Positions 1 through 64,000 of a stretch of DNA of 64,000 nt are shown here, one piece after another. Below the pieces are notes generated by a model. The model saw only the letters and a list, made by a program, of their open reading frames with translations. It did not search any database and was not told where the DNA came from. The translations under genes were made by a program, and so were the position numbers. The first letter of the stretch is position 1. Every line of letters begins with the position of its first letter. Location of the stretch: the IMG/VR virus record IMGVR_UViG_3300028666_000022, positions 62,001 through 126,000 of that record, one strand, 5' to 3'.

Positions 1-18
1 GAAACATATAGATTTAAT

Positions 19-2794
19 ATGTTTGATACAATTGCTGTTTTAGTTAGATATTTTAAAGAAAATAAACCAAAGGGCAAAAGAACATGGAAAATTGTAGCAT
101 TTTGGGATACATATAATACTAGAGAATCTAAAATTGAAGAACCTGAGTTATCAGAATCAATTAGAAACGAAGCTTTAAATGAATTGTTTAAACTTTGTCA
201 AGTAAAGACATGGGCAGAATGGAAATCTAAATAAAGATATTATATGATTAATGATTATATTAGTTTAAATTATTGTTATAAAATTGATGGTGAAATTTAT
301 AGAAAATTAGATTTTGAACTAGAATTTTCGTTAAATGTTTATTTAACAAATTCGTTAATTAATCAATTGCGCATTGAATTTGATAATGATTTAACTTCTG
401 CTTTAATTAATGTAATGGAATAATTATGAAAACATTAATCAATTTTTTTAAAAATATTTTTTGTGACATTGTTATTTTCATTCCTGCTCCAAAACAAATT
501 TATTTTAAAATAAATACATTAAAAGATGTTCAACGGTATTTAAATAGTATTATATTCATCAACTCTGGTGGTTGTGGTATTGCTGCATTAGCAATGTTTA
601 AGTGGCTTAAGAAAAACAATTTGATTGAAGAAAATACAACTAATTTTGTATTTCTATATAAATCTGACGATGGAACAGACTATTTAAACAATTCCTCTGT
701 TTTAAAACAAAAATCAGGAATACCAGTAGCTCCAGCACATGTTATTTTATTTCATAAAGGTAATTATATTGATTCTGAAGGCATTGTTGAAGTTAACGAA
801 TATCATTGGTTGCAAAATGTTAATGAAGAAAACTTTGTTGTAAGAGCTAATAATAATTTATTCACATGGTGCGGTTTCTTTGATAGAAACAATATTAAAG
901 ATATTGAGAAAATGTTAGAAATTGATATGGACGATATTTTGATATTAAACTAAGAATGTAACAAAATAAAATTATTTTCGTATAATATTTAAACGATAAA
1001 AATAATCAATATGAAAATAGTATTAAATAAATGTATGAATATCAACGAAATGGTTAATACTGTTAGTTCTTTTTCTAATATTGATACTGCTTTAGATATT
1101 ATTAATAAATTTAAACTGAATGAAAAAGTTGTTTTAATTTGGCATAATAATAAACTTATATTAAAATAAATCATGGAAAAATTAACTGAATCTCAAGAAA
1201 ATAATCTTAAATGGTTAGAAGATTTTAGTGGAGCTGAAAAAGAAGTTACTTTTTCAGATGTTTCTAATATTAGTGATGCAATGAATAATATGTTTTTAAA
1301 CGCTTATCTATATTTTTCAAGCGAATTAGATTCTGAAGATAGAATTAATGAACTAATCGAAATATATAAATCAGGTTATAAATTAATTTTAAATGATTAA
1401 ATTATGAAAGCTATATTGAAAATCGGTGATACTATAAAAATATCAAATAAAAACAAAAATCATTCAGATAATGATGTTTGTGCCTATGCAAATATGTGTG
1501 GTGTTGTAACCAATATTTGGGAAGATAATTCCTTTGCTTTATGTTGTGGAAATTCAACATTAATTGTACCAATGCGAAATGCGTTTAAGAAAAAAATAAA
1601 GGGTATTTGGATATATTTAAATGAAGAATTATTATTTCATAAAAGCAAATAAATTATATGCAAGAATATATTACCACACATAAAAAAGAAAATAAAAACA
1701 AATATATTTATTTTACACAAAAAGTAGAATTAGGTATTGAGAATGAAATTGGTTATGAATTAATGTGGAGTGGTAAAGTTAGTAAAGAAGAATGGAATTG
1801 GTCACAAGAAATTGCTAATGAACAACCAAATAGAGTAATAATAAATGAAAATAATGTTATTTGTATAAAAAATTAAACATGACTGATTTACAAAATAAGA
1901 TATTAGAATTAATGAAATCTCAAGATGAATATGAAAAATGGGGATTTTGTTGTATGGGATATAGAGAAATTTCAAATATATTAAAACTAGAAGCTATATC
2001 AGTATCTAATTCAATGCGAACAATGTACAAAAAGGGTATATTAACTAATTATTATTGTAAAGATCAATATGATGATACCCATTATGAATTAAGAAACCCT
2101 AATTTTAAAAAATGATTTATGAAAACAAAAGAAGAAATTTATAAACAAATTGATAAGGCTATGGAAGCCATTAATGAAGGTGGAAAATTTAATGGAATGT
2201 CTTATGAAGATGGCGTAAAATATGCATTAGAATGGGTATGTGGTGATTCGGATGAAGAACCAATGCCAGAAGAAAATTAATGATAAAATAATTTTATTTT
2301 CGTATATTATTAAAAACATTATTATGAAAAATACCGAAAAAGCAATTGAATGGTGGAATAGTTTAGGTAATTTATATAAAAGAAAATTAACCACAGAACA
2401 TTTTGTTGGGAGAAGAGTTAATACATTATGTGATTCTGAAATTGAAGTAATTTATAATGACTTTAATAATTTTGATTTACCTGAAGATTGTACATCATTC
2501 AATGATATAATGTATGATTACAATAAAACAATTAAAATGAAAAAATATAATATTAATAATTATATAATAATTTACCCAAATGAAAGTGGTTGGAGGAAAA
2601 TTATTGAATTAACCCAATCACATTATGAATTAACTCAAGAAAAAGCAAATGATTGGGTTAATATTAGAAAAGAAAATGGTGGTTTTAAAGAACAATTATG
2701 GGTGTTAATTTCAATTTATTATGAAATGTTTTTCAATGGAGAAAAATATTTTAATACTGCAATAATTGATTTATGTGGTGAAGTTATTGAATAA
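19..2794 (+). CDS. Cluster of small hypothetical phage proteins (19..234, 426..953, 1173..1400, 1404..1652, 1658..1876, 1861..2115, 2240..2794)
   Basis: Tightly packed, co-oriented short ORFs with AT-rich leaders; no recognisable motifs. Confidence 0.6.
958..982 (+). promoter_or_regulatory. ECF-sigma-type promoter GTAAC-N16-CGTA (one of 9 copies)
   Basis: GTAAC at 958-962, exactly 16 nt, then CGTA at 979-982. Same spacing at 7019, 7413, 8350 (ATAAC) and 34721 on +, and at 23218, 23963, 27676 and 58048 on -. Confidence 0.75.
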
Positions 2795-2823
2795 TAATAT
2801 ACAAAAATAAATAATATGAGCTT

Positions 2824-3058
2824 AGAGTATGAAAATAATTAAATTTTCTTTATTGATCTTATGTCAATCGGCTGTACTCCTACAACCTCTACCTTATCTT
2901 ACCTAAGTATTTTAAGGTTACATTTATTAGCTATTATTTTTGATTCAATACTTTCGTATTGTCTTGCTAATTTGTTATTAACTTTTATGATTTTACATTA
3001 CCAAAGTATTAATTTAGGTAATAACCACAATATATCAAAGAACGTAAAGATAAATACT
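2824..3058 (-). ncRNA. Stand-alone TnpB omegaRNA-like cassette A (promoter, boxA-like element, structured leader, scaffold; guide read from 2823 downward)
   Basis: Minus strand encodes a TnpB C-terminal-like remnant (VEVVGVQPIDIRSIKKI*). Hairpins ACCTTA/TAAGGT, GGTTGT/ACAGCC and ATTGA/TCAAT plus pseudoknot GGAGTA/TACTCT parallel the tnpB 3' end at 4082-4187. Segment 2978-3058 is identical (81 bp) to 35945-36025. Confidence 0.7.
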
Positions 3059-3185
3059 GGAAATTATGAAAAAAGTAAATAAAAAGAAGCAGAATTTATT
3101 GCCAATATTAGAGCTGCAATACAAAATGAATTAGGCGAGGATGAGTTTAACATATTAATAAAACATAATTTAAAATATTAATACT

Positions 3186-3892
3186 ATGACACAACAAGAA
3201 CTAGATGTTTTAAAAACTTACTTATCTTATGATGAAATCAAAGAGATATGTATTGAAGAATGCAGAAGATTAGTAAGAGAAGGTGTGAATAGTATCAAAC
3301 CAGATAAAAGAATTGACAATTATGAAAGAATTATTTCAAATGCTGTTCACTACTATCTTGAAACTGAAATAGATCAAATACTTGATGTTAATACAAAAGA
3401 ATTAATCAAATCAAATGTATTAAATATTTTAACAAAACCAGAATTTACAAAATATTCTATTTTTAGAACTAAAAATTCTTGGGATAATGAGGATTCTATT
3501 GGAACTAAATATCTTAAAGAAGCAGTTACAGAAAATAAAAATTATATAAAAGAAAAAGTTAAATCCGTAATTGAAGAAATTGATTTTAATAATCTTAAAG
3601 AAGATATTAAAGAATATATTCTTGAAGTTATTGATGAAAAATTTAGTAAATCACTAAAATAAACAACATTATGATTGGTATTGAATTTACATTTAATGAT
3701 GGAACAAAGGACAATTATGATCCCATTAATTTTCCTGATGATTTCGAAGAAACTAATAAAGAATATATTTTACATATGGTGTATGATTATGTAATTGAGA
3801 AATCAATAGTAAAAAGTATTCGACATTATGAATTATGCCCTATTTGTGGTCATGAATTGTATGAAGACGGTTGTCACAATTATCATGAATAA
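3186..3892 (+). CDS. Two hypothetical proteins (3186..3662; 3671..3892 with CxxC)
   Basis: ORF track. Confidence 0.6.
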
Positions 3893-4081
3893 AAAATTTT
3901 TCTAATTTATGTGGTTTATTTAAATAGTTTTAATATATTTACAAAATTTATTTTAACCTAAATAATAGAAAGGAAATTTGTGATGGAAGAAAATATTTGG
4001 AGTGAACTAAGATACGAAGAAACTGCTGAAAATATTGTTAATATTTTTGCTTGACTAACAGGTGAACTCGATGAAATTGGA
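3885..4081 (+). repeat. Diverged ~200-bp direct duplication flanking the IS607-like element (partner 6165-6359)
   Basis: The same intergenic region (atgaataaaa...tttaatatatttacaaaa...aatagaaaggaaa) and gene 5' end occur on both sides. Confidence 0.8.
3983..4081 (+). pseudogene. Truncated 5' copy of ORF 6261..6479, ending at the TnpB element right end
   Basis: MEENIWSELRYEETAENIVNIFA*LTGELDEIG vs MDENIWSELRYEETGENIINIFGWLTGELDETG; TGA at 4052-4054. Confidence 0.9.
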
Positions 4082-4190
4082 ACAGTACAAAATAATATAA
4101 TAATATTACTTCTTTATGATCGAAACCATTGGCGATACTGCAATCACCTCTATCCCATTATCAAACTCGATGTTTGGAATTGCTTTTCTT
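4082..4190 (-). ncRNA. omegaRNA scaffold overlapping the tnpB 3' end; predicted guide TCCAATTTCATCGAGTTCAC
   Basis: Hairpins ATTCCA/TGGGAT, GGTGAT/ATCGCC and ATGGT-TTCG-ATCAT; loop GCAGTA can pair with terminal TACTGT. Confidence 0.7.
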
Positions 4191-5440
4191 AATATATTTA
4201 AACTCCCGTTTAAATCTGCATTTATCAATTTCTTTGATTTTGATCTATATAAACCCCTATAAATTCTTCTACCACTAAATTTATGTTTATTAATATCATT
4301 GTCTTCAATACCAATATTATTATTTTCACATTTTTTATCTTTCTTTTTATACACTGGTATCTCATCTTCATCTATAAAACTAGCCTTACTCGTATAACTT
4401 TCTTCCTGTATTAAGACATTTATACCAAGTAATTTAGCCTTATATTCTAACATCCATATAAACCTACTGTGTGGTATGCCTACAAATTTTTGATTACTCT
4501 CCTTGCCCATATTTATCTCTTGCTTCCACTCCTTATTATTACCAATTATTAAGGTATTAATATTGTTGTCAACTAAATGATTAATAATATATCGACTTGC
4601 TTTATGCAAATAATCATCAACTTTGTTATTCCTTTTATTTGTTAAATTCTTAATTCTATTGCTTGTCCCATATTGTTGTTTTTCTCCTTTCTTATTTATA
4701 TAATGATTTAAATCTGATTTGTAATGAGCTAAATTTTTATTATAATATTGATTAATACTTTTTAATGGTTTACCATTAATAATTATTGATTTAATTACAT
4801 TACTACCTATTGTTGCTAAATTATTTAAACCCAAATCAATACTAGCATACCTATTATTATTTGGCTTTAACTCAACTTCTTTTACTTCATATAATACTTC
4901 AATTACATAATGATTACCTTTTGGTATTACTCTACATTGCTTAATATTTTTAGAATTTATTTTAGTTTTAACCCTAATATTAGTTCTCGATAATTTAACT
5001 ATATTATTTTTTAATTCTTTTTTCGATATAGCATCTAATGTATAAATCAACATAAATCTACCATTTATCTTATCTTTATAATTGGGTAATTCAGGCTTAC
5101 CTTTATATTTAGATTTATTTTTATTATAATCCTTAATAGAAGCAAAGAAAGATTTCCAATTTTTATCTAATTGCATTAGGGTTTGATTTGATATTTTTCT
5201 AGGTAATTGTATATAATCAATATCATTAGAATCAATCATTAATCTATTAATATCATAATAATTTAAATAATTAGCATGATCAACTAAACCTAATTTTTTC
5301 TCATTACTTGTTTTAATAAATTCTTGTCTGATTATATAATTAGCTTTATTGTAAAGGTTTTTACTAAGAAAACATAGTTTATCAATTTCAATAAAATATT
5401 GATTAGATTTTTTAATTATATGTTTTTCTGTTAAAATCAC
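4106..5440 (-). CDS. tnpB: RNA-guided endonuclease TnpB (IS607-associated; rearranged RuvC-II type)
   Basis: SIDLGLNNL (RuvC-I); IIGNN with downstream QEESYTSK; INADLNGSLNI (RuvC-III). Confidence 0.92.
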   Translation of the reverse strand: MILTEKHIIKKSNQYFIEIDKLCFLSKNLYNKANYIIRQEFIKTSNEKKLGLVDHANYLNYYDINRLMIDSNDIDYIQLPRKISNQTLMQLDKNWKSFFASIKDYNKNKSKYKGKPELPNYKDKINGRFMLIYTLDAISKKELKNNIVKLSRTNIRVKTKINSKNIKQCRVIPKGNHYVIEVLYEVKEVELKPNNNRYASIDLGLNNLATIGSNVIKSIIINGKPLKSINQYYNKNLAHYKSDLNHYINKKGEKQQYGTSNRIKNLTNKRNNKVDDYLHKASRYIINHLVDNNINTLIIGNNKEWKQEINMGKESNQKFVGIPHSRFIWMLEYKAKLLGINVLIQEESYTSKASFIDEDEIPVYKKKDKKCENNNIGIEDNDINKHKFSGRRIYRGLYRSKSKKLINADLNGSLNILRKAIPNIEFDNGIEVIAVSPMVSIIKK

Positions 5441-5479
5441 TTTAAATTATTAATGTTATTAAATTATATTTTACTTATT

Positions 5480-6058
5480 TTAGTTTTCAATGAATTGTTT
5501 TATTTCTTCCTTATTCTTCTTTCTCCTTAAGCCATATATCCTTTCTGAAAATGAATAAAATATACTAATTAAATCATTTAGTAAATCTTCTTTATCTTCA
5601 TTTACTTGATTTATTACTAATATTTGTTTTCCTTTTAACTTAAGTAATAATTCAATATAATTAAAACCAAATCTTGTTAATCTATCTTTATTTTCAACAA
5701 TAATCATATTCCAATCATCTCTAACCAATATTTTATTTAATTTAGGACGATTATCATTCATACCTGAAGCAATTTCTTTAATTTCATCAATAATGATATA
5801 CGCATTTTTTGTTGCAAAATCACGTATTCTATTTAATTGATTATCCAATTCTAATTTCTTGTCATTATTAGAAACTCTAGCATATAAAATTACATTGGTT
5901 TGATTATTAATTTCAGGAAATAAGGGTATTTTAACATGGTTGGTTTCATCTAAGAAAGCACCTTTAATTTTACCAGCAACAAATCTATTCCAAGCTGTTT
6001 TATAAGTAACTGAATTTTCTCTTGCATATTCGGATAATTTTTTATATATTTGTTTCAT
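5480..6058 (-). CDS. tnpA: IS607 transposase (HTH + serine recombinase)
   Basis: N-terminal HTH, ILYARVS, EIASG, VENKDRLTRFGF, FSERIYGLR. Confidence 0.92.
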   Translation of the reverse strand: MKQIYKKLSEYARENSVTYKTAWNRFVAGKIKGAFLDETNHVKIPLFPEINNQTNVILYARVSNNDKKLELDNQLNRIRDFATKNAYIIIDEIKEIASGMNDNRPKLNKILVRDDWNMIIVENKDRLTRFGFNYIELLLKLKGKQILVINQVNEDKEDLLNDLISIFYSFSERIYGLRRKKNKEEIKQFIEN

Positions 6059-6260
6059 GAATAAAATGTTTTATATTTGTATATATAAATACTATTAATG
6101 TAGAAAAAGTTTATATAAATTTCAATAATTTTACATATTAATTATAATTAGTTTAAAATATGTAATGAATAAAATTTATAATTAATGTGTTTTAATTTAA
6201 AAATTTTTAATATATTTACAAAAATTATTTTAATTTAAACAATAGAAAGGAAAGTGAGTC

Positions 6261-6479
6261 ATGGATGAGAATATTTGGTCAGAATTACGTTATGAAGAAA
6301 CTGGTGAAAATATTATTAATATTTTTGGTTGGTTAACAGGCGAACTAGATGAAACAGGAATTGCTATTATTGAAATCAATGTTTTAACTGGTTTTGTAAC
6401 TTATCTTGATGAAAGAGCTAAAGACGATTTATACGCTCAGGAAGCAGTTCAAGAAGTTTTTGATATTTACGGTTTATAA
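6261..6479 (+). CDS. Hypothetical protein (intact copy of the gene truncated at 3983-4081)
   Basis: ORF track; paralog alignment. Confidence 0.8.
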   Translation: MDENIWSELRYEETGENIINIFGWLTGELDETGIAIIEINVLTGFVTYLDERAKDDLYAQEAVQEVFDIYGL

Positions 6480-6676
6480 TAATATCTATTTATGAAAAAT
6501 TTAATTAATTTTATTTTCTTTAGATGGAGTAAGTGGGAAGTGTATATACCTAACATTACTGAAACAGTTGGATTATTTCCCGAAAAAAAAGTTGTTGTTG
6601 ATATTTACGTAAAAACAAATATCTATACAGGATTAAAAAAATATAAAAGAGTTGTTAAATATCGAATTAGGCCAGA

Positions 6677-7030
6677 ATGAAATCCCTTACTCAAGAAATT
6701 CTTAATGAATTTGTTCTTGATTTAAAGAAGAATCGATTCAAAGATATTATCAAAGATCTTAAAATAGATTTGTCTTCTAATGAAGACAATACAGAATACA
6801 TTTATCTAGGTTTAATCATTCTTAGGAAAAAAGAAAGACATAAGGGATATGGTTCATTAATCATGAAAGAAATTATATCTTTAGCAAACGAATATAATCT
6901 TCCAATTAAGTTATACTCAACAGCAGCTTATGGTTCAAAGATTGATAAACTAAATGAATTTTATAATAAACATGGTTTTGTTTTAGATAATTTAATGTTG
7001 TGTTATTTTCCAAAAATTGTAACAAAATAA
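6677..7030 (+). CDS. GNAT-family acetyltransferase
   Basis: RHKGYGS motif A; FYNKHGF motif. Confidence 0.75.
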   Translation: MKSLTQEILNEFVLDLKKNRFKDIIKDLKIDLSSNEDNTEYIYLGLIILRKKERHKGYGSLIMKEIISLANEYNLPIKLYSTAAYGSKIDKLNEFYNKHGFVLDNLMLCYFPKIVTK

Positions 7031-7993
7031 ATTAATTTTCGTATAATTTTTAATTTAAAATTAATAAATGAATAATATAAAATATATTGAACCCAATAAA
7101 AGCTTAATGGGGCGAATATTTAGATTTTTTGGTATTGAATTAAACACTAAATTCAATGATGGATATTTTCATACATTTGGTTATTCTGGAAAACAAAAAA
7201 ATAATAAAAGAGATATTATCATAATAGAAAAATTAGATGGAAATGTCATTAGTATACCTAACAATAAAAAATATTATACGTTTCAGAATAATTTTATTTA
7301 TAGTGGACACATTAAAAATATTGAAAAGACTATAGATAATAAACATAACACATTATTTTTAAATGAAAAAATAAGTGTTAATTGGGACGCATAAATTATT
7401 TTTAAAGAATTAGTAACAAATTAGATTAATTTTCGTAATATAAACTATAATCAACAAAACAATAAAATTTATGAAAAAAGAACAACAATGTAAAATATGT
7501 AATAATAAAAAACTAATTGAAGTATTGGTTATGGGAACGGATGTTGATTGGGTGGAATGCCCATATTGTTCGAATAAATCAGAATATATTAAATTTCAAA
7601 ACTCAGTTAATTAATAATCTTATGAAAGAATTAGAAATATCAATTAAGATCCTAAAGGAAGATAAAACAGAATTAGAATGTAAACTTTATTATTTCTTTA
7701 GAAATGGAAGAGTTCCAGATGATAATGAATATTATGAAATGATGGAATTATTAGAAAATTGGTCAATAATAAAATCAAATATTAAGTGTGTCGAAGATAT
7801 TCAAAAAACAATTATTAATAATATTTAGAATATGATAATTTACACTGAAGCAACAATCAACTACATGGCTAACTTGGGTTTAAACAACGAAATTCAAGTT
7901 ATTTTAGCTAATAGTGTGGTAAAAGAAACTGAAAAATTAAAGGTTAAATATGTTGTAATGAATGAAATTCCCGAAACAATTTAGTTTGAAATC

Positions 7994-8353
7994 ATGTCAA
8001 ATACGGTTTATTATATTAACACCAATATTGTTGCTAAATATCGAGAATTTAATAGAGAATCTAATCCATTTCCTATTTGGTTGGGTTTACCACTTAAAGA
8101 TGTTAAATCTTTAGAAAATGATATTAAAATAAACGGCATTGTAAACCCTTTAGAAATAATGGTTTATAAAGGTAAAACATTACTAGTTGAAGGAAATCAT
8201 AGATTATCAATTGCATTAAAACTAAAATTTAAAAAAGTCCCAATTAAATTTACTACTCCAACAAGTGATTATGATTTAAATTATTTTCAAGAAAGAAAAG
8301 AAAAATACGTTAAATTAGATAATGATTTAATAAAAATATTGGAGGTTTTATAA
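7994..8353 (+). CDS. ParB/Srx-like domain protein
   Basis: LENDIKINGIVNPL...LVEGNHRL...VPI. Confidence 0.8.
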   Translation: MSNTVYYINTNIVAKYREFNRESNPFPIWLGLPLKDVKSLENDIKINGIVNPLEIMVYKGKTLLVEGNHRLSIALKLKFKKVPIKFTTPTSDYDLNYFQERKEKYVKLDNDLIKILEVL

Positions 8354-8407
8354 CAAAAATAATTATTTTTCGTACTATATTAAATTTAAACAAATAAAAA
8401 TATTTCC

Positions 8408-9592
8408 ATGAAAATGCAAGAAGCACTTAATATTATTGAAACCAAAGAAAGTGGTTTCATGGTACATTTTGAAAAACGTGAGGGTGGAATGTTATCTTCA
8501 GATTATTTTCCTGACAAACATGCAGGAGAAGAATTAATATCAACATTAAATGAAGCATGGGAACTAGCAGAAAGATTTGCAAAAGCAACTAATGATACAT
8601 ATGTTAATATCTATGTTATAGATCATGATTTTTATCCTGTTGAAGCATATGAAATGAGTATACTTAAAAGATTATTAAAATGATATTAGATAAAAACAAT
8701 ACTAAATGTCCTAAATGTGGTGGTAGCTTTATCGGTGACATTGGTTACGATAACTACACTTGTTATAATTGTGAAAATTGTTGGAGACAAAAATCAAAAA
8801 CAGGATTAGAATCTAATTTAAACTCAGAATAAAATACTAATTATGAAAAAATTACAGAAAATTGTAGCAATACCAATCGAAAAGCAACCTGAAGTTGGTG
8901 ATATTTATAAGTGTGATGCTGGTGAGGGGTATTTTCTCATAACAGAAAAGAAACTAAATTGGACAAAAAATAAAGGGAGCGTATATCAATTATTGTTACT
9001 TTCTGATGATGAAATAAAAGAAAATACAAATACCTTTAAAGAGGGTATTAATGGTGATTGGTATTATAATAGTTTATATCAATTTATTGCTAATACTGGA
9101 GACATAACACCATATGATTTCAAAGTAATTGCATCTTATCCACAATTAAAAACATTTGATGGTTATGAAGAGGTTTCTTCAATGCCAATATATTCTAATT
9201 TACCTACATTTCAATTAGATTTTATTAGTGAATGGTGTAAAAATCCTGTTGATGAAGTTGAGGTAGAATTTGAAACAATTGACGATACTTATGATATTAC
9301 AACAAGTTTAAAACTAACGCCATATAAAGAAGTAATTTGTAATATTCCACAACATTTACATAATATTAATTGTGATTGTGAGGAATGTGAAACAGAAGAA
9401 AATAAGAGAATTTTAGAACAAGCTAAGAAAAAAGCTGAAATTAATAATTCAATATATTCTGCAGCAGAAGAATTCTTTCCTATATATGAAAGTACTTCAG
9501 AAGAAAATAGAGAATTTATGATGCAACAAAGAAGAGCATTTGAAAAAGGTGCTTGCTGGATGAAAGAATATGTAATAAGTAAAATATTATGA
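8408..9592 (+). CDS. Hypothetical proteins (8408..8683, 8843..9592)
   Basis: ORF track; downstream of the promoter copy at 8350. Confidence 0.6.
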
Positions 9593-9813
9593 TAACCGAC
9601 AAAGATTTAAAATTAATGTATCATTCAGATACTGGTAAAAACAACACAAACAGATATATTATTAGTTGTTGTGATGGAAGTGAAGATAGTGTTTGTGATG
9701 CTACAATTACAAATGAAGATACGCGGATAACCGATACTGAAATTACTACATATTCCGATGAGTATGTTTTATTTTTAGAAAACAAATTACTTGAATACTT
9801 AAATAAAGATTAA
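9589..9813 (+). CDS. Small hypothetical protein, paralog 1
   Basis: MITDKDL..DTG...YVLFLENKLLE. Confidence 0.7.
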   Translation: MITDKDLKLMYHSDTGKNNTNRYIISCCDGSEDSVCDATITNEDTRITDTEITTYSDEYVLFLENKLLEYLNKD

Positions 9814-9814
9814 T

Positions 9815-9964
9815 ATGTTAACTGAAAGAGACTTACATAGAGAATTTAAACGAGATACCGGAATTGGTGATGTTATTGCAGTATTTTATGATAATACAGA
9901 TAAAATATATAATAGTAATTATGTTAAGTATCTTGAAAATAGATTACTTGAGTTATTAAAATAA
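9815..9964 (+). CDS. Small hypothetical protein, paralog 2 (49 aa, not in the ORF track)
   Basis: MLTEKDLHREFKRDTG...YVKYLENRLLELLK*; shares both termini with 9589..9813. Confidence 0.7.
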   Translation: MLTERDLHREFKRDTGIGDVIAVFYDNTDKIYNSNYVKYLENRLLELLK

Positions 9965-10351
9965 TAATTTTTCAAATCAAGAACATAATTGTGATTATTA
10001 CACATATTCTGAAGATGGGAATCGAAGATGGTGTACTGATTGTGGAAAAGAAGATATTGGTTTTTAATGTTAAATTAAAAAATTTATAATAATGGGATTA
10101 CACTGGTTTTACTTAAAATATACATATAGATTCAATAATAAAATATTTTTTGTTAGTAAAAGATTAAGAATATTTACTGCTGGTGGTAATCCTACTTTTA
10201 GGTGGATACCTAACATTTGTTATGGTTATTATAAACATTGGGGGTTAACTAACTGTTACGAAAATCTTTAACAATCTTACACCAGATTTAACAATAATTA
10301 ACATAAATTTAACATAAAAAGTGAGTTTTTTATAAAAATAAAACTATATAT

Positions 10352-10570
10352 ATGAAAAAGAAGTTTAATAAAATTATGGAAGATTTAAAAAATAAAAATC
10401 TAATTGTTGTTCGAGTTAATAAAATAGAATTTGAATTAGATAATGGAGATATTTATCCTATCCCATTCGAATTAGATGTTGATGAAAATATTACTCTCGA
10501 AGAATTTCAAAAAATATTAAATGATTCAAAAGATGATATTATAAAAATACTTGATAAATATAATGAGTAA
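10352..10570 (+). CDS. Small protein upstream of tnpA, inside the element
   Basis: ORF overlapping the tnpA start. Confidence 0.6.
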   Translation: MKKKFNKIMEDLKNKNLIVVRVNKIEFELDNGDIYPIPFELDVDENITLEEFQKILNDSKDDIIKILDKYNE

Positions 10571-11189
10571 ACTATTATCATTACAAAAAGTATCAGAAAT
10601 ATTGGGTGTAACTAAGAAAACATTAAGAATATGGGATAATGATGGTAAATTAGTTAGTATTAAAACTATTGGTGGTCATAGAAGATATAAAGAAGATGAT
10701 GTTAATAAATACATCGGTGAATATGTTGAAGTTAATATTAATAATGTTTTAACATATAGTAGAGTAAGTAGTCATGAACAAAAAACCAAAGGAGATTTAG
10801 ATAGACAATCACAAAGAATAAGTGAATATTGTGCTAAGAAAAAATACAAAGTAGAATATATTATTAAAGATGTTGGTTCAGGACTATCAGATACAAGAAG
10901 TGGATTTGTTAAAATGGTTGATTTGGTAATTAAGAGAAAAATTAATAAAGTAATCATTGAAAATAAAGATAGATTAACCAGATTTCAATTTAATTTAATT
11001 AAAGTATTTTTTAATAGTTATGATGTGGAAATTGAATGTATTGAAAATACGAATATATCAAATGAAGAAGAATTTGTAAATGATATAATGATGTTAATGG
11101 CAAGTTTTTCTGGTAAATTATATGGTAAGAGAAGTGTGAAACGTAAAAAAGAATTAAAAGAACAAAAATTAAAAGATAAAAATTTTTAA
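10551..11189 (+). CDS. tnpA: IS607 transposase (MerR-like HTH + serine recombinase)
   Basis: LGVTKKTLRIWD...GGHRRY, YSRVSS, DVGSGL, ENKDRLTRF, SFSGKLYG. Confidence 0.93.
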   Translation: MINIMSKLLSLQKVSEILGVTKKTLRIWDNDGKLVSIKTIGGHRRYKEDDVNKYIGEYVEVNINNVLTYSRVSSHEQKTKGDLDRQSQRISEYCAKKKYKVEYIIKDVGSGLSDTRSGFVKMVDLVIKRKINKVIIENKDRLTRFQFNLIKVFFNSYDVEIECIENTNISNEEEFVNDIMMLMASFSGKLYGKRSVKRKKELKEQKLKDKNF

Positions 11190-11205
11190 AACGATACTAA
11201 TTATT

Positions 11206-12003
11206 ATGAAATTAATTCAGAAATATTTAAAAACCGATGATGAGATTGAATTATTAAGAGAGAGTAATTTATTAGTATCAAAAACACTTGCAGAAATTGC
11301 TAAAAATATAAAAGTTGGCGTTTCTACACTTTATCTTGATAAAATTGCTGAAGAGTTTATTATGGATAATAATGCAATACCTGCTTTTAAAGGATATAAT
11401 GGATTTCCAAATACATTATGTACATCAGTAAATGATGAAATAATTCATGGAATTCCATCTGATTATATTTTGAATGAAGGTGATATAATATCGGTTGATT
11501 GTGGTGTGATATTAAATGGATGGTATGGAGATAGTGCTTATACGTTTCCTGTTGGTAAAATTTCAAAGGAAATACTGCAATTATTGGTATATACTAAAGA
11601 ATCTCTTAAAGAAGGAATAAAAAAAGCAATCATAGGAAATAGAATTGGTGATATTTCTTATGCAGTTCAAACTAAAGTAGAAAGTGGTGGATATAGTGTT
11701 GTAAGAGAAATGGTTGGTCACGGTATTGGAAGAAATCTTCATGAAGAACCTAATATTCCAAATTATGGTAAGCAAGGAACGGGAATAAAACTTGAAAAGG
11801 GACTTGTAATATGTATTGAACCAATGATAAATCTTGGAAAAAGAGAAATGTTGTTAATGAAGGATGGATGGACAATAAAAACTGCTGATGGAAAACCTTC
11901 AGCACATTTCGAAAAAGCAATTGTGATTCACAAAGAAAAAGCAGATATATTAACAAATTTTGATTTTATTGAAAAAATTTTAGATAATAATGAAAATAAT
12001 TAG
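11206..12003 (+). CDS. map: Type I methionine aminopeptidase
   Basis: CTSVNDEIIHGIP, SVDCG, GDSAYT, GHGIG..HEEP, CIEPM, SAHFE. Confidence 0.95.
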   Translation: MKLIQKYLKTDDEIELLRESNLLVSKTLAEIAKNIKVGVSTLYLDKIAEEFIMDNNAIPAFKGYNGFPNTLCTSVNDEIIHGIPSDYILNEGDIISVDCGVILNGWYGDSAYTFPVGKISKEILQLLVYTKESLKEGIKKAIIGNRIGDISYAVQTKVESGGYSVVREMVGHGIGRNLHEEPNIPNYGKQGTGIKLEKGLVICIEPMINLGKREMLLMKDGWTIKTADGKPSAHFEKAIVIHKEKADILTNFDFIEKILDNNENN

Positions 12004-13126
12004 GTCAACTAAATGTAGTTTGAAGTTTTCTACTAAAAAGAAAATAAATGATTTGTCAACTATATTAGCAGAATATGCTAAAGTGGTTAATATTTTCATA
12101 AATTATTTTTGGTTAAATCCTGACAATACAAATAAAAATAAATTATTAAAAGAAATAGTTGATTTACCTTCAGAAACATGGTTGAGTGCAAGATTAAGAA
12201 AAGTGGCAGCAAGAGAAGCGATTGATATGATAAATGCATCTAAATTAAGATGGAAAAATAAAGCAGTAATTCCTGTTCATAAAGGAAATAGGATGTATGT
12301 TAGTTGTACCATTGCTGACTTAGTTCCTACTAAAAACACTAATTATAAAACTGAAGAAAGTCTTAGATTCGATGCTTGGTTGCATATACAATCAATTGGA
12401 AATAAAATGATAATGGATTTACCAATTAAATATCATAAACATTTTAATAAGTATAATAATATAGGTAAAAGATTAAACTCATACATAATAACAAAGAATT
12501 ACGTTCAGTTTAGTTTTGAAATTAATACACAACCTAAGAAAGAAGGTAAGAAATGTATTGGTATAGATACTGGTATTAACGCACTTGCTAGTTTGAATAA
12601 TGGTAATCAATATGGAAAAGATATTAAGGAATGTATTGAAAGAGTAAAAAGATGTCAACAAAAATCAAAAGGATGGTATGTTGCTAAAAGAGCATTAAAA
12701 CAGCGTATTGATGAAGTAGTAAAAGAATTAATGATAAAAGAGAATCCTGATTTAATAGTTGTGGAACGACTAAAGAATATGGGAGTTAAATCAAAAGCCA
12801 AACGTTTATTGGCTAAAAATATTAGACGTTCTATTGGAACATGGAACTGGAAGTATTGGTTAAAAAGGTTAGAAGGATATTGCGAAATTAACCGTGTTAG
12901 TTTTCGTTCGGTATTACCTTATTATACCAGTACAACTTGTCCTGTATGTGGTCATTCTGATAGGGGAAACCGAAATGGAAAGATATTCTTATGTCTTAAA
13001 TGTGAACACAAAGACAATGCTGATATAAATGCAGGAAAGAATATTTTAAATCGGTTTCTTATGGGACTCTACGGTGTCCATTACAAAGAATGTGAAGATG
13101 TACAATTTTGTGCAACTTTAGTTTAA
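11990..13126 (+). CDS. tnpB: RNA-guided endonuclease TnpB
   Basis: GIDTG, VVERL, TSTTCPVC...CLKC zinc ribbon, NADINAGKNI. Confidence 0.9.
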   Translation: MKIIRSTKCSLKFSTKKKINDLSTILAEYAKVVNIFINYFWLNPDNTNKNKLLKEIVDLPSETWLSARLRKVAAREAIDMINASKLRWKNKAVIPVHKGNRMYVSCTIADLVPTKNTNYKTEESLRFDAWLHIQSIGNKMIMDLPIKYHKHFNKYNNIGKRLNSYIITKNYVQFSFEINTQPKKEGKKCIGIDTGINALASLNNGNQYGKDIKECIERVKRCQQKSKGWYVAKRALKQRIDEVVKELMIKENPDLIVVERLKNMGVKSKAKRLLAKNIRRSIGTWNWKYWLKRLEGYCEINRVSFRSVLPYYTSTTCPVCGHSDRGNRNGKIFLCLKCEHKDNADINAGKNILNRFLMGLYGVHYKECEDVQFCATLV

Positions 13127-13522
13127 CGGTCATTCACTTTAAGATAATAAAATGAAAAAGAATAGAATTATACCTTATGTTCCTCCAAAAGATAGATGTG
13201 TAATATCTGAAGGAAATAATAAAAAATTATCATATAAATATATTATGAACGAAAAACACATAATGATTGAAGATACTGGATGCTGGGTATACAAACTACC
13301 TAATTTCATTAGTAAATATTTTGTTAAAACATACACTATTCAAGGTGCTGTTTATGTTAAGAAACATGGAATTGATGAGAAACCCGTATTTTATTCAGAT
13401 ACAATAAAAGGACTAGAAATACTTAAAATTATATCAACTTCTGAAAAAAGAGCAGATAAACTATCGTTTGAATATTACAATAAAAAATATCCACAATATG
13501 GTGAATTTATTAAATTCATAAA

Positions 13523-14275
13523 ATGAATTATATGAACTACAAAATAATCTGTGATGAGCAAAAACTAATTGATTTTATCAATTGGTTACCAGAACTTCAA
13601 AATGGTGAATGTTATTATGTTTGTTTATTTTGTAGATCCAAATATGTTAAGGGTTTACCATTTACGCATATTAAGTCAGATAAACAACAATTAAAAAGAT
13701 TCACTTCAACTAAAGAATTTCTTTTTGAAAAAATTAAACAACTTGAAATTGAAGTGGGTTGTTATTATCAGAAACACACACCAATACCTCAAGAAGCACT
13801 TGCTGTTTACATTAATCCAAATCCTCGTAGTTATGAAAAAGCTGCTAAAGAAGGTCTTAAAAAGCTTGCTGAACTAATAACAAAACCATATAACGGTTAT
13901 AATCCGCATCAGGAATTAATGTCTGAAATTCAAAAAGCTTGTAGTAGAAAAATATTTTTTGATATTGACTTTGATAATGTTGAAATAGAAACAATAAGAA
14001 GAGAAGTATTGGGTTTAATTAATCCAGAATGTTTAAACTTCTTACAAACACGTGGTGGTTTTCATCTACTTATTGAGTTAGAGAAAATCGATAAATTATT
14101 TCAAAAAACTTGGTACAAAAATATTACCAGTCTTGCAGGTGCAGATATTAAAGGAGATATGGTTTTGCCTATACCGGGCACATATCAAGGTGGGTTCGTG
14201 CCTCATTTTTATGAAAAAGAAGAAAATAATATAGTAATTGATTTTGATGTTAATAACTTTTTTAATATAATATGA
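13523..14275 (+). CDS. Putative AEP (primase-polymerase) superfamily protein
   Basis: FFDIDFD (motif I-like) and QTRGGFHLL (motif II-like). Confidence 0.5.
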
Positions 14276-15777
14276 TGACATCCGAAGAAATAAAAAAAAT
14301 AATGATTGATGGTGGTTATGAATTACATAGTCATTCTGGTGATGATAAATTATTTACTTTTATAAAACATTTTAATAATAGAGGACAACATGAGCCAGAT
14401 GTTTTAAAATCAACGCATTTTATTTATTGTGAAGTTAATACTTCTAATGAATTTAGATTTACTGCAATTACAAATAGAATGTCATATTTTTTAGATTCTG
14501 GTTGGATGGGTTCTGTTGATAATGATCAACATTTCGTAACTAACGAATGTAATTTTGCTTATTATGCACGACTGATTCAAATTAATAATCCGTTTTAAAA
14601 TATATCATTAAATAAACATACTTTATATATTTTATTATTCACAGCAATTTAAAACTTAAAAAACATGGTAGCAGAGGACAGACTAACAACAGAATTTAAC
14701 TTACCTACACACGAGAATGAAATTTTTAAAGCAGAAGAGGTGCTTGAAAAGATTAGAACCAAATTTTATAAGGTTCAGTTATTAAAGAGTATTGATAATG
14801 AAACACACGAAAAACTGTATGAAGAAGCAATGAGAGTATTATATTATGTTGGCAGTTTATCAATGCCAGCATTTAATATTAGAGAAGAATTAGAAACAAA
14901 ATATACATTATTATACATAAAATCACCACAATTAGGAAAGAAGTTATTTTTAGATGATTATGAAAAGATACATTATAATTATAATATCTTAAAAGCAAGA
15001 TGCTATAGATTGCTCGATGATATTGATAAAGAATTCTTTAAAAGACACAAGAAAAGGCCAAGGAATTGGTAATAAAATATATTATTAGCATCTGTATTAT
15101 CGGATGCTTAAATTTTCTAATAATTTAAAATCATTTAATTATGAGTTATGATATTTACGGAAATAATTTAGCTCGTGGTCATTGCGAGGTTCATCCTTGG
15201 GTTGGTGAAGAATACCCTTGTTCATTATGTTATGAAGAAAACGATAAACATAATAAACAAAATAAGATATATAATCAACAAGAAAAAGATTATTACGATG
15301 CAATGGAACGAGAACATTATGATGAAATAATTAAGAAAAATTATTTTAAATATAGAATATTATGTTTCATTGTATTAATTTTACAGAATTCATTAAATCG
15401 ATTGAAAATCAAATTAGAAATGATTTATCAAAAAGAAAAACGAAAATATTAACATCATGATCCTCAAAAATAATAAAATTTTCGAGTCAATCTCTTCTGA
15501 ATTGGCTCTATTTTTAGTAAATAAAACACGTTATAAGATTTACTACGTTTTTCATTTAAATGATAATCAGCCAATGATTCTACTAACAAAAGAAAACATT
15601 GATAAATATACTGAATTACATGATGATGCTATAAATAGAAGAGTTGCTGACAATGGAATATTTCAATGTTTAGGAGAACTACCAACTTTAGTAATTAAAA
15701 CATTTTCGAATAATAAATATCCGATGCAAATCGAAAGTTTTTATGATGATTATCAGTGGCTTAATTGGTCTGAATAA
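14272..15777 (+). CDS. Hypothetical proteins (14272..14598, 14665..15072, 15141..15452, 15457..15777)
   Basis: ORF track. Confidence 0.6.
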
Positions 15778-16055
15778 TGAATATTAATTTAATTCCAATT
15801 ATATTAAAAGATCTAAGAAAACTATATCTTCTTGATAAGAAAATATTTAATAAGAATGATTACTATTCTTTAGATATTTGGAGAGATGTTTTAGATGAAC
15901 ATTTAAACGACATATTTTATGTTAAATATAATACTCAAATTGTTGGTACAATAATATCTTATGTTCTTGATGTTTATTATATAGATTCAATTGGTATTTT
16001 ATCTGAGTTTAGAAACAAAGGCATTTGTGAACTACCAAATAAATCGGCTTCTTAA
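15777..16055 (+). pseudogene. 3'-truncated RimI-like GNAT acetyltransferase, interrupted at 16027 by the tnpB right end
   Basis: Paralogous to 17454..17897 up to FRNKGIC, then reads into element sequence (ELPNKSAS*). Confidence 0.88.
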
Positions 16056-16150
16056 CTAATGTTAAGAATTTTAAACGTTTCATAGATTGTGCCTATTGTT
16101 ATAGGTCTTATTTTATCTCCACGTCTGTTATCGTTAGTCCCTAACGATTG
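16027..16150 (-). ncRNA. IS200/IS605-type omegaRNA and right end; predicted guide AAATGCCTTTGTTTCTAAAC
   Basis: Ends GGTAGTTCAC; hairpins ATCGTTAG/CTAACGAT, CCTAT/ATAGG and TTCTTAAC/GTTAAGAA; GTGGA/TTCAC pseudoknot. Confidence 0.75.
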
Positions 16151-17354
16151 TAATATTATCTTTGGTATTAATAGTTTGATTTTCATTAATTAAATCATTA
16201 TTAATACCACTCTCTTTTACTTTTCTTCCTTCTTTTAAAATATTTAAGGCTGCATTTAGATCCCTGTCATGTTTCATCCCACATTTAGGACAAATCCACT
16301 CTCTTACCTTAAGAGTCAAGTTCTGGTTAATATACCCACATTCATTACATGCCTTACTTGAAGGATAAAAACGGTTTATTTTAGTGATAGTTTTATCACT
16401 CCAATTAGCTTTATATTCAAGCATGTTAATGAATTTGCCCCATGAGGCATCTGATATTGACTTATTTAATCCTGACTTAGCTGACTGACCATTAGGTAGG
16501 TATTTACCATTATCATCCTGTTTTGGTTTACAAGATTTTAACATACCTTTAATATTCAAGTCTTCTAAATAAATTTGATCATATTTTTTTATTAAATCTG
16601 TACTGATCTTATGTAAATTATCTACACGAGAATTGGTTATCTTCTTATGTATTCTCGCTACCTTTAATCTTTGTTTTTCATATCTATTACTTCCTTTAGT
16701 TTTTCTACTTAAATGTTGCTGTCCCCTTTTTAGCTTTTTCGCATATGTCTTTGTATATTTATTGTTTTTATATTTATAACCATCTGATGTAATAATTAGA
16801 TCCTTAATTCCCAAATCAATACCAACCTCTTTACCAGTTTTAGGTAACTTAACATGAGATGTTTCAACCAAAATAGAAACAAAATATTCATTAGTTGGTG
16901 TTTTAGAAACAGTGCATTGATGTATTTCACCTTTAAATTTTCTGTCAATTATAATTGGTATTCCTTCTTTAAATTTAGGTATATGTAATTTATTTTTTAT
17001 TAACTTTGTAAATTGTGGCACACAAAAACTATTTCTATCATGCTTACTCTTAAATCTTGGAAACCTTGTTCTTCCCTTAAAGAAACCATTATAAGCTCCA
17101 TCTAAACATTTAAGAGATTGTTGCATGGATTGAGAATTAGTTTCATTTAACCAAGTAAAATCATTATTTTGTTTTAGTGTGGTGAGAGATTTACAATTAT
17201 CAACATAACTTAAACCTTGTTTATTTGTTTTGTATTCTTCAATCCTTTCGTTTAAATAATAGTTATAAACAAACCTAATACACCCAAAATGTTTATTTAA
17301 TAAGATCATTTGGTTATTATCAGGTTTTAGTTTATATTTGTAAGCTTTTAACAT
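16134..17354 (-). CDS. tnpB: RNA-guided endonuclease TnpB (IS200/IS605 OrfB type), no adjacent transposase
   Basis: MLKAYKYKL..HFGCIRFVYN, GIDLG, YLEDL, PSSKACNEC...WICPKC, HDRDLNAA. Confidence 0.95.
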   Translation of the reverse strand: MLKAYKYKLKPDNNQMILLNKHFGCIRFVYNYYLNERIEEYKTNKQGLSYVDNCKSLTTLKQNNDFTWLNETNSQSMQQSLKCLDGAYNGFFKGRTRFPRFKSKHDRNSFCVPQFTKLIKNKLHIPKFKEGIPIIIDRKFKGEIHQCTVSKTPTNEYFVSILVETSHVKLPKTGKEVGIDLGIKDLIITSDGYKYKNNKYTKTYAKKLKRGQQHLSRKTKGSNRYEKQRLKVARIHKKITNSRVDNLHKISTDLIKKYDQIYLEDLNIKGMLKSCKPKQDDNGKYLPNGQSAKSGLNKSISDASWGKFINMLEYKANWSDKTITKINRFYPSSKACNECGYINQNLTLKVREWICPKCGMKHDRDLNAALNILKEGRKVKESGINNDLINENQTINTKDNITIVRD

Positions 17355-17453
17355 TTATTCTATTCTGTTACTTTAGAATAAATACTAAAATATTTTAAAA
17401 AAGTCAAGAATGTTTAATTTATTTTAATTATATTTGTAGTAAATGATTATATT

Positions 17454-17897
17454 ATGAACATTAATTTACTTCCAATTACTTCTAAAAATCTCTTTAATGT
17501 AACACTCATTGAAGATCATTTATTTGATGTGAATGAACGTTATGATTTAGAAACATTTAAATCAATATTAATTGATTATCCAAACAATATATTTTTCATT
17601 AAATTAGATAATATAGTTGGTATATTAATATCGTATGTTCTTGATGAGTATTACTATCTTGATTCAATTGGAATATTACCCGAATTTAGAAATAAGGGAA
17701 TGTGCAAACAATTATTTAACGATTATCTTATTCCAGAAGCTAAGAGATTATCTTGTGATGAAATTAGATTACACGTAAATAAAGATAATACTGCAGCAAT
17801 TGGATTATATATGAAATTAGGGTTTGAAACTATTGAAGTAATTGAGAATTATTATGGAGATAATAGAAATGGATATTATATGAAAAAGAAAATATAA
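17454..17897 (+). CDS. RimI-like GNAT N-acetyltransferase (intact copy)
   Basis: PEFRNKG; LHVNKDNTAAIGLYMKLGF..IENYY; preceded by TATATTTG at 17429-17436. Confidence 0.88.
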   Translation: MNINLLPITSKNLFNVTLIEDHLFDVNERYDLETFKSILIDYPNNIFFIKLDNIVGILISYVLDEYYYLDSIGILPEFRNKGMCKQLFNDYLIPEAKRLSCDEIRLHVNKDNTAAIGLYMKLGFETIEVIENYYGDNRNGYYMKKKI

Positions 17898-17915
17898 CCT
17901 TGTGGGGTTATATTT
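17890..17915. terminator. Hairpin between convergent gene blocks
   Basis: aaatataacc / ggttatattt inverted repeat. Confidence 0.65.
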
Positions 17916-17944
17916 ATTAATTATATATCTGCAGGGTTATATTT

Positions 17945-18487
17945 TTATATAATTCTAAATGTTTTGGTTTCCATCTCAGGCCACCAATATTTACCATTAT
18001 TAAAACCTTCGTCTTCGGGAAATTTTTTTAAATAGAAGTTTCTATCTTTTTCAATTAACCTTGCTCTCATAGCTCTGTGAAAATCTTCGTTTCCAAGCCA
18101 AAAAGGTTGTTCAATTAAATTACCATTATCATCTAATCCATCTTCCCAAATCATTAAAATATTGTGATTAGTAAATGCTGGATAAGAATATGCACAAGTA
18201 ATATATTCTAATTTTGTGTTAATTTTATGAAAATCTAAACAATATTTAAGAAAAATATTATAATAATGTTTCAATAAATCATCATAATCCTTCCACATTT
18301 TTACTGCGGGGTGATTTTTATACTTTTGATTAATATAATCCTTTGAATTTTGCCATTCGATTGGAAGATTTTCTGTTCTCAAATTACATAACATTTGCTT
18401 TGCTTCAACAACTTGCTTCCAACATCTTCTTTTATCCAAAGAGACTGCACATTCAGTAAAAAACGGAGAACTAAGAAACGTTTGCAT
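17945..18487 (-). CDS. Pyrimidine-dimer DNA glycosylase-like protein
   Basis: MQTFL...LDKRRCWKQVVEAKQ...NHPAVKMW. Confidence 0.8.
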   Translation of the reverse strand: MQTFLSSPFFTECAVSLDKRRCWKQVVEAKQMLCNLRTENLPIEWQNSKDYINQKYKNHPAVKMWKDYDDLLKHYYNIFLKYCLDFHKINTKLEYITCAYSYPAFTNHNILMIWEDGLDDNGNLIEQPFWLGNEDFHRAMRARLIEKDRNFYLKKFPEDEGFNNGKYWWPEMETKTFRII

Positions 18488-19015
18488 GTTATTTATTTTA
18501 AATTTTGTTTAATTCTGTGCCAAGTTCTATTACTAACTCCAATATATATCGATTGTTCATTTACACTATCAAATAGTAATTCAGCTAATTCAATCTTAAA
18601 TGCATCATCTTTCATTAGACTTAACAACAATTTACTATCGTGCGAAACCTTAATTAGGTTTTTATAATCTAGCTTAGTTAGTTTAGATTTGTTAAGTAAA
18701 TCAAAACCATGTGATTGTTGTAAATCATTGGGTAATACAAATAATGAATTAAGATCCTTATTTACATAAATGTATTTCATGATATTTTATTTTTAAATAA
18801 ATCACAAATATTTCCTTCACCAACCATTTCGCATGATTTTTTATCACAAGTTCCACAATAATCTGGTTCTAATGGATCTTCATATATTAATTCATATGAA
18901 TAAAAATGTATACAATCACAACAATCTGGCTTAATTTCTATTTCTCGAAAATTATTCATAATAAAATATTTAGATCACAAATATAATTAAAATTTAATGA
19001 ATTTACAACAATAAT

Positions 19016-20026
19016 TTAAATTATTTCTTCATACTTAATTTTGGGCATACTACCAGAAAGAATTGCATTGCCACATGTAATTAAACCCAAGTCCTCATCA
19101 TAACTTGGAACAAAAACAATTACATCAAACCCAACTGCTTTTAATTCTGCCTCTGGTTTCTGATATGGGGTGAAGCATTCATAACCACCAGTTGTTTTAA
19201 TATTATTCTCATCACAAGTCTGGGTTTGGTGCATTGGTGTAATCTTCACCATAAACTTATTAGGATTAAATAGTTTAGCCAATCTTTTTGCATTTACTTT
19301 ATATTCATCAGCAAGTGCAAAATTTAGTGCAAATTTTCTTCCTTTAGGATCTGGAAGCATTACTCCAATTTCAGAAATTTCTTCTAATGTTAAAGAATTA
19401 TTACTAAACATTAATTTTCTTTGTTTATTATCGGTAGAATTAATTGAGAACTGTAGACCAGCATCTCCACGATATGTTTCATTTTTGATATCACACCATT
19501 CATTTAAAAATTCCATCAATTTCTTATTTGCTTTAGGTAGCATAGTTGAAATAACTGGATGAATCATTGAATTTCCAATATAAGGCTTAACTATCTTATG
19601 TAATAATTTAGCGTGTTCTAATATTTTAAAATTAAACGTAGGTTCTCCCATCCTTGCATAGTGAAGATTTAATCTCTTAGTGCTTGTTATTTCAGGATGA
19701 AGTTTCAATCCTTCAATCAATTGATTACTTAAATCATTTAATGTTGCATTAACACCTAATCCAACTTTAGGAACATTACAGAATTTACAATTCATTGAAC
19801 AACCATATTGAGTAGAAATAGTAATTACCCATTTTTCACTTAATGACATTATTTCTCCATTAGGAACTCCATTTAATTCTCTTGTTATCCCAAGAAAATC
19901 TGCTTTAATATTAGAATTTTTACCATAATCACCAATAGAAAGAAATTCAATTTTGCCTTTCTCTCCTTCCATTACACAAATATTTCCAGTAGGAACTTTT
20001 ATGTTTCTAAGTATTGTTGATATCAT
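19016..20026 (-). CDS. Radical SAM enzyme, RlmN/Cfr-like
   Basis: ISTQYGCSMNCKFC (CxxxCxxC), MGEP, C-terminal TCG. Confidence 0.8.
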   Translation of the reverse strand: MISTILRNIKVPTGNICVMEGEKGKIEFLSIGDYGKNSNIKADFLGITRELNGVPNGEIMSLSEKWVITISTQYGCSMNCKFCNVPKVGLGVNATLNDLSNQLIEGLKLHPEITSTKRLNLHYARMGEPTFNFKILEHAKLLHKIVKPYIGNSMIHPVISTMLPKANKKLMEFLNEWCDIKNETYRGDAGLQFSINSTDNKQRKLMFSNNSLTLEEISEIGVMLPDPKGRKFALNFALADEYKVNAKRLAKLFNPNKFMVKITPMHQTQTCDENNIKTTGGYECFTPYQKPEAELKAVGFDVIVFVPSYDEDLGLITCGNAILSGSMPKIKYEEII

Positions 20027-20035
20027 TATTTATTT

Positions 20036-23000
20036 TTAATTAATAATTTCATCATTTGGAATAAATATAAATTTCGGTACAAAAATATTCAATTCCATTA
20101 TTCTCACATAAACGGCATTACACATTTCCATTAGTATAAAACCATTATTTTTAGTTAATTCATAACCAGTTCCAACTTGTGTATATTCAACCATTAGTTT
20201 TTTACCTGTTTTATTATCAATAACATAATCTAAAATACCTTTTTTATTGTATTCTAAAATTAATTCACTATCACAATAATTTAAATTTATTTTCATGATT
20301 TACTGTTTTAATTTTTATTATTTAATTCATTTAATTTGTTTTGTGCTTCTTCTAATTTATTTGTCCATTCTTTAATTTCCTTATTTTCTTTATTTTTAAT
20401 AAAATCATTTTTCTTTTTTACTAATTGAGGTGTTAATAATTCATCGCCAACTCCAACTAAATAATATTCATTAAAATAATCAAGAGGTTTTGAATTAATT
20501 CTCTTTTTTGTTATTTCGTTTAGTTCTTCATCTGTTATATCAATTAATAAACCATACTCAGGATCGATATAATTACTATAACCATTCCAACTATCACCAT
20601 CGTTTAATTCATAAGTCCAAATGCTCATTTTACCTTCAAAAATAGAAAAACTCAACGAAAATTTCATACTATTTTTAGCTTTATCTGACACTGTTTGTGG
20701 TAAAAGTGTTCTGTCATTAAAAAACGATATTCTTTTAGCATTTTTAATTTCAGACTTATTAAAAATAAGTTTATTTAAATTTGTTTTTTGAGCTTTAATG
20801 TTTTCTAATTCATATTTTTCTTGATATAATTTTTGATTCAATTCTTTAAGCTCGTTTTCTTTTTCAATAACCTTATCATTAATTTTCTTATATTCGTCAG
20901 AAATTTTTTCAATTGGACAACTAGTAAATATTTCATTAACAACAATATTATTACCACTTGGTTCAATACTTTCATTTCCATCATGATCTTGATAAATCAT
21001 AAGAGTTTCAACAAGATAACCATCTTCACCTAGTTCTTTTTTTAATAAAACTTCCTGTCCGTTTTTTAAAAATACTGTTTTCATATTATTTTTCTTTTAG
21101 TTTAACAATTATAAGAAACTTTAAAAAATTTATCATTTTTCAATTCAAATAATAAATATCCAAAATAAGAATCACCTTCAAGACTAGTGGTAGTTTGCCA
21201 AACATAACAATCATTAATATTTTTCACTTCATTAAAATTTCTTTTAATGTATAAAAGTTTTTCATTATCTCCAACAATTCTACAACATTGATTTGGATAA
21301 CCATTTTGTTTTTCATTAGTTAATTCAATTTCAACAATATCTTCGGGCATCCAATTATCTTGAGTATTATTAAGCCAGTAATATAAACCATTTACATTTA
21401 TTTGCCCTTTAAGTTTTTTTCTATATTCAGAATTTAATTTTTTTTGTTTAATTGCTAATTTTTTAATTTCTTTAGCATACTCATTCCACATTTTATCTTC
21501 TTTTTCATTTAAAAGGAAAAGATTATTTATTTCTTCCATATCTATTAATATTTAATGTTTCAAAAAATTCTTTTCTTGTTTCTTCACCAGAAACTTCACC
21601 ATCCCACATAAAACAATCTCCCCATCCTTCTTGATATATAAATTTCATACATTTTTCAAATATCTCAATAGTAATTGGATGTCCTGCTTTAATTTCTGCA
21701 ATAGTTTCTCTCAAATAAATTAAATTCCCTTTATATTCATTTTGAATCCTTTGACATCGAGGAATATTTTCTTTCATTTAATTTTTCTTTAAAATTATTA
21801 TTTGTTAGTTTATCTTTATGAATCTCTAACCATTCATCATAACTTATTTTACTTAATCTTTCTGCTTCTGGTAATAATTTAATACGTTCTTTTGTGCTTT
21901 TAATCCAAACATCGATATTTAGTTGAAATTTTAAAAATTCTTTTTCAAAAGTAGGTTTAGTTGCCATATTACATAAGATTTATGTGAAATTCGGTTATTT
22001 TTCACATAAATAGTATAGTAAATGTTATGGTTTATTTAATACATATTAAAACAATCACAGTTATTATTAAAATCAAATAAGCAAGTAAAGTTAATATGAT
22101 TTTGCTTTTAGTACACATAATTTTTATTTAACCTTAAACAAATATTCATTAATTAATTTTTTAAATTTTTCAGTACATTCACCACATAAATCTAATGACA
22201 TATTTGGAAATGCATTATGATCATTTTCCGAAACATAACCACCCAATAATTTTATGTTAATTTTAATTTCACTACTATCAAAATAATGATATTTGGGTGA
22301 CTCAAAATCATTTTGTGGTTTTCCACAAAAATCACATGAAATTTTAATTGTTTTCATTTTCTTTCAATAAAATTATGAACAAGACTAAATATTAATGTAG
22401 CATTTTGAAGATTAGGTTCTTTCTTTGCAGAATTAAACTCTTCTTTAGTTACTTGTCCAAATTCAATACTATTTCCATAAAAATAATAGGTATTAGTATC
22501 TTTGTGATATATCCAATAGCCACCACCAATAGTATTGCTTTTAATCCTATCTTTCACTAAATCTTCATGAAATTCAACTTCACCTAATATTAGAATATTG
22601 TCATTAATTACAAACTTTTGTGCCATTACAATAATTTTAGTTAAACAATAGTAAATATATTTCAATTAATTATCAAACCAAAAAACAATACGTACATCAT
22701 CTAGTTCGCCTAATTGATTCAATTCTTCAAGATGTTTAAAAAACGACTCACCTAAGTGTTCTCTATATGTGATCATTTTTCCTTCACCTTCATTTGCTAA
22801 TGCCGCACCATTAAAACAATTTGGTGATTCTTCTCTTGTTATCCTTCTGTCCCAAAGAATTTGATTATAATCAAATTCAATTAATTCACGTAATGTTAAA
22901 TATGAAGCAGAGTGAGCATCTGAATCCCATCTCTCATATTCTTCTTTTATTTCTTCGCAAACATCTTCTGGAATTCCTTTTGACTCAGAAATTGGTTCAC

Positions 23001-23187
23001 AACAACTATAGTTTCTAACACCAGCTAGAAATCCAAACATACTATATGATCTCCAATCAAAAGGATTGTCACCCTTTTCTTTATTATAATACTTACGATT
23101 AAATTCATCTAATGAAAAATGTTCTTTAACTATTTCCCATTTATTATTTCTTCTTACTTCAGCAAAAGAATGAATATCACATCCCAT
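20036..23187 (-). CDS. Cluster of hypothetical phage proteins (incl. 20308..21084 and 22666..23187)
   Basis: Co-oriented ORFs below the promoter copy at 23218-23242. Confidence 0.6.
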
Positions 23188-23230
23188 ATTATTAATATTA
23201 TTAAGTTAAATATATTATACGTAATTAATT

Positions 23231-23926
23231 TTATTTTGTTACAACTAGTTTACATTTTATTAAAAATCTTAAAAAATTTAAATAAGCAAATAATCTTCTA
23301 AATCCTTTTAAATTTGATTTTATTTTGTAAGTGAAATACAATTCATAAATTAATTGAAAATAATTAGGTAATCTTGTTTGAATTAAATCCCATGCCATTG
23401 CATCAGCACCTTCTTCACTATTATCATTATTAAGTTTTATTGAGAAATGATGTCCTATTTCATGGAAAAATGTTCCATAATAATATTTAATATTATAAAA
23501 TCTATCTTCAATTGAACATAATAATATTTTGGGATAGTGAAGTTCTTCTTTTATTATATTACTTTCATAATTTGCTAATTTACAAATTTCTTCATATGTT
23601 TTATGGTATTTCTTTTCAAGATCATTTATTTGTTTCAATGTTTTATTTAATGAATTTAAATATTCGACATCTGTAACATAAATATATTTTCCCAATGCTT
23701 TATTATCTTCATTAGAAATATTAATATTTAATTCATCGTATGTTTTAATAAAAACAGAAATATTTTCTTTTTTACAAATATTTATTGCAGTTTTTTCTAA
23801 TACCTCGATTAATGAAGGATATTTTTTAAAATCAAATAACAATATAAATATATTAAATTGTATTATATATAAAAATATTAGAGAAATTAGTAACAAAACA
23901 AATAATGTAATCATTGTTAGTATCAT
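23231..23926 (-). CDS. Membrane-anchored HExxH metallopeptidase-like protein
   Basis: N-terminal hydrophobic helix; FFHEIGH...SEEGAD. Confidence 0.6.
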   Translation of the reverse strand: MILTMITLFVLLLISLIFLYIIQFNIFILLFDFKKYPSLIEVLEKTAINICKKENISVFIKTYDELNINISNEDNKALGKYIYVTDVEYLNSLNKTLKQINDLEKKYHKTYEEICKLANYESNIIKEELHYPKILLCSIEDRFYNIKYYYGTFFHEIGHHFSIKLNNDNSEEGADAMAWDLIQTRLPNYFQLIYELYFTYKIKSNLKGFRRLFAYLNFLRFLIKCKLVVTK

Positions 23927-23983
23927 AATTTTAATGTTAAATTGTTTATACTATCTGTAATATACGTAAATAGATTTATTTTG

Positions 23984-24505
23984 TTACAATTTTTTAATTA
24001 ACTTTTCTTTTAATTTCCATATTCGTAAACATCCTAATGTAGCAACTTTTAATTTTTCTTCAGTAGTTAATTTCCTACACTCTTTAATTCTACTTGCTTC
24101 TTTATCTATTCTAGCAAAACATCTACCATTTTCATATTTACTACATGTTATTATTCCAGCATCTTCTGGAATAAATTCAATACTTTTCTCTAATAGTTCA
24201 ATAGGTATTGCATAGTATAACTTGCTTATTCTATTTTGTTTATCTTTGTGGTTGTGTCGTTTTTTAAAATCTGCCTTAAGATCAGAAATACTTCTTTTAA
24301 TTTCTACTTCAATAGCGAAACCAGATTTCATAATTATAAAAAGATCGGTTTCATGCATTCCTACTAGTCCCCATGAAATATTTGGTACTATTATATGAGT
24401 TCTTATTCCAAACAGTTTAGAAATAGCTACCTCCATTTCAATTAATGAAATGGTTTTAGATTTAATGATATTTGATTTTCTTTTTATTCCCATTTCACTC
24501 ATCAA
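23984..24505 (-). CDS. PD-(D/E)XK nuclease-like protein
   Basis: ETDLF...EVEIKRSISDLKADFKK. Confidence 0.65.
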   Translation of the reverse strand: MMSEMGIKRKSNIIKSKTISLIEMEVAISKLFGIRTHIIVPNISWGLVGMHETDLFIIMKSGFAIEVEIKRSISDLKADFKKRHNHKDKQNRISKLYYAIPIELLEKSIEFIPEDAGIITCSKYENGRCFARIDKEASRIKECRKLTTEEKLKVATLGCLRIWKLKEKLIKKL

Positions 24506-25988
24506 TTTTTGAAGTTAATACAGTTGCTGAAATACTTGGTCTTGTTAAACTAACATATTTTAATTGATTACGTTCTTTAACTAACCAATTATCATTCATA
24601 TCAGTTTCTAATACCATTACATGTGAATATGTGCTTCCCTGTGCTTTATGTGCTGTTATACAATAACCATAATCTAAATCCTTAACAATAACATCACTAT
24701 TATCGCGATGCGTTCCGTTTCGATGTTTATTTATTGTTATCATAATTAAATTATTACGCCTAAATTCATAATATTGAGGCCATAATTTCTTATTTGATTT
24801 TCCAAGATCTCTATAATAGTCATGCTTTTCCGCATATTTATGTAAATTATCATGATCATTTGAATCTACAACAAATACATCTTCATAATTAAATAATCCT
24901 TGACCTAAACTTTCTTTTAATTTAACTCTAAATCCTTTAATATTATATTTATTTTCTTCAAGATTTGATTTATATATTACATTATAGTCTGCAGAATTTT
25001 CAATAATATTACGTCTATTATTATTTGTAGTAATTGACCTATATCCCATAATAATATCATCCTTTTCAATAACATCCACATTATCACCAATTAATGCGGT
25101 TCTAATTATTTTATTACTTTGCATGACAGTAATATTTTTCCATGCAATTACTTTAATAAAATCACTATCGGTTTTAAATTCATTTGATTTAAATTTTTCA
25201 ATTATTTTATTTCTAAATTCTTCTTTGTTTATAGTAAAAATAACTCCTTCCCCCAAATTATTAACATTTGTTTTTCTTTCGAATCCGCCATCAATAACAT
25301 TTAAATTATTTCTAAGTGCATCATAAATAAATGCTAATGGATTTGTATCATTTTGCCTCTCTACTTTAGTTAATTGATGAAATTCATTTGTTTCTTGATT
25401 AAACACAACACTCTCCTTTTCTCCAACAGGAGGTATTTGAGCAGGATCACCCATGAAAAGTACTTTGGTTCGATTATTTTTTATTTTACTTAGTGTTAGC
25501 TTAATTAAATCATATAATGATTGATTTATCATACTTGCTTCATCAATAACACATATATTATAATCAGAAATTCTAGGTATTGCTATTGGATTAAATTGAG
25601 GTCGATTCGGATCAAACTGATCTAAATCAAGATCTGGTCTTAAACCAAGAAGAGCATGAAGTGTTTCGGCTTGTTTACCAGTTGTATTTTTAATGACTTT
25701 TTTTGCTTTATGAGTTGGAGCACTAACAACAATTCCACCATGATATTCATCTAATATTTTTTTAATACACGTACTTTTACCAGTTCCAGCATATCCTGAA
25801 AGGGTAAAAAACGTTTTATCACTTTTTAGCCATGTACGAATTTTATTAATTCCATCATATTGTTCATCATTAAATGTAATTAATTTACCATTAGGTAATA
25901 ATAGTTGATTATCAGGTAATTTATTATCCATTTCAAATAAAGATATTGTTTTAATTCTAGTGATATTTAATTTACTTTTTATTGCCAT
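24495..25988 (-). CDS. Dda/RecD-like SF1B DNA helicase
   Basis: GYAGTGKS, APTHKA, IDEASM, GDPAQIPPV, YCITAHKAQGSTY, YVSLTR. Confidence 0.92.
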   Translation of the reverse strand: MAIKSKLNITRIKTISLFEMDNKLPDNQLLLPNGKLITFNDEQYDGINKIRTWLKSDKTFFTLSGYAGTGKSTCIKKILDEYHGGIVVSAPTHKAKKVIKNTTGKQAETLHALLGLRPDLDLDQFDPNRPQFNPIAIPRISDYNICVIDEASMINQSLYDLIKLTLSKIKNNRTKVLFMGDPAQIPPVGEKESVVFNQETNEFHQLTKVERQNDTNPLAFIYDALRNNLNVIDGGFERKTNVNNLGEGVIFTINKEEFRNKIIEKFKSNEFKTDSDFIKVIAWKNITVMQSNKIIRTALIGDNVDVIEKDDIIMGYRSITTNNNRRNIIENSADYNVIYKSNLEENKYNIKGFRVKLKESLGQGLFNYEDVFVVDSNDHDNLHKYAEKHDYYRDLGKSNKKLWPQYYEFRRNNLIMITINKHRNGTHRDNSDVIVKDLDYGYCITAHKAQGSTYSHVMVLETDMNDNWLVKERNQLKYVSLTRPSISATVLTSKIDE

Positions 25989-26314
25989 ATTTTAATTACC
26001 TTTTCTTTTTTTCTTGGGTTCTTTAATCTCTTTTAGTTCTTCTTTTTTTAATCTAAAAGATTTCCCTTCTTTACGTAATTTTTTCTTCAGGTCTTCTTTT
26101 AGTTCTAAACCAATTTCTTCTGCAGCAAATAATGCATTAACATAATGATTTAGATCTTTTTTATCATAAAAAGAACCATTTAGAAATGCAATTCCTCTGT
26201 AAATGTTTTCATGGGACTTGAAATATTCATTATTCCGTTTTAATTCTACTTCGACACGTAAAGTTTCGGTGTTATTATCTATAGAATATTCAAGAATGTA
26301 AATTGCTTTTAAAA

Positions 26315-26845
26315 TCATAAGTTATAATTTTCTTTTAAATCAATTAAACAATCTTCGAAAGATTTTAATATCTTTCCTCCAGATAGTTCAATCGATTCCT
26401 GTATCATTAAATTTACACAATTTCCTTCAAATGATTCAATTATTGGAAATTCAGATTGTTTTAAATCAGAACCTTCTGTAATATCAAAATAAAATTGTAT
26501 GATTTCATTCATTGTCATATTACAATACTCGCTATAACCATACATTAGCTTTTCTTTAGCAAAGCCCAAACCAATTTCAAAAGCAGTGCCATCATCTATG
26601 CAAACACCTCTAAATGGAACTAAATTAGCTATGATTATATCACAATTATTAATTTGTTTTATATTACCAAGAAAAATATGACAACTATGTTTCTTTGAAA
26701 GCAATTCACCATCAAAATTAACATCGTTGTCAAAAGGTGAAAGTCCTTCAAAACCATATTTATTACATAATGTTTTAAGCATTTCAAAATGTTTCAATGC
26801 ATTTGCACGAAACACATCGGGTCCAGCTAAATAGATTTTTTTCAT
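26315..26845 (-). CDS. Nucleoside 2-deoxyribosyltransferase family protein
   Basis: IYLAGPDVF, DDGTAFEIG, NLMI. Confidence 0.88.
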   Translation of the reverse strand: MKKIYLAGPDVFRANALKHFEMLKTLCNKYGFEGLSPFDNDVNFDGELLSKKHSCHIFLGNIKQINNCDIIIANLVPFRGVCIDDGTAFEIGLGFAKEKLMYGYSEYCNMTMNEIIQFYFDITEGSDLKQSEFPIIESFEGNCVNLMIQESIELSGGKILKSFEDCLIDLKENYNL

Positions 26846-28195
26846 ACTGCTAAATTATCATTAGATTCATCACTAGCTTTAATTACCCAAATAAAAAATA
26901 TACAAATTCCAGTTATCCACCATTGGTAATGATTTGTAAATCCACCAATAAATGTTACAATAACTACAACTAATAGTAGTGTAACTAATTTGTTTTTTAA
27001 AAACCATTTCATAATAATATGTTTTATATTAATACTATTCTTTATTTAACCAATGAACTACTGGCTCATGTCCTTCTTCAACACCAAATTCTTTTAAATA
27101 ATTATTATATGTTTGATCCCATTCATCGATGCTATACCACCATCCTTCAGGTAAAAACATTTTAGCTGCAGCATCTGCTTCTTCATGTGTTTGGAATACA
27201 AAGGTTTCTTCGCACATCAATACTGTAATTAAAAGTGGTTTAAAACCTGCTTGGATTATTTCTTTTAGAAGATCACTTTTTGGTGTGCCATAAGTATATT
27301 CTTCTTGTTCATTAATTGGAAAATTATTTTCCATAATACAACTCATCATTAAGTAGTTGAAAATTTCTCTCTGCTGTTTTTAATTTAAACATAAGATTAT
27401 TTATTTCATCTTCAAGCCTAGAATATTCATTTATTATAATTTTCTTAAATTCAGGATCTGTCGATTTAATCACCTTTGTTTCAAAATCACCATCTTCTTT
27501 CATCCATTTTGGTATTTCAAAATGAATTGCATCACCGATGTTTGATGAATAAGTAGCAGCAGAATTAGCCTGTTTATATGAATTATAACCACTATCTTTA
27601 ATTAGATATCTTATGGAATATTTCTGATATTTTTCTTGATTTGTCATAAAACTAATTTATTTAAAATAATAATAATACGAACAATAATTCATTTTGTTAC
27701 AAAATTGAATTTATATTTTCATGTCCATCGGTCTAAATTTAACTCTTCCAAACCAGCACAACATCTCATAGCATTTACTATCTCAAGCCATTCTGATTGT
27801 AAACCTTTACTAACCAATATTTCTTTTACAATTTTAAGATCATTTAATGATTTCTTAAAATTTATCTGATTTTCAACATTAAGCCAATCCACTCCTTTAG
27901 AAAAACAATAAATAGGTGTTTTTTCTGTCAGAGGTTCTCCACAAATTTCATCTTCATATAGAAGTTTTGCTGCATTTAATACTTTTTCTGAAGTCATAAT
28001 TAATTATTTTAAATATTATATAAACAATTTTTTTCTAACAAATTACAAATGTAAGCAAAAATAACCAAATTTACAAGTATTTATAAAAAAATATCTAAAT
28101 ACTTGCAAATTTCAAAAATTATTCAGATCTTTGCAAAAACATATCATATAAACGTATGATATTTCTCATAAAAATAACCTAATAAAAAAAATCTT

Positions 28196-28837
28196 ATGAA
28201 ATTAAAAAAATTAATAATTTATAAAATAATTATGCTTTGTATTACTTTTATTATATCTACTGATGTAATCAATAATGGTATAATAGCAAGTCCATTAACT
28301 AAAACGACAGGTAATAATAGCTTAAAACATACATATAATAATGTTATTACTCCTAGAATTATTTTAATGTATGAAAACATTTGGGGAACAATATATAATC
28401 CAGTAGCAAGTCAATGTGATGGTGATCCATCAAAAACTGGTGATGGTTCACGTATTAATATAAAAAAAGCAAGTAGACATCGTTGGATTGCAATAAGTCA
28501 AGATTTATTAAATGATACATATAGAAAAAATATAATTAATGATTCAACAGATAAACGTTTTGTTGGTAAGTTAAAGTATGGTGATACCATTTGGATTAGT
28601 AGTCCATATAAAAAAATTAATGGTTGGTGGGTTATTCATGATACGAAAAATTCTAGGTTTTCTAATAGTATTGATTTCCTTCAAACAGAAGGAGATTATA
28701 ATTTAATTAATGATTTTTATATAAAAAAAAATAAACGTAATCTATGGCCGGGTAAATGGAATAATATAAGAATTTATAAAATTAAAAACTTTGATTATGT
28801 TTCTTTTCAAAAAATATCTAATCGTATTTTATTATAA
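28196..28837 (+). CDS. Secreted 3D-domain (double-psi beta-barrel) cell-wall protein
   Basis: Signal-like N-terminus; YNPVASQCDGDP..TGDG, IAISQD, IHDT, IDF. Confidence 0.65.
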   Translation: MKLKKLIIYKIIMLCITFIISTDVINNGIIASPLTKTTGNNSLKHTYNNVITPRIILMYENIWGTIYNPVASQCDGDPSKTGDGSRINIKKASRHRWIAISQDLLNDTYRKNIINDSTDKRFVGKLKYGDTIWISSPYKKINGWWVIHDTKNSRFSNSIDFLQTEGDYNLINDFYIKKNKRNLWPGKWNNIRIYKIKNFDYVSFQKISNRILL

Positions 28838-29600
28838 AATAGATTATTATATTAATATTTAAAAATTTTCATATTTATTTTTATTTTAACATAATAAAAT
28901 GAAAAACTTTTCATAATATTACAAAATGAATTAACATGATTTCTTTAAAACTAAGAAAAATGGATGCTGAATGGATTTTCTTGTGCGGAATGGTGGGATT
29001 TATTGTACTCATCTTTGTTTGTTTAAATTTACAAATGAATGGGACTTTTTATAGATTAAATGAAAAGATAAAGAAATGGAAAAAGAAAAATTAACTAAAA
29101 ATAATATTCATGAATAATTTCAAAAATTTCTTTCACATTATTCCAATAATTTTTTATTATTTATTGGAATCTGCTTTCTTAGCATTAATCGTTAATATTA
29201 TTTGGAGACTAATGTTTCAAAGTAGATGTAATATTATATTATCCTATGGTGATTTTGTTGCAATCATATGGGTGATAAAAATGTTATTATTTGATGTATT
29301 TAAAATTAGCAACACTTTTGGAAATAATCAAGAAATAAATAAAGAAAACAATAATTAATCATGAGTAGATATAAAAAAGAAACGTCAAGACTGACACTTA
29401 AATACATTAATGCAGATACTGAAGAACTTCTTTTTGAGGTGAGAGACAAAAATCATCTTGATATAGGATCATTTTTAAGCGATGGGGTAGTATCACAATT
29501 GTTACAAAATGAACTTAAGGGTAAAATTTTACCTGAAAATGTTATGGTTTTGGTTGTTGGTGAATTTAAATTAGTAGAATAAAAAATTTAAATATATTTT

Positions 29601-29632
29601 AGTAAAGTATGAATTAATATTCATACTTTACT
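29601..29632 (+). terminator. Intrinsic terminator
   Basis: agtaaagtatgaat/attcatactttact followed by a T-run. Confidence 0.7.
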
Positions 29633-29870
29633 TTTTTATAACTAATTAAAATCTACTAAAATACGTTAGTTGTTTTTTGTTTAACTAACAAACATAATGT
29701 TTTATCACAATCAAACATTTAATTTACATAATTCCCACCCAGTTTTTATTATAATATGTTGATTTACAAATGATTATAAAATAAATTAGTAATCAAATTT
29801 TGCCATTGTCTTAATTTTCAGGTATTTATAGTTAAATAAGAAACATTATAAATAATAAAAAATTAAAACA

Positions 29871-31154
29871 ATGGCACAATTTATTAAAGTCGAATGGCAA
29901 GCAAGTCCATCACCAATTTCTGGGTATAACATATATCGTGGTAATTCTGATGGCAATGTATCTAATACACCCCTTAACAATTTTCCAATTTTAACGTCAT
30001 TTTATGAGGACTACACAATATTTCCCGGTCAAACATATTGTTATGTAGTTACTGCTGTGTTAAATGGAGTGGAAAGTACTAGTTCATTACAAATATTTAC
30101 TGAACCAATTGCATTTATTAACTCACCATCACCTTTAGCATTAAATGCTTTTGGAGGATTTGGGTTATTAGCTGCTTCTACAATCACTAATGTTCCGGGA
30201 ACAGAATCAAGTGTTACAGGTGATGTTGGTGTATATCCGGGTTCATCTATTACTGGATTTGAAAATGTAAGAGTTTCGGGTTCATTTCACTTAGCTGATT
30301 ATGTTGCTGGTTATGCACAAAATTCATTAACAAACGCATTTAATGTTGGTATGGGTATTACTGGTGCAACAACAATACCAGCAGAATTAGGTGGACTTAG
30401 ATTAACTCCGGGTGTTTATTCAAATGTCACTTCAGTTCAAATTACTGGTACGTTAGTATTAGATGGTCAAGGAAATCCTAATGCAGCTTGGGTTTTTCAA
30501 ATAGGTTCAACATTAACAACTGCAGCAGGAAATAGTCATGTAGTTCTAGTTGGTGGTGCTCAAGCCACAAACGTAACTTGGTTAGTTGGTTCTTCTGCAA
30601 CATTAGACGTTGATACATTTTTTGCTGGTAATATTATTGCATATGCATCAATAACTGTTAATACCAACGCTTGTGTTAATGGTAGATTAGGTGCAAGAAC
30701 AGGTGCAATTACATTGGATGATAATGCTGTTATTGTTTATGGTGCATGTCATGAGGCTTTACCAGCATCACCTCCAAATACACCTCCATCACCACCTTCT
30801 GCACCAACAGGTATTATTATTGTTGATAGAAATGCTGATGGTGTTAATAACAATGGACCAGTACTACCAATTGTATTTACATCTGAAATTACTGATATTA
30901 CATCTACTAGTGCTAATGGTGGTGGAAACGTAACATTTGATGGTTACACACCAATTGTTTCACGTGGTGTAGCATTTGCTACTTCACCAAGTCCAACTGT
31001 ATTAAGTACAAACAATGGTATTGGTGCAGGTATTTTCGGTAGTTCTATTACTGAATTATTGTCAGATACAAGATATTATGTGAGAGCATATGCGATAAAC
31101 TCTGTTGGAATTTCTTATGGAGATAATGTAAGTTTCGTAACATTGCCAGCATAA
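29871..31154 (+). CDS. DUF3494 ice-binding-like protein with N- and C-terminal FN3-like domains
   Basis: FGLLAASTITN, GDVG, LTPGVY, LDGQGNPNAAWVFQIGSTLTT, GGAQATNVTW; GYNIYR and YYVRAYAIN FN3-like motifs. Confidence 0.9.
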   Translation: MAQFIKVEWQASPSPISGYNIYRGNSDGNVSNTPLNNFPILTSFYEDYTIFPGQTYCYVVTAVLNGVESTSSLQIFTEPIAFINSPSPLALNAFGGFGLLAASTITNVPGTESSVTGDVGVYPGSSITGFENVRVSGSFHLADYVAGYAQNSLTNAFNVGMGITGATTIPAELGGLRLTPGVYSNVTSVQITGTLVLDGQGNPNAAWVFQIGSTLTTAAGNSHVVLVGGAQATNVTWLVGSSATLDVDTFFAGNIIAYASITVNTNACVNGRLGARTGAITLDDNAVIVYGACHEALPASPPNTPPSPPSAPTGIIIVDRNADGVNNNGPVLPIVFTSEITDITSTSANGGGNVTFDGYTPIVSRGVAFATSPSPTVLSTNNGIGAGIFGSSITELLSDTRYYVRAYAINSVGISYGDNVSFVTLPA

Positions 31155-31163
31155 TAAAATTTG

Positions 31164-31203
31164 AACCATCAAAACTAAATAATTAATAATAGTTTTGATG
31201 GTT
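31164..31203 (+). terminator. Inverted repeat, possible terminator
   Basis: aaccatcaaaacta / tagttttgatggtt. Confidence 0.6.
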
Positions 31204-31242
31204 TATATATAAAAATAAAATTAAATAAAAATAAATAAAATT

Positions 31243-32322
31243 ATGAGTTCAATATTTAGAAAATTAAAAATAGCAAATAATGCAACTGTCACAGCTACAT
31301 TATTTAATAAACTAATGGATGCATTTGACAATGGTGTAGATGGTGTTTTTTTCACAACTCCTATTCGTTATTCTACTAATTATGGTATAACATCTCATTC
31401 AAGTGGTGGTCAAACACTAGCAACAATATTAACATCAGAAATAAATAATGTAAGTCTTGTTAGAGCAAATGGTGATAGTGTAAAATTAGTATCAGCAAGA
31501 CCGGGTTATTCTATTACAGTAAAAAATAATGGTCAACATAATCTATTGGTTTATCCATATGAATTAGATTTTATTGATGATGGATTAGTAAATGTGCCAA
31601 TAACAATGTTACCTGAAGAAACGAGAGTATTTAGATCAATTAGTGATTCGCGTTGGGAAAGTATGTCTGATAAAATTCAAAATAGTATATCTACACCATC
31701 GGCATATAATTTACATTTTGCTTCAACATTTGCGGTTCTTACTAACGGTACAATTACAATTAGTAATCCAAAATTAATAATACCTGATGGGGATTCAGGT
31801 GAAACTACGTTAACACCATTAACAGGTATAAAATTTATAAATGGTTCTAACAAAGGATTAAGTACAAGTGCAGTAACTAGTGCAAATAATTTATATAATG
31901 AATTAGTTACTTTAAGTGGTCATACTTTCGGTGCAGTAAATTTAGAAACTGTAAATGTTGGTTATGGTACAGGGAGATTTGTACCCGGTGTTTATATTGG
32001 CTCAACAGGTATAGTAACATCTGCTTCACAAACAATTACATTGGTTGGTGATGGAGATTATGTATTCATAAGTCAAGGTGCAATGACATTTGGTGCAACA
32101 AACACAATTTTATTAACACATGGTGCTCAAGCAAATAGAGTATTTTGGGTATCTGTTGGTGCAATCACCACTGGTGCAGTAAATGTTGTTAAAGGAAACT
32201 TTATAACCACTGCAGCAATTAATATTGGTGCAACAAATGATATAGAAGGAAGACTTTTATCAACAATGACAGCAGCAATCACATTTGATGGTACAGCGAC
32301 TAACCTTTATTTATCAAAATAA
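31243..32322 (+). CDS. Second DUF3494 ice-binding-like protein with a tail-fibre-like N-terminus
   Basis: FAVLT, VPGVY, YVFIS, GAQANRVFW, KGNFI, EGRLLS. Confidence 0.8.
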   Translation: MSSIFRKLKIANNATVTATLFNKLMDAFDNGVDGVFFTTPIRYSTNYGITSHSSGGQTLATILTSEINNVSLVRANGDSVKLVSARPGYSITVKNNGQHNLLVYPYELDFIDDGLVNVPITMLPEETRVFRSISDSRWESMSDKIQNSISTPSAYNLHFASTFAVLTNGTITISNPKLIIPDGDSGETTLTPLTGIKFINGSNKGLSTSAVTSANNLYNELVTLSGHTFGAVNLETVNVGYGTGRFVPGVYIGSTGIVTSASQTITLVGDGDYVFISQGAMTFGATNTILLTHGAQANRVFWVSVGAITTGAVNVVKGNFITTAAINIGATNDIEGRLLSTMTAAITFDGTATNLYLSK

Positions 32323-32685
32323 CAATTTATTAATGTTTTTTATCATGTAATAATATGAAAAATAGTAAACCCTTAAAAATAAAAGACCAGAACGATATTA
32401 TACTCTGGTCTTTTATTACAAAACGTAAAAAATTAGAAATACTAAATGATTCAATAGAATTAATTCGAAAAATTGGTAAAAATAAACCTAAAGATTTGAA
32501 TTTAATAAAAAAAATAATAAATCTTCATAATGAATATAGATTTCCATTGGTTCAACTTATGGACACTACACAAAAAAGTATTGATATTGCATATCAATTT
32601 TTAGTTTTTTTAACTAAATGAAAATTAATCAATAGATATTTATAAGTAATTATTAATATCATATCTACTATAATAAACTACTAAA

Positions 32686-34125
32686 ATGAATGATATTATA
32701 ATTGATTATAAGAAACAACTTAACATTAGTCTATCTAGTAATATTACAACAAAAACATTATCGTGTGTTTGTACATGGACTACTATTGGCTCAACAGTAC
32801 TGACTATTTTTCGTACAACATTATCTAATGATATTCCAAAGGTAATTATACCAACTCCAATCATAAATAACGATAGACAATTAAATTATTTAAAAGTCAC
32901 TAATTATGATAGTGTTAGTGCAATGGTTTTAATTAACGTAGGTAATGTTGATACCATAGGTTATAATATGAATATTATTAGTGTTTTATTATCACCCAAT
33001 GAGATATTATCTTATAATATCAAAGATGGCTTTTATATTATAGATTATAGGGGTAAAATAAAAAATATTCAAAATACCATTGAGATAACTTCTATACCAA
33101 TAAATACTGGAACTACAACCAATTCTATATTAGATTATTATACTAAGCCACAAACAAATTCATTGTTACTTCAAAAATCTAATACAGGTCATACACATTC
33201 TCAATATTTAACAGGATTAACAATTAATTACTCACTAATTAATCTATCTGGTATTACACATGTATTAAGTGGATATACACGTGGTTGGGTTACTGGATTA
33301 GATGCGTTTGGTCGTTCACAACAAAATTTTCGAGGTCAAAATTCGATATTAACTCTTGGTGGTTGGCAAGCTGATGGTAGTTCAACAATTTCAAGTGAAG
33401 GTGCTGTTTTTTATGGAGTAAACGCTAAAGGTATTCTAAGTGATGCTGAAGGTGGTTATGCTAGAATTAAACCAAACCGTTTTGGATTGGGTAATATTAT
33501 TACGGGTATCGATGGTTCAAACTTATTTTATTATTTTAGAGTGGATGATATTGAATTATATTTAAAAGATAATAATAATATTAAAACCTTTGCTGTAGAT
33601 AGAGCCAGTGGTGTAGTATCAGCTAATATGTTTCGAGGTGATATTGATTGGAATTACGTTACAACAAAACCTGATTTTTTGAGTAGTTATGGTTCATTAT
33701 ATGAACATAATTCAACTGGAACTACAATTACTGTATCAAATACTGAAACCAAAGGATGGATAACAGCATCAAGTTCTAGCAATCATTTAACTACCTTAAC
33801 AAAAAATATTACTTCTGATAGAATATCTATTTTAAGCGGTGGTTCTGGTACATATCAGATAAATGTTAATATAAATAACAGTTATTCAAATAATACTCCA
33901 CTTTATTGGATGGGTATATATAAAAATAATAATTTAATAACACAATTACAAACTTATTTGAGTGCAACAAACACAAATGATAGGTATAATTCGAGTATTA
34001 ATTCAATTATTTCTAGTGTTTCAGTAGGTGATTTTTTTGACATAAGATTTAATAGTAATAATCCCACGCCAAGTAATATTATCATATATAATATATCATT
34101 TAATATGAATCGGATAGGTACTTAA
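32686..34125 (+). CDS. Putative structural or fibre protein
   Basis: Thr/Ser/Asn/Gly-rich and beta-rich; YYTKxQ and HTH fibre-like repeats; lies next to the DUF3494 genes. Confidence 0.45.
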   Translation: MNDIIIDYKKQLNISLSSNITTKTLSCVCTWTTIGSTVLTIFRTTLSNDIPKVIIPTPIINNDRQLNYLKVTNYDSVSAMVLINVGNVDTIGYNMNIISVLLSPNEILSYNIKDGFYIIDYRGKIKNIQNTIEITSIPINTGTTTNSILDYYTKPQTNSLLLQKSNTGHTHSQYLTGLTINYSLINLSGITHVLSGYTRGWVTGLDAFGRSQQNFRGQNSILTLGGWQADGSSTISSEGAVFYGVNAKGILSDAEGGYARIKPNRFGLGNIITGIDGSNLFYYFRVDDIELYLKDNNNIKTFAVDRASGVVSANMFRGDIDWNYVTTKPDFLSSYGSLYEHNSTGTTITVSNTETKGWITASSSSNHLTTLTKNITSDRISILSGGSGTYQINVNINNSYSNNTPLYWMGIYKNNNLITQLQTYLSATNTNDRYNSSINSIISSVSVGDFFDIRFNSNNPTPSNIIIYNISFNMNRIGT

Positions 34126-34167
34126 AAAATAATTTATGATATTTTTAGATAAAAAAATTTTCAATAT

Positions 34168-34707
34168 ATGATATTAGCAATAAGAAATATGAAAGGAACT
34201 GCATGTATTATGTATGTGAAAAATGTTTTTAAAAAATTACATTTACACTATATCTCGATTGAACTTGGTAAAATTGAAACTATTGAAGATTTAGACGATA
34301 AAACATTATATAAGTTAAATGCCCTTCTAAAAGAAGGTGAACTTGAAATAATAGATAATAAAGAAATAACTATAGTAAAACAAATAAAATTAATCATATT
34401 TAATTTGATACAAAATAATAGATCATTAAACAATACTATATCTGTTTTAATTAGTAAAAAACTAAATAAAAAATATAGATATTTATCCAAAATATTTACA
34501 ATACAATGCGGTATTAATATTAACGAATATATTAAACAAGTAAAAGTAGAGAAAATAAAAGAATATCTTAAAGAAGATAAGTTAAAGATTTCTGAAATTT
34601 CTACTAAAATGCATTTTAGTAGTTCATCACAATTATCACATATTTTTAAAAAAACAACAAATATAACCCCCACACAATTTAAGAAATTATATTTCAATAA
34701 AAAATAA
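34168..34707 (+). CDS. AraC-family transcriptional regulator
   Basis: YRYLSKIF...KISEISTKMHFSSSSQLSHIFKKTTNITPTQF. Confidence 0.88.
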   Translation: MILAIRNMKGTACIMYVKNVFKKLHLHYISIELGKIETIEDLDDKTLYKLNALLKEGELEIIDNKEITIVKQIKLIIFNLIQNNRSLNNTISVLISKKLNKKYRYLSKIFTIQCGININEYIKQVKVEKIKEYLKEDKLKISEISTKMHFSSSSQLSHIFKKTTNITPTQFKKLYFNKK

Positions 34708-34771
34708 ATTTCATTATTTTGTAACAAATTCAAATCTTTTGCGTAATATATCATAACTTAAAAATATTGTC

Positions 34772-35770
34772 ATGAAAAAGATTTTAATTATATTATCAGT
34801 TCTTTTGTTTACATTTACTGGATTTTCACAATCAAGTATATTTCTAAACAAAATTTCTGATACTGAATTATCCCAAGCATATACAACAACCTTTTATGAA
34901 GGTCATCAAAGAAAATATAATAAAACCATTGAAGATTTTATTCAAGAATTTATTCAAGAATATGGTAAAGATGAATTAAATCTAGTTCTTTCTAAAATAG
35001 AAGATAATACACTTGACGATTATCTTAAATCTATTGATGATAAAGAATTAAATTTTGAAATAATTGCACTTAATTACGTTCTATTGAATAAACTTTCATT
35101 TGTTTCAAATGGTAAAATTTTTGTACTTACTTATGAACCAATAAAAAGTAGAAAATCATTTGATAGGGACTTAGATATTATTAGTGAAAAAAATTTATAT
35201 CTTTATCGTAGAGATGATGATGGTTGGAAAAAAGCATCTGATTTAATTAGAGTTGATTTCTTTTCTGATGTTTCGAGTAGAGAAGTAGATTATCATACTA
35301 CACATTTCAATGATGGTGAAGAAGTATTTTCTCCATATAGGTTGGGTTTCGGTATTGTTAAAAAGACTTCAAATAATTGGGTTTACATTACTTTTAAAAC
35401 AATATCTTGGCATTCTAATGTTGGTTATCAGAATTATAATTCAATATTAGTTTTAGTTCCCAAAGATAATAAAGAATATAATATATCTTTATTTGAACCA
35501 GAAAATAAGATTGGTAAAATAATTAAAAGATATCCTCTAAAGGTTTATAATTATAGTAATCAAATTTGGAATGAATATTTAAAAGACATAAATCTACCAG
35601 TATTATATGGTTTAAGTAAAATAGAATATGTTGAAATAGATAATGGTTTAACAATAAATTATTTCGATGGTAATAAAAATAAACCAATTACTGCGGGAAC
35701 ATTAAAATTCGAAAAGATTGATAATCAGATTATTTGTAGTGGTACAATTAAAATGAATAAAATTAAATAA
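34772..35770 (+). CDS. Secreted hypothetical protein
   Basis: Signal peptide MKKILIILSVLLFTFTGFSQ; promoter copy at 34721. Confidence 0.7.
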   Translation: MKKILIILSVLLFTFTGFSQSSIFLNKISDTELSQAYTTTFYEGHQRKYNKTIEDFIQEFIQEYGKDELNLVLSKIEDNTLDDYLKSIDDKELNFEIIALNYVLLNKLSFVSNGKIFVLTYEPIKSRKSFDRDLDIISEKNLYLYRRDDDGWKKASDLIRVDFFSDVSSREVDYHTTHFNDGEEVFSPYRLGFGIVKKTSNNWVYITFKTISWHSNVGYQNYNSILVLVPKDNKEYNISLFEPENKIGKIIKRYPLKVYNYSNQIWNEYLKDINLPVLYGLSKIEYVEIDNGLTINYFDGNKNKPITAGTLKFEKIDNQIICSGTIKMNKIK

Positions 35771-35783
35771 ATCTCACACATGG

Positions 35784-36025
35784 ACAGTACGTAATAACAT
35801 ATAATTTATATTAACTCTTTATGGTCGAAACCATTGGCGATACTGCAATCACCTCTATTCCATTATCAAACCGATGTTTGGAATTGCTTTTATTAGCTAT
35901 TATTTTTAATTCAACATCTAAAAGATATTGTCTTGCTAAATTGTTTAACTTTTATGATTTTACATTACCAAAGTATTAATTTAGGTAATAACCACAATAT
36001 ATCAAAGAACGTAAAGATAAATACT
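35784..36025 (-). ncRNA. Stand-alone TnpB omegaRNA cassette B; predicted guide CCATGTGTGAGATTTATTTA
   Basis: 35816-35891 matches 4111-4187 (2 substitutions + 1 loop indel); same ACAGTAC end; leader shared with cassette A. Confidence 0.8.
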
Positions 36026-36074
36026 ATAAATTTTGAAAATTTTAAATAAATTTATATAAAAATTATAATAAGTT

Positions 36075-36800
36075 ATGAACAGCATTTTATTAAATAACAT
36101 AGTTTTTAAAACGCAATCATTTAGAAAAAATTTTGATTTAATTCTTAAAAATGAAAATATTATAACTGAATGCGAAGGTACTATATCAGAATTGAGAATA
36201 TCTGAACGTAAATTACCTTTAGTTATTGGTGAATATGGTTTCTCTGTTTGGAATATATCATTAGCTAAATTATTAAATATAGATTTAATTAAATTAATTA
36301 AATCACATGAATTAGAAAATAGTTATGATGAATTAATTAAACTTATCGAAAATAATAAATTTAGCATATTTAATTATGACAAAATAGTTATAATACATAC
36401 TTTATTAATTCATCCTGATTATCGAAAATCAGAAATAACTGAAGAATTTATTGAATGTATATATAGAGAGTATCATTCAAATAATACTGCAATAATTGCA
36501 TTAGTTAAACCCATACAAGATAATATCATCGATTCTGATTTTTATTTTAATCATAAAACAATTTCAATAAAAAATAAAATTGGAAACACTAATGAATGTA
36601 ATTTAATTCCAACTATTGAATATTATTCTTTAAAAGATCTAATGAAAAATAAAGACAAAGAATTAAATGAATATAAATTATTTGCTGTTGCGAATAGATG
36701 TGGATTACAGAGAATAGAAGATTCATATTTATTTTTATTTTCTCCCGAAAAGACTGTTAAACGAATTAAAGAGAAAAATAATATAAAAGTTAAGTTTTGA
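36075..36800 (+). CDS. Hypothetical protein (possibly degenerate GNAT fold)
   Basis: LLIHPDYRK motif only. Confidence 0.5.
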   Translation: MNSILLNNIVFKTQSFRKNFDLILKNENIITECEGTISELRISERKLPLVIGEYGFSVWNISLAKLLNIDLIKLIKSHELENSYDELIKLIENNKFSIFNYDKIVIIHTLLIHPDYRKSEITEEFIECIYREYHSNNTAIIALVKPIQDNIIDSDFYFNHKTISIKNKIGNTNECNLIPTIEYYSLKDLMKNKDKELNEYKLFAVANRCGLQRIEDSYLFLFSPEKTVKRIKEKNNIKVKF

Positions 36801-37693
36801 AAAAACAAATAAATATATCAATATTATATTTTCCAATTATTTTAAAAAGAATTGTTGTAATATTACTATTGTTTTTATTATCACCATTGAATTCTAAAAC
36901 TATTGATATTAAACCCATTCATAATAGAATTAGTTTAGAAAACGAAAATCTGGAATTAAGAAAACATTTGAAATTAATGGAAGATAAATTAACTAATTTA
37001 GAAAAAGATATCAATGTAATAATTGAGTATGATAAACATGTTTATGCTAAATTATTAGATATTAGTGATGATACAATTAGTTTTTCAAAATATTATAACG
37101 ATACTATTAATTTAAATAAAGATAGATTTGATTCAATCATTATTAATCTTAATTATAAAAGTAAATATGTTTCTCAATTAATTGCTTTTCAATTAAAAAA
37201 ATTTATTAAAGAATCTAAATTAATTCAGAAAAATAAAAAAATTTTAACATATTACCCAACAATAGCCCCAATTAAAACAAAAGATTTTATTTGTATAACA
37301 ACAGGCTTTGGTTGGACTATTCATCCAATATATAAGATGCCAATATTTCATGAAGGAGTAGATATTTCAGCAAAAATAAATACACAAGTATTTGCTTCTG
37401 CTAATGGTATTATAGATGATGTCTTATATAGTAAATATGGTTATGGAAATCATATTGTAATTAGACATTTATATGGTTTTGAAACACTTTATGCACATCT
37501 TAATTCGATCTATATTAAAAAGGGACAATATGTTAAAAGAGGGCAGTTGATTGGAACTGTTGGTGATACTGGTATGTCAACAGGTCCACATTTACATTAT
37601 GAGATACATAAAAACGATAAATCTGTTGATCCTCTTGGTTATTTTTATACTTATATTACTGAAGAATTAATTAACAAAAAGAAAAATAAATAA
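36797..37693 (+). CDS. M23 family peptidase
   Basis: HEGVD, YAHL, STGPHLHYEI; N-terminal TM and coiled coil. Confidence 0.92.
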   Translation: MKKQINISILYFPIILKRIVVILLLFLLSPLNSKTIDIKPIHNRISLENENLELRKHLKLMEDKLTNLEKDINVIIEYDKHVYAKLLDISDDTISFSKYYNDTINLNKDRFDSIIINLNYKSKYVSQLIAFQLKKFIKESKLIQKNKKILTYYPTIAPIKTKDFICITTGFGWTIHPIYKMPIFHEGVDISAKINTQVFASANGIIDDVLYSKYGYGNHIVIRHLYGFETLYAHLNSIYIKKGQYVKRGQLIGTVGDTGMSTGPHLHYEIHKNDKSVDPLGYFYTYITEELINKKKNK

Positions 37694-38460
37694 TAAAACT
37701 TAAATTTATGAAAAAAAATAATTTTACTGGTTACTTTGATGATAATAATGAACCGATTTTTGTTGGTGATAAATTAAAAAGTGAATGGAATTACGAAATT
37801 ATTGTTGTAAAAGATAGTGATAATAGTTATTACGGAAAATTAATTTGTAATGATAATCACAGTTGTAAAAACATTCCATATGCTCTTAATAATGGAAGTG
37901 GATATTGTAAAATTAACCTAATTGACAATTAATAAATTTAACATAATATGATAACTTATCTAAAAACAATTCACGAAGAAACCTATAGTGATAATAGTAG
38001 AACTCTTGGAGTTTTATTAAATTATAATGATGATGAATCATTTAAAGAAAGTTTTGTTTATATTTATCGTGATAAGACATACATTTTCTTTGAAACAATA
38101 ATTAACATGATCGATTATCTAATGTATGGAGAAGTTAAAATGAAACGAGCATATATGGAAGAATCTGAATTTGATTTATTGTTGGATGCAGAGAATATTG
38201 ATGGTAAATTTAGTAAAAAATTAAAATGGTGAAATAAGATGGCTACACATGTAAGAATTAAAACTGATTCGGATTATCTGGTGCACATAGATACACACAA
38301 AAATAACTATACTTTATGTGGACTTGAAATTGCGGGAGATAAAAGATTCGAAATTATGCCTTCGGAGTTAGTTCCTAATAAGAGAGTTAATTGTCCAATT
38401 TGTATTGAAATAATAGAGTTTTGTAAAGCAATTAATAGATATGAATATATTTAAAAATTA

Positions 38461-38496
38461 ATAATGGTGACTAAAATTAATTTTAATCACCATTAT
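38461..38496. terminator. Bidirectional terminator at a strand switch
   Basis: ataatggtga / tcaccattat. Confidence 0.7.
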
Positions 38497-38970
38497 TCTA
38501 CTTCTATTTTACTAGAATATATCATTCTTTATATTTTTTCAGCAAAGAATCTAACATTAAATAATCACCTTCTGTTTTACAGATAGGGTTATTGAAACCA
38601 AAAATATAAACTCTGTAATCATCATTTAATTCTTCTAAATCATTTGTAATTAATTCAATATCATTATACATTTTAACATAATAACAATATTTTTCACCAT
38701 CATCTTCATCATCAAATCTTTCAAAACCATTCTTTAATAAGAAATCTTCTGTAAGCAAATTATTATTTGAAGATAGATTATCTAATATTTTTGCCATTGA
38801 TTTTTCTTTATTGTTACAAGATATAATATCACCCAATAGTGGAAAACCTAATTCTAATCTTTGTTTATTAATTTCTCTCATATTCTTAATTATTTAAATT
38901 CTAAAAACAACCACATCAACTCGTAGGATTGTTAATGTGGTTTAAATGATATATGTGGATCATTTTCGTA

Positions 38971-39759
38971 TCATAATTGCCTTAATTCATTCATTAATTG
39001 AATAACTAAATTTGTTTGTGTTGCTGATTGAAGAGCAACAAATTCTAATGCTTCTTCTGGTTTATCACCAATTGTGTTCCAATAAAATTTAGATAATTCA
39101 GGTAGATCCATTAAATCAACCGTTTTCTTTAAATTAAGAAAATCAGCTACTAACATAAGCGAACAACAATCATTACCATTAAATTTCCAAACATTACAAG
39201 TATCAACCATAATTGACTCCCAAGGTTTGGAGTTTAAACAATTTTTAATGATAAGTGGAAGTTGTTTATTTACTCCAAATTCTTTCTTTTCTTTATTTAT
39301 TAGAAACCTTTTAACTAACATTGGTATATCATAATTAGTTATATTATGTCCACATAGTGTTGGAAAATATTGTGGTGTAGATTTTACCCCTTCACTACTA
39401 AGTTGATGTAATACATCGAAAAATGTGGCTATTACTATTTCTTCTTTTTCGTTAACTATTTTCTTAAAGAATCTTTTTATTGTTCCATTTTCACTATATA
39501 ATGTAGCGTATGTTATTGCTACAATTTTACAAAATTCTGGATGATAAACTGCTTTACTCTGATAAACATCATTTAATGTTTTTGTTTGAGTAAATTCATT
39601 TTGATATTTACTATTAACAATATCATACCATCGTTCATATAAGGCCGAATTTTTCTCTTTTAGTTCATCAAGAGTAGGATATTCCAATACGCCTTTAATA
39701 TTAAAAAATAGCATATTATAAATGCTTGCTTTGTTCAGTACTTCATCAAATAGTTGCAT
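38971..39759 (-). CDS. PolB-like 3'-5' exonuclease-fold protein (possibly inactive)
   Basis: PEFCKIVAI, LCGHNITNYDIP, KPWE, DTCNVWKF; Exo I motif degenerate (FFNIKG). Confidence 0.65.
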   Translation of the reverse strand: MQLFDEVLNKASIYNMLFFNIKGVLEYPTLDELKEKNSALYERWYDIVNSKYQNEFTQTKTLNDVYQSKAVYHPEFCKIVAITYATLYSENGTIKRFFKKIVNEKEEIVIATFFDVLHQLSSEGVKSTPQYFPTLCGHNITNYDIPMLVKRFLINKEKKEFGVNKQLPLIIKNCLNSKPWESIMVDTCNVWKFNGNDCCSLMLVADFLNLKKTVDLMDLPELSKFYWNTIGDKPEEALEFVALQSATQTNLVIQLMNELRQL

Positions 39760-39853
39760 AGTTTTTATTATTTAAATTGTTATTATTTACATTAATTTTC
39801 ATTACAAATATAAGACTATTTATAATAAATAACAATATTTTATAAAAATTTTT

Positions 39854-40237
39854 ATGGAAAATAATAAAGTTCATTTTCATGATATTCGTAGAGTCTTCTA
39901 TGATATTTTACGAGACAACAATTCTGATAAGTATTCCATGACTAAATTTGCAACATTAGCAATTCTAATAGTATTATTATCTACTGTCGGAATAAGTTTA
40001 ACAATCATGTGGCAAAAGAAAGAAATTGATCATGTATTAATTGGTGAATTAATTGGTTTAATCTTAACTCTTCTTGGGTTTAAAAATAATTTTGGTTTTT
40101 CAAGTACCAAAGGTAATCAAACTGCAGATTTAACTGGAAATCCTAATTTAACTCAAAACGATAAACCAATTGTTGATGATCCTGCAAACGCAAAACAATT
40201 ATTAACCGAAGAAATTAAAAACATTGAGAATAAGTAA
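39854..40237 (+). CDS. Two-TM membrane protein, holin candidate
   Basis: Two hydrophobic helices and a charged C-terminus. Confidence 0.4.
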   Translation: MENNKVHFHDIRRVFYDILRDNNSDKYSMTKFATLAILIVLLSTVGISLTIMWQKKEIDHVLIGELIGLILTLLGFKNNFGFSSTKGNQTADLTGNPNLTQNDKPIVDDPANAKQLLTEEIKNIENK

Positions 40238-41570
40238 TTCTTTATTGAAGATTAAACATAAAATGAAAGAATTTAGATAAAACATTTCTATTATTTTTAA
40301 TTTCATTATGAATATTCCTCACATCACTAATTGAATAACTTTTTAGTTGATATGAGGAATATTTATTTTTAGAATGTTTTAAAATAAAAGTAATTAATTT
40401 ATCTTTCTCAATCTCAATGATTTTCTTTTTTTCCTCAATTTCAGCTAATAAATCATCAGCAATTTGATTAAATTCATTAGCTGTTTTATTTTTATTTCTT
40501 TCTAAATCTTCATTAAGATATTCTGAAAAAGATAAATAATCCTTATCATCGTCATCAAAATCGATTGATAATATTTTTTTATCGAGAGGCATATAAATAA
40601 TTATTCTGTGGATTTATCATCAATTACAACTTCATCTACTTTCTCAATAATTTTACTTTTTGTTTTTTTATCTTTTTTTACTTTGTTGTCTTTAATTTCA
40701 TTAACAAATTCATCATTAAGTTTTTTAAATGAATTTTCTTTTAATTCATCTAATTCCTTATAAAACTCTTTTGTTTGATCTTCAAAACTTTTTTTCCATT
40801 CTTCCATTTTATCTGCAAACTCTTTTTCTTTTGTAGCAATCTTTTTATTGGTATCGATAATATTATTCACAAAAAGAAATAAATCATCAGAAATAATATC
40901 ATTATTTTTTGGAAAAACCTTAATTAACTTACCTTCATCAGTTTCAAGAATTATTTCACATCCAATTTCAGTGTTTTCACTAAAAACCCAATTTTTTGGT
41001 ATACCAATTTCAAGCTCATATATACCTTGCATTGTATTTCGCTTTAAGGTTGCAAAATAACCTTCTAATGGTTCTAATGCTGATTCAATTTCTCCCATTT
41101 ATTTTAAAATATAAGTAAAAAATATTGCTAATGAAATCCATAATACTATTTTTTCTAAATTATTTAGAAAAAACCTAGTATTTTCATTCAATTTAAATCT
41201 CCCATACATTTTTATAATTAAATCACCTAAGATATAAACTATAAAAATAATGGAAGAAATAAACAAAAATTTATATAATTCTATTACTGTATTCATGATT
41301 TATTCTCCATGACTTTGACCTTGATGTACTTGTCCTGCTGGTTGTTGAACATTTACTTGTGGTTGGGAAACTGGTTCTTGAAAATATTGTTCAGCTAATA
41401 CTAAATTTGCGTTTATTATTGAAATATTTTTCAATCTAACTACCATATCATTTATTTTATCTTTATAATTTGTATTGGGGTCTTGAGCTAAACGAACTAA
41501 TTCAAGTTCTTCATAATACTTATCATTTTTCAATTTGTTTAATAGATCTAATTTTAAATTTGCCATAATT

Positions 41571-42025
41571 TTAATTTATTTTTAATAATGTTATTTTTGT
41601 TATACTAAAGAATATTTTTCTATTGTTTTATTTGAAAATGCATTACAAAATTCTGCTTCATAATCTTCAGAAATTGGAGTAATATTAAATTTTTCAACTA
41701 AAAACGAATGTTTATTCTCATTATTAGAAAAATCATCATATTCATTCTTACATTTATGAATAATATCAACAAGTTCTTCTTCTGTAATATCAATTTCTCT
41801 AACAATTCTATAAATTGTTGGAAATATCATTGTTTCAAAATCTCCAGTTATAGTGGGTATATGATTTTTCTTATTCTTAAGAAATTTTAACACATATTCC
41901 AATGCATTAGCTACCTTTTCTTTTCGTTCATCAATTATTCCTTCTAGTAATCCAATCTTTTCCCATCTTTCAAGTGGAGATTTTTTCATTTAATTTGTTT
42001 TTAATAATGTTATTTTTATTATACT
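41571..42025. repeat. 36-bp direct repeats (41571-41606 and 41990-42025) flanking ORF 41600..41989
   Basis: 34/36 identical. Confidence 0.8.
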
Positions 42026-42552
42026 TCTGTTATATACAATTTTGTTCTATTATAAAAATCTTTTCTTGAAACCAAACCATTTTGACCACCATTAATAATT
42101 TTAGTTATAGCAACAATATTATCCGCATCAGCTAGTGCATTTAAATTATGTTGATTCCAAAACCAACAAGCAGATTCTACTGCATAATCTGGCTTTTCTA
42201 ATGTTTCTGGATTAGAAAGTAAAATATCATTTCCAAATAATGCTTGTGAACATTTTTCATAATTTGCTCGACCAGTTATTTGAATAAGACCACGACCCTT
42301 AAATTTTATTCCATCACCAGAATTTATATTACCCAAATCTTTACGTTCTTCATATGCACTTCCAGACGCAATTTCAGCTAGATAGTTAAATGAAGCACTC
42401 TCATGAGCAACTTGTGCAATAAAATGTCTTATTCGTAATAACGAATTTATTCCAAGATTAGGCATGTGTTTATTTAATGGATCAACTAAATCTTTTAGTC
42501 TATTATTATCAGCATAGGGACAAATATTTTTTAAAATTTCTACTGTTAACAT
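42019..42552 (-). CDS. GH19 family endolysin
   Basis: HFIAQVAHES, DGIKFKGRGLIQITGRANY, SACWFW, TKIINGG. Confidence 0.93.
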   Translation of the reverse strand: MLTVEILKNICPYADNNRLKDLVDPLNKHMPNLGINSLLRIRHFIAQVAHESASFNYLAEIASGSAYEERKDLGNINSGDGIKFKGRGLIQITGRANYEKCSQALFGNDILLSNPETLEKPDYAVESACWFWNQHNLNALADADNIVAITKIINGGQNGLVSRKDFYNRTKLYITEV

Positions 42553-42581
42553 TTAAACACTATTAAATCAAATTATTTTTG

Positions 42582-42654
42582 AGCAGGGAGTTGGATTCGA
42601 ACCAACATCTCAACACTGGAGGTGTAAAGCATTAACCAATTATGCTATCTCTGC
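42582..42654 (-). tRNA. Atypical tRNA-Gly(TCC) or pseudo-tRNA
   Basis: GCAGAGA acceptor; GCAT/ATGC D arm; GTTGG-TTCGAAT-CCAAC T arm; loop CCTCCAG; U discriminator. A-C and U-U mismatches and C33. Confidence 0.7.
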
Positions 42655-43733
42655 TTGTATAAAAATTAATAAAACAAATGTAATAATAAATATTTTATGT
42701 TGCAAGAGTTTTTAAACAATTTCCAAAATATTTTTTTCTTGATTAATTGATAAATCAAAAACACTATATACTTCAACTAAAATATTAATTATACTTTTAT
42801 TTTTTTGTTTCTCAATATCAAAAATATTTCTCCAAAATTTTTCATGAAGAAGAAATAATGTATTATCATTTTCACCTTCTTTTTTATAAAATTGATTATA
42901 ATAATATTCATAAAAATAATCTCTTAATCCAACATTATTACTGAAATCAATTCCCTCTAATTTAAATTCATCACAAACCTTGTTGTAGCACCAATTATAA
43001 TGATTTCTTATATCAGTATCTTCACTTAATGTTTGTTTATCCAAATAAAAATCTACTATATAGTTAAGTAAATTAATTGTGAAATCCTTATAGATTTCCA
43101 CTCTGTCTTTAATGATAATAAATTTCTGATTTGTAGACATCTCACTGCACCAATTAATAAAATTATTTTTTCTTTATCAAAATAAGTTATAATTTATTAT
43201 AAATACTTTAATGAAAAAAGGCACTGAATTAATTTCAATGCCTTTGTAAAGATAGAAAAATAATTTTAAATATCCTCGGAATATTATAAATAATAATAGT
43301 AAATATTTTTATTTATAATACATTTTAATAAAATTATCATATTCATTTCTTGTGATATTAAGTTCTTTAGTTATTTTATTAATTCTTTTATTGTTTAAAA
43401 TAATTGCAATTAATATTATTAAAACAATTGAAACTATTATCATTAAATATGTTATTATAACAATATGTATAATTGGTTTTGAAATATTTAAAATAGTACC
43501 AATAAAACCAATAAAAAATAATAACATTAAAATATCATTAATTGCATTACTTAATATTAATCTTCTTTTTTCATTTTCTTTAGAAAAATATTTATAAATA
43601 AATATTATAAACTTGTTTGGTAAATGTTTGTAGTAAATACTATTAAAATAATCTCTAGTTATGTTTTCCATGTTGTTAATTTATTATAAATACTAGCAAA
43701 CTAGCCATTTACAATAAATTAACAACATTTTAA

Positions 43734-46172
43734 TTAAAATCCTCTATTTTTCTTTACATTATTAGTGTTAGTGAAAGTATCTGGTTGATAACCCAAAAGA
43801 TGTTTCATTTTATTAAATTCCTCATTAACCACAGGTTTAGTTTTATTATCTGATTCATTTAAGTTTTGAACTTGATTTTTCATTACAAAAACATCCTTGC
43901 CATTAGTATAGAACTTATTTTCATTCATGGCTTTATTTGCACCTTCATTTACTTTTACTTTACTAGTGTAAGTATTTCCAAGGCCTGAAAAATCTAAAGC
44001 AAATAAATTACTATTAACAGCCTTAATTTCTTTAGCTTCATTTAAATTGAAATCAATAAAACATTTCTTATTTAAATCATTGAAATATTTACCAGTAATA
44101 GTAGATTCTTTAATACCTTCTCTTTCATTCCAACCACTCTTTTCTTTATCAAATTGATTCTTTTCAAGACCTTTCTCAGTAGGTTGGCTATCCTTGTTAT
44201 ATAATGGCATTCCAGATCTTGCCTTTAATTTATCTGATCTTTTTTTATACAGCTCTTTACCCATATCCTGCTCCATTCGTTTTTCGAATTTCTCACTAGG
44301 TTTATTATCATAAACATAATCTCCTAATCCCAAACGATAATTATTTACTTCATCTTGTTCACTGGTAGTCATATTACGCTTTGGAATTTTATCACCATCA
44401 TAATTATCATTATCGCCAACGTTCTTTAATGCAGTACCCTTAGTTTTCTTAAGAACATTTTTTTCAATGTCTGCATTTAATTTCTGTGGATCTTCAATTT
44501 CTGTTTGCTGATCTTTATATTCTAAAGAATTTTCAATATCAACAAGATCTTCTATTGAACTATCTTTTAAATCCTTTTTAAAATTCTTTTCGTTTTCAGA
44601 ACCAACCCTATCTCTAAGGATCAATGCTGATGGTTTTCTATCTTCGCTCATTCTTTTTAGTTTATCATGATAAATTTGGAAAGCTTGTAATTCATTATTA
44701 ATTTCTTCTATTAATTTTTCACTTTCATTCATTGAACCAGTTGATCTTGCACCCATATCCATATTAGAGCTTTGATCACCAGTAGGAGTGGCTTTATTTG
44801 ACATTGAAGTACCATTAGATTGTATCATAGTCTGTGAATCTTCATCTACTTTTTCAGGTAGATCTTTATGTTTAGTTCCAGCAAAATCTTCAACATCCTT
44901 TTCTTTCATTGTATCAGCAGCTTTTTTTACTTTATCACCAACTTTGTTTGGTTCTAATTTACCTTTTTGAACAGCATCAACCATTCCCATAAACTTTTGT
45001 TGTTTCTGTGAAACTGCCTTTTCTTCTATATTCTTCTTTTCCATGAGTCCTAAATTTGGATTATCTAATTTTTGTGTTTTAATGTCTTTTTTTATAATAT
45101 TTAAATTATTAGCATTCATGTGATCTAAACTACCATATTCTTCACTGTTTTTTTCAATGAATCCAATGGTCTTATCTTCATCTTCAGTATCTTCTTTAAT
45201 TTTACCTGAAATACCATCATTTTTTAAATTCTTATTCTCTGGATGTGGAAAATATGAATGCTTTTGTGTCATATCATTATGAAGAATGTCTAAGTCCTCA
45301 TCTTCCATATTTGCAGCATCTTGTCCTATATATAAAGTAGTATTCTTTTCTATATTATCTATTTTTTTAGCACGATTTTGACCTTGAGGCAATTCGCTAA
45401 CACCTAAACCATTATTGGTTCCAGTATGTGTTTTATTATATTCATCATTTTTCTCATCATAAAAAGATAAATCTGCTTCGTTTAATTCATTAATATATTT
45501 CTCAAATCCAGCAGGATTAATTAGATAATTTTCTTTTGATTCAGCAATTACTGTTCCACCTTTCCATTGTGGTTTTCTTGCTGCAGGCTTACCGTTCTTA
45601 CTCCAAATAGCAGGACCAGAATATGCACCAGATGAAGCAGCACCTGTTGTTTCTTCTATCTTCTTTTCATATCCCATTGGTGCTGAAAACGCACCTGAAC
45701 CTCCTGCTGCACCAGTGGTTTCTTCGACAGGATTTTCTTCTGTTTTTGCTTTATCTTTATTCATTTTCTCATTACCGATTTTCTTCATTTGGGCTATACC
45801 ACTAGCATCACGGCGAGTCTTTTCTTTAGGAACTGCTTGTTTATATTTTTGTAGATATTTTGGGCTATTCAGGATCATCTCGTTAAAAATTATGTTTAGA
45901 ACAGTCTCATTGTAATGATAACCATATTTTTCAGGACCATTTTCAACCATTTTATCGTATTCTGCAGATAATTTTGGATCTGAAAATACTAATGCTTCCA
46001 TCTTAGGCAAAGAAAATATTTTACGTTTTAATTTATATTCATCTTCTGCTAACATATCATCAAATTCATTTAATTTCACATCACTTTGTTTCATAGTATC
46101 ATTAAATGTTTTTTCAAACTTTTTTGATTGTAAACTTACTGGTTTATTTATCGTTGGTTTAATATTTGCCAT
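43734..46172 (-). CDS. Large charged protein, probable virion-internal protein, with a DUF3008-like motif
   Basis: EKAVSQKQQKFMG...VEDFAGTKHKDLPEKV; tandem ETTGAA..SGA.S.P; many LNE/INE/VNE motifs; AGTATTTATA upstream. Confidence 0.5.
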   Translation of the reverse strand: MANIKPTINKPVSLQSKKFEKTFNDTMKQSDVKLNEFDDMLAEDEYKLKRKIFSLPKMEALVFSDPKLSAEYDKMVENGPEKYGYHYNETVLNIIFNEMILNSPKYLQKYKQAVPKEKTRRDASGIAQMKKIGNEKMNKDKAKTEENPVEETTGAAGGSGAFSAPMGYEKKIEETTGAASSGAYSGPAIWSKNGKPAARKPQWKGGTVIAESKENYLINPAGFEKYINELNEADLSFYDEKNDEYNKTHTGTNNGLGVSELPQGQNRAKKIDNIEKNTTLYIGQDAANMEDEDLDILHNDMTQKHSYFPHPENKNLKNDGISGKIKEDTEDEDKTIGFIEKNSEEYGSLDHMNANNLNIIKKDIKTQKLDNPNLGLMEKKNIEEKAVSQKQQKFMGMVDAVQKGKLEPNKVGDKVKKAADTMKEKDVEDFAGTKHKDLPEKVDEDSQTMIQSNGTSMSNKATPTGDQSSNMDMGARSTGSMNESEKLIEEINNELQAFQIYHDKLKRMSEDRKPSALILRDRVGSENEKNFKKDLKDSSIEDLVDIENSLEYKDQQTEIEDPQKLNADIEKNVLKKTKGTALKNVGDNDNYDGDKIPKRNMTTSEQDEVNNYRLGLGDYVYDNKPSEKFEKRMEQDMGKELYKKRSDKLKARSGMPLYNKDSQPTEKGLEKNQFDKEKSGWNEREGIKESTITGKYFNDLNKKCFIDFNLNEAKEIKAVNSNLFALDFSGLGNTYTSKVKVNEGANKAMNENKFYTNGKDVFVMKNQVQNLNESDNKTKPVVNEEFNKMKHLLGYQPDTFTNTNNVKKNRGF

Positions 46173-46206
46173 TTTAATATAATTTATTATAAATACTTTA
46201 ATAAAT

Positions 46207-47124
46207 TCAATTATTTATATTACCACTTTTAATATGTCTATTAGTATATGAACAAAGTGGTTGAAGATTAGTATAATGATTTAATTTAATTATATCTTCT
46301 TCTGTTTTTGCTGTTGATAATGGTATGATATGATCAAGATCCCATGCAGTATTTATTTCTGTTGGATAACCATTCCAATTACCATAATTTGACCAATTCA
46401 TCCAAGGTTGAAATAATTTCTCAATATGATTTTTAAATTCTTCAAAACTACAATCTAAAATTGTTTCAGTTTTTGATGTTTTTGCATAACCCATTCTTTT
46501 TATTGATGTTGATATTAAAGATCTAATGGTAATTGTTAATTTATATTGTATGTCTTCTGATTTTCTTTTCTTTTTATATTCTTTATTATATAATTTTTTC
46601 TTTTCTTTATTTTTTAAATTATATTTTTTTGTGGTATTAATATATTTATTTCTATTCTCTTTAGTTTTTTTACTAATTTTCTCTTTATTATTAAAATAAT
46701 ATTCAGATCGTTGGTTTTTTATTTTTTCTTTGTTTTCTTCATGATATTCTTTCTGATATTCATCAATTTTCTCTTTATTTTTTTCGACATATTTTTTATT
46801 TTTTAAAATAATTTTTTCTTTATTGGTTTCATAATACTCTTTATTTTTTTCAACAATTTCGTCATGATGATCATTATAGCGTTTATTACTACGTTTTTTT
46901 ATTGTTTCTTTGTTTCCAACATAATACTTAGCTAATTTCTTTTTTAATTTTTCTTTGTTTTTTTGAGCATACTCTTTTTTATATTCTGATATTTTTTCTT
47001 TATTCTTCTCACAATATTCTTTATTATATTCTTTTCCTAGTTGTTTCAATTTTTCCTTATTCTTTTCACGATATTTTTTATTATATTCTTTATCGTATTG
47101 TGCTTTTTCTTCTTTTGATTTCAT
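46207..47124 (-). CDS. HNH-type homing endonuclease with Lys-rich repeats
   Basis: Repeated Y.EKNKEKI; WDLDHIIPL...NHYTNLQPL..N..K. Confidence 0.8.
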   Translation of the reverse strand: MKSKEEKAQYDKEYNKKYREKNKEKLKQLGKEYNKEYCEKNKEKISEYKKEYAQKNKEKLKKKLAKYYVGNKETIKKRSNKRYNDHHDEIVEKNKEYYETNKEKIILKNKKYVEKNKEKIDEYQKEYHEENKEKIKNQRSEYYFNNKEKISKKTKENRNKYINTTKKYNLKNKEKKKLYNKEYKKKRKSEDIQYKLTITIRSLISTSIKRMGYAKTSKTETILDCSFEEFKNHIEKLFQPWMNWSNYGNWNGYPTEINTAWDLDHIIPLSTAKTEEDIIKLNHYTNLQPLCSYTNRHIKSGNINN

Positions 47125-47453
47125 TTCATAATATTTTCAATAAAATTATTTTATTTGATCACTCCAAAAACCCTTCCTTGACCAAAGTGTTTTAAATACT
47201 GCTTCCATACTATTTTTAATTGTTGAAATAAGTTCATCTCTTGAAGCACTATTTCCTTTATGTAATATTTTACCAATTTCCTTATCTAAAGAATCGTTAA
47301 CAAACTTCTTAATCTCACTATTAACAATTCCTTTAACATCAACTTCTGTCATAATTTATTTCTATATAAATACTAATATCATTATTTTTTAAACAAAAAT
47401 GAACAGACAACTATTACATTATCTGTTCAAAAAACATAAATATATTAACTTTT

Positions 47454-48239
47454 TTATTTATGTAAAAACCACATAGCACCAGCACCTGCTGCACCAGCAA
47501 TACCAATAGTAACTATAAATTTACCATTGCCCGAAATCCAACCAGTAAATTTACCCCAAGCACTAGGATCAACAACTTCTTTTTTTAATTCAGGAATTGC
47601 GTAGCTATTAATATCATAGGTCTTAAAATATTCATTAGAATTACTAACACTAAAAGAGATTGGATAACCAAGTTTTTTAACACCCCAATGAAATTCAATA
47701 AATTGTTTATTAGGTAAAATAAATTTATTGAAATGCAACGTAGGTAATGTATTCATACTAAAAGGTTTGGCGTTACCAATTTCAATATTATATTGAATAT
47801 TCTTAGTTGAATCACTAAAGGTAATACTACTATCTCTGGTGTCAACACTAACCTTTCCTTTTCTTAATGAATCAATAATAACATTAGTTTGAATTAAGGC
47901 TGCAGCAATAGTATAATTACTTTTTTCAATTCCTTTAACTCTATCCATCAATTCTTTTTGGGTTGCATCGAGTTTATTATTGAAATCAGTAACATTTTTA
48001 ATAGTGCCTTGAAGTGTGAGTCTTTCCGCAACTAATTCATTATTTTTGTTCACATAAAAATGTGTGCTATCAACCAAAGCATTTTTTAATTTAACTTCAG
48101 ATTGATATTTATCTTTGAGTGTTGCAATTTTTTTATTTTGAAAATAAACAATTGCAAAAAGAATTAATATTAAAACTACCACGATGGTAATTAATAAATT
48201 ATTCTTTTGTTTTAGAAAACTCCAAATTGTTGTTAACAT
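47454..48239 (-). CDS. Membrane coiled-coil protein, spanin-like candidate
   Basis: N-terminal TM, coiled coil, C-terminal TM. Confidence 0.45.
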   Translation of the reverse strand: MLTTIWSFLKQKNNLLITIVVVLILILFAIVYFQNKKIATLKDKYQSEVKLKNALVDSTHFYVNKNNELVAERLTLQGTIKNVTDFNNKLDATQKELMDRVKGIEKSNYTIAAALIQTNVIIDSLRKGKVSVDTRDSSITFSDSTKNIQYNIEIGNAKPFSMNTLPTLHFNKFILPNKQFIEFHWGVKKLGYPISFSVSNSNEYFKTYDINSYAIPELKKEVVDPSAWGKFTGWISGNGKFIVTIGIAGAAGAGAMWFLHK

Positions 48240-48903
48240 TTAATTTGTTTTATTTAAATTACATTTATTTTTATATTCTTTTGCTGCTTCAATTAATTTA
48301 GCATTAGGTTCTTTAGGATTTAAAAGAGCATCAAAAAAGACATCCTTATCTTTCTGAGATTTTAAAATTTCCGTGTATTTCATATCATTATTTTTGTAAA
48401 ACATTATCCCGCCAATATTTATAAAAAGAATCATAATATGATTCAACCTTCTTGACAATCATATCGTTGTCTGGATTATCAGCACTGAAATCTGGTAAAT
48501 AATTAAATTCAACTCCACTTGTTTTTTCATCTGGAGTTACTTTATAAACAAATTGAATAACACCATCAATAGTACCACCCCAAAAAATAAGATCATCAGT
48601 AACTTTTAAGTCAATAAAATCAATATCGACATTCATATCATCAAAGAAATTACGAAACTTTTCTTCTTCTCTATCTTGATCTAAATTAGTTTTTTTGTTT
48701 ACGTTTGGAGTTTCATCATTATCTTCTATATCTTCATTTAACTTACGTGTTATTTTAAGCATATCACGCATGGTTAAATCTTTTTTTGTTTGTTCATTAG
48801 ATTCATCCATTACATAATCATTCTTACGCATTCTATGAATGAGCGTTCTCATTTGGTTTGGCGTTGATTTATTGTTCATTTTATATTTTATAATAAATAC
48901 TTT

Positions 48904-49521
48904 TTATTTATTATGTAACATTTTACTAAAATTATCAATATCAAACAAAGGATTAATATCTGAACTATCCTCAATATAGTTGCTTTTGAAAACAATACCT
49001 TTAAATTTAAGTGTATCTTTATGAAAATAATGAAATTGCATTATTTCTTTTGAAACGTTAAATTCTTCACATAATTTTTTACATAACCATGCAGCACTCT
49101 CAAATTGTTTAATAGGTATTTTTTCCCAATAATCATAACCTAACCATTTTTTTTCAACTACGTTTTTTTTATCGCAAGCTTCATTTAACCAATTAATATA
49201 TTTATCATCAGGATCTTTATATAAAGATCCCATATTTTCTAATATTATTGATATTATTTTTTTATCTGCTTCTTTAATGCCAATATAATCACTATGATAT
49301 TTAGGATCATAATGTTCGTATATTTTGCCTGTTCTTGAAATGGTATAGGTGTTCCATTTTTTTGTTTTACCATAGTCTTTATGTTGTAATCTCAAAATGT
49401 GATTACTTTCTTTTCTTAAACTAGTACCTAAAACAATCTGTGTCTTAGCAATTACTGTTTTATGTCTATTCTCTTCTGAAACAGAATATGTTATACTATC
49501 AATTTTTTTCATATTATTCAT
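48904..49521 (-). CDS. N-acetylmuramoyl-L-alanine amidase-like protein (metal ligands look degenerate)
   Basis: QIVL, YTISRTGKIY, ISIILENMG, DINP. Confidence 0.55.
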   Translation of the reverse strand: MNNMKKIDSITYSVSEENRHKTVIAKTQIVLGTSLRKESNHILRLQHKDYGKTKKWNTYTISRTGKIYEHYDPKYHSDYIGIKEADKKIISIILENMGSLYKDPDDKYINWLNEACDKKNVVEKKWLGYDYWEKIPIKQFESAAWLCKKLCEEFNVSKEIMQFHYFHKDTLKFKGIVFKSNYIEDSSDINPLFDIDNFSKMLHNK

Positions 49522-49963
49522 TTATAAATTCAACCTCAACACCACCTTCATTAAATATTATTTCTGCTATCTTCCAACTATTTCCCCATCTTTCGTGATT
49601 AAAGTCTGGTTTATTTTCACAAACAACTTTACTAATTCCTGCATTAACTATCAAACCAGCACAATTACAACAAGGAAAATATGTTACATACATAACACAA
49701 TCTTTAGTTCTCTGTCCATTTTTAGCAGCATTTATTATCGCATTAGCTTCTGAATGCACAGTAAATGAATATTTTAGCGGTCTTTCTTGTCGTTCGGGTA
49801 TTGTTTCATTTACTTTTGATGGAAATCCGTTAAATCCCATAGATATTGGATTTTTATCAATTGGGTTTACAATTAATGAGCCAACCCTAGTAGATAAATC
49901 TTTCGACCAAGAACTTACATTTTTAGATAATTCTACGAATCTTAAATCCCATTTGTCAATCAT
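49514..49963 (-). CDS. dCMP deaminase
   Basis: SKDLSTRVG, GFNG, HSEANA, PCCNC. Confidence 0.92.
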   Translation of the reverse strand: MIDKWDLRFVELSKNVSSWSKDLSTRVGSLIVNPIDKNPISMGFNGFPSKVNETIPERQERPLKYSFTVHSEANAIINAAKNGQRTKDCVMYVTYFPCCNCAGLIVNAGISKVVCENKPDFNHERWGNSWKIAEIIFNEGGVEVEFINE

Positions 49964-50135
49964 AATATCTTAATTTAGTTTCCAATAACGATTCTTTTTT
50001 ATTTTCTTTGATTTCTCAATAAGATCTTCAATCTCATCAACATCTTCTGTAATATCTAAATCACCAAGTTTATCAACAATTGTTAATGCTTCTTTTAATA
50101 ATTTTCCCTTTTCTATTGATTCAAAATCTTTCATA

Positions 50136-51290
50136 TTATTTTAAATTTTCTAATATTCTTAAACTATTATCAAGATTTTTAATTGTTTCTAAAGCTTCTT
50201 GGAATGTCATTGCAATTAATCTTCTTTTTCCTTGTGTAGTAAATACCATAAGCCTATCCATTTCATGTAAAAACTCATCAACCACTTTACTAGGTAATCC
50301 GCTTTTTTCGGTTACTAATTCTTTCAATTCCAAACCACTTATTACTTTATCACCCGGAGATGCTTTACCATCATTATAAATAAATGTTAATAATGCAACA
50401 TATCTATCTCTTTTTTGATAAATTTTTTCATACTTATTCCTATGTAGTTGATATAGAGTGTGTTCGAAGTTTTCTCTAAAAAATACACCCAAAAGAATAA
50501 TAAGTTCACAGACTATAGCAATAATAATGAATAAAATTATGTTACTATTATCTTCATCTTTATTATTTGCTTTAGCAGTATCAAATTTATTTTTTAATTC
50601 TTCAACTCTTTGTTTTAGCTGATCATCTATTTTAGTAACCTCATTTTGATTACCCTCAATAGATTTAATATTTTTATCGATATTAGATTGATAATCATTT
50701 CTAATAACTCTATATTCAATAGGTGTTTGTAATAATTTATCTCTTAGATTATTATTTATTGTTCTTAAAGTATTATTATCTTTCTCATAAACTTCTTTCT
50801 TTTTTTCAAAAAGAATTGAAAGACTATCTTTTTTTGTTGTCATTTCAGTTTCAGCCTGATTATTTTTAAATAAACCAATGGATGCTAAATCTTTTGAACC
50901 CATTAAAGATAAATAAAAACTTAATAAAACAATTCCAATCGAAACTATGAACCAACCAAATACTGCAGGATTAATTTTTTTATTATTAGCAACATAATCA
51001 GAAGAAAAATTTTTAATTAAATATCTTTTAATTATCTCAAATCCAATTAAAAATACATTAGTAAATAAGAATGCTAAAACAGTTCCCCACATTCCATTAA
51101 CCAGATTTATTGAGATTGCTTTCAATAATGATGGATAAACTAGAAAATAGGCGAAAAATATTGAACCAACATTTCCAACAAACGAAAATCTATATAACCA
51201 ACTATCAAGTCCTTTATTATTACCTTCAAAATCTTTTACACTGATTTTTTTTCTTAGTTTATCGTATTCCTTCAAGTCCATTTTATTCAA
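50136..51290 (-). CDS. Multi-pass membrane protein with coiled coil
   Basis: Three N-terminal TM helices, coiled coil, one further TM. Confidence 0.6.
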   Translation of the reverse strand: MNKMDLKEYDKLRKKISVKDFEGNNKGLDSWLYRFSFVGNVGSIFFAYFLVYPSLLKAISINLVNGMWGTVLAFLFTNVFLIGFEIIKRYLIKNFSSDYVANNKKINPAVFGWFIVSIGIVLLSFYLSLMGSKDLASIGLFKNNQAETEMTTKKDSLSILFEKKKEVYEKDNNTLRTINNNLRDKLLQTPIEYRVIRNDYQSNIDKNIKSIEGNQNEVTKIDDQLKQRVEELKNKFDTAKANNKDEDNSNIILFIIIAIVCELIILLGVFFRENFEHTLYQLHRNKYEKIYQKRDRYVALLTFIYNDGKASPGDKVISGLELKELVTEKSGLPSKVVDEFLHEMDRLMVFTTQGKRRLIAMTFQEALETIKNLDNSLRILENLK

Positions 51291-51707
51291 TTTTTGTTAT
51301 TAATAAATAGTAAAATATAGTATTTGATATAAAATTTTATTGTTTTGGTTTCAATGTAATTATCTCATTTTTTAAAGAATTAATTTTATTTTCATATTTT
51401 TTAAATTTAATATATTCTTTCTTATATTTTTCAATTCGCTTCCTATTTTCTAAAGTATTTTCTGCTAATGACCAAGCATAATTAGTTGTTAATTTTTCAC
51501 CAGTTTCTTTATTAATGAATTCATAACTACCATTAGGTAATTGAATAACATTTGTCATTATTGTTCCAAATCTTATTGATTTATCACCAAGTTGATTTGG
51601 AGTCCAAACCATATTAAACATATAAATATATTCTATGTTAGAATTTGGTTTACCATTATCTTTATCAATTAAAAAATCAAAATATCCCATGTTTTTAAAT
51701 TTAATTT

Positions 51708-54700
51708 TTATTCTAAAGTTAATGTTGATAAATCGTTTTCATCTAATTGAACATTTATTGTATAATCAGGATTGATATTTACTCTATGTTCAACAACTAA
51801 TATTTTTTTAACATAATTTTTTATTATGTGAATTAAATCACGGAATTCTTCTACACTGTCTTCATCCAGTTTCCCCATTACTTCATCCAATAAAAACATC
51901 ATGGGTTTTGCTTTTACGTTTATTTGATTCAGTGCAAATTTTAAAACAATACTTGAAAATGTTCTTTCTTTTCCACAAGCACTAATACAATCAATTATTG
52001 CATCGGGTCTTTTATAATGCATTAACTTAGGTCTTAAATCATCTGGATCTAACCAAACTTTAAATTTACTATCAGATAATATTGTTTCAAGTGTTGAATT
52101 TATTTTAGGTATAATATAATTACTTAACATTTGAGTAGGAATACCATCTCTATGAACACAAGTTTTATATAAATTTATTACAGAATCTCTATATTCTTGT
52201 TCTTTAAATGTAGTGATTAATTCATTACTAGTTTTTATTTTATTTTGTTTTTCAGAAATTAATGATTTTTTTGTGAACATATCTTCTTTATATCCTTGCT
52301 CTTCTGTTTCTAATGTAGTTAATTTTAACTTAGCTGCAGCTATACCAGTTTCAATTTTTTTATTTTCTTCGATTTGAAGTAAACTATTGTTATAATTATC
52401 TATTTTTTGTTGTAAAATACTAATTTTCAGTTCTTCATTCTGAATCAGAATTGGTGTTTGATTTAATTCGGTTTGAAATTCTTTACGTTTTTCAACATCA
52501 TTTTTATCATTAGTTAATTCACCAATTTGTTTTAAAATTACTTCCATTTTAAGACCAGCAGTCTTAATATTATCTTCAATTTTTTTTATTTCTTTATTTT
52601 GTATATTAATCTTGTCTTGATGATCTTTTTTATCTCTAGTTTCTTTAATTTTAATCTGATCTGCAATTTCAAACATTAATTTTTCTTTCTCTTTTATTAA
52701 ATCATCAACATGACTTTGATGTTCAGGTAGAAGTGGTTGTTTACAAGTAGGACAAGTTTTACTTTCTTTTAGTTCAATAATTTCTGTTCTATATTTACCA
52801 CCATCTTTTTTTAAATTAAAAATTTCGCCATTAATGATTTCAATTCTATGTTCTTCATCTCTAATGATTTGTTCTGCATTTTTAATTAAAATCTTTTGAT
52901 TATATTCATTGGTTTTATGTTCATCTTTTTTTCCAATTAAATCAAGTAATTTTGTTTCATCATAACTTTCTTTAAGTAATTTAATGTTATCGTTTAAAAC
53001 TGTCTCACGTGCCTTAAATTCATCTATGTTTTTATTATGAGTGCTTATGTTCCCATTAGTATTAACTATGTTCAAATTACTTATTTCAGTATCTATTTTA
53101 AATAATTTCTTTGTTAGATCTTCAACATATTTTTTCCCAATTGTTACTTTATTTTGTACTTCAGGAATTGTTACAGTATCAAATACTTTAATATCATTTT
53201 CGAGAGTAGTTATGTTTTGTGTTAACTCATCAATCTGTTGAGTGGTTTTAACAACATCAACAGTAATTCTATTCTTTTCATTAACCTTTTTTTGATATAC
53301 TTTTAATGTTTCTAATTTTTTATCAAAAATATCTAAACCACTATCTCTCAATAATTCGTCAAGAAAGTTGGACATTTGATTGGTTGAAAGTATCTTATTG
53401 AGACTGTCTGATGTTGTCATAACTATCCTCATGAAATTATCATAATCGCCAATAATTCTTTCAATTTTCTTTTGTGTTTTTACTTTTCTGTCTTCATCTA
53501 ATTTTTCTAATGAAGTATTTTCATTCATTTCTTCATCAGGATTAGAAAGTAGATAATAATTTACAGTGGTTGGTGCTCCATTAATAGTACCATCTTTTGC
53601 TTTATTTATTTCTGTTCTTCTCTTAATACCATAATATTCTCCATTAGCATCTAAAACTAAATAAGAGTCACATGAGGTTGCACCATTTCTATTATTCACA
53701 TAACGTAAATCACCATATTTAATTCTGCTTTCAGTTTCTGGAGTTTTATTAAAAAGAGAATATAATATATTTTTATATATTGTTGTTTTACCATTTTCGT
53801 TTTTTCCAACTATCTGATATATACCATCCTGATCTCTCCAATTAATATCAAATTTACCATAAGACATGAAATTGTTACAGCCAAATTTAATAATATTCCA
53901 TTCTATATTTGAAACATCGTCAATAATAATTTTTGAATTAATTTCATCAATATCTAATTTAATTATGTCTTCAATTAATTGTTTCTCTGTACCGATTTTT
54001 TCTAAATATTCTCTAAATATTTTATGTTGAACTGCAGAATTAGTAATGTTTTCTAATGTAATTTTATCTTTTACTTCAATCTTTTCATTTTCAATGAATT
54101 CATTTTTATTTGAAATTGTAATATTTTCATATTTTTTATTGAAATATTGTGTTAATTTATTCTCATTTTCTTTATTACGTGTTTGTGGTAAAGTACCCCA
54201 AATAAAACGTATTTTCATATACTTGGTTGGATTAGATATTTCATAATCCAAATCATCAAAATCAGTATAGGGTGTTATTTTAATATTTTTAAAAGAATAT
54301 TCATTATAAACTGGAATTTCTTTTACTGTTTTATCGACAACATCCCATAACAAATAACCATGAAATGCATCATCTCCTTCAGAAAAATCTTGTGAAATAA
54401 GAGATCCTGAATAAGCTTTTGTTTTATTTTTATCTAAATATTGTTGCAAATGGATGTCACCCGCTAACAAATAATCAGATTTGAAGTCACTTATTTTATA
54501 ATAAGATTTACTGTTCATTTCAAAACCAGTCGTAGATTTACAACCACCAATAGGATCATGAAACAAATCAATATATATTTTATTACTCGTTTGTTTATCT
54601 ATTTCAATTTGCTTACCAGTTTTAGATTTCCAAGGATTATTATTTTTTTCTCCATGATGCCAAACTGCCCATGTTATATTTTCATCGTCATAAAATCCTG

Positions 54701-55043
54701 TTTTATCATAATAAATTATATTAGGATTATTAATCAATGTAACAATTGCTTTTATTGAATCAATCCTCTTTGAATTGTTTGCTAAATAATCATGATTACC
54801 TCTAGTAATTCTAACCGGAGCAATTAATGCTAATGTATTTAATAATTCTGAAGCCAATATTAATTGTTCTCCTTGTAGATTAACATATTCATGAACCAAA
54901 TCACCAACAATCACAATTCGATCTGGTTTTTGTTCGTTAAGAGATTTAATTAAATTTATGAATACAGATTCATACTCTTCATTACGTGTTGGTGATTTAC
55001 GTAAATGTATGTCTGAAAGATGTGCGATTTTAGTTATAGTCAT
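51708..55043 (-). CDS. Fused Mre11/SbcD nuclease and Rad50/SbcC ATPase
   Basis: DIH, GD, GNHD, GDIH phosphoesterase motifs; Walker A GKNENGKT; CPTC hook; Walker B FLLDE; H-loop VEH. Confidence 0.92.
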   Translation of the reverse strand: MTITKIAHLSDIHLRKSPTRNEEYESVFINLIKSLNEQKPDRIVIVGDLVHEYVNLQGEQLILASELLNTLALIAPVRITRGNHDYLANNSKRIDSIKAIVTLINNPNIIYYDKTGFYDDENITWAVWHHGEKNNNPWKSKTGKQIEIDKQTSNKIYIDLFHDPIGGCKSTTGFEMNSKSYYKISDFKSDYLLAGDIHLQQYLDKNKTKAYSGSLISQDFSEGDDAFHGYLLWDVVDKTVKEIPVYNEYSFKNIKITPYTDFDDLDYEISNPTKYMKIRFIWGTLPQTRNKENENKLTQYFNKKYENITISNKNEFIENEKIEVKDKITLENITNSAVQHKIFREYLEKIGTEKQLIEDIIKLDIDEINSKIIIDDVSNIEWNIIKFGCNNFMSYGKFDINWRDQDGIYQIVGKNENGKTTIYKNILYSLFNKTPETESRIKYGDLRYVNNRNGATSCDSYLVLDANGEYYGIKRRTEINKAKDGTINGAPTTVNYYLLSNPDEEMNENTSLEKLDEDRKVKTQKKIERIIGDYDNFMRIVMTTSDSLNKILSTNQMSNFLDELLRDSGLDIFDKKLETLKVYQKKVNEKNRITVDVVKTTQQIDELTQNITTLENDIKVFDTVTIPEVQNKVTIGKKYVEDLTKKLFKIDTEISNLNIVNTNGNISTHNKNIDEFKARETVLNDNIKLLKESYDETKLLDLIGKKDEHKTNEYNQKILIKNAEQIIRDEEHRIEIINGEIFNLKKDGGKYRTEIIELKESKTCPTCKQPLLPEHQSHVDDLIKEKEKLMFEIADQIKIKETRDKKDHQDKINIQNKEIKKIEDNIKTAGLKMEVILKQIGELTNDKNDVEKRKEFQTELNQTPILIQNEELKISILQQKIDNYNNSLLQIEENKKIETGIAAAKLKLTTLETEEQGYKEDMFTKKSLISEKQNKIKTSNELITTFKEQEYRDSVINLYKTCVHRDGIPTQMLSNYIIPKINSTLETILSDSKFKVWLDPDDLRPKLMHYKRPDAIIDCISACGKERTFSSIVLKFALNQINVKAKPMMFLLDEVMGKLDEDSVEEFRDLIHIIKNYVKKILVVEHRVNINPDYTINVQLDENDLSTLTLE

Positions 55044-55253
55044 TAAATATGTTTTTACTTTACAAATATATTTTATTTGATTATCTTTTGCAAGAGTTTA
55101 TAAAAATAAATATTAAATATATGGTGTCAAATTATCACAATGATATTAAATTAAAATTTATAATCTGTCATATCGTCACTCACTTTCTTTTGGCATAAAT
55201 TCTGATAATATTTTTTATTAAAAATAATATTATTAACTTAAAAATTTAAAACT

Positions 55254-55670
55254 ATGGTAGTATTTAGTTCAAAAAATCGTTATTCTTCAATCTCCGATTT
55301 ATTCTCAACTGTTTTTGATGAAATTATTGAATCATCAAACAAAATTAACAAACGACCTTCTTATGATATTATTGAAAATGATAATGAATATATCATCGAA
55401 GTATCATTAGCAGGAATGAAGAAAGAAAATATTAATATTGAGGTTGATAAAGATAATTTAATTATTAAAGCAAAGCGTGAAGAAAATAAAGAATTAAATT
55501 ATAATCGAAAAGAAACTTATTTTGGAGATTTTGAAAAAACATTTAAATTACCCGATTCAATAGATAATAAAAATATTATATCTTCTTTTATTGATGGTAT
55601 ACTAAAAATTACTATTCCAAAGATTATTAATCCTAATACTAAAAAGAAAATAGAAATAAATCAGTATTAA
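55254..55670 (+). CDS. Hsp20 small heat-shock protein
   Basis: LAGMKKENI, FEKTFKLP, DGILKITIPK. Confidence 0.92.
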   Translation: MVVFSSKNRYSSISDLFSTVFDEIIESSNKINKRPSYDIIENDNEYIIEVSLAGMKKENINIEVDKDNLIIKAKREENKELNYNRKETYFGDFEKTFKLPDSIDNKNIISSFIDGILKITIPKIINPNTKKKIEINQY

Positions 55671-55690
55671 GTTATTGTGCTTAATTAACG

Positions 55691-55719
55691 GGAGATAATA
55701 TATTAATTATGTTATCTCC
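55691..55719. terminator. Bidirectional terminator
   Basis: ggagataa / ttatctcc between convergent genes. Confidence 0.7.
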
Positions 55720-55721
55720 TT

Positions 55722-56270
55722 TTATCTAAATACCTCTTCACTAATATTCTTTTTTAGTTTGGTTTTAATATAATTAATTTTATTACTCACAGTACTACTA
55801 GTAATTTGCAATTTATCCCCAATTTCACTATAATTATATCCTTGAACATATTTTAAATCCAATAAAGTAAAATCATATGGGGATAATTGTGTTGAAATAT
55901 AATTAATTGCGTTAATATTATCAAAAGCATTTGAAGTTAATGTTGAACAATTATATAATAAATTTGTAAAATCCGAAGAATAAATTATTGTTTTATTTCT
56001 CCACTTATCAACCATATAATTTTTTGTTATAGTAAGAACCCATGATTTAAATTTCGATTTATTGTTATCAAAATCTTTTATATTTAGAAAAACCTTAATT
56101 AATATCTCAGATACATCATCCTCAATATCATTATATGTAGAATATTTATATACAATATAATTTTTTACTATTTTTTTATATTTATTATAAATAATTTTTT
56201 GTGCTGCCTGATTTCCAATCAAAATTTTTTGAATCAGAATCATATCCTCTTCTTTCTCTGCTACTATCAT
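55722..56270 (-). CDS. ECF-type sigma-70 family RNA polymerase sigma factor
   Basis: Region 2: EDDVSEILIKVF..FKSWVLTITKN..VD; region 4: GYNYSEIG..TVSNKI. Confidence 0.88.
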   Translation of the reverse strand: MIVAEKEEDMILIQKILIGNQAAQKIIYNKYKKIVKNYIVYKYSTYNDIEDDVSEILIKVFLNIKDFDNNKSKFKSWVLTITKNYMVDKWRNKTIIYSSDFTNLLYNCSTLTSNAFDNINAINYISTQLSPYDFTLLDLKYVQGYNYSEIGDKLQITSSTVSNKINYIKTKLKKNISEEVFR

Positions 56271-57267
56271 AAGGTTTTTGTAATTTCTTCATAAAATAAT
56301 CATCAGTAATTAAAGACCTTGCTGTATATAATGCTTTAATTACTTCTTCTTCACCAAAATTTCTCCTTAATTCATCAACATCATCTTTTGTTGGTAATTT
56401 AACTATCTTAACACTATCTTCACAACCAACATATATCGTTTCTAACATATAAAATAAATCAATTGCATTCGCATATGCATCTGGATCAAGTAAAACAATT
56501 ACTTGTGGTTTTAATTCTTTTAATCTTAAAAATAAAGTTGTTGATAATGTCTTGCCTAATAATGGTATTGCATTTGGAACTGAAAACATATCAGTAACAC
56601 CTTCAACTAAACATACTGGAGAATCCCAATTAATATATCCTTCATTAAATATTATTAAATCTTTATTTGATTTTGGATTATCATATTTATTTTTCAATTT
56701 CCTATCATAAGCCCTCGCTACAAAATAATTAATATCACCATTTCTATCATAAGAGGGAAATATTATCCTCTTAGCATATTTTCCTGTTGTACAAAAACCG
56801 ATCCTATATTTTAATATCTTTTCTCTGTTTATTTTTCTGTCATTTATTAAATAATTATATGCCTCAAAATGTTCTGAATTATTTACATCCATTTGTGAAA
56901 ATAATATCATTTCTTGTGGAAGACTGACTTGTACATATTCTTTTTCTTCATCATAATCGTTAGAAGAATAGTTCCCATAAACACTTAAATATGATTTATA
57001 TAAATCATAATCTATTTTCGTTCCATATAATCGAATTAATTTACCTAAAGAACCAGAAAAATTAGGTTCTGAGCAACGCCAACATCTAAAAACTAACCTA
57101 TTCCTATGTGTTGATATTTCTAAATTAAATTTATTATCGGCATATAATAATCCATCTCGTTCTTGACAACGAGGACAACATGTTTGTAGCTGAGAAGAAA
57201 CACCTAATCCTCTTGTATCTGGAAAGATATTTCCAATAATCTGATGAAATTCAATACCATCTATCAT
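56185..57267 (-). CDS. DnaG-like DNA primase (Zn-binding + TOPRIM); start probably the ATG at 57267
   Basis: CPRC...CWRC; RIIFP..YFVAR; LVEGVTD; LLDPDA; TATATTTG at 57273-57280 just upstream. Confidence 0.85.
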   Translation of the reverse strand: MIDGIEFHQIIGNIFPDTRGLGVSSQLQTCCPRCQERDGLLYADNKFNLEISTHRNRLVFRCWRCSEPNFSGSLGKLIRLYGTKIDYDLYKSYLSVYGNYSSNDYDEEKEYVQVSLPQEMILFSQMDVNNSEHFEAYNYLINDRKINREKILKYRIGFCTTGKYAKRIIFPSYDRNGDINYFVARAYDRKLKNKYDNPKSNKDLIIFNEGYINWDSPVCLVEGVTDMFSVPNAIPLLGKTLSTTLFLRLKELKPQVIVLLDPDAYANAIDLFYMLETIYVGCEDSVKIVKLPTKDDVDELRRNFGEEEVIKALYTARSLITDDYFMKKLQKPYDSSRERRGYDSDSKNFDWKSGSTKNYL

Positions 57268-57284
57268 AGTAGCAAATATAAACA

Positions 57285-57322
57285 AAAAATTGCTATAAAA
57301 CAAGAGAGTTATAGCAATTTTT
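57285..57322 (-). terminator. Intrinsic terminator closing the DGR transcript
   Basis: aaaaattgctataa / ttatagcaattttt (14-bp stem). Confidence 0.7.
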
Positions 57323-57335
57323 AAAAATAAGATAA

Positions 57336-57356
57336 TTAATTACCGATTTTCTTCAT
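57336..57356 (-). pseudogene. Putative stub of a DGR reverse transcriptase (MKKIGN*)
   Basis: Sits where the RT normally starts after TR and spacer; resembles MKRIGNL-type N-termini recalled for Bacteroidota DGR RTs. Confidence 0.5.
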
Positions 57357-57466
57357 TCTTTTTGTTTTTTAAAAAATCATCTTCGTTTTCACTACCAATG
57401 CTCTTCCTTTTATCATAGTCATTTTTTGCCATGCTGGCAAGGTCTACACTATTATTTACAATAAAA

Positions 57467-57538
57467 CATAACTGCGAACTAGTATTCGTATTCAGCGTAT
57501 TATAGTAATAATTCGTATTGTAAAAACTGAAACAAGAA
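57467..57538 (-). repeat. DGR template repeat (TR)
   Basis: 72 bp; differs from the VR at 13 sites, all A in TR; rich in AAT codons in the VR frame. Confidence 0.93.
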
Positions 57539-57579
57539 AATACTAATGTGAGGCAATAGTGTACAATCTATAATCTATT

Positions 57580-58017
57580 TTACATTAAATATTCTTCATA
57601 TAATTTTGTAAATGTCTTTCCACAATATTCTGCCTTTTCCTGACTTTCAAGGCAAAACCGCGAACCAGTATTCGCACCCAGCGCATCATAGTAATAACCC
57701 GCATTGAAAAAACCGAAACAAGAATCAGCATTAAAATAAGGATACCATTTCTTTTGATTATTATTAGTGTAATCAGGTTTCCAATCTTGATTTATTACAT
57801 AGATTATATGTTCCAATTTTAATTGAGCAACAATATGTTTTTTATTAATGTTAAGATAATCATTTGGAACTGGTAATACTCTACAAGCATCATCATATGA
57901 CTTAATGTCTCTCCAGTTATAAAAATTAACTAGCTTAAATACAATATTAGTTCTAGTTGATTTTTCATTATCAACTACATAACCCTCTGGAGCACAAATT
58001 CTAATTTCTTTTTCCAT
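57580..58017 (-). CDS. DGR target protein (small, C-terminal CLec-like variable region)
   Basis: Contains the VR ending in GSRFC; ECF-type promoter copy at 58048-58072 upstream. Confidence 0.85.
   Translation of the reverse strand: MEKEIRICAPEGYVVDNEKSTRTNIVFKLVNFYNWRDIKSYDDACRVLPVPNDYLNINKKHIVAQLKLEHIIYVINQDWKPDYTNNNQKKWYPYFNADSCFGFFNAGYYYDALGANTGSRFCLESQEKAEYCGKTFTKLYEEYLM
57653..57724 (-). repeat. DGR variable repeat (VR)
   Basis: Encodes SCFGFFNAGYYYDALGANTGSRFC; TR in the same frame reads SCFSFYNTNYYYNTLNTNTSSQLC. Confidence 0.93.
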
Positions 58018-59181
58018 CTTATTTTAAATTTAATTATTTACTTAATATACGTAAACATATCTTATTTGTTACAAATTATTTTAATATAATCCCAACGATT
58101 TAAACCAATTATTAATCCAATCAATTCTGTATCCCCATTTACCCGAAATAATATATTTAATTGGCATTCCAATAAGTAAGATTAACATAAAAATCAATGC
58201 AAATGGTAATGTAAATCTAATTATTAATGGTGTTTCAATCTTTTCTTTTTTATAAAATTCTAAATCAGAACCACGTAAACGATCGACAATATCATCGGCA
58301 TTACATTTCTTTAATTCAGGTATTCTATTTTGTAATTCAAATGCAACTGAATTATAATCTATTCTTCTTTGTTTAAAATAAAATGACATAATATTATTTA
58401 TTTAATAATTCTATTGAACAATCATTATACCCTAATTTATATGCATAATCTAATGAAATTTTAAATGTTTCAATAAATTCATTTGAAAAATCTTCACCAA
58501 TACTCAAACGATATTTACCTATATCAAAAACATATTTCCCATCAGCTATAGTAAGTTTAATTGGTGTTTCAACAATTATTACACCTTGTAAAATTTCATT
58601 TTCTTTCATAATATTAAATTTAAATAATTATCATTAAAACTTCTTTTCTCCTTCTAAGAAAGGAAAAAACATAATCAACCTATTCATAAATGCAGGTGGA
58701 ACTATTACAAAATTTCTTCCTAGTTTTAGGTGTTGCTGTTGTAATTCGTTGAAAATCCTAACAACAGTTTGTTTTAATGCACTATCATCAACTACATTAG
58801 AATCCATAACATCTGAACTATTTGAACCATTTTTTAACCTTTGATTTTCAGCAAAAATTTTAGCATAATTTTCTTTTGCTTCACCTAATTCAGTCCTCAA
58901 TAATTCCATTTCTGAAGATAATGCTTCTACCTGTTCTTGTAACCAAGAATTATCATTTAATTGAGTACTTGAAGCCACTTCAGATTTTTCCTGTTCCTTA
59001 ACCTTTTCATTTGGATTCAATGGTATGTCCTCCAATAATTTTGCTACTGTTTCTTTAGCTTTTAAATCACGTTCTTCTTCAGGAGTAGTTTTTTTCACTA
59101 CCTTCTTTACTTCTACTTTTTTAACTACTGGAACAACGGCTTTTTTAGCACCTTTGGCTAAACTCATTAATTTGTTTTCTT

Positions 59182-60468
59182 TCATAATATAATTATTTTT
59201 AATTCTTTTAATTTATTTTCTAAATACTCTTCAATATTTTTTACTTTATATGATATTCTAATTAATCTTATATTTTTCTTTTTACAATAATCATTTTTTA
59301 TTTTATCATTAGCTTGTCTTAATTTTAACCCTTTTTCTCCACCAAAAAAATTTATAGCCATAAAATGTTGTCTACCATCAAATTCAATTAATACGTTATA
59401 ATTATTAAGATAAAAATCAAATGATAATTTTTGTTTATTTTTACAATCGTCAAATTTTTTTTGTTGTTCAAAATTAAAATTATTTTTAGCTAAAAAATTT
59501 TTTATTGTTAACTCACCCCTAGAACTACTACAAATTGAACATCCATTACCACTTAAATGACTGTGTGGTGTTTGTAAAAATTCTCCATGAATAGGACAAA
59601 TAATTTTTAATTTTTTATTTGATGATATATATTCTGTTTTAGAATAATCATATTTATTATTATGTATAATATTTGCTTTTTCAATAAAAAAATTAATGTT
59701 TGTTTTTGATCCAGAACATAATGAACATCCATTAGTTCTTAAATGAGAATTTGGTATTTGTTCAAATATTCCATGAATCGGACATTTAATTTTTACTTTA
59801 ATATTTGCACTAATATAATTAGTTTCCGAATAATCATATTTATTATTATGAACAATATTTGCTTTGTTTATGAAAATTTCAGTGGTTTTTTTAATTTTAT
59901 CACTACATTTTGAACATCCATATCCAGTTAAATGACCAGATGGTAATTGTTCAAATATTCCATGAATTGGGCATTTAATTTTTACTTTGATGTTTGCACC
60001 AATATAATTTATCTCTGAATAATCAAATTTATTGTTATGAATAATATTTGCTTTTTTAATAAATTCACTAGTATTAGATTTTTCTGTACCACCACATTTT
60101 GGACATCCATCTCCTATTAAATGATCATTTGGTCTTTGAATAAACTCTCCGTGTGTTGGGCAAATAATTTTTACTTTAGTTTTATTTTGTTTATATTCAA
60201 CTAATGAATAATCATACTTATTTTTATGAATAATTTTTGCTTTTTCAATAAATTCATTAGAATTAGATTTTATATTACCCGCACATTTTGGACATCCTCT
60301 ACCATCTAAATGATCGTTTGGTGTTTGTTCAAAAACATCATGTTTTAAACAAATAATTTTAACTTTAGTAGAACTATTAACATAATTAACAAAAGTATAT
60401 TCATATTTATTTTTATGAATATACTTTGCTTTTTTTATAAACTCTTTTGTTGTTAATTTTTTACCCAT
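59182..60468 (-). CDS. Homing-endonuclease-like protein with five Zn-ribbon repeats and a C-terminal PD-(D/E)XK/Vsr-like domain
   Basis: 5x FI.KA..IH.NKYDYS...IC..HG.F.Q.P..HL.G.GC..C; FDFYL..IEFDGRQH..DKIK. Confidence 0.85.
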   Translation of the reverse strand: MGKKLTTKEFIKKAKYIHKNKYEYTFVNYVNSSTKVKIICLKHDVFEQTPNDHLDGRGCPKCAGNIKSNSNEFIEKAKIIHKNKYDYSLVEYKQNKTKVKIICPTHGEFIQRPNDHLIGDGCPKCGGTEKSNTSEFIKKANIIHNNKFDYSEINYIGANIKVKIKCPIHGIFEQLPSGHLTGYGCSKCSDKIKKTTEIFINKANIVHNNKYDYSETNYISANIKVKIKCPIHGIFEQIPNSHLRTNGCSLCSGSKTNINFFIEKANIIHNNKYDYSKTEYISSNKKLKIICPIHGEFLQTPHSHLSGNGCSICSSSRGELTIKNFLAKNNFNFEQQKKFDDCKNKQKLSFDFYLNNYNVLIEFDGRQHFMAINFFGGEKGLKLRQANDKIKNDYCKKKNIRLIRISYKVKNIEEYLENKLKELKIIIL

Positions 60469-62166
60469 TTATTCAATAACTAAATTTGAATTCAAATGAG
60501 CAACAAGACCGTTATCAAAATTCCAAATAAATGCATCTGCCGCTTTTATTTGACCAATAAATCCTTTAGTATGATGCCAATTATCAGTACCGCTTAAAGA
60601 ACTCAAATATCTAACAGTTACACCCAAATCTTCATTAAGTAATTTTGATTTAGTGTCAATAATATCATATTTAATATTTCTTTTACGATGTATGTGTCCT
60701 AAATGCCACTCGTGATAGGTAGTTTCACTCCAAAATGGTTTTGATTCAATATCACTTGCCATTAATAAAGGTAATGAACTTTCCTTTTCTTCGCTACCAT
60801 GTGTAAATCCAAGTAAAACTTTACCAAATCTATAATATTTTCTTGGCGAAGCACCATTATTTATATTAACCATTGGATCATTATTAAACCATGCTTCTAA
60901 AAAAGATCCAATGTAGTAGCTTCTTGAAAAATCATGATTACCACTCACAACAAGGACTTCAACGTTTACTCCTGTTTGTTTTAATAAATTAATTCCATCA
61001 ACAAGTAATTTTGTACCAATTTGAAAAGTCTTTTGCCATCTTTCGTCTTCACTTTGGGGGGTTCCGTGACTTGTGCAATTTTCAATATTATCTGAGTTAA
61101 AAAAATCATTACCAACAGGAAATAATATTCTATTATATTGAAAACCACTTGCTCTTTTTAATAAAGTTTTTATTGCATCTAAAAACCTTTTGCTTGCAAT
61201 TTTAAGATCATAATTTTCTCCTGTTTCGCCAGCCCAGCAAAGCTTTCCGAGGTGCAAATCCGCAACCGTTATTTCTAGTAAATTATTTTCTTCGTGATTA
61301 AAATTTGCTGGTTCAATATCTAAAATTGTTGGTTTATAATTTTTAACCATATCAACAAATATTTCTGCAGCATTTTTGCATTTAAAAAGTTCTTCAATTC
61401 TTTCTAATCTTGCTTTAACCTGAAAATTTTGTCTTGTATTAGCTTCACCATTTCTTGAAGTAGAAGTAGTGTCCCATTTATTAATAACATAATCTTTTAC
61501 TTTCCAGACATCTAAATCAACATTTCCTGCAGCTAGTAATTGATCAACAGTTCTTATATGATCTTTTGGATAACTAGAACCACCAACCCATTCATATTCG
61601 GCATTACCACCATTTTGTTTAAATGTTGATTTTTCACCCTGAACATTTGGTAAAACATTTGTTTCTTTATTTGGTATTAAAATTTCCTTTTTATTTGATT
61701 CTACACCTCTATTTTTTTCGTAATTCTTATATGCTTCATTAAACAATGAAAAAGATTCACTATCTAAAGTACCATTTTCATGTTTTTCTAAAATAATTGT
61801 TTTATTATTTGAAACATAAGTACTTGCATAACCAGATTTAACAGATGCTTCACTTAACGAAATATTATTGTTTATAGCATAATTAATAATTTCAATAATT
61901 TTATTAATCTTAATATTAATATCCTTTTCTTTAAATTTAAAGAGATTGGTATTGTTACTTACATATTCATTATATAATGAACTGAATTTAGTAAATATTT
62001 CATCATCAACAATACCGTTTTCATATTCCTTAAATAAATCATCTTTTACATTACTAGCATATTTACTAGCATATCCAAATTTAATTGAACCTTCACTAAG
62101 ACTAATATTAGTCTTGATCGCATAATTGATGATTTCAATTGCTTTATCTATTCTTTCACTTGTCAT
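60469..62166 (-). CDS. Calcineurin-like metallophosphoesterase with a duplicated N-terminal helical module
   Basis: DLH, GND, SGNHD, THG, GHIH; IEIINYAI..NISLSE repeated twice. Confidence 0.85.
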   Translation of the reverse strand: MTSERIDKAIEIINYAIKTNISLSEGSIKFGYASKYASNVKDDLFKEYENGIVDDEIFTKFSSLYNEYVSNNTNLFKFKEKDINIKINKIIEIINYAINNNISLSEASVKSGYASTYVSNNKTIILEKHENGTLDSESFSLFNEAYKNYEKNRGVESNKKEILIPNKETNVLPNVQGEKSTFKQNGGNAEYEWVGGSSYPKDHIRTVDQLLAAGNVDLDVWKVKDYVINKWDTTSTSRNGEANTRQNFQVKARLERIEELFKCKNAAEIFVDMVKNYKPTILDIEPANFNHEENNLLEITVADLHLGKLCWAGETGENYDLKIASKRFLDAIKTLLKRASGFQYNRILFPVGNDFFNSDNIENCTSHGTPQSEDERWQKTFQIGTKLLVDGINLLKQTGVNVEVLVVSGNHDFSRSYYIGSFLEAWFNNDPMVNINNGASPRKYYRFGKVLLGFTHGSEEKESSLPLLMASDIESKPFWSETTYHEWHLGHIHRKRNIKYDIIDTKSKLLNEDLGVTVRYLSSLSGTDNWHHTKGFIGQIKAADAFIWNFDNGLVAHLNSNLVIE

Positions 62167-62262
62167 AAATATTGTTTTTAATTAATGTTATTAAATATTT
62201 TCAACAAACTTATTATAAATTATAATTAGTTGCAAGGGTTTTAAAAAATATATTGAATTTTT

Positions 62263-62571
62263 CTAAATAAAAACATTACCATTTTCTTTCAAAAACTTAA
62301 TACTTTCTTCAATTTTTTTACATTCTTCTTTAAAACTAGCCTCATTTTCAAGGCTTAAGTTAAACCATTCACCTTCTTTTCTAAGATGAGTATATCTCCG
62401 ATGTAATGTTCTTTCTACTTTATCTGCAAAATCACATTCATATACCTCAATAAATTTTAATTCTGATGAATTTCCGGTCTGAAGTTGTTTCAGCCTTTTT
62501 TTAGGATTAGTAGAAACACCAATTTTATAGTAACCATCTTCTTGGGATTGAATCAAATAAACGAATTTCAT
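62263..62571 (-). CDS. GIY-YIG (T5orf172-like) protein
   Basis: VYLI..YKIGVS..KRLKQLQTGN..ERTLH..GEWF. Confidence 0.88.
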   Translation of the reverse strand: MKFVYLIQSQEDGYYKIGVSTNPKKRLKQLQTGNSSELKFIEVYECDFADKVERTLHRRYTHLRKEGEWFNLSLENEASFKEECKKIEESIKFLKENGNVFI

Positions 62572-63186
62572 TTCTTTTTAATCCAAATTTTACCATAAAA
62601 TAATTGAAATGTTAGGGTAAAACATAGAAATAAGATTAATGGATCAATATATAGATTATATATTGGTTTATAAAATATAGCACCGAGACAAAGACATACT
62701 ATCATCATAGTTTTGCTGAAATGCCATAAATTAGTTAACCAACAAAAAATAGTAGATGATCCTAAGAATTTTTCACCTTGTTTATAATCACCATTTTTCC
62801 ACATATTTTGCCAAGAAAATGGATTAATACATTTAATTATTTTGGGGTTTTTAATTTTACTAAAAACAGAAACATTCCATCTGGAATTAATAATATCCAT
62901 AATAGAATTAAAAAATCCCGCTAAAACAAATAGTATTGCTGTTATCATTTCTTTTTAAATTTATTGATTAAGAATTTTGTTGGTATAATTATCCAAGCAT
63001 ATATAAGACTTACTAAACCAAACATTATTAAATAAGCAAGAAAGGGTGTTGATAACCAGAAGAATAAATCATTATCTGTTACTGCACATATTAAAAATAG
63101 TATAATACAAGCAAATAACGAAATAATTATTTTAAGTCCACCATCTTTTTCAAAAAGAAAATTAATTATATTTTTCATTTTATTTA

Positions 63187-63804
63187 TTATTTTAGAATTC
63201 CTAATATTTTTAAATATGCGTAACCTGTTGTGTAACTGTCACTTAAATCGTAGTTAATATCTTTAGGTTCTTTAGTATCTTTTTTATAAAACCATTCAAT
63301 TTGTGGTTCGAGTTTAGCAACTTTTTCCCAAATGTATCTTTTTTTGTCTTTTCTATATTTTTCAGGAAAACTAAGTGTTTCTATTTTCTCACCCTTTTTG
63401 TTATATGATGTTTTAACCAATTCAGTTAGAAAAAGTTTTCTTCCTTCATATATTCCAAGTTTATATGGAAATAAACCAAACACTTCATGAAGCACATATC
63501 TTGCCATTCCATTAAAACCAAGTAATAATGCAGTAGTATTAATGTTTACTGGAGTATTTTGTAATGGTGCTTCAACAACAATGTGAATTATTTCACCATT
63601 TAATTCATTTTCAATTCTATTTTTAAAATCAATACAATAGTTTTTAAATACATCGCATTTGTGAAGATCTCTGCAGTCCGTGGATATATTATCATCATTT
63701 TTTAAAGCCAGATGTTTAAGTTCAATAAGTTTACCTTTGTCATTCCATAAAGCACAACCTACATTAGTAGTAGAAATATCTAGTGACCAAATATATTTTT
63801 CCAT
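63187..63804 (-). CDS. RuvC-like Holliday junction resolvase
   Basis: SLDISTTNVG, VVEAP, YDLSDSY. Confidence 0.7.
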   Translation of the reverse strand: MEKYIWSLDISTTNVGCALWNDKGKLIELKHLALKNDDNISTDCRDLHKCDVFKNYCIDFKNRIENELNGEIIHIVVEAPLQNTPVNINTTALLLGFNGMARYVLHEVFGLFPYKLGIYEGRKLFLTELVKTSYNKKGEKIETLSFPEKYRKDKKRYIWEKVAKLEPQIEWFYKKDTKEPKDINYDLSDSYTTGYAYLKILGILK

Positions 63805-64000
63805 AAATCAAATTTTAACATAAATCTTCAACATAATTTTTAATTTCTTCCATTGTTGCACCAGCTTCAATCATTTCTAAAATATCTGATTTAACTATAT
63901 CATAATATTCTTCACTTTTAGCTGAATCAATTTCAGAACAAATAGTTTCAATATTATAATTAGTGTAACTCATTCTACTATTGGTGGCGTGACAAAGTAC

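What the first reader, a model, noticed from the sequence alone, without database searches (positions are those of the whole stretch)
958..58072. Nine exactly spaced GTAAC-N16-CGTA promoters matching a phage-encoded ECF sigma factor
SEEN: copies at 958-982, 7019-7043, 7413-7437, 8350-8374 (ATAAC) and 34721-34745 on +, and at 23218-23242, 23963-23987, 27676-27700 and 58048-58072 on -. All have a 16-nt spacer and point toward the next downstream gene. KNOWN: many ECF sigma promoters carry AAC at -35 and CGT at -10. INFERENCE: this is the regulon of sigma 55722..56270 (or of a host ECF sigma), and it includes the DGR target gene.
Basis: partly seen in the sequence, partly recalled or inferred. 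Interest (0 to 1): 0.6.

Follow-up and report, generated by a model that had tools for sequence, protein, structure and literature searches.

The report
ECF-type promoter class of a jumbo phage

Summary
The window has 8 exact GTAAC-N16-CGTA sites plus one ATAAC variant, against 0.08 expected. All nine are intergenic, and each lies 24-36 nt upstream of a same-strand ATG.

The window is part of a complete 339,898-bp phage with 25% GC and terminal repeats, from rhizosphere metagenomes. Genome-wide there are 24 N16 and 13 N17 sites, with consensus tTGTAACAAA-N13/14-CGTAtAaT. The same core occurs 30-66 times in each of seven further related phages (six of them 299-357 kb and at least 91% complete, one a 96-kb fragment). 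One relative uses N17 almost exclusively.

The phage encodes two ECF-like sigma factors:
- **sigma-2** is the in-window gene (55722-56270).
- **sigma-1** lies at genome 32945-33481, outside the window.

Sigma-1 is the better candidate reader, for three reasons:
- It heads the dense, co-oriented promoter array in 7 of 7 complete genomes.
- It carries a host-type (Bacteroidota TAnnTTTG) promoter.
- It keeps the canonical ECF region-4.2 residues; sigma-2 does not.

Sigma-2 always follows a primase gene. In relatives that operon follows a different, single-element motif (GTATTTATA), which also precedes the portal and terminase genes.

The DGR claim holds in part. A TR/VR pair (13 of 13 mismatches at template adenines) sits just downstream of site 58048-58072, but no reverse transcriptase is detectable in this phage or in nine relatives.

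No RNA data exist, so transcription start sites remain untested. Phage-encoded ECF-type sigmas with bipartite promoters are a known kind (phage 7-11).

The parts
958..982 (+). E-class (ECF-type) promoter, N16; ORF 1011-1169 (52 aa) starts 28 nt after CGTA
7019..7043 (+). E-class promoter, N16; ORF 7068-7394 (108 aa, no family hit) starts 24 nt after CGTA
7413..7437 (+). E-class promoter, N16; ORF 7471-7614 (47 aa zinc-ribbon protein, weak match to Lar-like restriction alleviation PHROG) starts 33 nt after CGTA
8350..8374 (+). E-class promoter variant (ATAAC instead of GTAAC), N16; ORF 8408-8683 (91 aa) downstream; PWM score 22.5 against 31-40 for exact sites
34721..34745 (+). E-class promoter, N16; ORF 34772-35770 (332 aa, hydrophobic N-terminus, no family hit) starts 26 nt after CGTA
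23218..23242 (-). E-class promoter, N16; ORF 22666-23187 (173 aa, phrog_10141, unknown function) downstream
23963..23987 (-). E-class promoter, N16; ORF 23231-23926 (231 aa, no family hit) downstream
27676..27700 (-). E-class promoter, N16; ORF 27324-27647 (107 aa, no family hit) downstream
58048..58072 (-). E-class promoter, N16; drives the DGR variable-protein gene. No terminator-like site on this strand before primase and sigma-2, apart from one weak 7-bp stem inside the VR, so read-through is possible.
57580..58017 (-). 145-aa gene carrying the DGR variable region near its 3' end (phrog_11581, unknown function)
57653..57724 (-). DGR variable region (VR)
   Evidence: 13 mismatches to the TR, all at TR adenines
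57467..57538 (-). DGR template region (TR), intergenic, with AAT/ACG/AGT codons at the varied positions
56185..57267 (-). DnaG-type primase (zinc finger plus TOPRIM); its 3' end overlaps the sigma-2 start. This adjacency is conserved in all relatives.
   Evidence: phrog_47, 3.3e-29
55722..56270 (-).
43685..43693 (-). Example of the second promoter-like class (L-class, GTATTTATA, single element, 22-28 nt before the ATG). Other window copies: 6084-6092(-), 28077-28085(+), 29822-29830(+), 43198-43206(-), 46188-46196(-), 47365-47373(-).

Best explanation
The nine sites are promoters of one transcription class (E-class) of a roughly 340-kb jumbo phage that probably infects a Bacteroidota host. The element is bipartite and ECF-type. 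It has a -35 box tTGTAAC, followed in this phage by an A-tract. A 16 nt spacer (elsewhere in the genome 17 nt) follows, counted from GTAAC to CGTA. The -10 box is CGTAtAaT.

Host core RNA polymerase carrying a phage-encoded ECF-like sigma would bind the element and start transcription a few nt after the -10 box. That gives 5' leaders of roughly 17-30 nt without a Shine-Dalgarno sequence. The class mostly drives small accessory genes (median 118 aa) in a roughly 100-kb arm of the genome. One of them is the DGR variable-protein gene.

The most likely reader is sigma-1 (genome 32945-33481, about 29 kb left of the window), not the in-window sigma-2. The proposed order of events is:
1. Host sigma-A transcribes sigma-1 from a TAnnTTTG promoter.
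2. Sigma-1 turns on the E-class genes.
3. A separate single-element class (GTATTTATA) drives the portal, terminase and ribonucleotide reductase genes. In relatives it also drives the primase-sigma-2 operon. Sigma-2 possibly reads this class.

Shown here: the motif, its statistics, geometry and distribution, its conservation across the clade, the presence of two sigmas, and the synteny. Inferred: that these are promoters, which sigma reads them, and the temporal order.
For: **Motif and geometry**
- Enrichment and coordinates.
- 33 of 37 sites lie 15-60 nt before an ORF start, against 15.6% of random positions. Every window site is co-oriented with the next downstream gene.
- The sites in the PWM scan are intergenic apart from genome 60241 and one weak -35-less hit.

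**Clade conservation**
- The core TGTAAC / CGTATAA(T) occurs about 30 to 66 times in each of G001, G006, G008, G009 and G010 and 22 times in fragment G005, mostly N16. It occurs 61 times with N17 in G002.

**Match to known ECF promoters**
- B. subtilis sigma-W promoters pair a -35 element (tgaAAC) with a CGTA -10, and CGTA is selective for sigma-W (PMC5758882).
- Phage 7-11 gp47 reads GTAAtg-N16-aCTA (PMC8948821).

**Two phage ECF-like sigmas**
- Both have SigW as their best solved relative.

**For sigma-1 in particular**
- It lies immediately upstream of, and co-oriented with, the densest array in G000, G001, G002, G006, G008, G009 and G010.
- A TAnnTTTG box sits 35-40 nt before its ATG in G000 and G001, and immediately upstream of its ORF in G002.
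- It scores higher as an ECF sigma: TIGR02937 104 against 61 bits, Sigma70_r4_2 39.5 against 26.4 bits.
- At the RpoE R171, R176 and R178 positions it has K, R and K, like SigW (K, R, R). Sigma-2 has S, Y and K. R171 specifies the C of AAC.

**Against sigma-2**
- In 14 of 17 related loci there is no E site within 10 kb. A GTATTTAT element lies 1.3-2 kb upstream instead.
- Its linker varies by about 45 residues between genomes that share the same N16 spacing.
Against: - No transcript data exist. Only DNA runs hold the phage, so no transcription start site or sigma dependence has been shown.
- Every complete genome has both sigmas, so presence or absence cannot separate them.
- In this phage an E site does lie upstream of the DGR gene-primase-sigma-2 string, with no clear terminator in between. 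Autoregulation of sigma-2 is therefore possible here.
- Both sigmas have Asp at the RpoE N84 position, like SigW, so either could read a CGTA-type -10.
- Sigma-2's region 4.2 is strongly conserved among orthologs, so it binds something specific.
- The link between a 16-residue insert in sigma-1 of G002 and the N17 spacing rests on a single lineage.
- crAss-like phages with about 30% identical sigma-1 relatives show no such motif.
Confidence: 0.55

Rival explanations
1. One reading: the sites are the regulon of the in-window sigma-2 (55722-56270). Sigma-2 also feeds back on itself through the site at 58048-58072.
For: - Sigma-2 is an ECF-type sigma. Its best solved relative is SigW, which reads a CGTA -10.
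- It has Asp at the RpoE N84 (-10) position, like SigW.
- The site at 58048-58072 lies upstream on the same strand, with no clear terminator before sigma-2.
- Fragments G004 and G005 hold a sigma-2 ortholog and 7-22 sites but no sigma-1. They are only 29-34% complete.
Against: - The arrangement with an E site upstream is not conserved. 14 of 17 related loci have no E site within 10 kb of sigma-2. 8 of the 17 loci instead have a GTATTTAT element before the primase gene.
- The region 4.2 residues at the -35-specifying positions are S/N/N/Y rather than K/R-type.
- Linker length varies by about 45 residues between genomes with identical N16 spacing.
- The G003 fragment has sigma-2 and 27 GTATTTAT sites but only one GTAAC-N17-CGTA match.
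Confidence: 0.2
2. Both phage sigmas read the same core element. Selectivity would be set by spacer length (N16 or N17) or by the tract next to the -35 box (A-tract or nTTTT), as B. subtilis sigma-W, -X, -M and -V overlap.
For: - G000 has 24 N16 and 13 N17 sites.
- Relatives have two -35-proximal types, GTAACAAA and GTAACnTTTT.
- A -35-proximal T-tract modulates ECF selectivity in B. subtilis (PMC5758882).
- Both sigmas share Asp at the N84 position.
Against: - N16 and N17 sites in G000 overlap in location and share flanking sequence.
- Most genomes use essentially one spacing although they carry both sigmas.
- Sigma-2's region 4.2 lacks the canonical -35 contacts.
Confidence: 0.1
3. A host ECF sigma factor reads the sites, and the phage exploits a host stress regulon.
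For: - Bacteroidota encode many ECF sigmas.
- Sigma-1 resembles the Bacteroides expansion family (TIGR02985, 96 bits, below its cut-off), so a host paralog could share its specificity.
Against: - The motif co-occurs with two phage-encoded ECF sigmas in every complete genome of the clade.
- The core is invariant across phages with 25-35% GC that presumably have different hosts.
- Host ECF sigmas are normally held inactive by anti-sigma factors.
Confidence: 0.08
4. The sites are housekeeping-sigma promoters (GTAACA-N17-TATAAT read as -35/-10 hexamers), or they are not promoters at all but binding sites for another protein.
For: - The N16 form can be read as GTAACA, a 17-nt spacer and TATAAT. The sigma-70 scan scores site 58072 at 9 of 12.
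Against: - The invariant bases are the G, C and CG of GTAAC...CGTA. These are ECF hallmarks, not the TTGACA or TATAAT positions.
- N17 forms would need an 18-nt spacer.
- The inferred Bacteroidota host uses TAnnTTTG promoters, which form a separate class in this genome.
- Strict orientation and distance to start codons fit a promoter better than a generic operator.
Confidence: 0.05

Closest known systems
Salmonella phage 7-11 sigma gp47 and its promoters (GTAAtg-N16-aCTA)
   Same: A phage-encoded sigma of the sigma-70 family combines with host core RNA polymerase and reads a bipartite element. The element begins with GTAA, has a 16-nt spacer and ends in a short -10 box, and it is repeated upstream of phage genes (PMC8948821).
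   Different: - 7-11 is a phiEco32-like phage of Salmonella enterica with eight such promoters, all late.
- Here there are 37 to about 66 copies per genome in 300-357 kb phages, mostly before small accessory genes.
- The -10 box here is CGTA(TAAT), not aCTA.
- Two sigmas are present, and nothing has been tested experimentally.
B. subtilis sigma-W / sigma-X regulons (-35 tgaAAC with a CGTA -10; sigma-X: TGTAAC -35)
   Same: The promoter grammar is nearly identical. CGTA is the -10 that gives sigma-W selectivity (PMC5758882). SigW is the best solved relative of both phage sigmas. G001 even has 7 TGAAAC-N16-CGTA sites. That sigma-X uses TGTAAC is recalled from memory, not checked here.
   Different: - Those are cellular envelope-stress regulons with anti-sigma control and autoregulation.
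- The phage sigmas are only about 25-30% identical to SigW, and no anti-sigma partner was identified.
- Sigma-1 is not preceded by its own motif.
phiEco32 gp36 single-element promoters (tAATGTAtA)
   Same: They offer a model for the second class seen here (GTATTTATA). That class is a single conserved element without a -35 box, close to the gene start, before middle and late genes (PMC8948821).
   Different: - gp36 lacks region 4, whereas sigma-2 keeps a conserved, divergent region 4.
- The link between sigma-2 and this class is only inferred.
SPO1 (gp28, gp33/34) and T4 (gp55) temporal sigma cascades
   Same: Successive promoter classes with distinct consensus sequences are read by host core RNA polymerase with phage sigmas. 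This comparison rests on general knowledge and on the abstract of PMC13401047.
   Different: - Those sigmas are not ECF-type.
- The host and promoter sequences differ.
- The cascade order here is untested.

Membership tests
ECF (group IV) sigma-70-family sigma factor (applies to sigma-2 in the window and sigma-1 outside it) | [quoted passage not shown] | tested here: met
   Sigma-2 is 182 aa. It matches Sigma70_r2 (44 bits), Sigma70_r4 (24.6 bits) and Sigma70_ECF (22.6 bits). Sigma-1 is 178 aa, with r2 at 51.7 bits and r4_2 at 39.5 bits.
ECF (group IV) sigma-70-family sigma factor | Score above the curated cut-off of the ECF superfamily model TIGR02937 (42.9 bits) | tested here: met
   Sigma-1 scores 104.1 bits and sigma-2 61.4 bits. 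No equivalog or subfamily cut-off is reached by either.
ECF (group IV) sigma-70-family sigma factor | Canonical region-4.2 DNA-contact residues (RpoE R171, S172, F175, R176, R178) | tested here: inconclusive
   Sigma-1 has K, V, M, R, K (SigW has K, T, H, R, R). Sigma-2 has S, N, N, Y, K (residue roles from PMC7776599). Sigma-1 fits the pattern and sigma-2 departs from it.
ECF (group IV) sigma-70-family sigma factor | Binds core RNA polymerase and directs initiation at its cognate promoter | not testable with these tools
   No RNA runs hold this phage. Biochemistry or a reporter assay is needed.
ECF-type promoter | -35 box containing AAC and -10 box containing CGT, separated by about 14-17 nt | tested here: met
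   The element is GTAAC-N16/17-CGTA with an extended consensus. The spacer range is taken from PMC5758882.
ECF-type promoter | Intergenic, co-oriented with the downstream gene and a short distance before it | tested here: met
   33 of 37 sites have an ORF start 15-60 nt downstream, against 15.6% of random positions. The window sites lie 24-36 nt upstream. The sites in the PWM scan are intergenic apart from genome 60241 and one weak -35-less hit.
ECF-type promoter | Transcription start about 6-9 nt downstream of the -10 box, dependent on the sigma | not testable with these tools
   Only DNA contigs are available.
ECF-type promoter | Autoregulation: the motif lies upstream of its own sigma gene (typical, not universal) | tested here: not met
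   Sigma-1 has no co-oriented E site upstream and has a TAnnTTTG box instead. Sigma-2 has an E site about 1.8 kb upstream only in this phage, not in 14 of 17 related loci. Non-autoregulated ECF groups do exist (PMC7826278).
Diversity-generating retroelement (DGR) | TR/VR repeat pair whose mismatches all fall at template adenines, with the VR at the 3' end of a gene | tested here: met
   Over 72 nt there are 13 mismatches (11 A>G, 2 A>T), all at TR adenines. The TR has 22 A among its 72 bases.
Diversity-generating retroelement (DGR) | A cognate reverse transcriptase encoded nearby | tested here: not met
   PF00078 gives no match at E<=1 in the whole 340-kb genome. None passes the cut-off in nine relatives. 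The gene next to the TR is a primase.
Diversity-generating retroelement (DGR) | Ongoing diversification of the VR | tested here: inconclusive
   The VR is identical in contigs from three other rhizosphere runs. Contigs drop rare variants, so this does not rule out diversification.

The most novel reading that the evidence does not exclude
A widespread clade of 300-357 kb soil and rhizosphere jumbo phages runs a three-tier programme with two diverged ECF-like sigmas of its own.
1. A host-type TAnnTTTG promoter makes sigma-1.
2. Sigma-1 fires 30 to about 66 bipartite TGTAAC-N16/17-CGTATAAT promoters before small takeover genes.
3. Sigma-2, fused in an operon with the primase, reads a -35-less element (GTATTTATA) before replication and virion genes. 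It has a re-tooled region 4 and a linker of free length.

In this phage the first sigma also drives a DGR template and variable cassette that has no reverse transcriptase of its own. That cassette would have to borrow one in trans.
Probability: 0.3. Interest if true: 0.6.

Novelty: new member of a known kind. Interest (0 to 1): 0.45.

Why it matters
Phage ECF sigmas were explicitly left out of the large ECF classification (PMC7826278). Only a few phage sigma-promoter pairs have been worked out experimentally.

This clade has at least 78 terminase relatives in IMG/VR. It offers an unusually clean, copy-rich promoter set and two candidate sigmas, which would:
- give a readable map of transcription units and temporal classes in uncultured jumbo phages;
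- supply compact, probably orthogonal sigma-promoter pairs for Bacteroidota genetics;
- provide a natural experiment on spacer length (N16 against N17) and -35-proximal tracts in ECF promoter recognition.

The finding is not a new principle. It extends the scheme known from phage 7-11, phiEco32 and SPO1 to a new phage group and host phylum.

Tried and rejected
1. **RNA evidence for start sites.** The run search found 13 rhizosphere DNA runs and no RNA run.
2. **Laying contigs of four runs on 55600-58500** (2,901 letters, within the operators' limit). The aim was to look for VR diversification. The VR and TR were identical in runs X2-X4, which is uninformative because contigs drop rare variants.
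3. **Separating the two sigmas by presence or absence.** All seven complete genomes carry both. The fragments G003-G005 are too incomplete to count.
4. **Separating them by linker length against spacer length.**
   - Sigma-2's linker varies widely without relation to spacing.
   - Sigma-1 of the N17 genome has a 16-residue insert, but that is a single lineage.
5. **Looking for the motif in crAss-like phages** that carry about 30% identical sigma-1 relatives. AAC-N16/17-CGTA is not above control there.
6. **A close-relative search with sigma-1 alone** found nothing. An alignment query found four loci.
7. **A search for a further bipartite motif** that sigma-2 might read, after masking the E sites. 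Nothing rose above control except TGAAAC variants in G001.
8. **A -35 element for the GTATTTATA class.** None was found in three genomes.
9. **A reverse transcriptase for the DGR.**
   - There is no PF00078 hit in this genome.
   - None passes the cut-off in nine relatives.
   - A YxDD-motif scan gave no plausible candidate.
   - A weak second TR-like match at genome 326.6 kb looks spurious.
10. **An alternative genetic code** was considered and dropped. Coding density is 92% under table 11, with all three stop codons in use.

Full report
**1. The observation**

The pattern GTAAC-N16-CGTA occurs 8 times in the window, at exactly the coordinates given. Dinucleotide-preserving shuffles predict 0.08, and none of 100 shuffles reaches 8. 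Allowing one mismatch adds the ATAAC copy at 8350-8374 and one unrelated hit.

The consensus is tTGTAACAAA, an A/T-rich spacer, a T-run, then CGTAtAaT. Every window site is intergenic. Each is followed on the same strand, 24-36 nt after the CGTA, by an ATG that opens an ORF of 47-332 aa. No Shine-Dalgarno sequence precedes these start codons.

**2. The context**

The window is bases 62001-126000 of a 339,898-bp IMG/VR virus record. The record has direct terminal repeats, is rated complete and has 25% GC. Table 11 gives 92% coding density. The DNA is held by rhizosphere metagenome runs only, and no RNA run holds it.

The host is probably a Bacteroidota, on four indirect grounds:
- TAnnTTTG boxes are enriched upstream of genes.
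- Start codons lack Shine-Dalgarno sequences.
- Sigma-1's second-best NCBIfam model is the Bacteroides expansion family.
- The phage Hsp20's nearest cellular relatives are Cytophagales MAGs at 36-38% identity.

This host assignment is an inference.

**3. Genome-wide picture**

The strict pattern occurs 24 times with N16 and 13 times with N17 (12 distinct sites, one duplicated in the terminal repeat). A reversed-sequence control gives 1 and 3. All N17 sites lie at genome 0-62 kb, outside the window.

Of the 37 sites, 33 have an ORF start 15-60 nt downstream, compared with 15.6% of random positions. Only GT is enriched before AAC. The sites concentrate in a roughly 100-kb arm (17-120 kb). They precede small genes, with a median of 118 aa. 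Most of those genes match no family. The exceptions are a weak Lar-like zinc ribbon, phrog_10141 and phrog_11581.

Two other upstream motif classes exist:
- **H-class (TAnnTTTG, host type).** It precedes sigma-1, the Mre11-Rad50 fusion gene and helicases, among others.
- **L-class (GTATTTATa..aAa).** This is a single element 22-28 nt before the ATG with no -35 box. It precedes large genes (median 277 aa). These include the portal, large terminase and ribonucleotide reductase genes.

**4. Conservation**

A terminase search finds 78 related loci in IMG/VR. Counts of the GTAAC...CGTA element in relatives:

| Genome | Size | Completeness | Sites |
|---|---|---|---|
| G001 | 299 kb | 91% | 30 (N16) |
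| G002 | 328 kb | 100% | 61 (N17), 1 (N16) |
| G006 | 327 kb | 100% | 63 (N16-17) |
| G008 | 322 kb | 100% | 66 (N15-18) |
| G009 | 357 kb | 100% | 55 (N15-18; reversed control 21) |
| G010 | 325 kb | 100% | 57 (N15-18) |
| G005 | 96 kb | 29% | 22 (N16) |
| G004 | 113 kb | 34% | 7 (N16) |

TGTAAC and CGTATAA(T) are invariant across the clade. The bases just after GTAAC differ between genomes (AAA here, ATTTT or CTTTT elsewhere). The GTATTTAT class is conserved in all of them as well. The E-class is therefore a clade-wide regulatory signal, not a local repeat.

**5. Which sigma reads the sites**

The phage has two ECF-like sigma genes:
- sigma-2 in the window (55722-56270, minus strand);
- sigma-1 at genome 32945-33481 (plus strand).

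They are 27% identical to each other. Both pass TIGR02937, and both hit B. subtilis SigW as the best solved structure. SigW's promoters pair a tgaAAC -35 with a CGTA -10 (PMC5758882).

Evidence that favours sigma-1:
- (a) In G000, G001, G002, G006, G008, G009 and G010 the sigma-1 ortholog lies directly upstream of the densest E-site array, in the same orientation. The first site follows within about 0.05-2 kb.
- (b) A TAnnTTTG box precedes sigma-1's ATG by 35-40 nt in G000 and G001 and lies immediately upstream of its ORF in G002, and there is no E site. This fits early expression by the host holoenzyme.
- (c) Sigma-1 scores much higher on the ECF and region-4 models.
- (d) At the positions shown to specify the -35 bases (RpoE R171/-31, S172/-34, F175/-32; PMC7776599), sigma-1 has K, V, M. 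It also retains R176 and K178. SigW has K, T, H, R, R. Sigma-2 has S, N, N, Y, K.

Evidence about sigma-2:
- It always directly follows, and overlaps, a DnaG-type primase gene.
- In 14 of 17 related loci no E site lies within 10 kb. A GTATTTAT element lies 1.3-2 kb upstream.
- Its linker varies by about 45 residues between genomes that share the N16 spacing. That is hard to reconcile with reading a strictly spaced bipartite element.

- In this phage, site 58048-58072 lies upstream of the DGR gene-TR-primase-sigma-2 string, with no clear terminator in between.
- Both sigmas carry Asp at the RpoE N84 (-10) position, as SigW does.

No complete genome lacks either sigma, so the question cannot be settled by computation alone. 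My estimates are:

| Statement | Probability |
|---|---|
| The sites are promoters read by a phage ECF-type sigma | about 0.8 |
| Both read them, with overlapping specificity | about 0.1 |
| A host ECF sigma reads them | under 0.1 |

**6. The DGR statement**

On the minus strand, 57467-57538 (intergenic) and 57653-57724 (3' end of the 145-aa gene 57580-58017) are 82% identical. All 13 differences fall at adenines of the first copy (11 A>G, 2 A>T). The template carries AAT, ACG and AGT codons at the varied positions.

However, PF00078 finds no reverse transcriptase anywhere in the genome. It finds none above cut-off in nine relatives. The gene next to the template is a primase. The variable region is identical in contigs from three other samples. 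The cassette is therefore either a relic or depends on an enzyme supplied in trans.

**7. Comparison with what is known**

The closest characterised case is Salmonella phage 7-11. [quoted passage not shown] Its relative phiEco32 uses a single-element promoter, tAATGTAtA, read by gp36 (PMC8948821). The E-class here mirrors the first case and the L-class mirrors the second.

The promoter grammar itself is that of the sigma-W type of ECF promoter. Phage ECF sigmas were not captured by the ECF classification (PMC7826278).

I therefore file this as a new member of a known kind. What is new is the phage group, the copy number, the coexistence of two ECF-like sigmas with three promoter classes, and the lineage-specific switch from N16 to N17.

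**8. Limits**

- Gene calls are my own crude longest-ORF calls.
- The promoter classes are defined by sequence alone.
- The temporal order is inferred from gene content and from which promoter type precedes which regulator.
- No alternative genetic code was used.

Noticed in passing
window 57467-57538 (TR), 57653-57724 (VR), 56185-57267 (primase): This is a DGR-style template and variable pair: 13 of 13 mismatches fall at template adenines. No reverse transcriptase is detectable in the 340-kb phage or in nine relatives, and the neighbouring gene is a primase. The VR is unchanged in contigs from three other samples. The cassette is either a relic or is served in trans.
   Followed up: partly
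window 6084-6092(-), 28077-28085(+), 29822-29830(+), 43198-43206(-), 43685-43693(-), 46188-46196(-), 47365-47373(-); genome-wide about 56 upstream copies: There is a second, more abundant promoter-like class: the single element GTATTTATa..aAa, 22-28 nt before the ATG, with no -35 box. It is conserved in all relatives. It precedes the portal, terminase and ribonucleotide reductase genes and, in relatives, the primase-sigma-2 operon. Its reader is unknown; sigma-2 is a candidate.
   Followed up: partly
genome 0-62 kb (outside the window); relative G002: The same promoter also occurs with a 17-nt spacer: 13 copies in this genome, all outside the window. In one complete relative the 17-nt form is almost the only one (61 against 1). 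That relative's sigma-1 has a 16-residue insert after region 2.
   Followed up: partly
window 55722-56270 and orthologs (L013-L029): [quoted passage not shown] The region-4.2 helix (STVSNKINYIKTKL) is nearly invariant.
   Followed up: partly
window 4106-5440(-), 5480-6058(-), 11990-13126(+), 16134-17354(-): There are at least two TnpB / IS605 OrfB-type genes (Cas12f-like TNB domain), and a third ORF (4106-5440) that looks like one but was not scanned. That third ORF sits next to a 192-aa ORF that resembles an IS607-type serine recombinase (judged from its sequence, not scanned). That pair is flanked by direct repeats of about 170 nt (3915-4082 and 6192-6360, 79-89% identical). GTATTTATA-type elements precede the recombinase-like ORF and one of the TnpB genes.
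   Followed up: no
window 2978-3083 / 35945-36050 and 4103-4166 / 35808-35871: Two short segments are repeated at 94% identity about 32 kb apart, in a different order and spacing. One overlaps the 3' end of the TnpB-like ORF 4106-5440. They may be ends or guide-RNA remnants of a mobile element.
   Followed up: no
window 59530-60459 (in gene 59182-60468) and 46669-47082 (in gene 46207-47124): There are in-frame tandem repeats: five units of about 189 nt in a DUF4379/DUF723 zinc-finger protein, and 45-nt periodic repeats in a 305-aa protein.
   Followed up: no
window 29871-31154, 31243-32322: Two adjacent proteins carry ice-binding-like (PF11999) domains, one of them with an fn3 domain. They are probably surface or tail-fibre-type proteins.
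   Followed up: no
window 51708-55043(-), 55254-55670(+), 42581-42654(-): There is a single 1111-aa protein that fuses an Mre11-like phosphoesterase with a Rad50/SbcC-like ATPase. An Hsp20 gene is convergent with sigma-2. A tRNA-Gly(TCC) gene is also present.
   Followed up: no
genome 311216-314704 and 288452-291019 (outside the window; L103, L114): The portal gene carries an internal HNH-endonuclease-like segment. A helicase gene carries a LAGLIDADG-like segment. These are possible inteins or inserted homing endonucleases.
   Followed up: no

What the first reader, a model, noticed from the sequence alone, without database searches (positions are those of the whole stretch)
2923..3058. Shared structured 5' leader with a boxA-like element on both guide cassettes
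SEEN: 2978-3058 equals 35945-36025 exactly (81 bp). On the minus strand it reads AGTATTTAT promoter motif, GTTCTTTGATATATTG, then an ATTACC/GGTAAT stem. A TTAGC/GCTAA stem then encloses a hairpin that varies in sequence but still pairs (CAATAC-GAAA-GTATTG vs CAATATCT-TTT-AGATGTTG). KNOWN: GTTCTTTG resembles the boxA antitermination site of stable-RNA leaders. INFERENCE: a dedicated ncRNA expression or processing module joined to two different omegaRNAs. This is hard to explain by simple internal deletion of the local IS.
Basis: partly seen in the sequence, partly recalled or inferred. Interest (0 to 1): 0.7.

Follow-up and report, generated by a model that had tools for sequence, protein, structure and literature searches.

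The report
Phage mini-IS607 guide-RNA cassettes, shared leader
Two small protein-less relics of an IS607 transposon in a 340-kb phage each carry a TnpB guide-RNA scaffold behind the phage's own late-gene promoter and a strikingly invariant 5' leader, so one nuclease probably serves several guide genes, but the proposed boxA antitermination signal is not supported.

Summary
The window lies in a complete 339,898-bp, 25% GC jumbo phage.

Each copy sits in a ~265-nt cassette on the minus strand:
- a short IS607 left-end remnant containing AGTATTTAT
- a ~125-nt non-coding leader
- a ~110-nt omegaRNA scaffold core that matches a covariance model built from tnpB-linked omegaRNAs
- an IS607-type right end
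- flanking DNA that would serve as the guide

AGTATTTAT is a real promoter-type motif. It has 54 copies in the phage, and 33 lie 5-60 nt upstream of an ORF start, including the portal and terminase genes.

A third cassette occurs at a different site in a 92-95% identical phage, so the unit is mobile or polymorphic. Across the three cassettes the first 81 nt are invariant, while the rest diverges by 12-35%.

The leader has no detectable source in the resident IS607. It has no Rfam match and no homolog in 12 related phage records.

The boxA-like word occurs at chance frequency and is predicted to be base-paired.

Verdict: these are non-autonomous IS607-derived trans-guide cassettes with a lineage-specific, constrained leader. 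This is a new variant of a known kind. The leader's function is unproven.

The parts
2823..3083 (-). Cassette 1 as a whole: left-end remnant, promoter core, leader, omegaRNA core and right end
   Evidence: Repeat family D4. CM R1 hits the core at G000 64823-64928, which is window 2823-2928 (E 4.6e-14). CM R2 hits the leader. The antisense ORF 2861-3082 is not conserved in frame between alleles.
3050..3058 (-). AGTATTTAT, the phage late-type promoter core. The preceding ~25 nt (3059-3083) are homologous to IS607 left ends.
   Evidence: Genome-wide motif statistics. The motif sits upstream of the portal and terminase genes. Alignment with the left ends of the local IS, L056 and L057.
2978..3049 (-). 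Invariant transcribed 5' leader. It contains the boxA-like GTTCTTTGATATATTG (3028-3043) and the long hairpin P2 (2985-3030, including ATTACC/GGTAAT).
   Evidence: Identical in cassette 1, cassette 2 and L054. Fold predictions. The boxA-like word occurs at chance frequency.
2929..2977 (-). Variable part of the leader: helix P3 (GTTAA/TTAGC), variable hairpin P4 (2946-2961), and the 3' strand of P1 (2939-2944)
   Evidence: L054 carries an 18-nt palindromic insertion in the P3 loop and a changed P4 loop. Cassette 2 has a longer P4.
2823..2928 (-). omegaRNA scaffold core of cassette 1 (three hairpins, right end ...TTTCATACTCT). The presumed guide is the ~20 nt that follow, about 2804-2823.
   Evidence: Alignment A4 and RNAalifold covariation. 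CM R1. The guide matches only its own flank within the genome.
35783..36050 (-). Cassette 2 as a whole. Promoter core 36017-36025; invariant leader 35945-36016; variable leader 35895-35944; omegaRNA core 35783-35894; presumed guide about 35764-35783.
   Evidence: core about 89% identical to the tnpB 3' end. CM R1 E 4.7e-16. CM R2. Relatives carry a 128-144 aa gene at this position.
4081..6190 (-). Resident IS607, the presumed supplier of TnpB in trans. tnpB 4106-5440; tnpA 5480-6058; omegaRNA core 4081-4190; promoter core AGTATTTAT 6085-6093; left end reaching to about 6190.
   Evidence: Pfam OrfB_IS605, Cas12f1-like_TNB and Resolvase. The RuvC D/E/D columns are invariant in the TnpB alignment. 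Left-end extent comes from alignment with L056. CM R1 E 5e-17.

Best explanation
The two repeats are the 5' halves of two protein-less, IS607-derived mini-elements, which I read as stand-alone omegaRNA genes. Each has five parts in order:
1. A truncated IS607 left end that carries the phage's late-type promoter core AGTATTTAT.
2. A ~125-nt untranslated leader. Its first ~70 transcribed nt are invariant. Its 3' part carries variable hairpins.
3. A ~110-nt omegaRNA scaffold with three hairpins.
4. An IS607-type right end, ...TACT(G/C)T.
5. Flanking DNA that serves as the guide.

Inferred mechanism: the cassettes are transcribed late in infection, antisense to their neighbours, as pre-omegaRNAs of about 250 nt. 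The 5' extension is trimmed by TnpB, as is known for other TnpBs. The scaffolds are loaded onto the TnpB of the resident IS607 about 1 kb away. The complexes cut cassette-free alleles of the same sites, for example in co-infecting relatives, and recombinational repair then copies or retains the cassette.

The leader most likely supplies expression and 5' protection or processing context for a guide RNA that is no longer embedded in a tnpB mRNA. Its likeliest origin is a microhomology-mediated fusion of a left end to the 3' part of a tnpB from a related IS607, not the resident one. After that fusion the sequence diverged and recombined with other right ends.

Shown: the anatomy, the homology, the promoter-motif statistics, covariation in the core, the presence/absence polymorphism, and the uneven conservation. 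Inferred: transcription, use by TnpB in trans, homing, and the role and origin of the leader.
For: Cassette identity:
- The resident element is an IS607, and its TnpB keeps the RuvC triad.
- The cores of both cassettes match CM R1, built from tnpB-linked omegaRNAs, at E 4.6e-14 and 4.7e-16.
- 14 of the 22 predicted core pairs show compensatory changes. Some of these distinguish the cassette 1 and L054 alleles from the tnpB-linked copies.
- Cassette 2's core is about 89% identical to the resident tnpB 3' end and right end.
- The left edge aligns with the left ends of three autonomous IS607 copies.

Promoter:
- AGTATTTAT precedes 33 ORF starts against 2.9 expected, including the portal and terminase genes.
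- It also precedes tnpA in the local IS; L056 has the same word before its tnpA and L057 a one-base variant (AAGTATTTTAT).

Mobility:
- A third cassette (L054) sits between two genes that abut directly in this phage. Its flanks are 92.6% and 95.3% identical to this phage.

Constraint on the leader:
- There are 0 differences in the first 81 nt in all three pairwise comparisons.
- Beyond that point, cassette 1 and L054 differ by about 19 events in 155 nt (Fisher p = 2.7e-4).
- Cassettes 1 and 2 are 65% identical in the core (p = 1.7e-9).

Precedent and origin:
- Phage G002 has an unambiguous left-end/omegaRNA cassette joined at an 8-nt microhomology.
- The 13-mer GATATATTGTGGT is shared with L056's tnpB at a collinear offset (1 of 400 shuffles).

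Literature:
- Non-autonomous PATE-like elements that carry omegaRNAs used in trans are described in PMC10055086.
- 5' processing of the pre-omegaRNA by TnpB is described in 10.1101/2023.11.20.567912.
Against: - No RNA data exist. No RNA run was listed for this phage, so transcription, the RNA ends and processing are all untested.
- The cassette promoter departs from the motif consensus downstream of AGTATTTAT. It has C at +9 and lacks the AAA at +12 to +14.
- Cassettes 1 and L054 lack the outer ~100 nt of the left end seen in the autonomous copies, so mobilisation by TnpA is doubtful. Exact element boundaries could not be defined from the filled and empty sites.
- Cassette 1's core is only about 60-65% identical to the resident omegaRNA. 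Whether the resident TnpB accepts it is unknown.
- Collinear global alignment of the leader with tnpB 3' regions is not significant (z between -1.6 and +1.6). The proposed origin therefore rests on one 13-mer, which was noticed post hoc.
- The guides match nothing except their own flanks.
Confidence: 0.6

Rival explanations
1. The leader is a stable-RNA-type expression module in which GTTCTTTGATA acts as a boxA site. It would recruit NusB/NusE, with the adjacent hairpin playing a boxB-like role, to make transcription of the untranslated guide RNA termination-resistant.
For: The word lies 10-20 nt downstream of a promoter-type motif and just upstream of a hairpin. It is invariant in three cassettes. 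From my own recollection, not checked here, it resembles Gram-positive rrn boxA (GTTCTTTGAAAA).
Against: GTTCTTTG occurs 14 times in the phage against 9.9 expected, and GTTCTTTGA 3 times against 3.7. Its UUUGAU is paired with AUCAAA/AUUAAA in the minimum-free-energy folds of all three alleles, whereas boxA acts as a single strand. The whole 81 nt is invariant, so the boxA-like word is not specifically conserved. The host and its boxA consensus are unknown. A ~250-nt AU-rich RNA has little obvious need for antitermination. There is no Rfam leader or antitermination family hit.
Confidence: 0.07
2. The cassettes are decaying, non-functional IS607 debris. On this view the 81-bp identity reflects a recent duplication or a gene-conversion tract between copies, not selection for any leader function.
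For: The identity tract has sharp edges. Cassette 2 looks chimeric, with leader like cassette 1 and core like the resident IS. The left ends are truncated. The guides match only their own flanks.
Against: The same 81 nt are also identical in a different phage strain at a different locus. That strain's flanking genes differ by 5-7%, which gives P(0 differences) of about 0.007 at the flank rate. The rest of that cassette differs by about 12%. Core hairpins show compensatory changes between cassette alleles. Leader changes fall in loops or preserve pairing: G-C to G-U, an insertion in a loop, and a longer P4.
Confidence: 0.2
3. The invariant segment works at the DNA level. It would be a recombination or binding site for the IS607 serine recombinase TnpA, or for another DNA-binding protein, allowing cassettes to be mobilised or exchanged.
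For: The segment abuts left-end-homologous sequence. IS607 ends carry recombinase binding sites (general knowledge). There is a presence/absence polymorphism.
Against: The left ends of the resident IS, L056, L057, L005 and L006 contain nothing similar beyond AGTATTTAT and about 6 further bases. TnpA's own ends therefore lack this sequence. The outer left-end terminus is missing from the cassettes. The variable parts behave like RNA stems and loops.
Confidence: 0.1

Closest known systems
IS607-family TnpB omegaRNA (reRNA), the guide RNA encoded at the tnpB 3' end and right end
   Same: The cassette cores are homologous to the tnpB-linked scaffolds (CM R1). They share the three hairpins, the conserved TAGAGG and AGTA segments, and the right end ...TACT(G/C)T, with flanking DNA in the guide position.
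   Different: The cassettes are not attached to any tnpB. The part that would normally be tnpB coding sequence is replaced by a non-coding leader. The tnpB-linked copies show no conserved structure in that upstream region.
PATE-like non-autonomous IS200/IS605 elements that carry omegaRNAs used in trans (Meers et al., PMC10055086)
   Same: Both are protein-less elements derived from left and right ends. Both encode an omegaRNA that must use a TnpB encoded elsewhere. Here there are several copies and a polymorphic site.
   Different: The parent is IS607 (serine recombinase), not IS605. The host is a jumbo phage. The left end is truncated and carries a phage late-type promoter. An extra ~110-nt leader of unknown origin is present.
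Left-end/omegaRNA deletion cassette in related phage G002
   Same: Same architecture in principle: a left end with an ACTATTTAT promoter-like core, fused to the last ~135 nt of tnpB plus the right end. It is a stand-alone copy, in a tRNA cluster.
   Different: The G002 cassette is a transparent single deletion of its resident IS at an 8-nt microhomology, and it has no novel leader. The cassettes studied here cannot be derived this way from the resident IS.
boxA antitermination sites of rrn leaders and lambda nut
   Same: A short U-rich word, GUUCUUUGA, near the 5' end of an untranslated transcript and followed by a hairpin.
   Different: No statistical, structural or comparative support was found. 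Binding to Nus factors was not tested.
CRISPR leader plus array, and the separately encoded guide RNAs of TnpB-derived TldR (10.1101/2023.11.30.569447)
   Same: Functional analogy only: one effector served by guide genes transcribed independently of the effector gene, behind a common upstream sequence.
   Different: There are no repeats or spacers, and each guide has its own full scaffold and promoter. The TnpB here keeps its RuvC residues, unlike the nuclease-dead TldR.

Membership tests
IS607-type TnpB omegaRNA | Sequence and structure homology to scaffolds encoded at tnpB 3' ends | tested here: met
   CM R1, built from 9 sequences including 6 tnpB-linked copies, scores cassette 1 at 89.7 bits and cassette 2 at 100.1 bits. 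Because the cassettes were in the seed alignment, the match is partly by construction. Independent support: cassette 2 is 89% identical to the tnpB 3' end by BLAST.
IS607-type TnpB omegaRNA | Conserved secondary structure supported by covariation | tested here: met
   RNAalifold on A4 predicts 22 pairs, 14 of them with compensatory double changes.
IS607-type TnpB omegaRNA | Encoded overlapping or just downstream of a tnpB gene | tested here: not met
   Both cassettes are intergenic, about 1 kb and 31 kb from tnpB. There is no TnpB remnant by tblastn, and stops occur in all frames.
IS607-type TnpB omegaRNA | Bound by TnpB and directs TAM-dependent DNA cleavage | not testable with these tools
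   Needs RIP-seq and interference assays.
Non-autonomous (MITE/PATE-like) IS607 derivative | Carries both transposon ends and no transposase or nuclease gene | tested here: inconclusive
   The right end is present. The left end is represented only by its inner ~25-65 nt; the outer terminus seen in the local IS and L056 is absent. There is no conserved ORF.
Non-autonomous (MITE/PATE-like) IS607 derivative | Presence/absence polymorphism or several insertion sites | tested here: met
   Three sites in two phages that are 92-95% identical. The L054 site is empty in this genome. However, the insertion there is about 540 nt, larger than the cassette itself.
boxA (NusB/NusE) antitermination leader | boxA word over-represented or specifically conserved relative to background | tested here: not met
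   14 observed against 9.9 expected for GTTCTTTG, and 3 against 3.7 for GTTCTTTGA. Conservation is not specific to the word, because all 81 nt are invariant.
boxA (NusB/NusE) antitermination leader | Single-stranded boxA RNA bound by NusB/NusE | not testable with these tools
   Folding predicts that it is paired in P1. Binding was not tested.
Any described RNA family (Rfam 15), including group I intron/IStron and RAGATH-18 | Match to a curated covariance model | tested here: not met
   Only a tRNA reaches gathering score in the window. In the cassette regions, nothing scores better than E = 0.66.

The most novel reading that the evidence does not exclude
The invariant leader could be a dedicated RNA domain, for example a loading, processing or stabilising handle, or a site for a phage factor. 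That would turn omegaRNA scaffolds into interchangeable plug-in guide genes. A jumbo phage would then run one TnpB with several independently transcribed, late-expressed guides behind a common leader. This would be a natural intermediate between transposon-bound TnpB-omegaRNA and a leader-driven multi-guide system, used for homing or competition between co-infecting phages.
Probability: 0.15. Interest if true: 0.8.

Novelty: new variant of a known kind. Interest (0 to 1): 0.45.

Why it matters
TnpB is the ancestor of Cas12, and how guide genes became separated from the nuclease gene is an open evolutionary question. Here a phage carries stand-alone guide-RNA genes that share a promoter and a strongly constrained leader but differ in scaffold and guide. 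They lie next to a single matching TnpB. If the RNAs are functional, this gives a compact natural system for studying three things: trans-acting omegaRNAs, their 5' processing, and RNA-guided homing in phage populations. If they are not functional, the locus still documents how IS607 decays into promoter-plus-guide relics.

Tried and rejected
Database searches for the leader:
- Rfam at gathering score and at E up to 10 gave no family for the cassettes.
- Exact-pattern scans of viral contigs with three patterns returned nothing or chance hits.
- The metagenome scan found this phage itself, L054, and two chance hits, L051 and L053.
- The prokaryote-genome scan found one chance hit in a Prevotellaceae coding region.
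- INPHARED blastn gave no match.
- BLAST and CM R2 searches of 12 related jumbo-phage records found no leader homolog.

Derivation of the leader from the resident IS:
- The best local alignment, inside tnpB, scores no better than 3 of 156 random genome chunks.
- Collinear alignment to eight tnpB 3' regions is not significant.

Other ideas rejected:
- A conserved antisense ORF. The frames differ between alleles.
- AGTATTTAT as the left-end terminus or a terminal inverted repeat. The left ends of the local IS and L056 extend about 130 nt further.
- Co-transfer of flanking gene sequence with the L054 cassette. Not significant.
- A remnant of the 128-144 aa gene that relatives carry at the cassette 2 site. 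None was found.
- Secondary targets of the guides, or sequences complementary to the leader, within the phage. None beyond chance.
- A group I intron next to the G002 cassette. No Rfam hit.

Population and expression data:
- No RNA-seq run was listed.
- Contigs from public DNA runs showed only the two known contexts plus one cassette 1 allele.
- Other assemblies of the phage are identical or break at the repeat.

Full report
**Context.** The window is bases 62,001-126,000 of a complete 339,898-bp phage genome with direct terminal repeats. It is 25% GC and was assembled from rhizosphere metagenomes. On the minus strand at 4106-6058 lies an IS607: a serine-recombinase tnpA (5480-6058) and a tnpB (4106-5440), both identified by Pfam. 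The RuvC D/E/D columns of this TnpB are invariant in an alignment with four relatives.

**Checking the observation.**
- 2978-3058 and 35945-36025 are identical over 81 bp, and the exact match extends no further on either side.
- Weaker similarity runs 25 nt further upstream (106 nt at 94%) and about 50 nt further downstream.
- The genome holds only these two copies.

**Cassette anatomy.** Read on the minus strand, each repeat is the 5' part of a ~265-nt unit.
- Downstream of the leader, cassette 2 (35783-35894) is about 89% identical to the last ~85 nt of the resident tnpB plus the ~25-nt right end.
- Cassette 1 (2823-2928) is only about 65% identical to cassette 2 in this part, but it folds into the same three hairpins.
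- I aligned these cores with the tnpB 3' ends of five (six tnpB-linked copies counting the resident IS) related phage IS607/TnpB loci and with a third cassette. RNAalifold predicts 22 pairs, and 14 of them show compensatory double changes.
- A covariance model built from this alignment (R1) finds exactly three hits in the genome: the IS and the two cassettes.
- The cassettes therefore carry genuine omegaRNA scaffold cores, right ends of the family type (...TACTGT or ...TACTCT), and flanking DNA in the guide position.
- They encode no protein. The antisense ORFs that overlap them are in different frames in different alleles.

**The left edge and the promoter motif.**
- The ~35 nt ending in AGTATTTAT align with the left ends of three autonomous IS607 copies: the resident one, L056 and L057. 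In those copies the motif (a one-base variant, AAGTATTTTAT, in L057) lies 20-26 nt upstream of the tnpA start codon.
- My first idea, that AGTATTTAT is the transposon terminus, was wrong. The left ends of the resident IS and L056 remain alignable for about 130 nt further upstream.
- The motif is instead a phage promoter-type element. The genome has 54 copies against 33 expected. Of these, 33 are followed by the start of an ORF of at least 50 aa within 5-60 nt, against 2.9 +/- 1.6 for random positions. The extended consensus is T-rich, then AGTATTTAT, then A-n-n-AAA.
- Genes behind the motif include the portal protein and the large terminase, so it is most likely the late promoter.
It also means the IS607 family in these phages, and its cassettes, are wired into phage late transcription.
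- The cassette version departs from the consensus just downstream of the core.

**The leader itself.** About 125 nt lie between the promoter core and the scaffold core.
- I found no source for this sequence. The best local match to the resident IS is at background level: 3 of 156 random genome chunks score as well.
- Collinear alignment with the 125 nt upstream of the core in eight tnpB genes is not significant.
- Rfam has nothing. Phage GenBank records have nothing.
- A structure-aware model of the leader (R2) finds nothing in 12 related jumbo-phage records, even at E up to 1.
- The tnpB-linked omegaRNAs show no conserved structure at all in the corresponding upstream 130 nt. The leader is therefore not a copy of a conserved 5' omegaRNA domain. 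The ~110-nt core is probably the whole functional scaffold.
- One lead on origin: the 13-mer GATATATTGTGGT occurs in the leader 109 nt upstream of the core, and in L056's tnpB 94 nt upstream of its core. Only 1 of 400 dinucleotide shuffles gives such a collinear match. ATATATTG also occurs at the same offset from the promoter core in L005's left end.
- Phage G002 contains an unambiguous stand-alone cassette made by joining its left end to the last ~135 nt of tnpB at an 8-nt microhomology.
- An analogous fusion in a related IS607, followed by divergence, is therefore my preferred origin. The support is thin, and the 13-mer was noticed post hoc.

**A third allele, mobility and constraint.**
- A metagenome scan for a 20-mer of the leader found a 1.5-kb contig, L054, from another sample.
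- Its flanks are 92.6% and 95.3% identical to this phage at 213.9-214.8 kb. In this phage the two genes there abut directly, with no cassette. The cassette is therefore a presence/absence polymorphism between near-identical phages. The extra DNA in L054 is about 540 nt, larger than the cassette, so exact boundaries could not be read off.
- At the cassette 2 site, relatives carry a 128-144 aa gene of which no trace remains here.
- Conservation is strikingly uneven. The first 81 nt are identical in all three cassettes. Downstream, cassette 1 and L054 differ by about 19 events in 155 nt (Fisher p = 2.7e-4). Cassettes 1 and 2 fall to 79% identity in the rest of the leader and 65% in the core (p = 1.7e-9).
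- At the divergence of L054's flanking genes, zero changes in 81 nt has a probability of about 0.007.
- A further cassette 1 allele in a public DNA run also has all six of its differences downstream of 2978.
- Either strong purifying selection or repeated conversion acts on the promoter and 5' leader.

**Leader structure.**
- The minimum-free-energy folds of all three alleles agree on a four-helix arrangement: P1 (UUUGAU of the boxA-like word with AUCAAA/AUUAAA), P2 (a 14-bp interrupted hairpin containing ATTACC/GGTAAT, with a 14-nt loop), P3 (GUUAA/UUAGC) and P4 (the variable hairpin).
- The differences between alleles are all compatible with this fold. They are: G-C to G-U in P1, U-A to U-G in P4, three extra pairs and a new loop in P4 of cassette 2, a loop change in L054, and an 18-nt palindromic insertion in the P3 loop of L054.
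- There is no double compensatory change in aligned columns. P2 and the 5' strand of P1 are invariant. The z-scores are modest (-2.5, -0.9, -1.2).
- The structure is plausible but not demonstrated.

**boxA.** GTTCTTTG occurs 14 times in the phage against 9.9 expected, and GTTCTTTGA 3 times against 3.7. The word is predicted to be paired, and it is no more conserved than its neighbours. I rate this reading as unlikely but untested.

**Mechanism.** Two points come from the literature:
- Protein-less PATE-like elements often encode omegaRNAs that must be used in trans (PMC10055086).
- IS607 TnpB cleaves the empty donor joint and trims its own pre-omegaRNA with the RuvC site (10.1101/2023.11.20.567912).

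By analogy, I propose the following. The cassettes are late-transcribed pre-omegaRNAs that load onto the resident TnpB. They direct it to cassette-free alleles of their own sites, which favours retention and spread through recombination in the replicating phage DNA pool. The guides match only their own flanks, as this model expects. The phage has three other TnpB-family genes, at 16134-17354, at 11990-13126 and at about 15.3 kb in the genome. Their 3' regions do not match R1, so the resident IS607 TnpB is the only candidate partner.

**Limits.** No RNA run was listed for this phage. Transcription, RNA ends, TnpB binding, cleavage, the TAM and any Nus involvement all remain inferences.

Noticed in passing
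G000 genome-wide; in the window e.g. 6085-6093(-), 17378-17386(-), 46189-46197(-), 48893-48901(-): AGTATTTAT(A)nnAAA is a recurrent promoter-like motif. It has 54 copies, and 33 lie 5-60 nt upstream of an ORF start, including the portal and large terminase genes. It is probably the phage late promoter.
   Followed up: yes
window 10551-13126 (+): A second IS607-like unit of a different clade: a MerR-HTH serine recombinase (10551-11189), an M24 metallopeptidase passenger gene (11206-12003) and a 378-aa TnpB-like protein (11990-13126). Its 3' end does not match the omegaRNA model R1.
   Followed up: partly
window 16134-17354 (-); also G000:C1 about 15.3 kb (+), outside the window: Two IS605-type TnpB genes (406-407 aa, with the HTH_OrfB_IS605 N-terminus). 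The one in the window is preceded by the late-type promoter motif and followed by its own, different, omegaRNA-like 3' region. The phage therefore holds four TnpB-family genes in total.
   Followed up: partly
window 3915-4085 (+) versus 6165-6479 (+): The IS607 right end abuts a truncated paralog of gene 6261-6479, with the same promoter/RBS block (62 nt at 89%). The truncated copy has an in-frame TGA where the intact paralog has TGG. The rest of that gene is missing beyond the IS left end.
   Followed up: partly
L059 (phage G002, G002:C1:14122-14300, minus strand): A stand-alone left-end/omegaRNA cassette formed by deletion at the 8-nt microhomology ACAAATAT. It lies directly after a truncated tRNA-like 5' half, up to the anticodon loop, inside a phage tRNA cluster. 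Rfam finds no group I intron there.
   Followed up: partly
L091 (G000:C1:311216-314704, minus strand): The portal-protein ORF is 1162 aa and has an HNH-endonuclease-like segment (residues ~480-680) between portal-like parts. This may be an intein or an inserted homing-endonuclease domain.
   Followed up: no
window 934-992, 6995-7053, 23187-23244, 23932-23993: A second conserved promoter-like block, TGTAACAAAATAAA...TTTTCGTATAAT, which is sigma-70-like with a perfect TATAAT. It is repeated in both orientations and is probably an early or host-RNAP promoter class.
   Followed up: no
window 59530-60459 and 46669-47082: Two sets of diverged tandem repeats: five 186-189-nt units at 59.5-60.5 kb (65-76% identical), and 45-nt units inside ORF 46207-47124. 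These are probably repeat-containing proteins.
   Followed up: no
L054:1005-1055: In the related phage, the extra DNA beside the third cassette contains three tandem copies of a 15-nt unit (ATAAGCTGTTGATAA).
   Followed up: no
window 3011-3038 (-) and 35978-36005 (-): Inside the leader, TTGATA-16 nt-TAAATT is a weak sigma-70-like promoter match (9 of 12), at chance level for this AT-rich region. If it were used, transcription would start inside hairpin P2.
   Followed up: no

What the first reader, a model, noticed from the sequence alone, without database searches (positions are those of the whole stretch)
2824..36025. Candidate phage RNA-guided system: TnpB nucleases with separate, modular guide-RNA genes
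SEEN: three copies of one omegaRNA scaffold, one in cis at the tnpB 3' end (4082-4187) and two with no protein gene (2824-2920, 35784-35891). All keep the same three hairpins and a terminal pseudoknot with compensatory changes (GCAGTA/TACTGT vs GGAGTA/TACTCT; ATTCCA/TGGAAT vs ACCTTA/TAAGGT). The two protein-free copies are fused to a common promoter and leader that is absent from the tnpA-tnpB element. Each copy has a different 3' flank. KNOWN: TnpB uses the sequence 3' of the omegaRNA pseudoknot as its guide. INFERENCE: the phage may have uncoupled guide from nuclease, giving dispersed, promoter-driven guide genes loaded in trans, possibly against competing phages or host DNA.
Basis: partly seen in the sequence, partly recalled or inferred. 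Interest (0 to 1): 0.9.

Follow-up and report, generated by a model that had tools for sequence, protein, structure and literature searches.

The report
Solo TnpB guide-RNA cassettes in phage
A 340-kb soil phage carries one complete IS607-type transposon with an RNA-guided TnpB nuclease plus two short protein-less copies of that nuclease's guide-RNA scaffold. These are most likely stripped-down transposon derivatives that borrow the nuclease, not a newly evolved set of guide genes aimed at foreign DNA.

Summary
A covariance model finds exactly three copies of one ~105-nt RNA scaffold, all on the minus strand. One lies in cis at the 3' end of tnpB (4082-4187). Two have no protein gene (2824-2925, 35784-35891). 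The fold is four hairpins plus a pseudoknot and is supported by covariation across 20 family members from large phage contigs.

The shared "promoter and leader" has no demonstrable promoter: its sigma-70-like match is no better than chance and it lacks the phage's own promoter motif. Its outer ~50 nt resemble the left end of the resident IS607. An alternative match is to the antisense of a tnpB fragment.

The guides are simply the adjacent phage DNA. They have no second match in the window and only chance-level matches in GenBank phages.

A related 363-kb phage carries a classical left-end + right-end mini-IS with the same kind of solo scaffold. Protein-less omegaRNA elements loaded in trans are already described in the literature.

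Best reading: these are non-autonomous IS607 derivatives whose omegaRNAs are loaded in trans by the resident TnpB and act on cassette-free alleles (homing or retention). The empty-site test could not be run because no close relative of the phage exists in any collection searched.

The parts
4082..4187 (-). omegaRNA scaffold A, in cis; overlaps the 3' end of tnpB and ends in TACTGT at the right end of the IS
   Evidence: R1 104.9 bits; fold; right-end boundary from homology with L016/L002
4062..4081 (-). guide-encoding flank of copy A (length assumed ~20 nt); lies in a truncated copy of small gene X
4106..5440 (-). tnpB (444 aa). D202, E346/E347 and D409 are invariant in 14 homologues; the RuvC-II Glu is C-terminally shifted and there is no Cys zinc finger
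5480..6058 (-). tnpA, serine recombinase (Resolvase domain)
6059..6190 (-). left end of the IS607-type element; boundary approximate, inferred from where homology with the L016 and L002 elements stops
2824..2925 (-). solo scaffold B (B-type pseudoknot GGAGTA/TACTCT); coding frame destroyed; nearest cis relatives are L016 second copy and L057
   Evidence: R1 76.2 bits
2804..2823 (-). guide-encoding flank of B; intergenic DNA starting 10 nt after the stop codon of ORF 2240..2794
35784..35891 (-). solo scaffold C (A-type), 96% identical to A over 77 nt; a 1-nt deletion breaks the tnpB frame
   Evidence: R1 109.4 bits
35892..36050 (-). shared 5' module of cassette C; outer 50 nt are 80% identical to the left end of the resident IS (window 6129..6079)
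35764..35783 (-). guide-encoding flank of C; covers the stop codon (35768-35770) of ORF 34772..35770
3880..4085 (+). left copy of a ~205-bp diverged direct repeat (86%) flanking the IS: promoter region plus the first 35 codons of gene X, with an in-frame stop (pseudogene 3980..4054)
6160..6365 (+). right copy of that repeat; runs into the intact gene X (6261..6479)

Best explanation
Cassettes B and C are protein-less, non-autonomous derivatives of IS607-type elements from the same phage-borne TnpB clade as the complete element at 4082-6190. Each keeps an intact right end, which is the omegaRNA scaffold, and a short 5' module of IS origin.

Inferred mechanism: each cassette is transcribed on the minus strand. 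The RNA is loaded in trans by the resident TnpB; this fits well for C and is uncertain for B. The RNA carries as its guide the 16-20 nt of phage DNA next to the scaffold end. Such a complex cannot cut its own locus, because the scaffold end occupies the TAM position. It would cut the same locus in a co-infecting relative, or in a revertant, that lacks the cassette. Recombinational repair would then copy the cassette in. This is the known TnpB homing/retention logic, used by a guide-only passenger.

Shown: the identity, structure and family of the scaffolds; the absence of a protein gene; the IS-derived context.
Inferred: transcription, trans-loading, cleavage and homing.
For: - Exactly three scaffold copies in the window, with a conserved four-hairpin + pseudoknot fold and covariation.
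- In 15 other phage contigs the same scaffold sits at the 3' end of a TnpB gene, usually with a serine recombinase.
- C is 96% identical to A over 77 nt.
- B alone has three otherwise invariant hairpin-1 pairs changed on both sides while its reading frame is destroyed.
- TnpB keeps D202, E346/347 and D409.
- Precedent found here: the 363-kb phage that carries the full element L006 also carries L038/L097. That copy is 53 nt of left end (91%) joined to the last 155 nt of the IS (98%), with a new flank.
- The outer 50 nt of cassette C are 80% identical to the left end of the resident IS.
- Distant relatives have only 13-55-nt spacers at the corresponding gene junctions, so both cassettes look like insertions.
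- Literature: PATE-like elements encode omegaRNAs that must be used in trans by TnpB (PMC10055086). 36% of RAGATH-18 RNAs are not next to an IS607 TnpB (PMC11061315).
Against: - No transcript data: no RNA run holds this DNA.
- No cassette-free allele was found, either in four sister metagenomes or in a second assembly. No close relative of the phage exists in any collection searched.
- The cassettes lack the outer ~60 nt of the resident left end, and the inner ~100 nt of the 5' module match nothing. Mobilisation by TnpA is therefore doubtful.
- The two cassettes share the 5' module (~95% over 116 nt) but have scaffolds of two different subtypes. A simple deletion history does not explain this.
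- No cognate B-type TnpB was seen in the 340-kb contig.
- The TAM is unknown.
Confidence: 0.55

Rival explanations
1. The cassettes are inert relics. They are decayed, rearranged remains of old IS607 insertions, with no RNA function and no present activity.
For: - The 5' module looks like scrambled IS debris. It matches the left-end block and, about equally well, the antisense of a tnpB fragment of L057/L016.
- There is no convincing promoter.
- Only two copies exist, and only in this genome.
- C could be so recent that its intact fold says nothing about selection.
Against: - B has lost the reading frame yet keeps every helix and the pseudoknot. Three of its pairs have double changes that occur in no cis copy.
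- The same odd architecture sits at two unrelated loci, so it was propagated after it formed.
- Both cassettes have the same orientation and the same position just after a gene end.
Confidence: 0.25
2. One reading: the phage has uncoupled guide from nuclease and keeps promoter-driven guide genes whose spacers are directed against competing phages or host DNA.
For: - The scaffolds are intact and protein-free, and share an upstream module that is ~95% identical over 116 nt.
- Each cassette plus exactly 12 nt of 'guide' is bracketed by the same short direct repeat (TTTATTT[AA]). The first 12 guide bases may therefore have been imported with the cassette rather than being local DNA.
Against: - The guide DNA is contiguous with the neighbouring phage gene ends; C covers a stop codon.
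- There is no second match in the window for the 20-mers or 12-mers.
- GenBank phages give only chance-level hits, E >= 0.4.
- The promoter is not supported.
- No further cassettes exist anywhere in IMG/VR, JGI metagenomes or GTDB genomes by pattern.
Confidence: 0.1
3. Regulatory use. The cassette RNAs, with or without TnpB, act as antisense or TldR-like repressors of the convergent neighbouring genes, or the hairpins serve as terminators for the plus-strand genes upstream.
For: - Both cassettes lie 10-30 nt after the end of a plus-strand gene and are antisense to it.
- Domesticated TnpB relatives that repress transcription are known (PMC10705468, listed).
Against: - TnpB keeps its catalytic residues.
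- No terminator-like site was detected.
- The guide matches only its own template, which lacks a TAM position.
Confidence: 0.05

Closest known systems
IS607-family TnpB with right-end guide RNA (ISFba1-type reRNA/RAGATH-18, PMC11061315; CboIStron TnpB, bioRxiv 10.1101/2023.11.20.567912)
   Same: - Serine-recombinase tnpA plus tnpB.
- The guide RNA scaffold overlaps the tnpB 3' end, contains a pseudoknot and stops at the transposon right end.
- The guide is read from the flank.
- The right-end terminus resembles the left-flank motif: in the B-type elements GTCT abuts the left end while the right end terminates in CTCT. This parallels TGGG/TCGG in CboIStron.
   Different: - No match to RAGATH-18 or any Rfam family.
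- The scaffold is only ~105 nt.
- The ends carry no GG dinucleotide and no G-rich TAM.
- The TnpB has a shifted RuvC-II Glu and no Cys zinc finger.
- The family was found only in large phage contigs, not in 185,579 reference genomes by pattern.
PATE-like protein-less IS200/IS605 elements that encode omegaRNAs (Meers et al., PMC10055086)
   Same: They are minimal elements without protein genes. They keep the omegaRNA-bearing end, and that RNA must be used in trans by a TnpB encoded elsewhere.
   Different: - Those are IS605-type (HUH transposase) with both ends intact and many copies per genome.
- Here the parent is IS607-type and there are only two copies.
- The left end is at best partial.
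- The two copies combine one 5' module with two scaffold subtypes.
Mini-IS607 in a 363-kb phage
   Same: It is a solo scaffold of the same RNA family, in a huge phage that also carries the complete element, and it has a new flank/guide.
   Different: That copy is a clean left-end (53 nt) + right-end (155 nt) deletion derivative of the resident IS. Cassettes B and C have a 158-nt 5' module that is mostly unassignable.
Free-standing homing endonuclease genes of T-even phages (Seg, Mob; reviewed in PMC13565253)
   Same: Proposed function only: an intergenic selfish insert that causes cleavage of the insert-free allele of a co-infecting relative and is copied in by repair.
   Different: Recognition would be by RNA guide, and the nuclease is supplied in trans from another locus. 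Nothing of this was tested here.
Virus-borne mini-CRISPR arrays / solitary repeat units (from my own knowledge, not checked here)
   Different: Those spacers match other viruses. No foreign match was found for these guides.

Membership tests
IS607-family TnpA/TnpB element (copy A) | Serine recombinase TnpA next to TnpB on the same strand | tested here: met
   Resolvase domain E=2.9e-17; OrfB_IS605 E=3.9e-21; TNB E=4.6e-8
IS607-family TnpA/TnpB element (copy A) | RuvC catalytic triad in TnpB | tested here: met
   D202, E346/E347 and D409 are invariant in 14 homologues down to 53% identity. This rests on motifs only; activity was not tested.
IS607-family TnpA/TnpB element (copy A) | Structured guide RNA scaffold overlapping the tnpB 3' end and ending at the right end | tested here: met
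   Covariation on 20 sequences; right-end boundary from three elements in different contexts
IS607-family TnpA/TnpB element (copy A) | GG core dinucleotide at the ends / G-rich TAM (PMC13565253; 10.1101/2023.11.20.567912) | tested here: not met
   Right ends terminate in TACTGT or TACTCT. Left flanks of B-type relatives end in GTCT. There is no GG at either junction.
RAGATH-18-derived reRNA | Match to the Rfam RAGATH-18 model | tested here: not met
   No hit at gathering threshold or at E<=10
Non-autonomous mini-IS with omegaRNA (PATE/MITE-like) | No protein gene; right end with intact omegaRNA retained | tested here: met
   Open frames ending in scaffolds B and C are only 19 and 46 codons; R1 scores 76 and 109 bits
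Non-autonomous mini-IS with omegaRNA (PATE/MITE-like) | Left end recognisable by the cognate transposase | tested here: inconclusive
   Outer 50 nt of C are 80% identical to the inner left-end block of the resident IS (z=5.0, 1/1000); B is weaker (z 1.7-3.2). The outer ~60 nt of the left end are missing. A rival antisense-tnpB match covers the same bases.
Non-autonomous mini-IS with omegaRNA (PATE/MITE-like) | Precise empty sites in related genomes, matching the guide and preceded by a TAM | not testable with these tools
   No close relative exists in GenBank phages, IMG/VR or the protein collection. Sister samples carry the same arrangement.
   No second match in the window; chance-level hits only in GenBank phages. 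Host and co-occurring phage genomes were not searched.
   One conserved 9/12 sigma-70-like site; site counts are not above shuffles (20 vs 16.0+-3.7; 7 vs 8.4+-3.2). The phage's conserved promoter motif is absent. No RNA data.
TldR-like nuclease-dead TnpB regulators | Loss of RuvC catalytic residues | tested here: not met
   Catalytic residues are retained

The most novel reading that the evidence does not exclude
The cassettes are portable guide units. Each moved together with the first 12 nt of its guide: cassette + 12 nt is bracketed by the same 7-9-nt direct repeat in both copies. The complete IS is likewise bracketed by a ~205-bp repeat, and the L002 element has a similar flanking repeat that was seen by eye only. 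The guide would then be partly uncoupled from the insertion site. One 5' module has been recombined with two scaffold subtypes. This would be a natural intermediate between transposon-bound omegaRNAs and free guide genes in a phage.
Probability: 0.1. Interest if true: 0.8.

Novelty: new variant of a known kind. Interest (0 to 1): 0.45.

Why it matters
TnpB is the ancestor of Cas12. How guides became separated from the nuclease gene is an open step in that history. This window gives a concrete natural case in a huge phage: one active-looking TnpB and two guide-RNA scaffolds that survive without a protein gene. One of them shows compensatory evolution after losing its reading frame. If the cassettes are loaded in trans, they are ~260-bp guide-only homing elements, which would be relevant to competition between co-infecting phages.

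The RNA family itself is compact at ~105 nt. It is not in Rfam and does not follow the GG/G-rich TAM rule of described IS607 TnpBs, so it may interest people who look for small editors. The idea of protein-less omegaRNA elements used in trans is already published, so this is an instructive variant rather than a new kind of system.

Tried and rejected
- Rfam, at gathering threshold and at E<=10: no family for the scaffold.
- Close relatives of the phage for an empty-site test: none found. Searched GenBank phages by DNA, IMG/VR via two flanking proteins and the 5.8-billion protein collection (best 40-54% identity). Contexts of the distant homologues show only short spacers.
- Read laying on four sister rhizosphere metagenomes: same arrangement, no joint skipping a cassette or the IS. 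The one 'goes back' joint is simply copy C.
- RNA runs: none hold this DNA.
- Second assembly of the phage (339,750 bp): identical over 13.4 kb.
- More cassettes: an exact 23-mer of the shared module occurs only twice in IMG/VR, both in this contig. Scaffold patterns in JGI metagenomes and GTDB genomes gave only cis copies or GC-rich chance hits.
- Left end of a B-type IS, to compare with the shared module: both available contigs end inside that tnpB.
- 'The IS carries a replacement 5' part of its target gene': rejected, because homology among three related elements stops at ~6165-6193, not at 6365.
- 'The leader is one long inverted tnpB fragment': weakened. Only the outer ~47 nt are significant on their own; the inner 100 nt are not.
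- Flanking genes of B and C are not paralogous, so there was no segmental duplication.
- TAM for the A-type TnpB: could not be defined from three left flanks.
- PDB sequence search for TnpB: only one weak hit.
Full report
**Source and setting.** The window is part of IMGVR_UViG_3300028666_000022, also recorded as Ga0265336_10000007. This is a 339,898-bp phage contig from a rhizosphere metagenome with 25% G+C. The window corresponds to about contig positions 62,001-126,000. A second assembly of 339,750 bp is identical over 13.4 kb around the finding.

**The observation.** Alignment of the three regions on the minus strand shows one scaffold in three copies.
- A 25-nt degenerate core pattern hits only these three places, with 0 expected.
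- Covariance model R1 was built from eight family members. Run without filters, it scores C at 109 bits, A at 105 bits and B at 76 bits. Nothing else in 64 kb exceeds 17 bits.
- Copy A (4082-4187) overlaps the end of tnpB (4106..5440; OrfB_IS605 and Cas12f-TNB domains). tnpB follows a serine-recombinase tnpA (5480..6058).
- Copies B (2824-2925) and C (35784-35891) have no tnpB. The open frames ending in them are 19 and 46 codons.

**The RNA family.** The same scaffold lies at the 3' end of TnpB genes in 15 other large phage contigs: L002, L016 (two copies), L005, L006/L095, L007/L043, L050, L080, L061, L044, L057, L092, L053, L056 and L059. A serine recombinase is usually upstream.
- No true hit occurred in one genome per species of GTDB; the eight pattern matches there are GC-rich chance hits.
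- Every member folds into four hairpins, with a 3' tail complementary to the loop of hairpin 2.
- On a model-fitted alignment of 20 members, 89.8% of cells pair, against 35-48% with slid partners. 24 of 36 pairs change on both sides. The covariation score is 0.417 against 0.169 in shuffles (0/500).
- The diagnostic pseudoknot pair is G-C in 13, C-G in 5 and G-U in 2.
- There are two subtypes: A-type (GCAGUA/UACUGU) and B-type (GGAGUA/UACUCU). Rfam has no matching family.

**The nuclease.** TnpB 4106..5440 belongs to a very large family: at least 7,999 proteins at E<=1e-30.
- D202 (SIDLG), E346/E347 (EESYTSK) and D409 (NAD) are invariant among 14 homologues.
- The canonical RuvC-II position is Gly. 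This matches the C-terminally shifted glutamate described for some TnpB clades (10.1101/2023.08.09.552727).
- I infer an active nuclease. This was not tested.

**The complete element.** Homology with the L016 and L002 elements runs from window 4081 to about 6164-6193. The IS is therefore about 2.1 kb.
- It is flanked by a ~205-bp direct repeat of 86% identity (3880-4085 and 6160-6365). The repeat holds the promoter region and first 35 codons of small gene X.
- The left copy carries a stop (3980..4054). The right copy continues into the intact gene 6261..6479.
- Guide A therefore matches the pseudogene copy and differs from the intact paralogue at seed positions. IS607 elements are not known to make target duplications.
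- Possible origins are an insertion into one of two tandem paralogues followed by an adjacent deletion, or integration of a circle carrying right-flank DNA by homologous recombination. I could not decide between them.

Positions 2926-3083 and 35892-36050 are ~95% identical over a 116-nt aligned core, while the scaffolds beside them are only ~60% alike. An exact 23-mer of the module occurs nowhere else in IMG/VR.
- *Promoter evidence is weak.* One conserved TTGATA-16-TAAATT site scores 9/12, in regions where such sites are no more frequent than in shuffles. The phage's own conserved motif, GTAACAAAAT-N11-CGTATAAT, has 9 copies against 0.47 expected, and none is near a cassette on that strand.
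- *First origin match.* The outer 50 nt of C (36059..36011) align at 80% with the left end of the resident IS at 71-21 nt upstream of the tnpA start. The aligned region includes a block conserved in the left ends of A, L016 and L002 (z=5.0, 1/1000 shuffles). L002 gives z=4.2; B is weaker.
- *Second origin match.* Overlapping bases also match the antisense strand of tnpB in L057 and L016, at 249-294 nt upstream of their scaffolds. The scores are z=7.0 over 150 nt with lenient scoring and z=4-5 for the outer 47 nt alone. The inner 100 nt are not significant on their own.
- Many comparisons were made, so each match is suggestive only. Either way the module looks IS-derived rather than a purpose-built promoter. 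The statement that it is absent from the tnpA-tnpB element is not correct for its outer part.

**Are the cassettes kept as RNA genes?** C is too close to A to tell: 96% over 77 nt, with a diverged hairpin 4. B is informative.
- Its frame is broken by a stop.
- Three hairpin-1 pairs that are invariant in the 19 other members, where they encode Ile-Pro and Gly-Ile of TnpB, are changed on both sides in B alone. Pairing is preserved.
- That pattern is what selection on RNA structure after loss of coding would produce.
- No B-type TnpB was seen in this contig. The B-type core pattern hits only cassette B there. No second TnpB of >=51% identity comes from a 339,898-bp contig.
- B would therefore have to use the A-type TnpB. 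Whether it can is open.

**The guides.** The 20 nt after each scaffold end are local phage DNA.
- C covers the stop codon of ORF 34772..35770. B begins 10 nt after the stop of ORF 2240..2794.
- None of the guides has a second match in the window at up to 3 mismatches.
- GenBank phages give only E>=0.4 hits.
- Distant relatives of the flanking genes (40-54% identity) have spacers of 13-55 nt at the corresponding junctions. The flanking genes of B and C are unrelated to each other. Both cassettes are therefore insertions at independent sites.

**An unexplained regularity.** On the minus strand each cassette begins with TTTATTT(A/AA). The same motif recurs exactly 12 nt after the scaffold end, at 36042-36050 and 35763-35771 for C, and at 3076-3083 and 2805-2811 for B.
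- The motif's frequency is 0.0014 per position.
- Collapsing the repeat in C would restore a ~25-nt spacer after the stop codon.
- The L002 element appears to have a similar flanking repeat: a ~13-nt motif outside its left end and again about 30 nt past its right end. I saw this by eye and did not test it.
- This may mean that these elements integrate together with a piece of right-flank DNA. It is the only observation that favours a partly portable guide. The two 12-mers have no other match in the window.

**Precedents.**
- The 363-kb phage that carries the complete element L006/L095 also carries L038, which is identical in L097. This copy is 53 nt of left end (91%) fused to the last 155 nt of the IS (98%), with a different flank. 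It is a textbook mini-IS with a solo omegaRNA.
- Meers et al. state that PATE elements often encode omegaRNAs that must be used in trans by TnpB from other elements (PMC10055086).
- Ren et al. report that only 64% of RAGATH-18 RNAs lie next to an IS607 TnpB (PMC11061315).
- A 2026 review frames TnpB systems as composite homing endonucleases, including homing into co-infecting phages (PMC13565253).
- I found no paper on phage TnpB with solo guide cassettes.

**Verdict.** The sequence features are real and well supported. The most economical reading is non-autonomous IS607 derivatives that retain a functional omegaRNA and depend on the resident TnpB. Their guides serve homing or retention at their own loci.

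It is not excluded, because expression, the TAM, the host and the co-occurring phages could not be examined.

Three features go beyond the ordinary case: the shared, mostly unassignable 5' module joined to two scaffold subtypes; the lack of a cognate B-type TnpB; and the 12-nt-offset direct repeats.

Noticed in passing
window 3880-4085 and 6160-6365: A ~205-bp direct repeat (86% identity) brackets the IS607 element. It holds the promoter plus the first 35 codons of small gene X. The left copy is a pseudogene with an in-frame stop; the right copy is the intact gene 6261..6479. IS607 is not known to make target duplications.
   Followed up: partly
window 36042-36050 / 35763-35771 and 3076-3083 / 2805-2811: Each solo cassette plus exactly 12 nt of its 'guide' is bracketed by the direct repeat TTTATTT(A/AA) on the minus strand. 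The motif frequency is 0.0014 per position. L002 appears to show a similar ~13-nt repeat 30 nt past its right end (seen by eye, not tested).
   Followed up: partly
window 10551-13126 (+): A second IS607-like unit: serine recombinase 10551..11189, an ORF with a Peptidase_M24 hit 11206..12003 (from the gene table of L108), and a 378-aa TnpB 11990..13126. This is a possible cargo-carrying IS.
   Followed up: no
window 16134-17354 (-): A third TnpB (406 aa) with HTH_OrfB_IS605, OrfB_IS605 and TNB domains. No transposase was noted nearby. Its 3' region is unrelated to the scaffold studied here.
   Followed up: no
window 958, 7019, 7413, 34721 (+); 23214, 23959, 27672, 29233, 58044 (-): A conserved promoter-like motif, GTAACAAAAT-N11-CGTATAAT, occurs 9 times against 0.47 expected, oriented with the local genes. 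It is probably a phage promoter class.
   Followed up: partly
L006, L007, L050, L061, L044, L097 left junctions: In B-type relatives the left end is always preceded by GTCT, while the right end terminates in CTCT. This is a likely TAM/core pair that replaces the GG rule of described IS607 elements.
   Followed up: partly
L097 8188-8378 (= L038 1565-1666): A mini-IS607 (53-nt left end + 155-nt right end) lies in a 363-kb phage, in a region that looks like a tRNA gene cluster. The left flank reads like the 5' half of a tRNA.
   Followed up: partly
L016 10744-10849, L057 11599-11704, L105: Three contigs from one rhizosphere study end inside the same B-type tnpB. This is typical of an assembly break at a multi-copy element. 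That TnpB is ~61% identical to the window's TnpB, and its scaffold is the closest relative of cassette B.
   Followed up: partly
window 59530-60459 and 46669-47082: There are tandem coding repeats: five ~189-nt units inside ORF 59182..60468 (DUF4379/DUF723 zinc-finger-like hits) and 45-nt units inside ORF 46207..47124.
   Followed up: no
window 29871-31154 (+) and 42582-42654 (-): An ORF has a strong Ice_binding domain hit (E=7e-52) plus fn3. A tRNA gene is also present (Rfam, 53 bits).
   Followed up: no
L037 (299-kb phage contig), 246-4643: A distant relative of this phage carries two serine recombinases and two TnpB genes within 4.5 kb, next to the homologue of ORF 34772..35770. IS607/TnpB elements seem to be common in this group of huge phages.
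   Followed up: no

What the first reader, a model, noticed from the sequence alone, without database searches (positions are those of the whole stretch)
3885..6479. TnpB element between a dead gene copy (guide donor) and a diverged live copy, locus 1
SEEN: about 200 bp (previous stop, promoter region, first 33 codons) is duplicated with divergence on either side of the element. The predicted guide (reverse complement of 4062-4081) mismatches the intact copy (6340-6359) at guide positions 4, 5, 13 and 19. KNOWN: free-standing homing endonucleases of T4-like phages cut a rival's allele of a neighbouring gene while their own allele is resistant (intronless homing). INFERENCE: an RNA-guided analogue. 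Alternative: recombination between IS copies at nearby sites in two lineages. The copies diverge throughout, so the mismatches alone do not prove selection.
Basis: partly seen in the sequence, partly recalled or inferred. Interest (0 to 1): 0.8.

Follow-up and report, generated by a model that had tools for sequence, protein, structure and literature searches.

The report
Transposon flanked by two gene alleles
An intact TnpA/TnpB insertion sequence in a 340-kb soil phage sits exactly between a truncated, just-inactivated copy and a complete, diverged copy of one small gene, so its guide RNA is templated by the dead copy; whether the phage uses this to cut rival alleles is untested.

Summary
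A 2.07-kb IS607-like element lies on the minus strand at 4082-6152 (tnpA, tnpB, structured right end). It is flanked by about 208 bp of direct repeat, 3873-4081 and 6153-6360, that meets both element ends to within 7 nt.

The left copy holds the upstream gene's last codons, a promoter-like region and 33 codons with one TGA. The right copy opens an intact 72-codon gene. The coding parts are 82% identical with dN/dS 0.16, so they are alleles from two phage lineages, not an in-place duplication that decayed.

A second, unrelated TnpB (16134-17354) has the same layout around an acetyltransferase gene. These are the only partial gene duplications in the 64 kb.

The layout is rare: about 3 clear cases in roughly 160 phage TnpB loci. 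The third case has TnpB in the opposite orientation, so the dead copy need not be the guide donor.

The only other natural allele, P0002, matches the guide codons at protein level. Its DNA could not be fetched, and the flanking motif (TAM) that the nuclease requires beside its target is unknown.

Best reading: a recombination joint between lineages, made at the element. RNA-guided homing with a resistant rescue copy is possible but unproven.

The parts
3671..3892 (+). Upstream gene (73 aa, unknown function). Its last ~20 nt are part of the left repeat.
   Evidence: ORF list. Found with the same downstream arrangement in 8 contigs from several samples.
3873..4081 (+). Left repeat copy (allele A): end of upstream gene, promoter-like TTTACA-17-AATAAT, RBS, ATG 3983, 33 codons, TGA at 4052-4054. 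Truncated at the element's right end.
   Evidence: E2 and A23 are normal residues in the wider protein family, so TGA is the only clearly inactivating change.
4062..4081 (-). Predicted guide template. The guide would read TCCAATTTCATCGAGTTCAC.
   Evidence: Lies directly 3' of the right-end boundary defined against L077 and the MITE. No other match with up to 3 mismatches in the window.
4082..6152 (-). IS607-like insertion sequence (about 2.07 kb). Boundaries are uncertain by 2 nt at the right end and up to 7 nt at the left end.
   Evidence: Alignment to the homologous element in L077. End alignment of four copies.
4082..4250 (-). Right end: predicted omega-RNA scaffold overlapping the 3' end of tnpB.
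   Evidence: MFE -31.6 kcal/mol, z = -2.45. Consensus hairpins with 4 compensatory pairs in 3 copies. 94% identical copy in the MITE at 35808-35871. No Rfam family.
4106..5440 (-). tnpB (444 aa), RuvC D202 / E346-E347 / D409 present.
   Evidence: Pfam OrfB_IS605 3.9e-21 and Cas12f1-like_TNB 4.6e-08. These residues are invariant in the family alignment A5.
5480..6058 (-). tnpA, serine recombinase (192 aa).
   Evidence: Pfam Resolvase 2.9e-17. 36% identical to the second tnpA at 10551-11189.
6059..6152 (-). Left end of the element.
   Evidence: Conserved with L077 and with the MITE up to ...TTAGT / CTTGT / TAAGT.
6153..6360 (+). Right repeat copy (allele B): about 20 nt resembling the end of the upstream gene, promoter-like TTTACA-17-AACAAT, RBS, first 33 codons of the live gene.
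6261..6479 (+). Live gene X (72 aa), member of a widespread ~65-aa domain family of unknown function.
6340..6359 (-). Site in the live copy equivalent to the guide target; 4 mismatches (guide positions 4, 5, 13, 19).
15777..16026 (+). Locus 2: truncated acetyltransferase N-terminus (83 codons, no internal stop) meeting the right end of a second TnpB element.
   Evidence: Right-end boundary from the family-wide ...GGTAGTTCAC end.
16027..17453 (-). Locus 2: solo IS605/IS1341-type tnpB element (tnpB 16134-17354). Its left-end boundary lies somewhere in 17415-17453.
   Evidence: Pfam HTH_OrfB_IS605, OrfB_IS605 and TNB. Comparison with L008.
17454..17897 (+). Locus 2: complete acetyltransferase gene (147 aa), about 50% aa identical to the truncated copy.
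35787..36073 (-). Non-autonomous miniature copy (MITE) of the locus-1 element, with the same ends. It could supply a second guide to TnpB in trans.

Best explanation
Locus 1 is a recombination joint between two diverged phage lineages, formed at an intact IS607-like TnpA/TnpB element.

Shown:
- The element's two ends are each joined cleanly to the same 208-bp stretch of the target region (end of upstream gene, promoter, first 33 codons of gene X).
- The left copy is a truncated allele that was functional until very recently.
- The right copy is a complete allele about 18% different at nucleotide level, mostly at synonymous sites.

Inferred origin: the element first interrupted gene X at codon 33 in one lineage. 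The present arrangement then arose by homologous recombination with a diverged relative. I cannot tell two routes apart.
- A crossover inside the element, with a genome carrying it about 208 bp upstream. A shared IS is the best homology between genomes this diverged.
- The more economical route: an aberrantly excised circle of element plus 208 bp of flank integrates by a single crossover into an intact allele. That is textbook insertion-duplication and yields one truncated 5' copy and one full copy.

The product restores the gene while keeping the element, which is why it would persist.

Inferred consequence: the guide is now templated by the dead allele and cannot pair properly with the resident copy. 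The element can therefore stay next to an intact gene without cutting it. An identical rescue copy would recreate the element's own target. The element could also be copied, with the resistant 5' patch, into genomes whose allele matches the guide. That last step is a possibility, not shown.
For: - Exact flanking.
- Two-lineage origin: dS 0.71, dN 0.116, dN/dS 0.16. Of 14 differing codons, 8 are synonymous (binomial p 0.002).
- The dead copy's non-stop differences E2 and A23 are ordinary residues in the wider family. A23 is the family consensus. Only the TGA is inactivating.
- The element is intact: tnpA, tnpB with catalytic residues, conserved structured right end.
- The only two partial gene duplications in 64 kb both flank TnpB elements of unrelated families.
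- A third case in an unrelated phage contig (L029) shows the same gene-wise order, dead 5' fragment then element then full gene, but with TnpB reversed. Recombination predicts this. A guide-donor design does not.
- The arrangement is 100% identical in several independent assemblies.
- Self-immunity: 4 of 20 mismatches at locus 1. At locus 2 I count 5 of 20, by hand.
- Background: nuclease genes sit at boundaries of genetic exchange between phages (PMC10448857). A homing nuclease drives recombination-dependent segmental duplication in T6 (PMC13096335).
Against: - No parental genome was found. None has the element only at codon 33, only upstream, or absent.
- Two independent insertions within 208 bp of a 340-kb genome are unlikely a priori. 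At locus 2 the spacing would be about 250 bp.
- The circle route needs an aberrant excision that has not been documented for this family.
- The layout is rare (about 3 in roughly 160 loci), yet two cases sit 10 kb apart in one genome. Nothing here explains that clustering.
- The short-range end structure is unclear. The dinucleotide is AC next to the right end and AT next to the left end at locus 1. L077 and the MITE have AC at both ends.
Confidence: 0.5

Rival explanations
1. One reading: an RNA-guided counterpart of intronless homing, kept by selection. The dead copy exists to template a guide against rival alleles of gene X. TnpB cuts them in co-infection. The break is repaired from this genome, copying the element and the resistant 5' patch, so a rescue copy travels with the drive.
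For: - The guide is templated by the dead copy, and the resident copy is mismatched at seed positions 4 and 5.
- The same polarity is seen at locus 2 with an unrelated TnpB. It appears in miniature at the MITE, with flanks CATGGAC / TATGAAC around the start codon of gene 36075.
- P0002 has the dead copy's residues in guide codons 27-33. It comes from an ENA assembly whose accession falls in the same number series as assemblies that hold this phage.
- The dead copies are almost undecayed: one stop at locus 1, none at locus 2. That fits if each homing event makes the dead copy afresh from the recipient's own gene.
- Live copy and P0002 differ only in codons 15-47 (p about 0.03).
- TnpB-driven spread into IS-free plasmid copies is published (PMC11870625). 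Spread into co-infecting phages is proposed in a review (PMC13565253).
Against: - No DNA-level target is known.
- The TAM is unknown. The LE-side flanks of three family members (..GTTAATT..GTTCATA..ATTTTAA) share at most T[GA]TT four bases out. A P0002-like allele (Thr-Pro codons) would give NGGNGT there.
- P0002 is only modestly closer to the dead copy (3 differences) than to the live copy (4) in the N-terminus.
- The 15-47 clustering matches the family's variable region.
- Guide-region mismatch density equals background.
- L029 has the dead fragment at the left end.
- The layout is absent from 35 loci of the abundant IS3 family and from about 73 other loci of the IS1 family.
Confidence: 0.25
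2. A long, initially perfect target duplication was made when the element inserted. The intact copy, which matched the guide, was then cut by TnpB and repaired from a diverged co-infecting relative, leaving a resistant allele.
For: - The repeat meets both element ends, like a target duplication.
- Short flank similarities occur at other copies: 7 of 7 at L077 and 5 of 7 at the MITE.
- It explains why the surviving live copies are diverged.
Against: - Serine-recombinase (IS607) and HUH (IS605) transposition make no target duplications (review PMC13565253).
- 208- and 250-bp duplications have no known mechanism in these families.
- The 7-bp repeat at L077 lies in low-complexity AATTAA-rich sequence.
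- The foreign tract would have to stop exactly at the left-end boundary.
Confidence: 0.1
3. An in-place duplication followed by ordinary divergence and decay of the truncated copy.
For: The direct-repeat geometry only.
Against: With dS 0.71, a truncated 33-codon fragment evolving neutrally should carry many non-synonymous and frame-breaking changes. It has a single stop, and its other differences are family-typical residues. dN/dS is 0.16.
Confidence: 0.02
4. Assembly artefact: two strains carrying the element at different sites were joined across the repeat by the assembler.
For: - Only the JGI contig spans the whole element.
- Short-read depth in the runs examined is 2-5x.
- Two 151-nt contigs end exactly at 4081 and 6360.
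Against: - Contigs from other samples cover 2980-5660 and 4124-16479 with 100% identity and a 1.5-kb identical overlap.
- No contig or protein shows an alternative junction or a second context for either flank.
- The contig breaks at 4124-4149 are explained by the 34-nt exact repeat shared with the MITE.
Confidence: 0.03

Closest known systems
TnpB / omega-RNA homing of IS200/IS605 and IS607 elements (Karvelis 2021, PMC8612924; Meers 2023, bioRxiv 10.1101/2023.03.14.532601; review PMC13565253)
   Same: - tnpA plus tnpB.
- Guide read out from the right end into flanking DNA.
- The nuclease is expected to cut the matching site that lacks the element.
   Different: - The flank that templates the guide is a dead allele, and the matching intact site in the same genome is a diverged allele.
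- The element ends (ACAGTA...TTAGT) and flanks lack the GG ends and G-rich TAM reported for most IS607 members.
- No RAGATH-18-type RNA was detected.
IS605 gene drive in multicopy plasmids ('non-restorative homing', PMC11870625)
   Same: TnpB cuts the orthologous IS-free copy and repair copies the element in. This is the step the homing reading needs between co-infecting phages.
   Different: That system was shown in plasmids with identical flanks. It has no rescue copy and no allele discrimination by substitutions.
Intronless homing by free-standing homing endonucleases of T-even phages (SegF, SegG, MobE; summarised in PMC13565253)
   Same: A nuclease gene sits beside a conserved gene. Self and non-self are told apart by substitutions. 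Flanking markers are co-converted in mixed infection.
   Different: Recognition here would be by RNA, re-set by whatever flanks the element. A truncated copy of the target gene is retained. No cleavage data exist.
Nuclease genes at boundaries of genetic exchange between phages (PMC10448857), and SegB-driven segmental amplification (PMC13096335)
   Same: A nuclease-bearing mobile gene marks the point where sequence from two lineages meets. Nuclease activity promotes recombination-dependent duplication.
   Different: Those cases involve protein-only endonucleases and whole-gene modules or identical tandem repeats. They are not a diverged partial duplication meeting transposon ends.
Insertion-duplication by single crossover of a circle carrying a 5' gene fragment (Campbell-type integration; my own knowledge)
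   Same: It gives exactly this product: truncated 5' copy, then insert, then full copy, with the repeat meeting the insert on both sides.
   Different: It requires a circular element-plus-flank intermediate, which is not documented for this element.
Synthetic home-and-rescue / cleave-and-rescue gene drives (my own knowledge)
   Same: A drive nuclease targets a gene and carries a recoded, cleavage-resistant copy of it.
   Different: Those are engineered, in insects. Here the layout would be natural and is unproven.

Membership tests
IS607 family | Serine-recombinase TnpA | tested here: met
   PF00239 Resolvase, E 2.9e-17. 36% identical to the MerR-HTH tnpA at 10551-11189.
IS607 family | tnpB downstream of tnpA on the same strand, with RuvC catalytic residues | tested here: met
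   PF01385 and PF07282. D202, E346/E347 and D409 are invariant in alignment A5.
IS607 family | Ends in GG, inserts at or after GG, G-rich TAM (as summarised in PMC13565253) | tested here: not met
   The ends are ACAGTA...TTAGT, and there is no GG at the left-end flank. The other IS607-type element in the window and 16 relatives end in ..AACGG.
TnpB / OMEGA system | Structured omega-RNA from the right end, overlapping the tnpB 3' end and followed directly by the guide | tested here: inconclusive
   Predicted fold z = -2.45. Conserved hairpins with 4 compensatory pairs, but from only 3 sequences. No Rfam match. No RNA data.
TnpB / OMEGA system | TAM next to the target, matching the sequence that flanks the left end | tested here: inconclusive
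   Only three confident left-end flanks, and no motif directly adjacent. There is a possible T[GA]TT at -8..-5.
RAGATH-18-guided IS607 TnpB (PMC11061315) | RAGATH-18-type RNA downstream of tnpB | tested here: not met
   No Rfam hit at gathering threshold or at E up to 5 over 3950-4450.
Intronless homing | Resident allele resistant through substitutions in the target | tested here: met
   Sequence level only: 4 of 20 mismatches, including guide positions 4 and 5. Resistance itself was not assayed.
Intronless homing | A natural rival allele that carries the target | tested here: inconclusive
   P0002 has identical residues in codons 27-33, but its DNA could not be fetched. No other close allele exists in 5.8 billion proteins, IMG/VR or JGI contigs.
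Intronless homing | Cleavage of the rival allele and biased inheritance in mixed infection | not testable with these tools
   Needs bench work.

The most novel reading that the evidence does not exclude
A natural RNA-guided 'home-and-rescue' drive in a jumbo phage. TnpB, guided by the remnant of the last allele it invaded, cuts matching alleles of an accessory gene in co-infecting relatives. Repair copies in the transposon together with a diverged, cleavage-resistant 5' part of the gene. The element can therefore live inside genes without destroying them, and each homing event resets the guide.
Probability: 0.22. Interest if true: 0.85.

Novelty: new variant of a known kind. Interest (0 to 1): 0.6.

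Why it matters
TnpB is known to keep its transposon in place by cutting the emptied site. It has been shown to drive an IS through plasmid copies. Spread between co-infecting phages is so far only proposed.

This locus, and its twin 10 kb away, give a concrete natural substrate for testing that proposal. It is an intact element whose guide is templated by one allele of a gene while a diverged, mismatched allele sits intact on its other side.

If the arrangement only records recombination, it still shows transposons acting as crossover points and as markers of mosaic joints between diverged jumbo phages. It also shows a way that gene-disrupting insertions get compensated.

If the arrangement is used for homing, it would be a natural counterpart of engineered drive-with-rescue designs. 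It would also be an RNA-guided version of phage marker exclusion.

Tried and rejected
- **Close phage relatives.** None in INPHARED.
- **Alleles of gene X.** Searched in IMG/VR, JGI metagenome contigs and the 5.8-billion-protein set. Only the window's own contig and P0002 turned up.
- **P0002 DNA.** Not retrievable.
- **Read and contig lay-down on 3600-6700 in four runs.** Depth was 2-5x. No joint skipping the element and no alternative junction were seen, so nothing can be concluded about empty sites.
- **Dead acetyltransferase fragment as query.** Only the two window copies.
- **Right-end core searches in IMG/VR.** The exact 34-mer found only the two window copies. The degenerate 16-base pattern found 14 stretches of DNA. 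Two are the window's own contig. Of the other 12, 11 looked like chance and one (L077) was a true homologue.
- **Flank-duplication screens.** I screened 47 + 7 loci, 36 loci and 74 loci. Hits at L046 are tRNA genes. L016/17 and L145 are repeat-motif Zn-finger proteins. L180/191/195 are 33-38% paralogues, not dead/live pairs.
- **Relatives of the L029 gene,** to look for parental states: only the contig itself.
- **Chimeric live gene** (B-type codons 1-47, A-type 48-72): p about 0.03. I discount it because the differences fall in the family's variable region.
- **TGA read as Trp (code 4).** Rejected. Long ORFs such as the 1111-aa gene are open under code 11.
- **A 2-bp crossover core (AC) at both ends.** Fits L077 and the MITE, but locus 1 has AC/AT. 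Short flanking repeats (7 of 7 at L077) lie in low-complexity sequence. Left as an observation.
- **PDB sequence search for TnpB.** Only a weak hit, so I did not pursue a structural TAM inference.
Full report
**Source and setting.** The window is 24% G+C. It encodes a fused Mre11/Rad50-type nuclease-ATPase, a Dda-like helicase and a DnaG-type primase, so this is a large T4-style replication and recombination machinery. It is part of a 339,898-bp viral contig from a rhizosphere metagenome (JGI 3300028666; IMG/VR UViG_3300028666_000022). Window position 1 is contig position 62001. No close relative exists among deposited phage genomes.

**The observation.** On the minus strand lie tnpB (4106-5440, 444 aa; OrfB_IS605 and TNB domains) and tnpA (5480-6058, 192 aa; serine recombinase).
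- The stretch 3873-4081 is repeated at 6153-6360.
- The left copy carries the last codons and stop of the upstream gene, a promoter-like TTTACA-17-AATAAT, an RBS, and ATG 3983. It has 33 codons with TGA at 4052-4054, where the right copy has TGG.
- The right copy has the same parts and opens the intact 72-codon gene 6261-6479.
- The reverse complement of 4062-4081 mismatches that of 6340-6359 at guide positions 4, 5, 13 and 19.

**Element boundaries.**
- A degenerate search for the conserved right-end core found one true homologue. L077, in a 140-kb phage contig, holds a complete tnpA-tnpB element about 78% identical in DNA.
- Similarity to it begins at window 4082 (ACAGTA...) and ends near 6152 (...TTAGT).
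- A 287-bp miniature derivative in the window (35787-36073) has the same two ends, and a more diverged one lies near 2815-3090.
- The 208-bp repeat therefore meets both ends of the element, with an uncertainty of 2 nt at the right end and up to 7 nt at the left end.
- The right end folds into hairpins that are conserved, with a few compensatory changes, in the three close copies. No Rfam family matches.
- The RuvC residues D202, E346/E347 and D409 are invariant in the family alignment.
- Unlike the other IS607-type element in the window, whose family ends in ..AACGG, this element does not end in GG and has no GG at its left-end flank. It departs from the usual IS607 end and target rule as summarised in PMC13565253.

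**The two copies are alleles, not a decayed duplicate.**
- Over 33 codons the copies are 81/99 identical, with dS 0.71, dN 0.116 and dN/dS 0.16.
- Of 14 differing codons, 8 are synonymous, including AGT/TCA and AGA/CGT. The excess of synonymous change has p = 0.002.
- An exhaustive HMMER search showed that gene X belongs to a widespread ~65-aa domain family (85 representatives).
- In that family's alignment, the dead copy's apparently private residues E2 and A23 are ordinary, and A23 is the consensus. The TGA is the only clearly inactivating change.
- A 33-codon stump cannot have been under protein-level selection. The divergence must therefore have built up while both sequences were working genes in separate genomes.

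This excludes simple in-place duplication and decay. It means a second lineage contributed.

**Is it a single curiosity?** No.
- An all-against-all six-frame comparison of the window finds only two partial gene duplications, and both flank TnpB elements.
- At locus 2 a solo IS605/IS1341-type tnpB (16134-17354, minus strand) is unrelated at sequence level to the first. It lies between 83 codons of an acetyltransferase (15777-16026, no internal stop) and a complete acetyltransferase gene (17454-17897). The two are about 50% identical in protein, with dN/dS 0.47.
- The right end of that family finishes with a hairpin and GGTAGTTCAC in 15 relatives. This fixes the boundary at 16026/16027 and the guide as AAATGCCTTTGTTTCTAAAC. 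By hand count, the live copy mismatches it at five positions, including 2, 5 and 8.
- The third TnpB element (10551-13126, with a methionine-aminopeptidase-like passenger) shows no such flanks.

**How general is the layout?** I screened the flanks of about 160 TnpB loci from phage contigs for similarity between the two sides.
- Apart from the window's own two loci, there is one clear case. In L029, about 60 codons of a methyltransferase-like gene end at an IS605 left-end hairpin. The full, diverged gene starts 20-30 nt after the right end.
- Read along the gene, the order is the same: dead 5' fragment, element, full gene. But TnpB points the other way, so the dead fragment is not the guide donor there.
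- The other hits were tRNA genes, repeat-motif Zn-finger proteins or distant paralogues.

The layout is therefore rare and not tied to one element orientation.

**Search for natural alleles and empty sites.**
- Gene X has only one other close allele in the 5.8-billion-protein collection: P0002 (88% identical), on a 638-bp ENA contig whose DNA could not be fetched.
- P0002 shares A15, V19 and I32 with the dead copy, and D2 and G23 with the live copy. In the N-terminal 33 codons it differs from the dead copy at 3 residues and from the live copy at 4.
- In guide codons 27-33 (GELDEIG) it equals the dead copy, whereas the live copy has T32. So a natural allele exists that should match the guide better than the resident copy at guide position 5. 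This is known only at protein level.
- After the target, P0002 continues Thr-Pro. On the TnpB strand that puts NGGNGT where a TAM would be.
- The three confident left-end flanks of this element family read ..GTTAATT..GTTCATA and ..ATTTTAA. They share no adjacent motif, and at most T[GA]TT four bases out. The TAM remains unknown, and what little there is does not favour P0002 as a target.
- IMG/VR and JGI contig scans returned only the window's own contig.
- Every contig from other samples that carries the upstream gene or the live gene shows the same element-bearing arrangement, 100% identical.
- The lay-down of four runs had 2-5x depth and showed no alternative joint.

**Artefact check.**
- Contigs from other samples cover 2980-5660 and 4124-16479, with a 1.5-kb identical overlap inside the element.
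- The contig breaks at 4124-4149 coincide with the 34-nt exact repeat shared with the MITE.
- Only one contig spans the whole element, so a strain chimera is unlikely but not formally excluded.

**Mechanism.** What is shown: an intact TnpA/TnpB element is joined at each end to the same 208-bp segment taken from two diverged alleles. The left copy is truncated and just inactivated, and the right copy is complete. The rest is inference.

The arrangement is what homologous recombination produces in either of two cases.
- (a) Two genomes carry the element at sites 208 bp apart and cross over inside it. Between genomes about 18% diverged, a shared IS is the best homology available.
- (b) A circle containing the element plus 208 bp of its flank integrates by one crossover into an intact allele. 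This is textbook insertion-duplication. A 5' fragment gives one truncated and one full copy, with the repeat meeting the insert on both sides.

Route (b) needs one insertion, one aberrant excision and one crossover. It explains the short repeat lengths and works for either element orientation. Route (a) needs two insertions within 208 bp of a 340-kb genome. Neither parent was found.

In both routes the product restores a gene that the element had interrupted while keeping the element. TnpB's known role of re-cutting emptied sites would otherwise make that insertion hard to lose (PMC8612924; Meers et al., bioRxiv 10.1101/2023.03.14.532601).

There is also a selective reason why the surviving rescue copy is diverged. 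An identical copy would recreate the element's own target next to it.

**The homing reading.** Given the layout, a genome with an allele matching the guide and a suitable TAM would be cut about codons 27-33. Its left end is homologous to the dead copy and its right end to the live copy. Repair would therefore copy in the element and the resistant 5' patch, and would make a new dead copy out of the recipient's own gene. That would explain why the dead copies are so little decayed.

This is an attractive consequence. It is close to published TnpB drive in plasmids (PMC11870625) and to the 'non-restorative homing' into co-infecting phages proposed in PMC13565253. But nothing here shows it happens.
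- The guide region has no special mismatch pattern.
- The TAM is unknown.
- The only candidate target is known at protein level.
- The L029 case shows the layout arising without the guide-donor relation.

I put it at about one in four.

**Comparison and novelty.** The parts are known: an IS607-like element, TnpB, and a guide taken from the flank. So are the processes invoked: recombination at mobile nuclease genes (PMC10448857) and nuclease-promoted duplication (PMC13096335). I found no published description of a transposon-encoded RNA-guided nuclease sitting exactly between a truncated and a complete diverged allele of the same gene. I therefore rate it a new variant of a known kind. It is of moderate-to-high interest because it makes inter-phage TnpB homing directly testable with defined substrates.

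Noticed in passing
window 15777-17897: Second locus with the same layout. A truncated acetyltransferase N-terminus (83 codons, no stop) meets the right end of a solo IS605-type tnpB, and a complete ~50%-identical acetyltransferase gene starts within 100 nt of tnpB's start. The right-end boundary is at 16026/16027, not at 16031 as simple homology suggests.
   Followed up: partly
window 10551-13126: Third element: IS607-type tnpA (MerR HTH plus resolvase) and tnpB with an M24 metallopeptidase (methionine-aminopeptidase-like) gene between them as a passenger. It ends in the canonical ..AACGG. Its TnpB has relatives at 66-89% aa identity in more than 40 phage contigs, so the element appears to be spreading among large phages. 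No flank duplication in 35 loci.
   Followed up: partly
window 35787-36073: 287-bp miniature derivative of the locus-1 element, with a right end 94% identical. It is inserted in the second codon of gene 36075-36800. The flanks read CATGGAC and TATGAAC. The old start (ATG GAC AGC) is left beside the right end and a new ATG AAC AGC follows the left end, a miniature of the same polarity.
   Followed up: partly
window ~2815-3090: A second, more diverged miniature element about 800 bp upstream of locus 1. It shares 106 nt at 94% with the internal part of the 35.8-kb MITE (2978-3083 vs 35945-36050). Its boundaries are uncertain.
   Followed up: partly
window 3938-4110: The dead copy keeps its promoter-like hexamers and RBS and points into the element's right end. 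Transcription from it would be antisense to the predicted omega-RNA and guide.
   Followed up: no
window 4081 and 6360: Two 151-nt Logan contigs from different runs end exactly at the two homology boundaries (3931-4081 in X5, 6210-6360 in X2). This could be coincidence or a branch point from a variant junction.
   Followed up: no
L029 (IMGVR_UViG_3300025678_000046) 879-3315: An unrelated phage contig with a dead ~60-codon fragment of a methyltransferase-like gene, then an IS605-type element (left-end hairpin, small RHH gene, tnpB), then the full diverged gene. TnpB orientation is opposite to the window's loci.
   Followed up: partly
window 6261-6479: Gene X belongs to a widespread ~65-aa domain family (IWSEIR...DAW.T...E.G...Y.D.RAK.D.YAQE). 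The domain is found alone or at either end of larger proteins, with 85 representatives at 50% clustering. No Pfam or PHROG family, and the function is unknown.
   Followed up: partly
L077 2583-2589 and 4565-4571: The homologous element in L077 is flanked by a perfect 7-bp direct repeat, AATTAAC. IS607 elements are said to make no target duplications. The region is AATTAA-rich, so this may be chance.
   Followed up: no
window 59530-60459; 46669-47082; 29871-32322; 51708-55043: Five tandem 189-nt repeats inside a Zn-finger (DUF4379/DUF723) protein gene. 45-nt periodic repeats in gene 46207-47124. Two adjacent ice-binding-like domain proteins. A single 1111-aa ORF fusing Mre11-like phosphoesterase and Rad50-like ATPase.
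   Followed up: no
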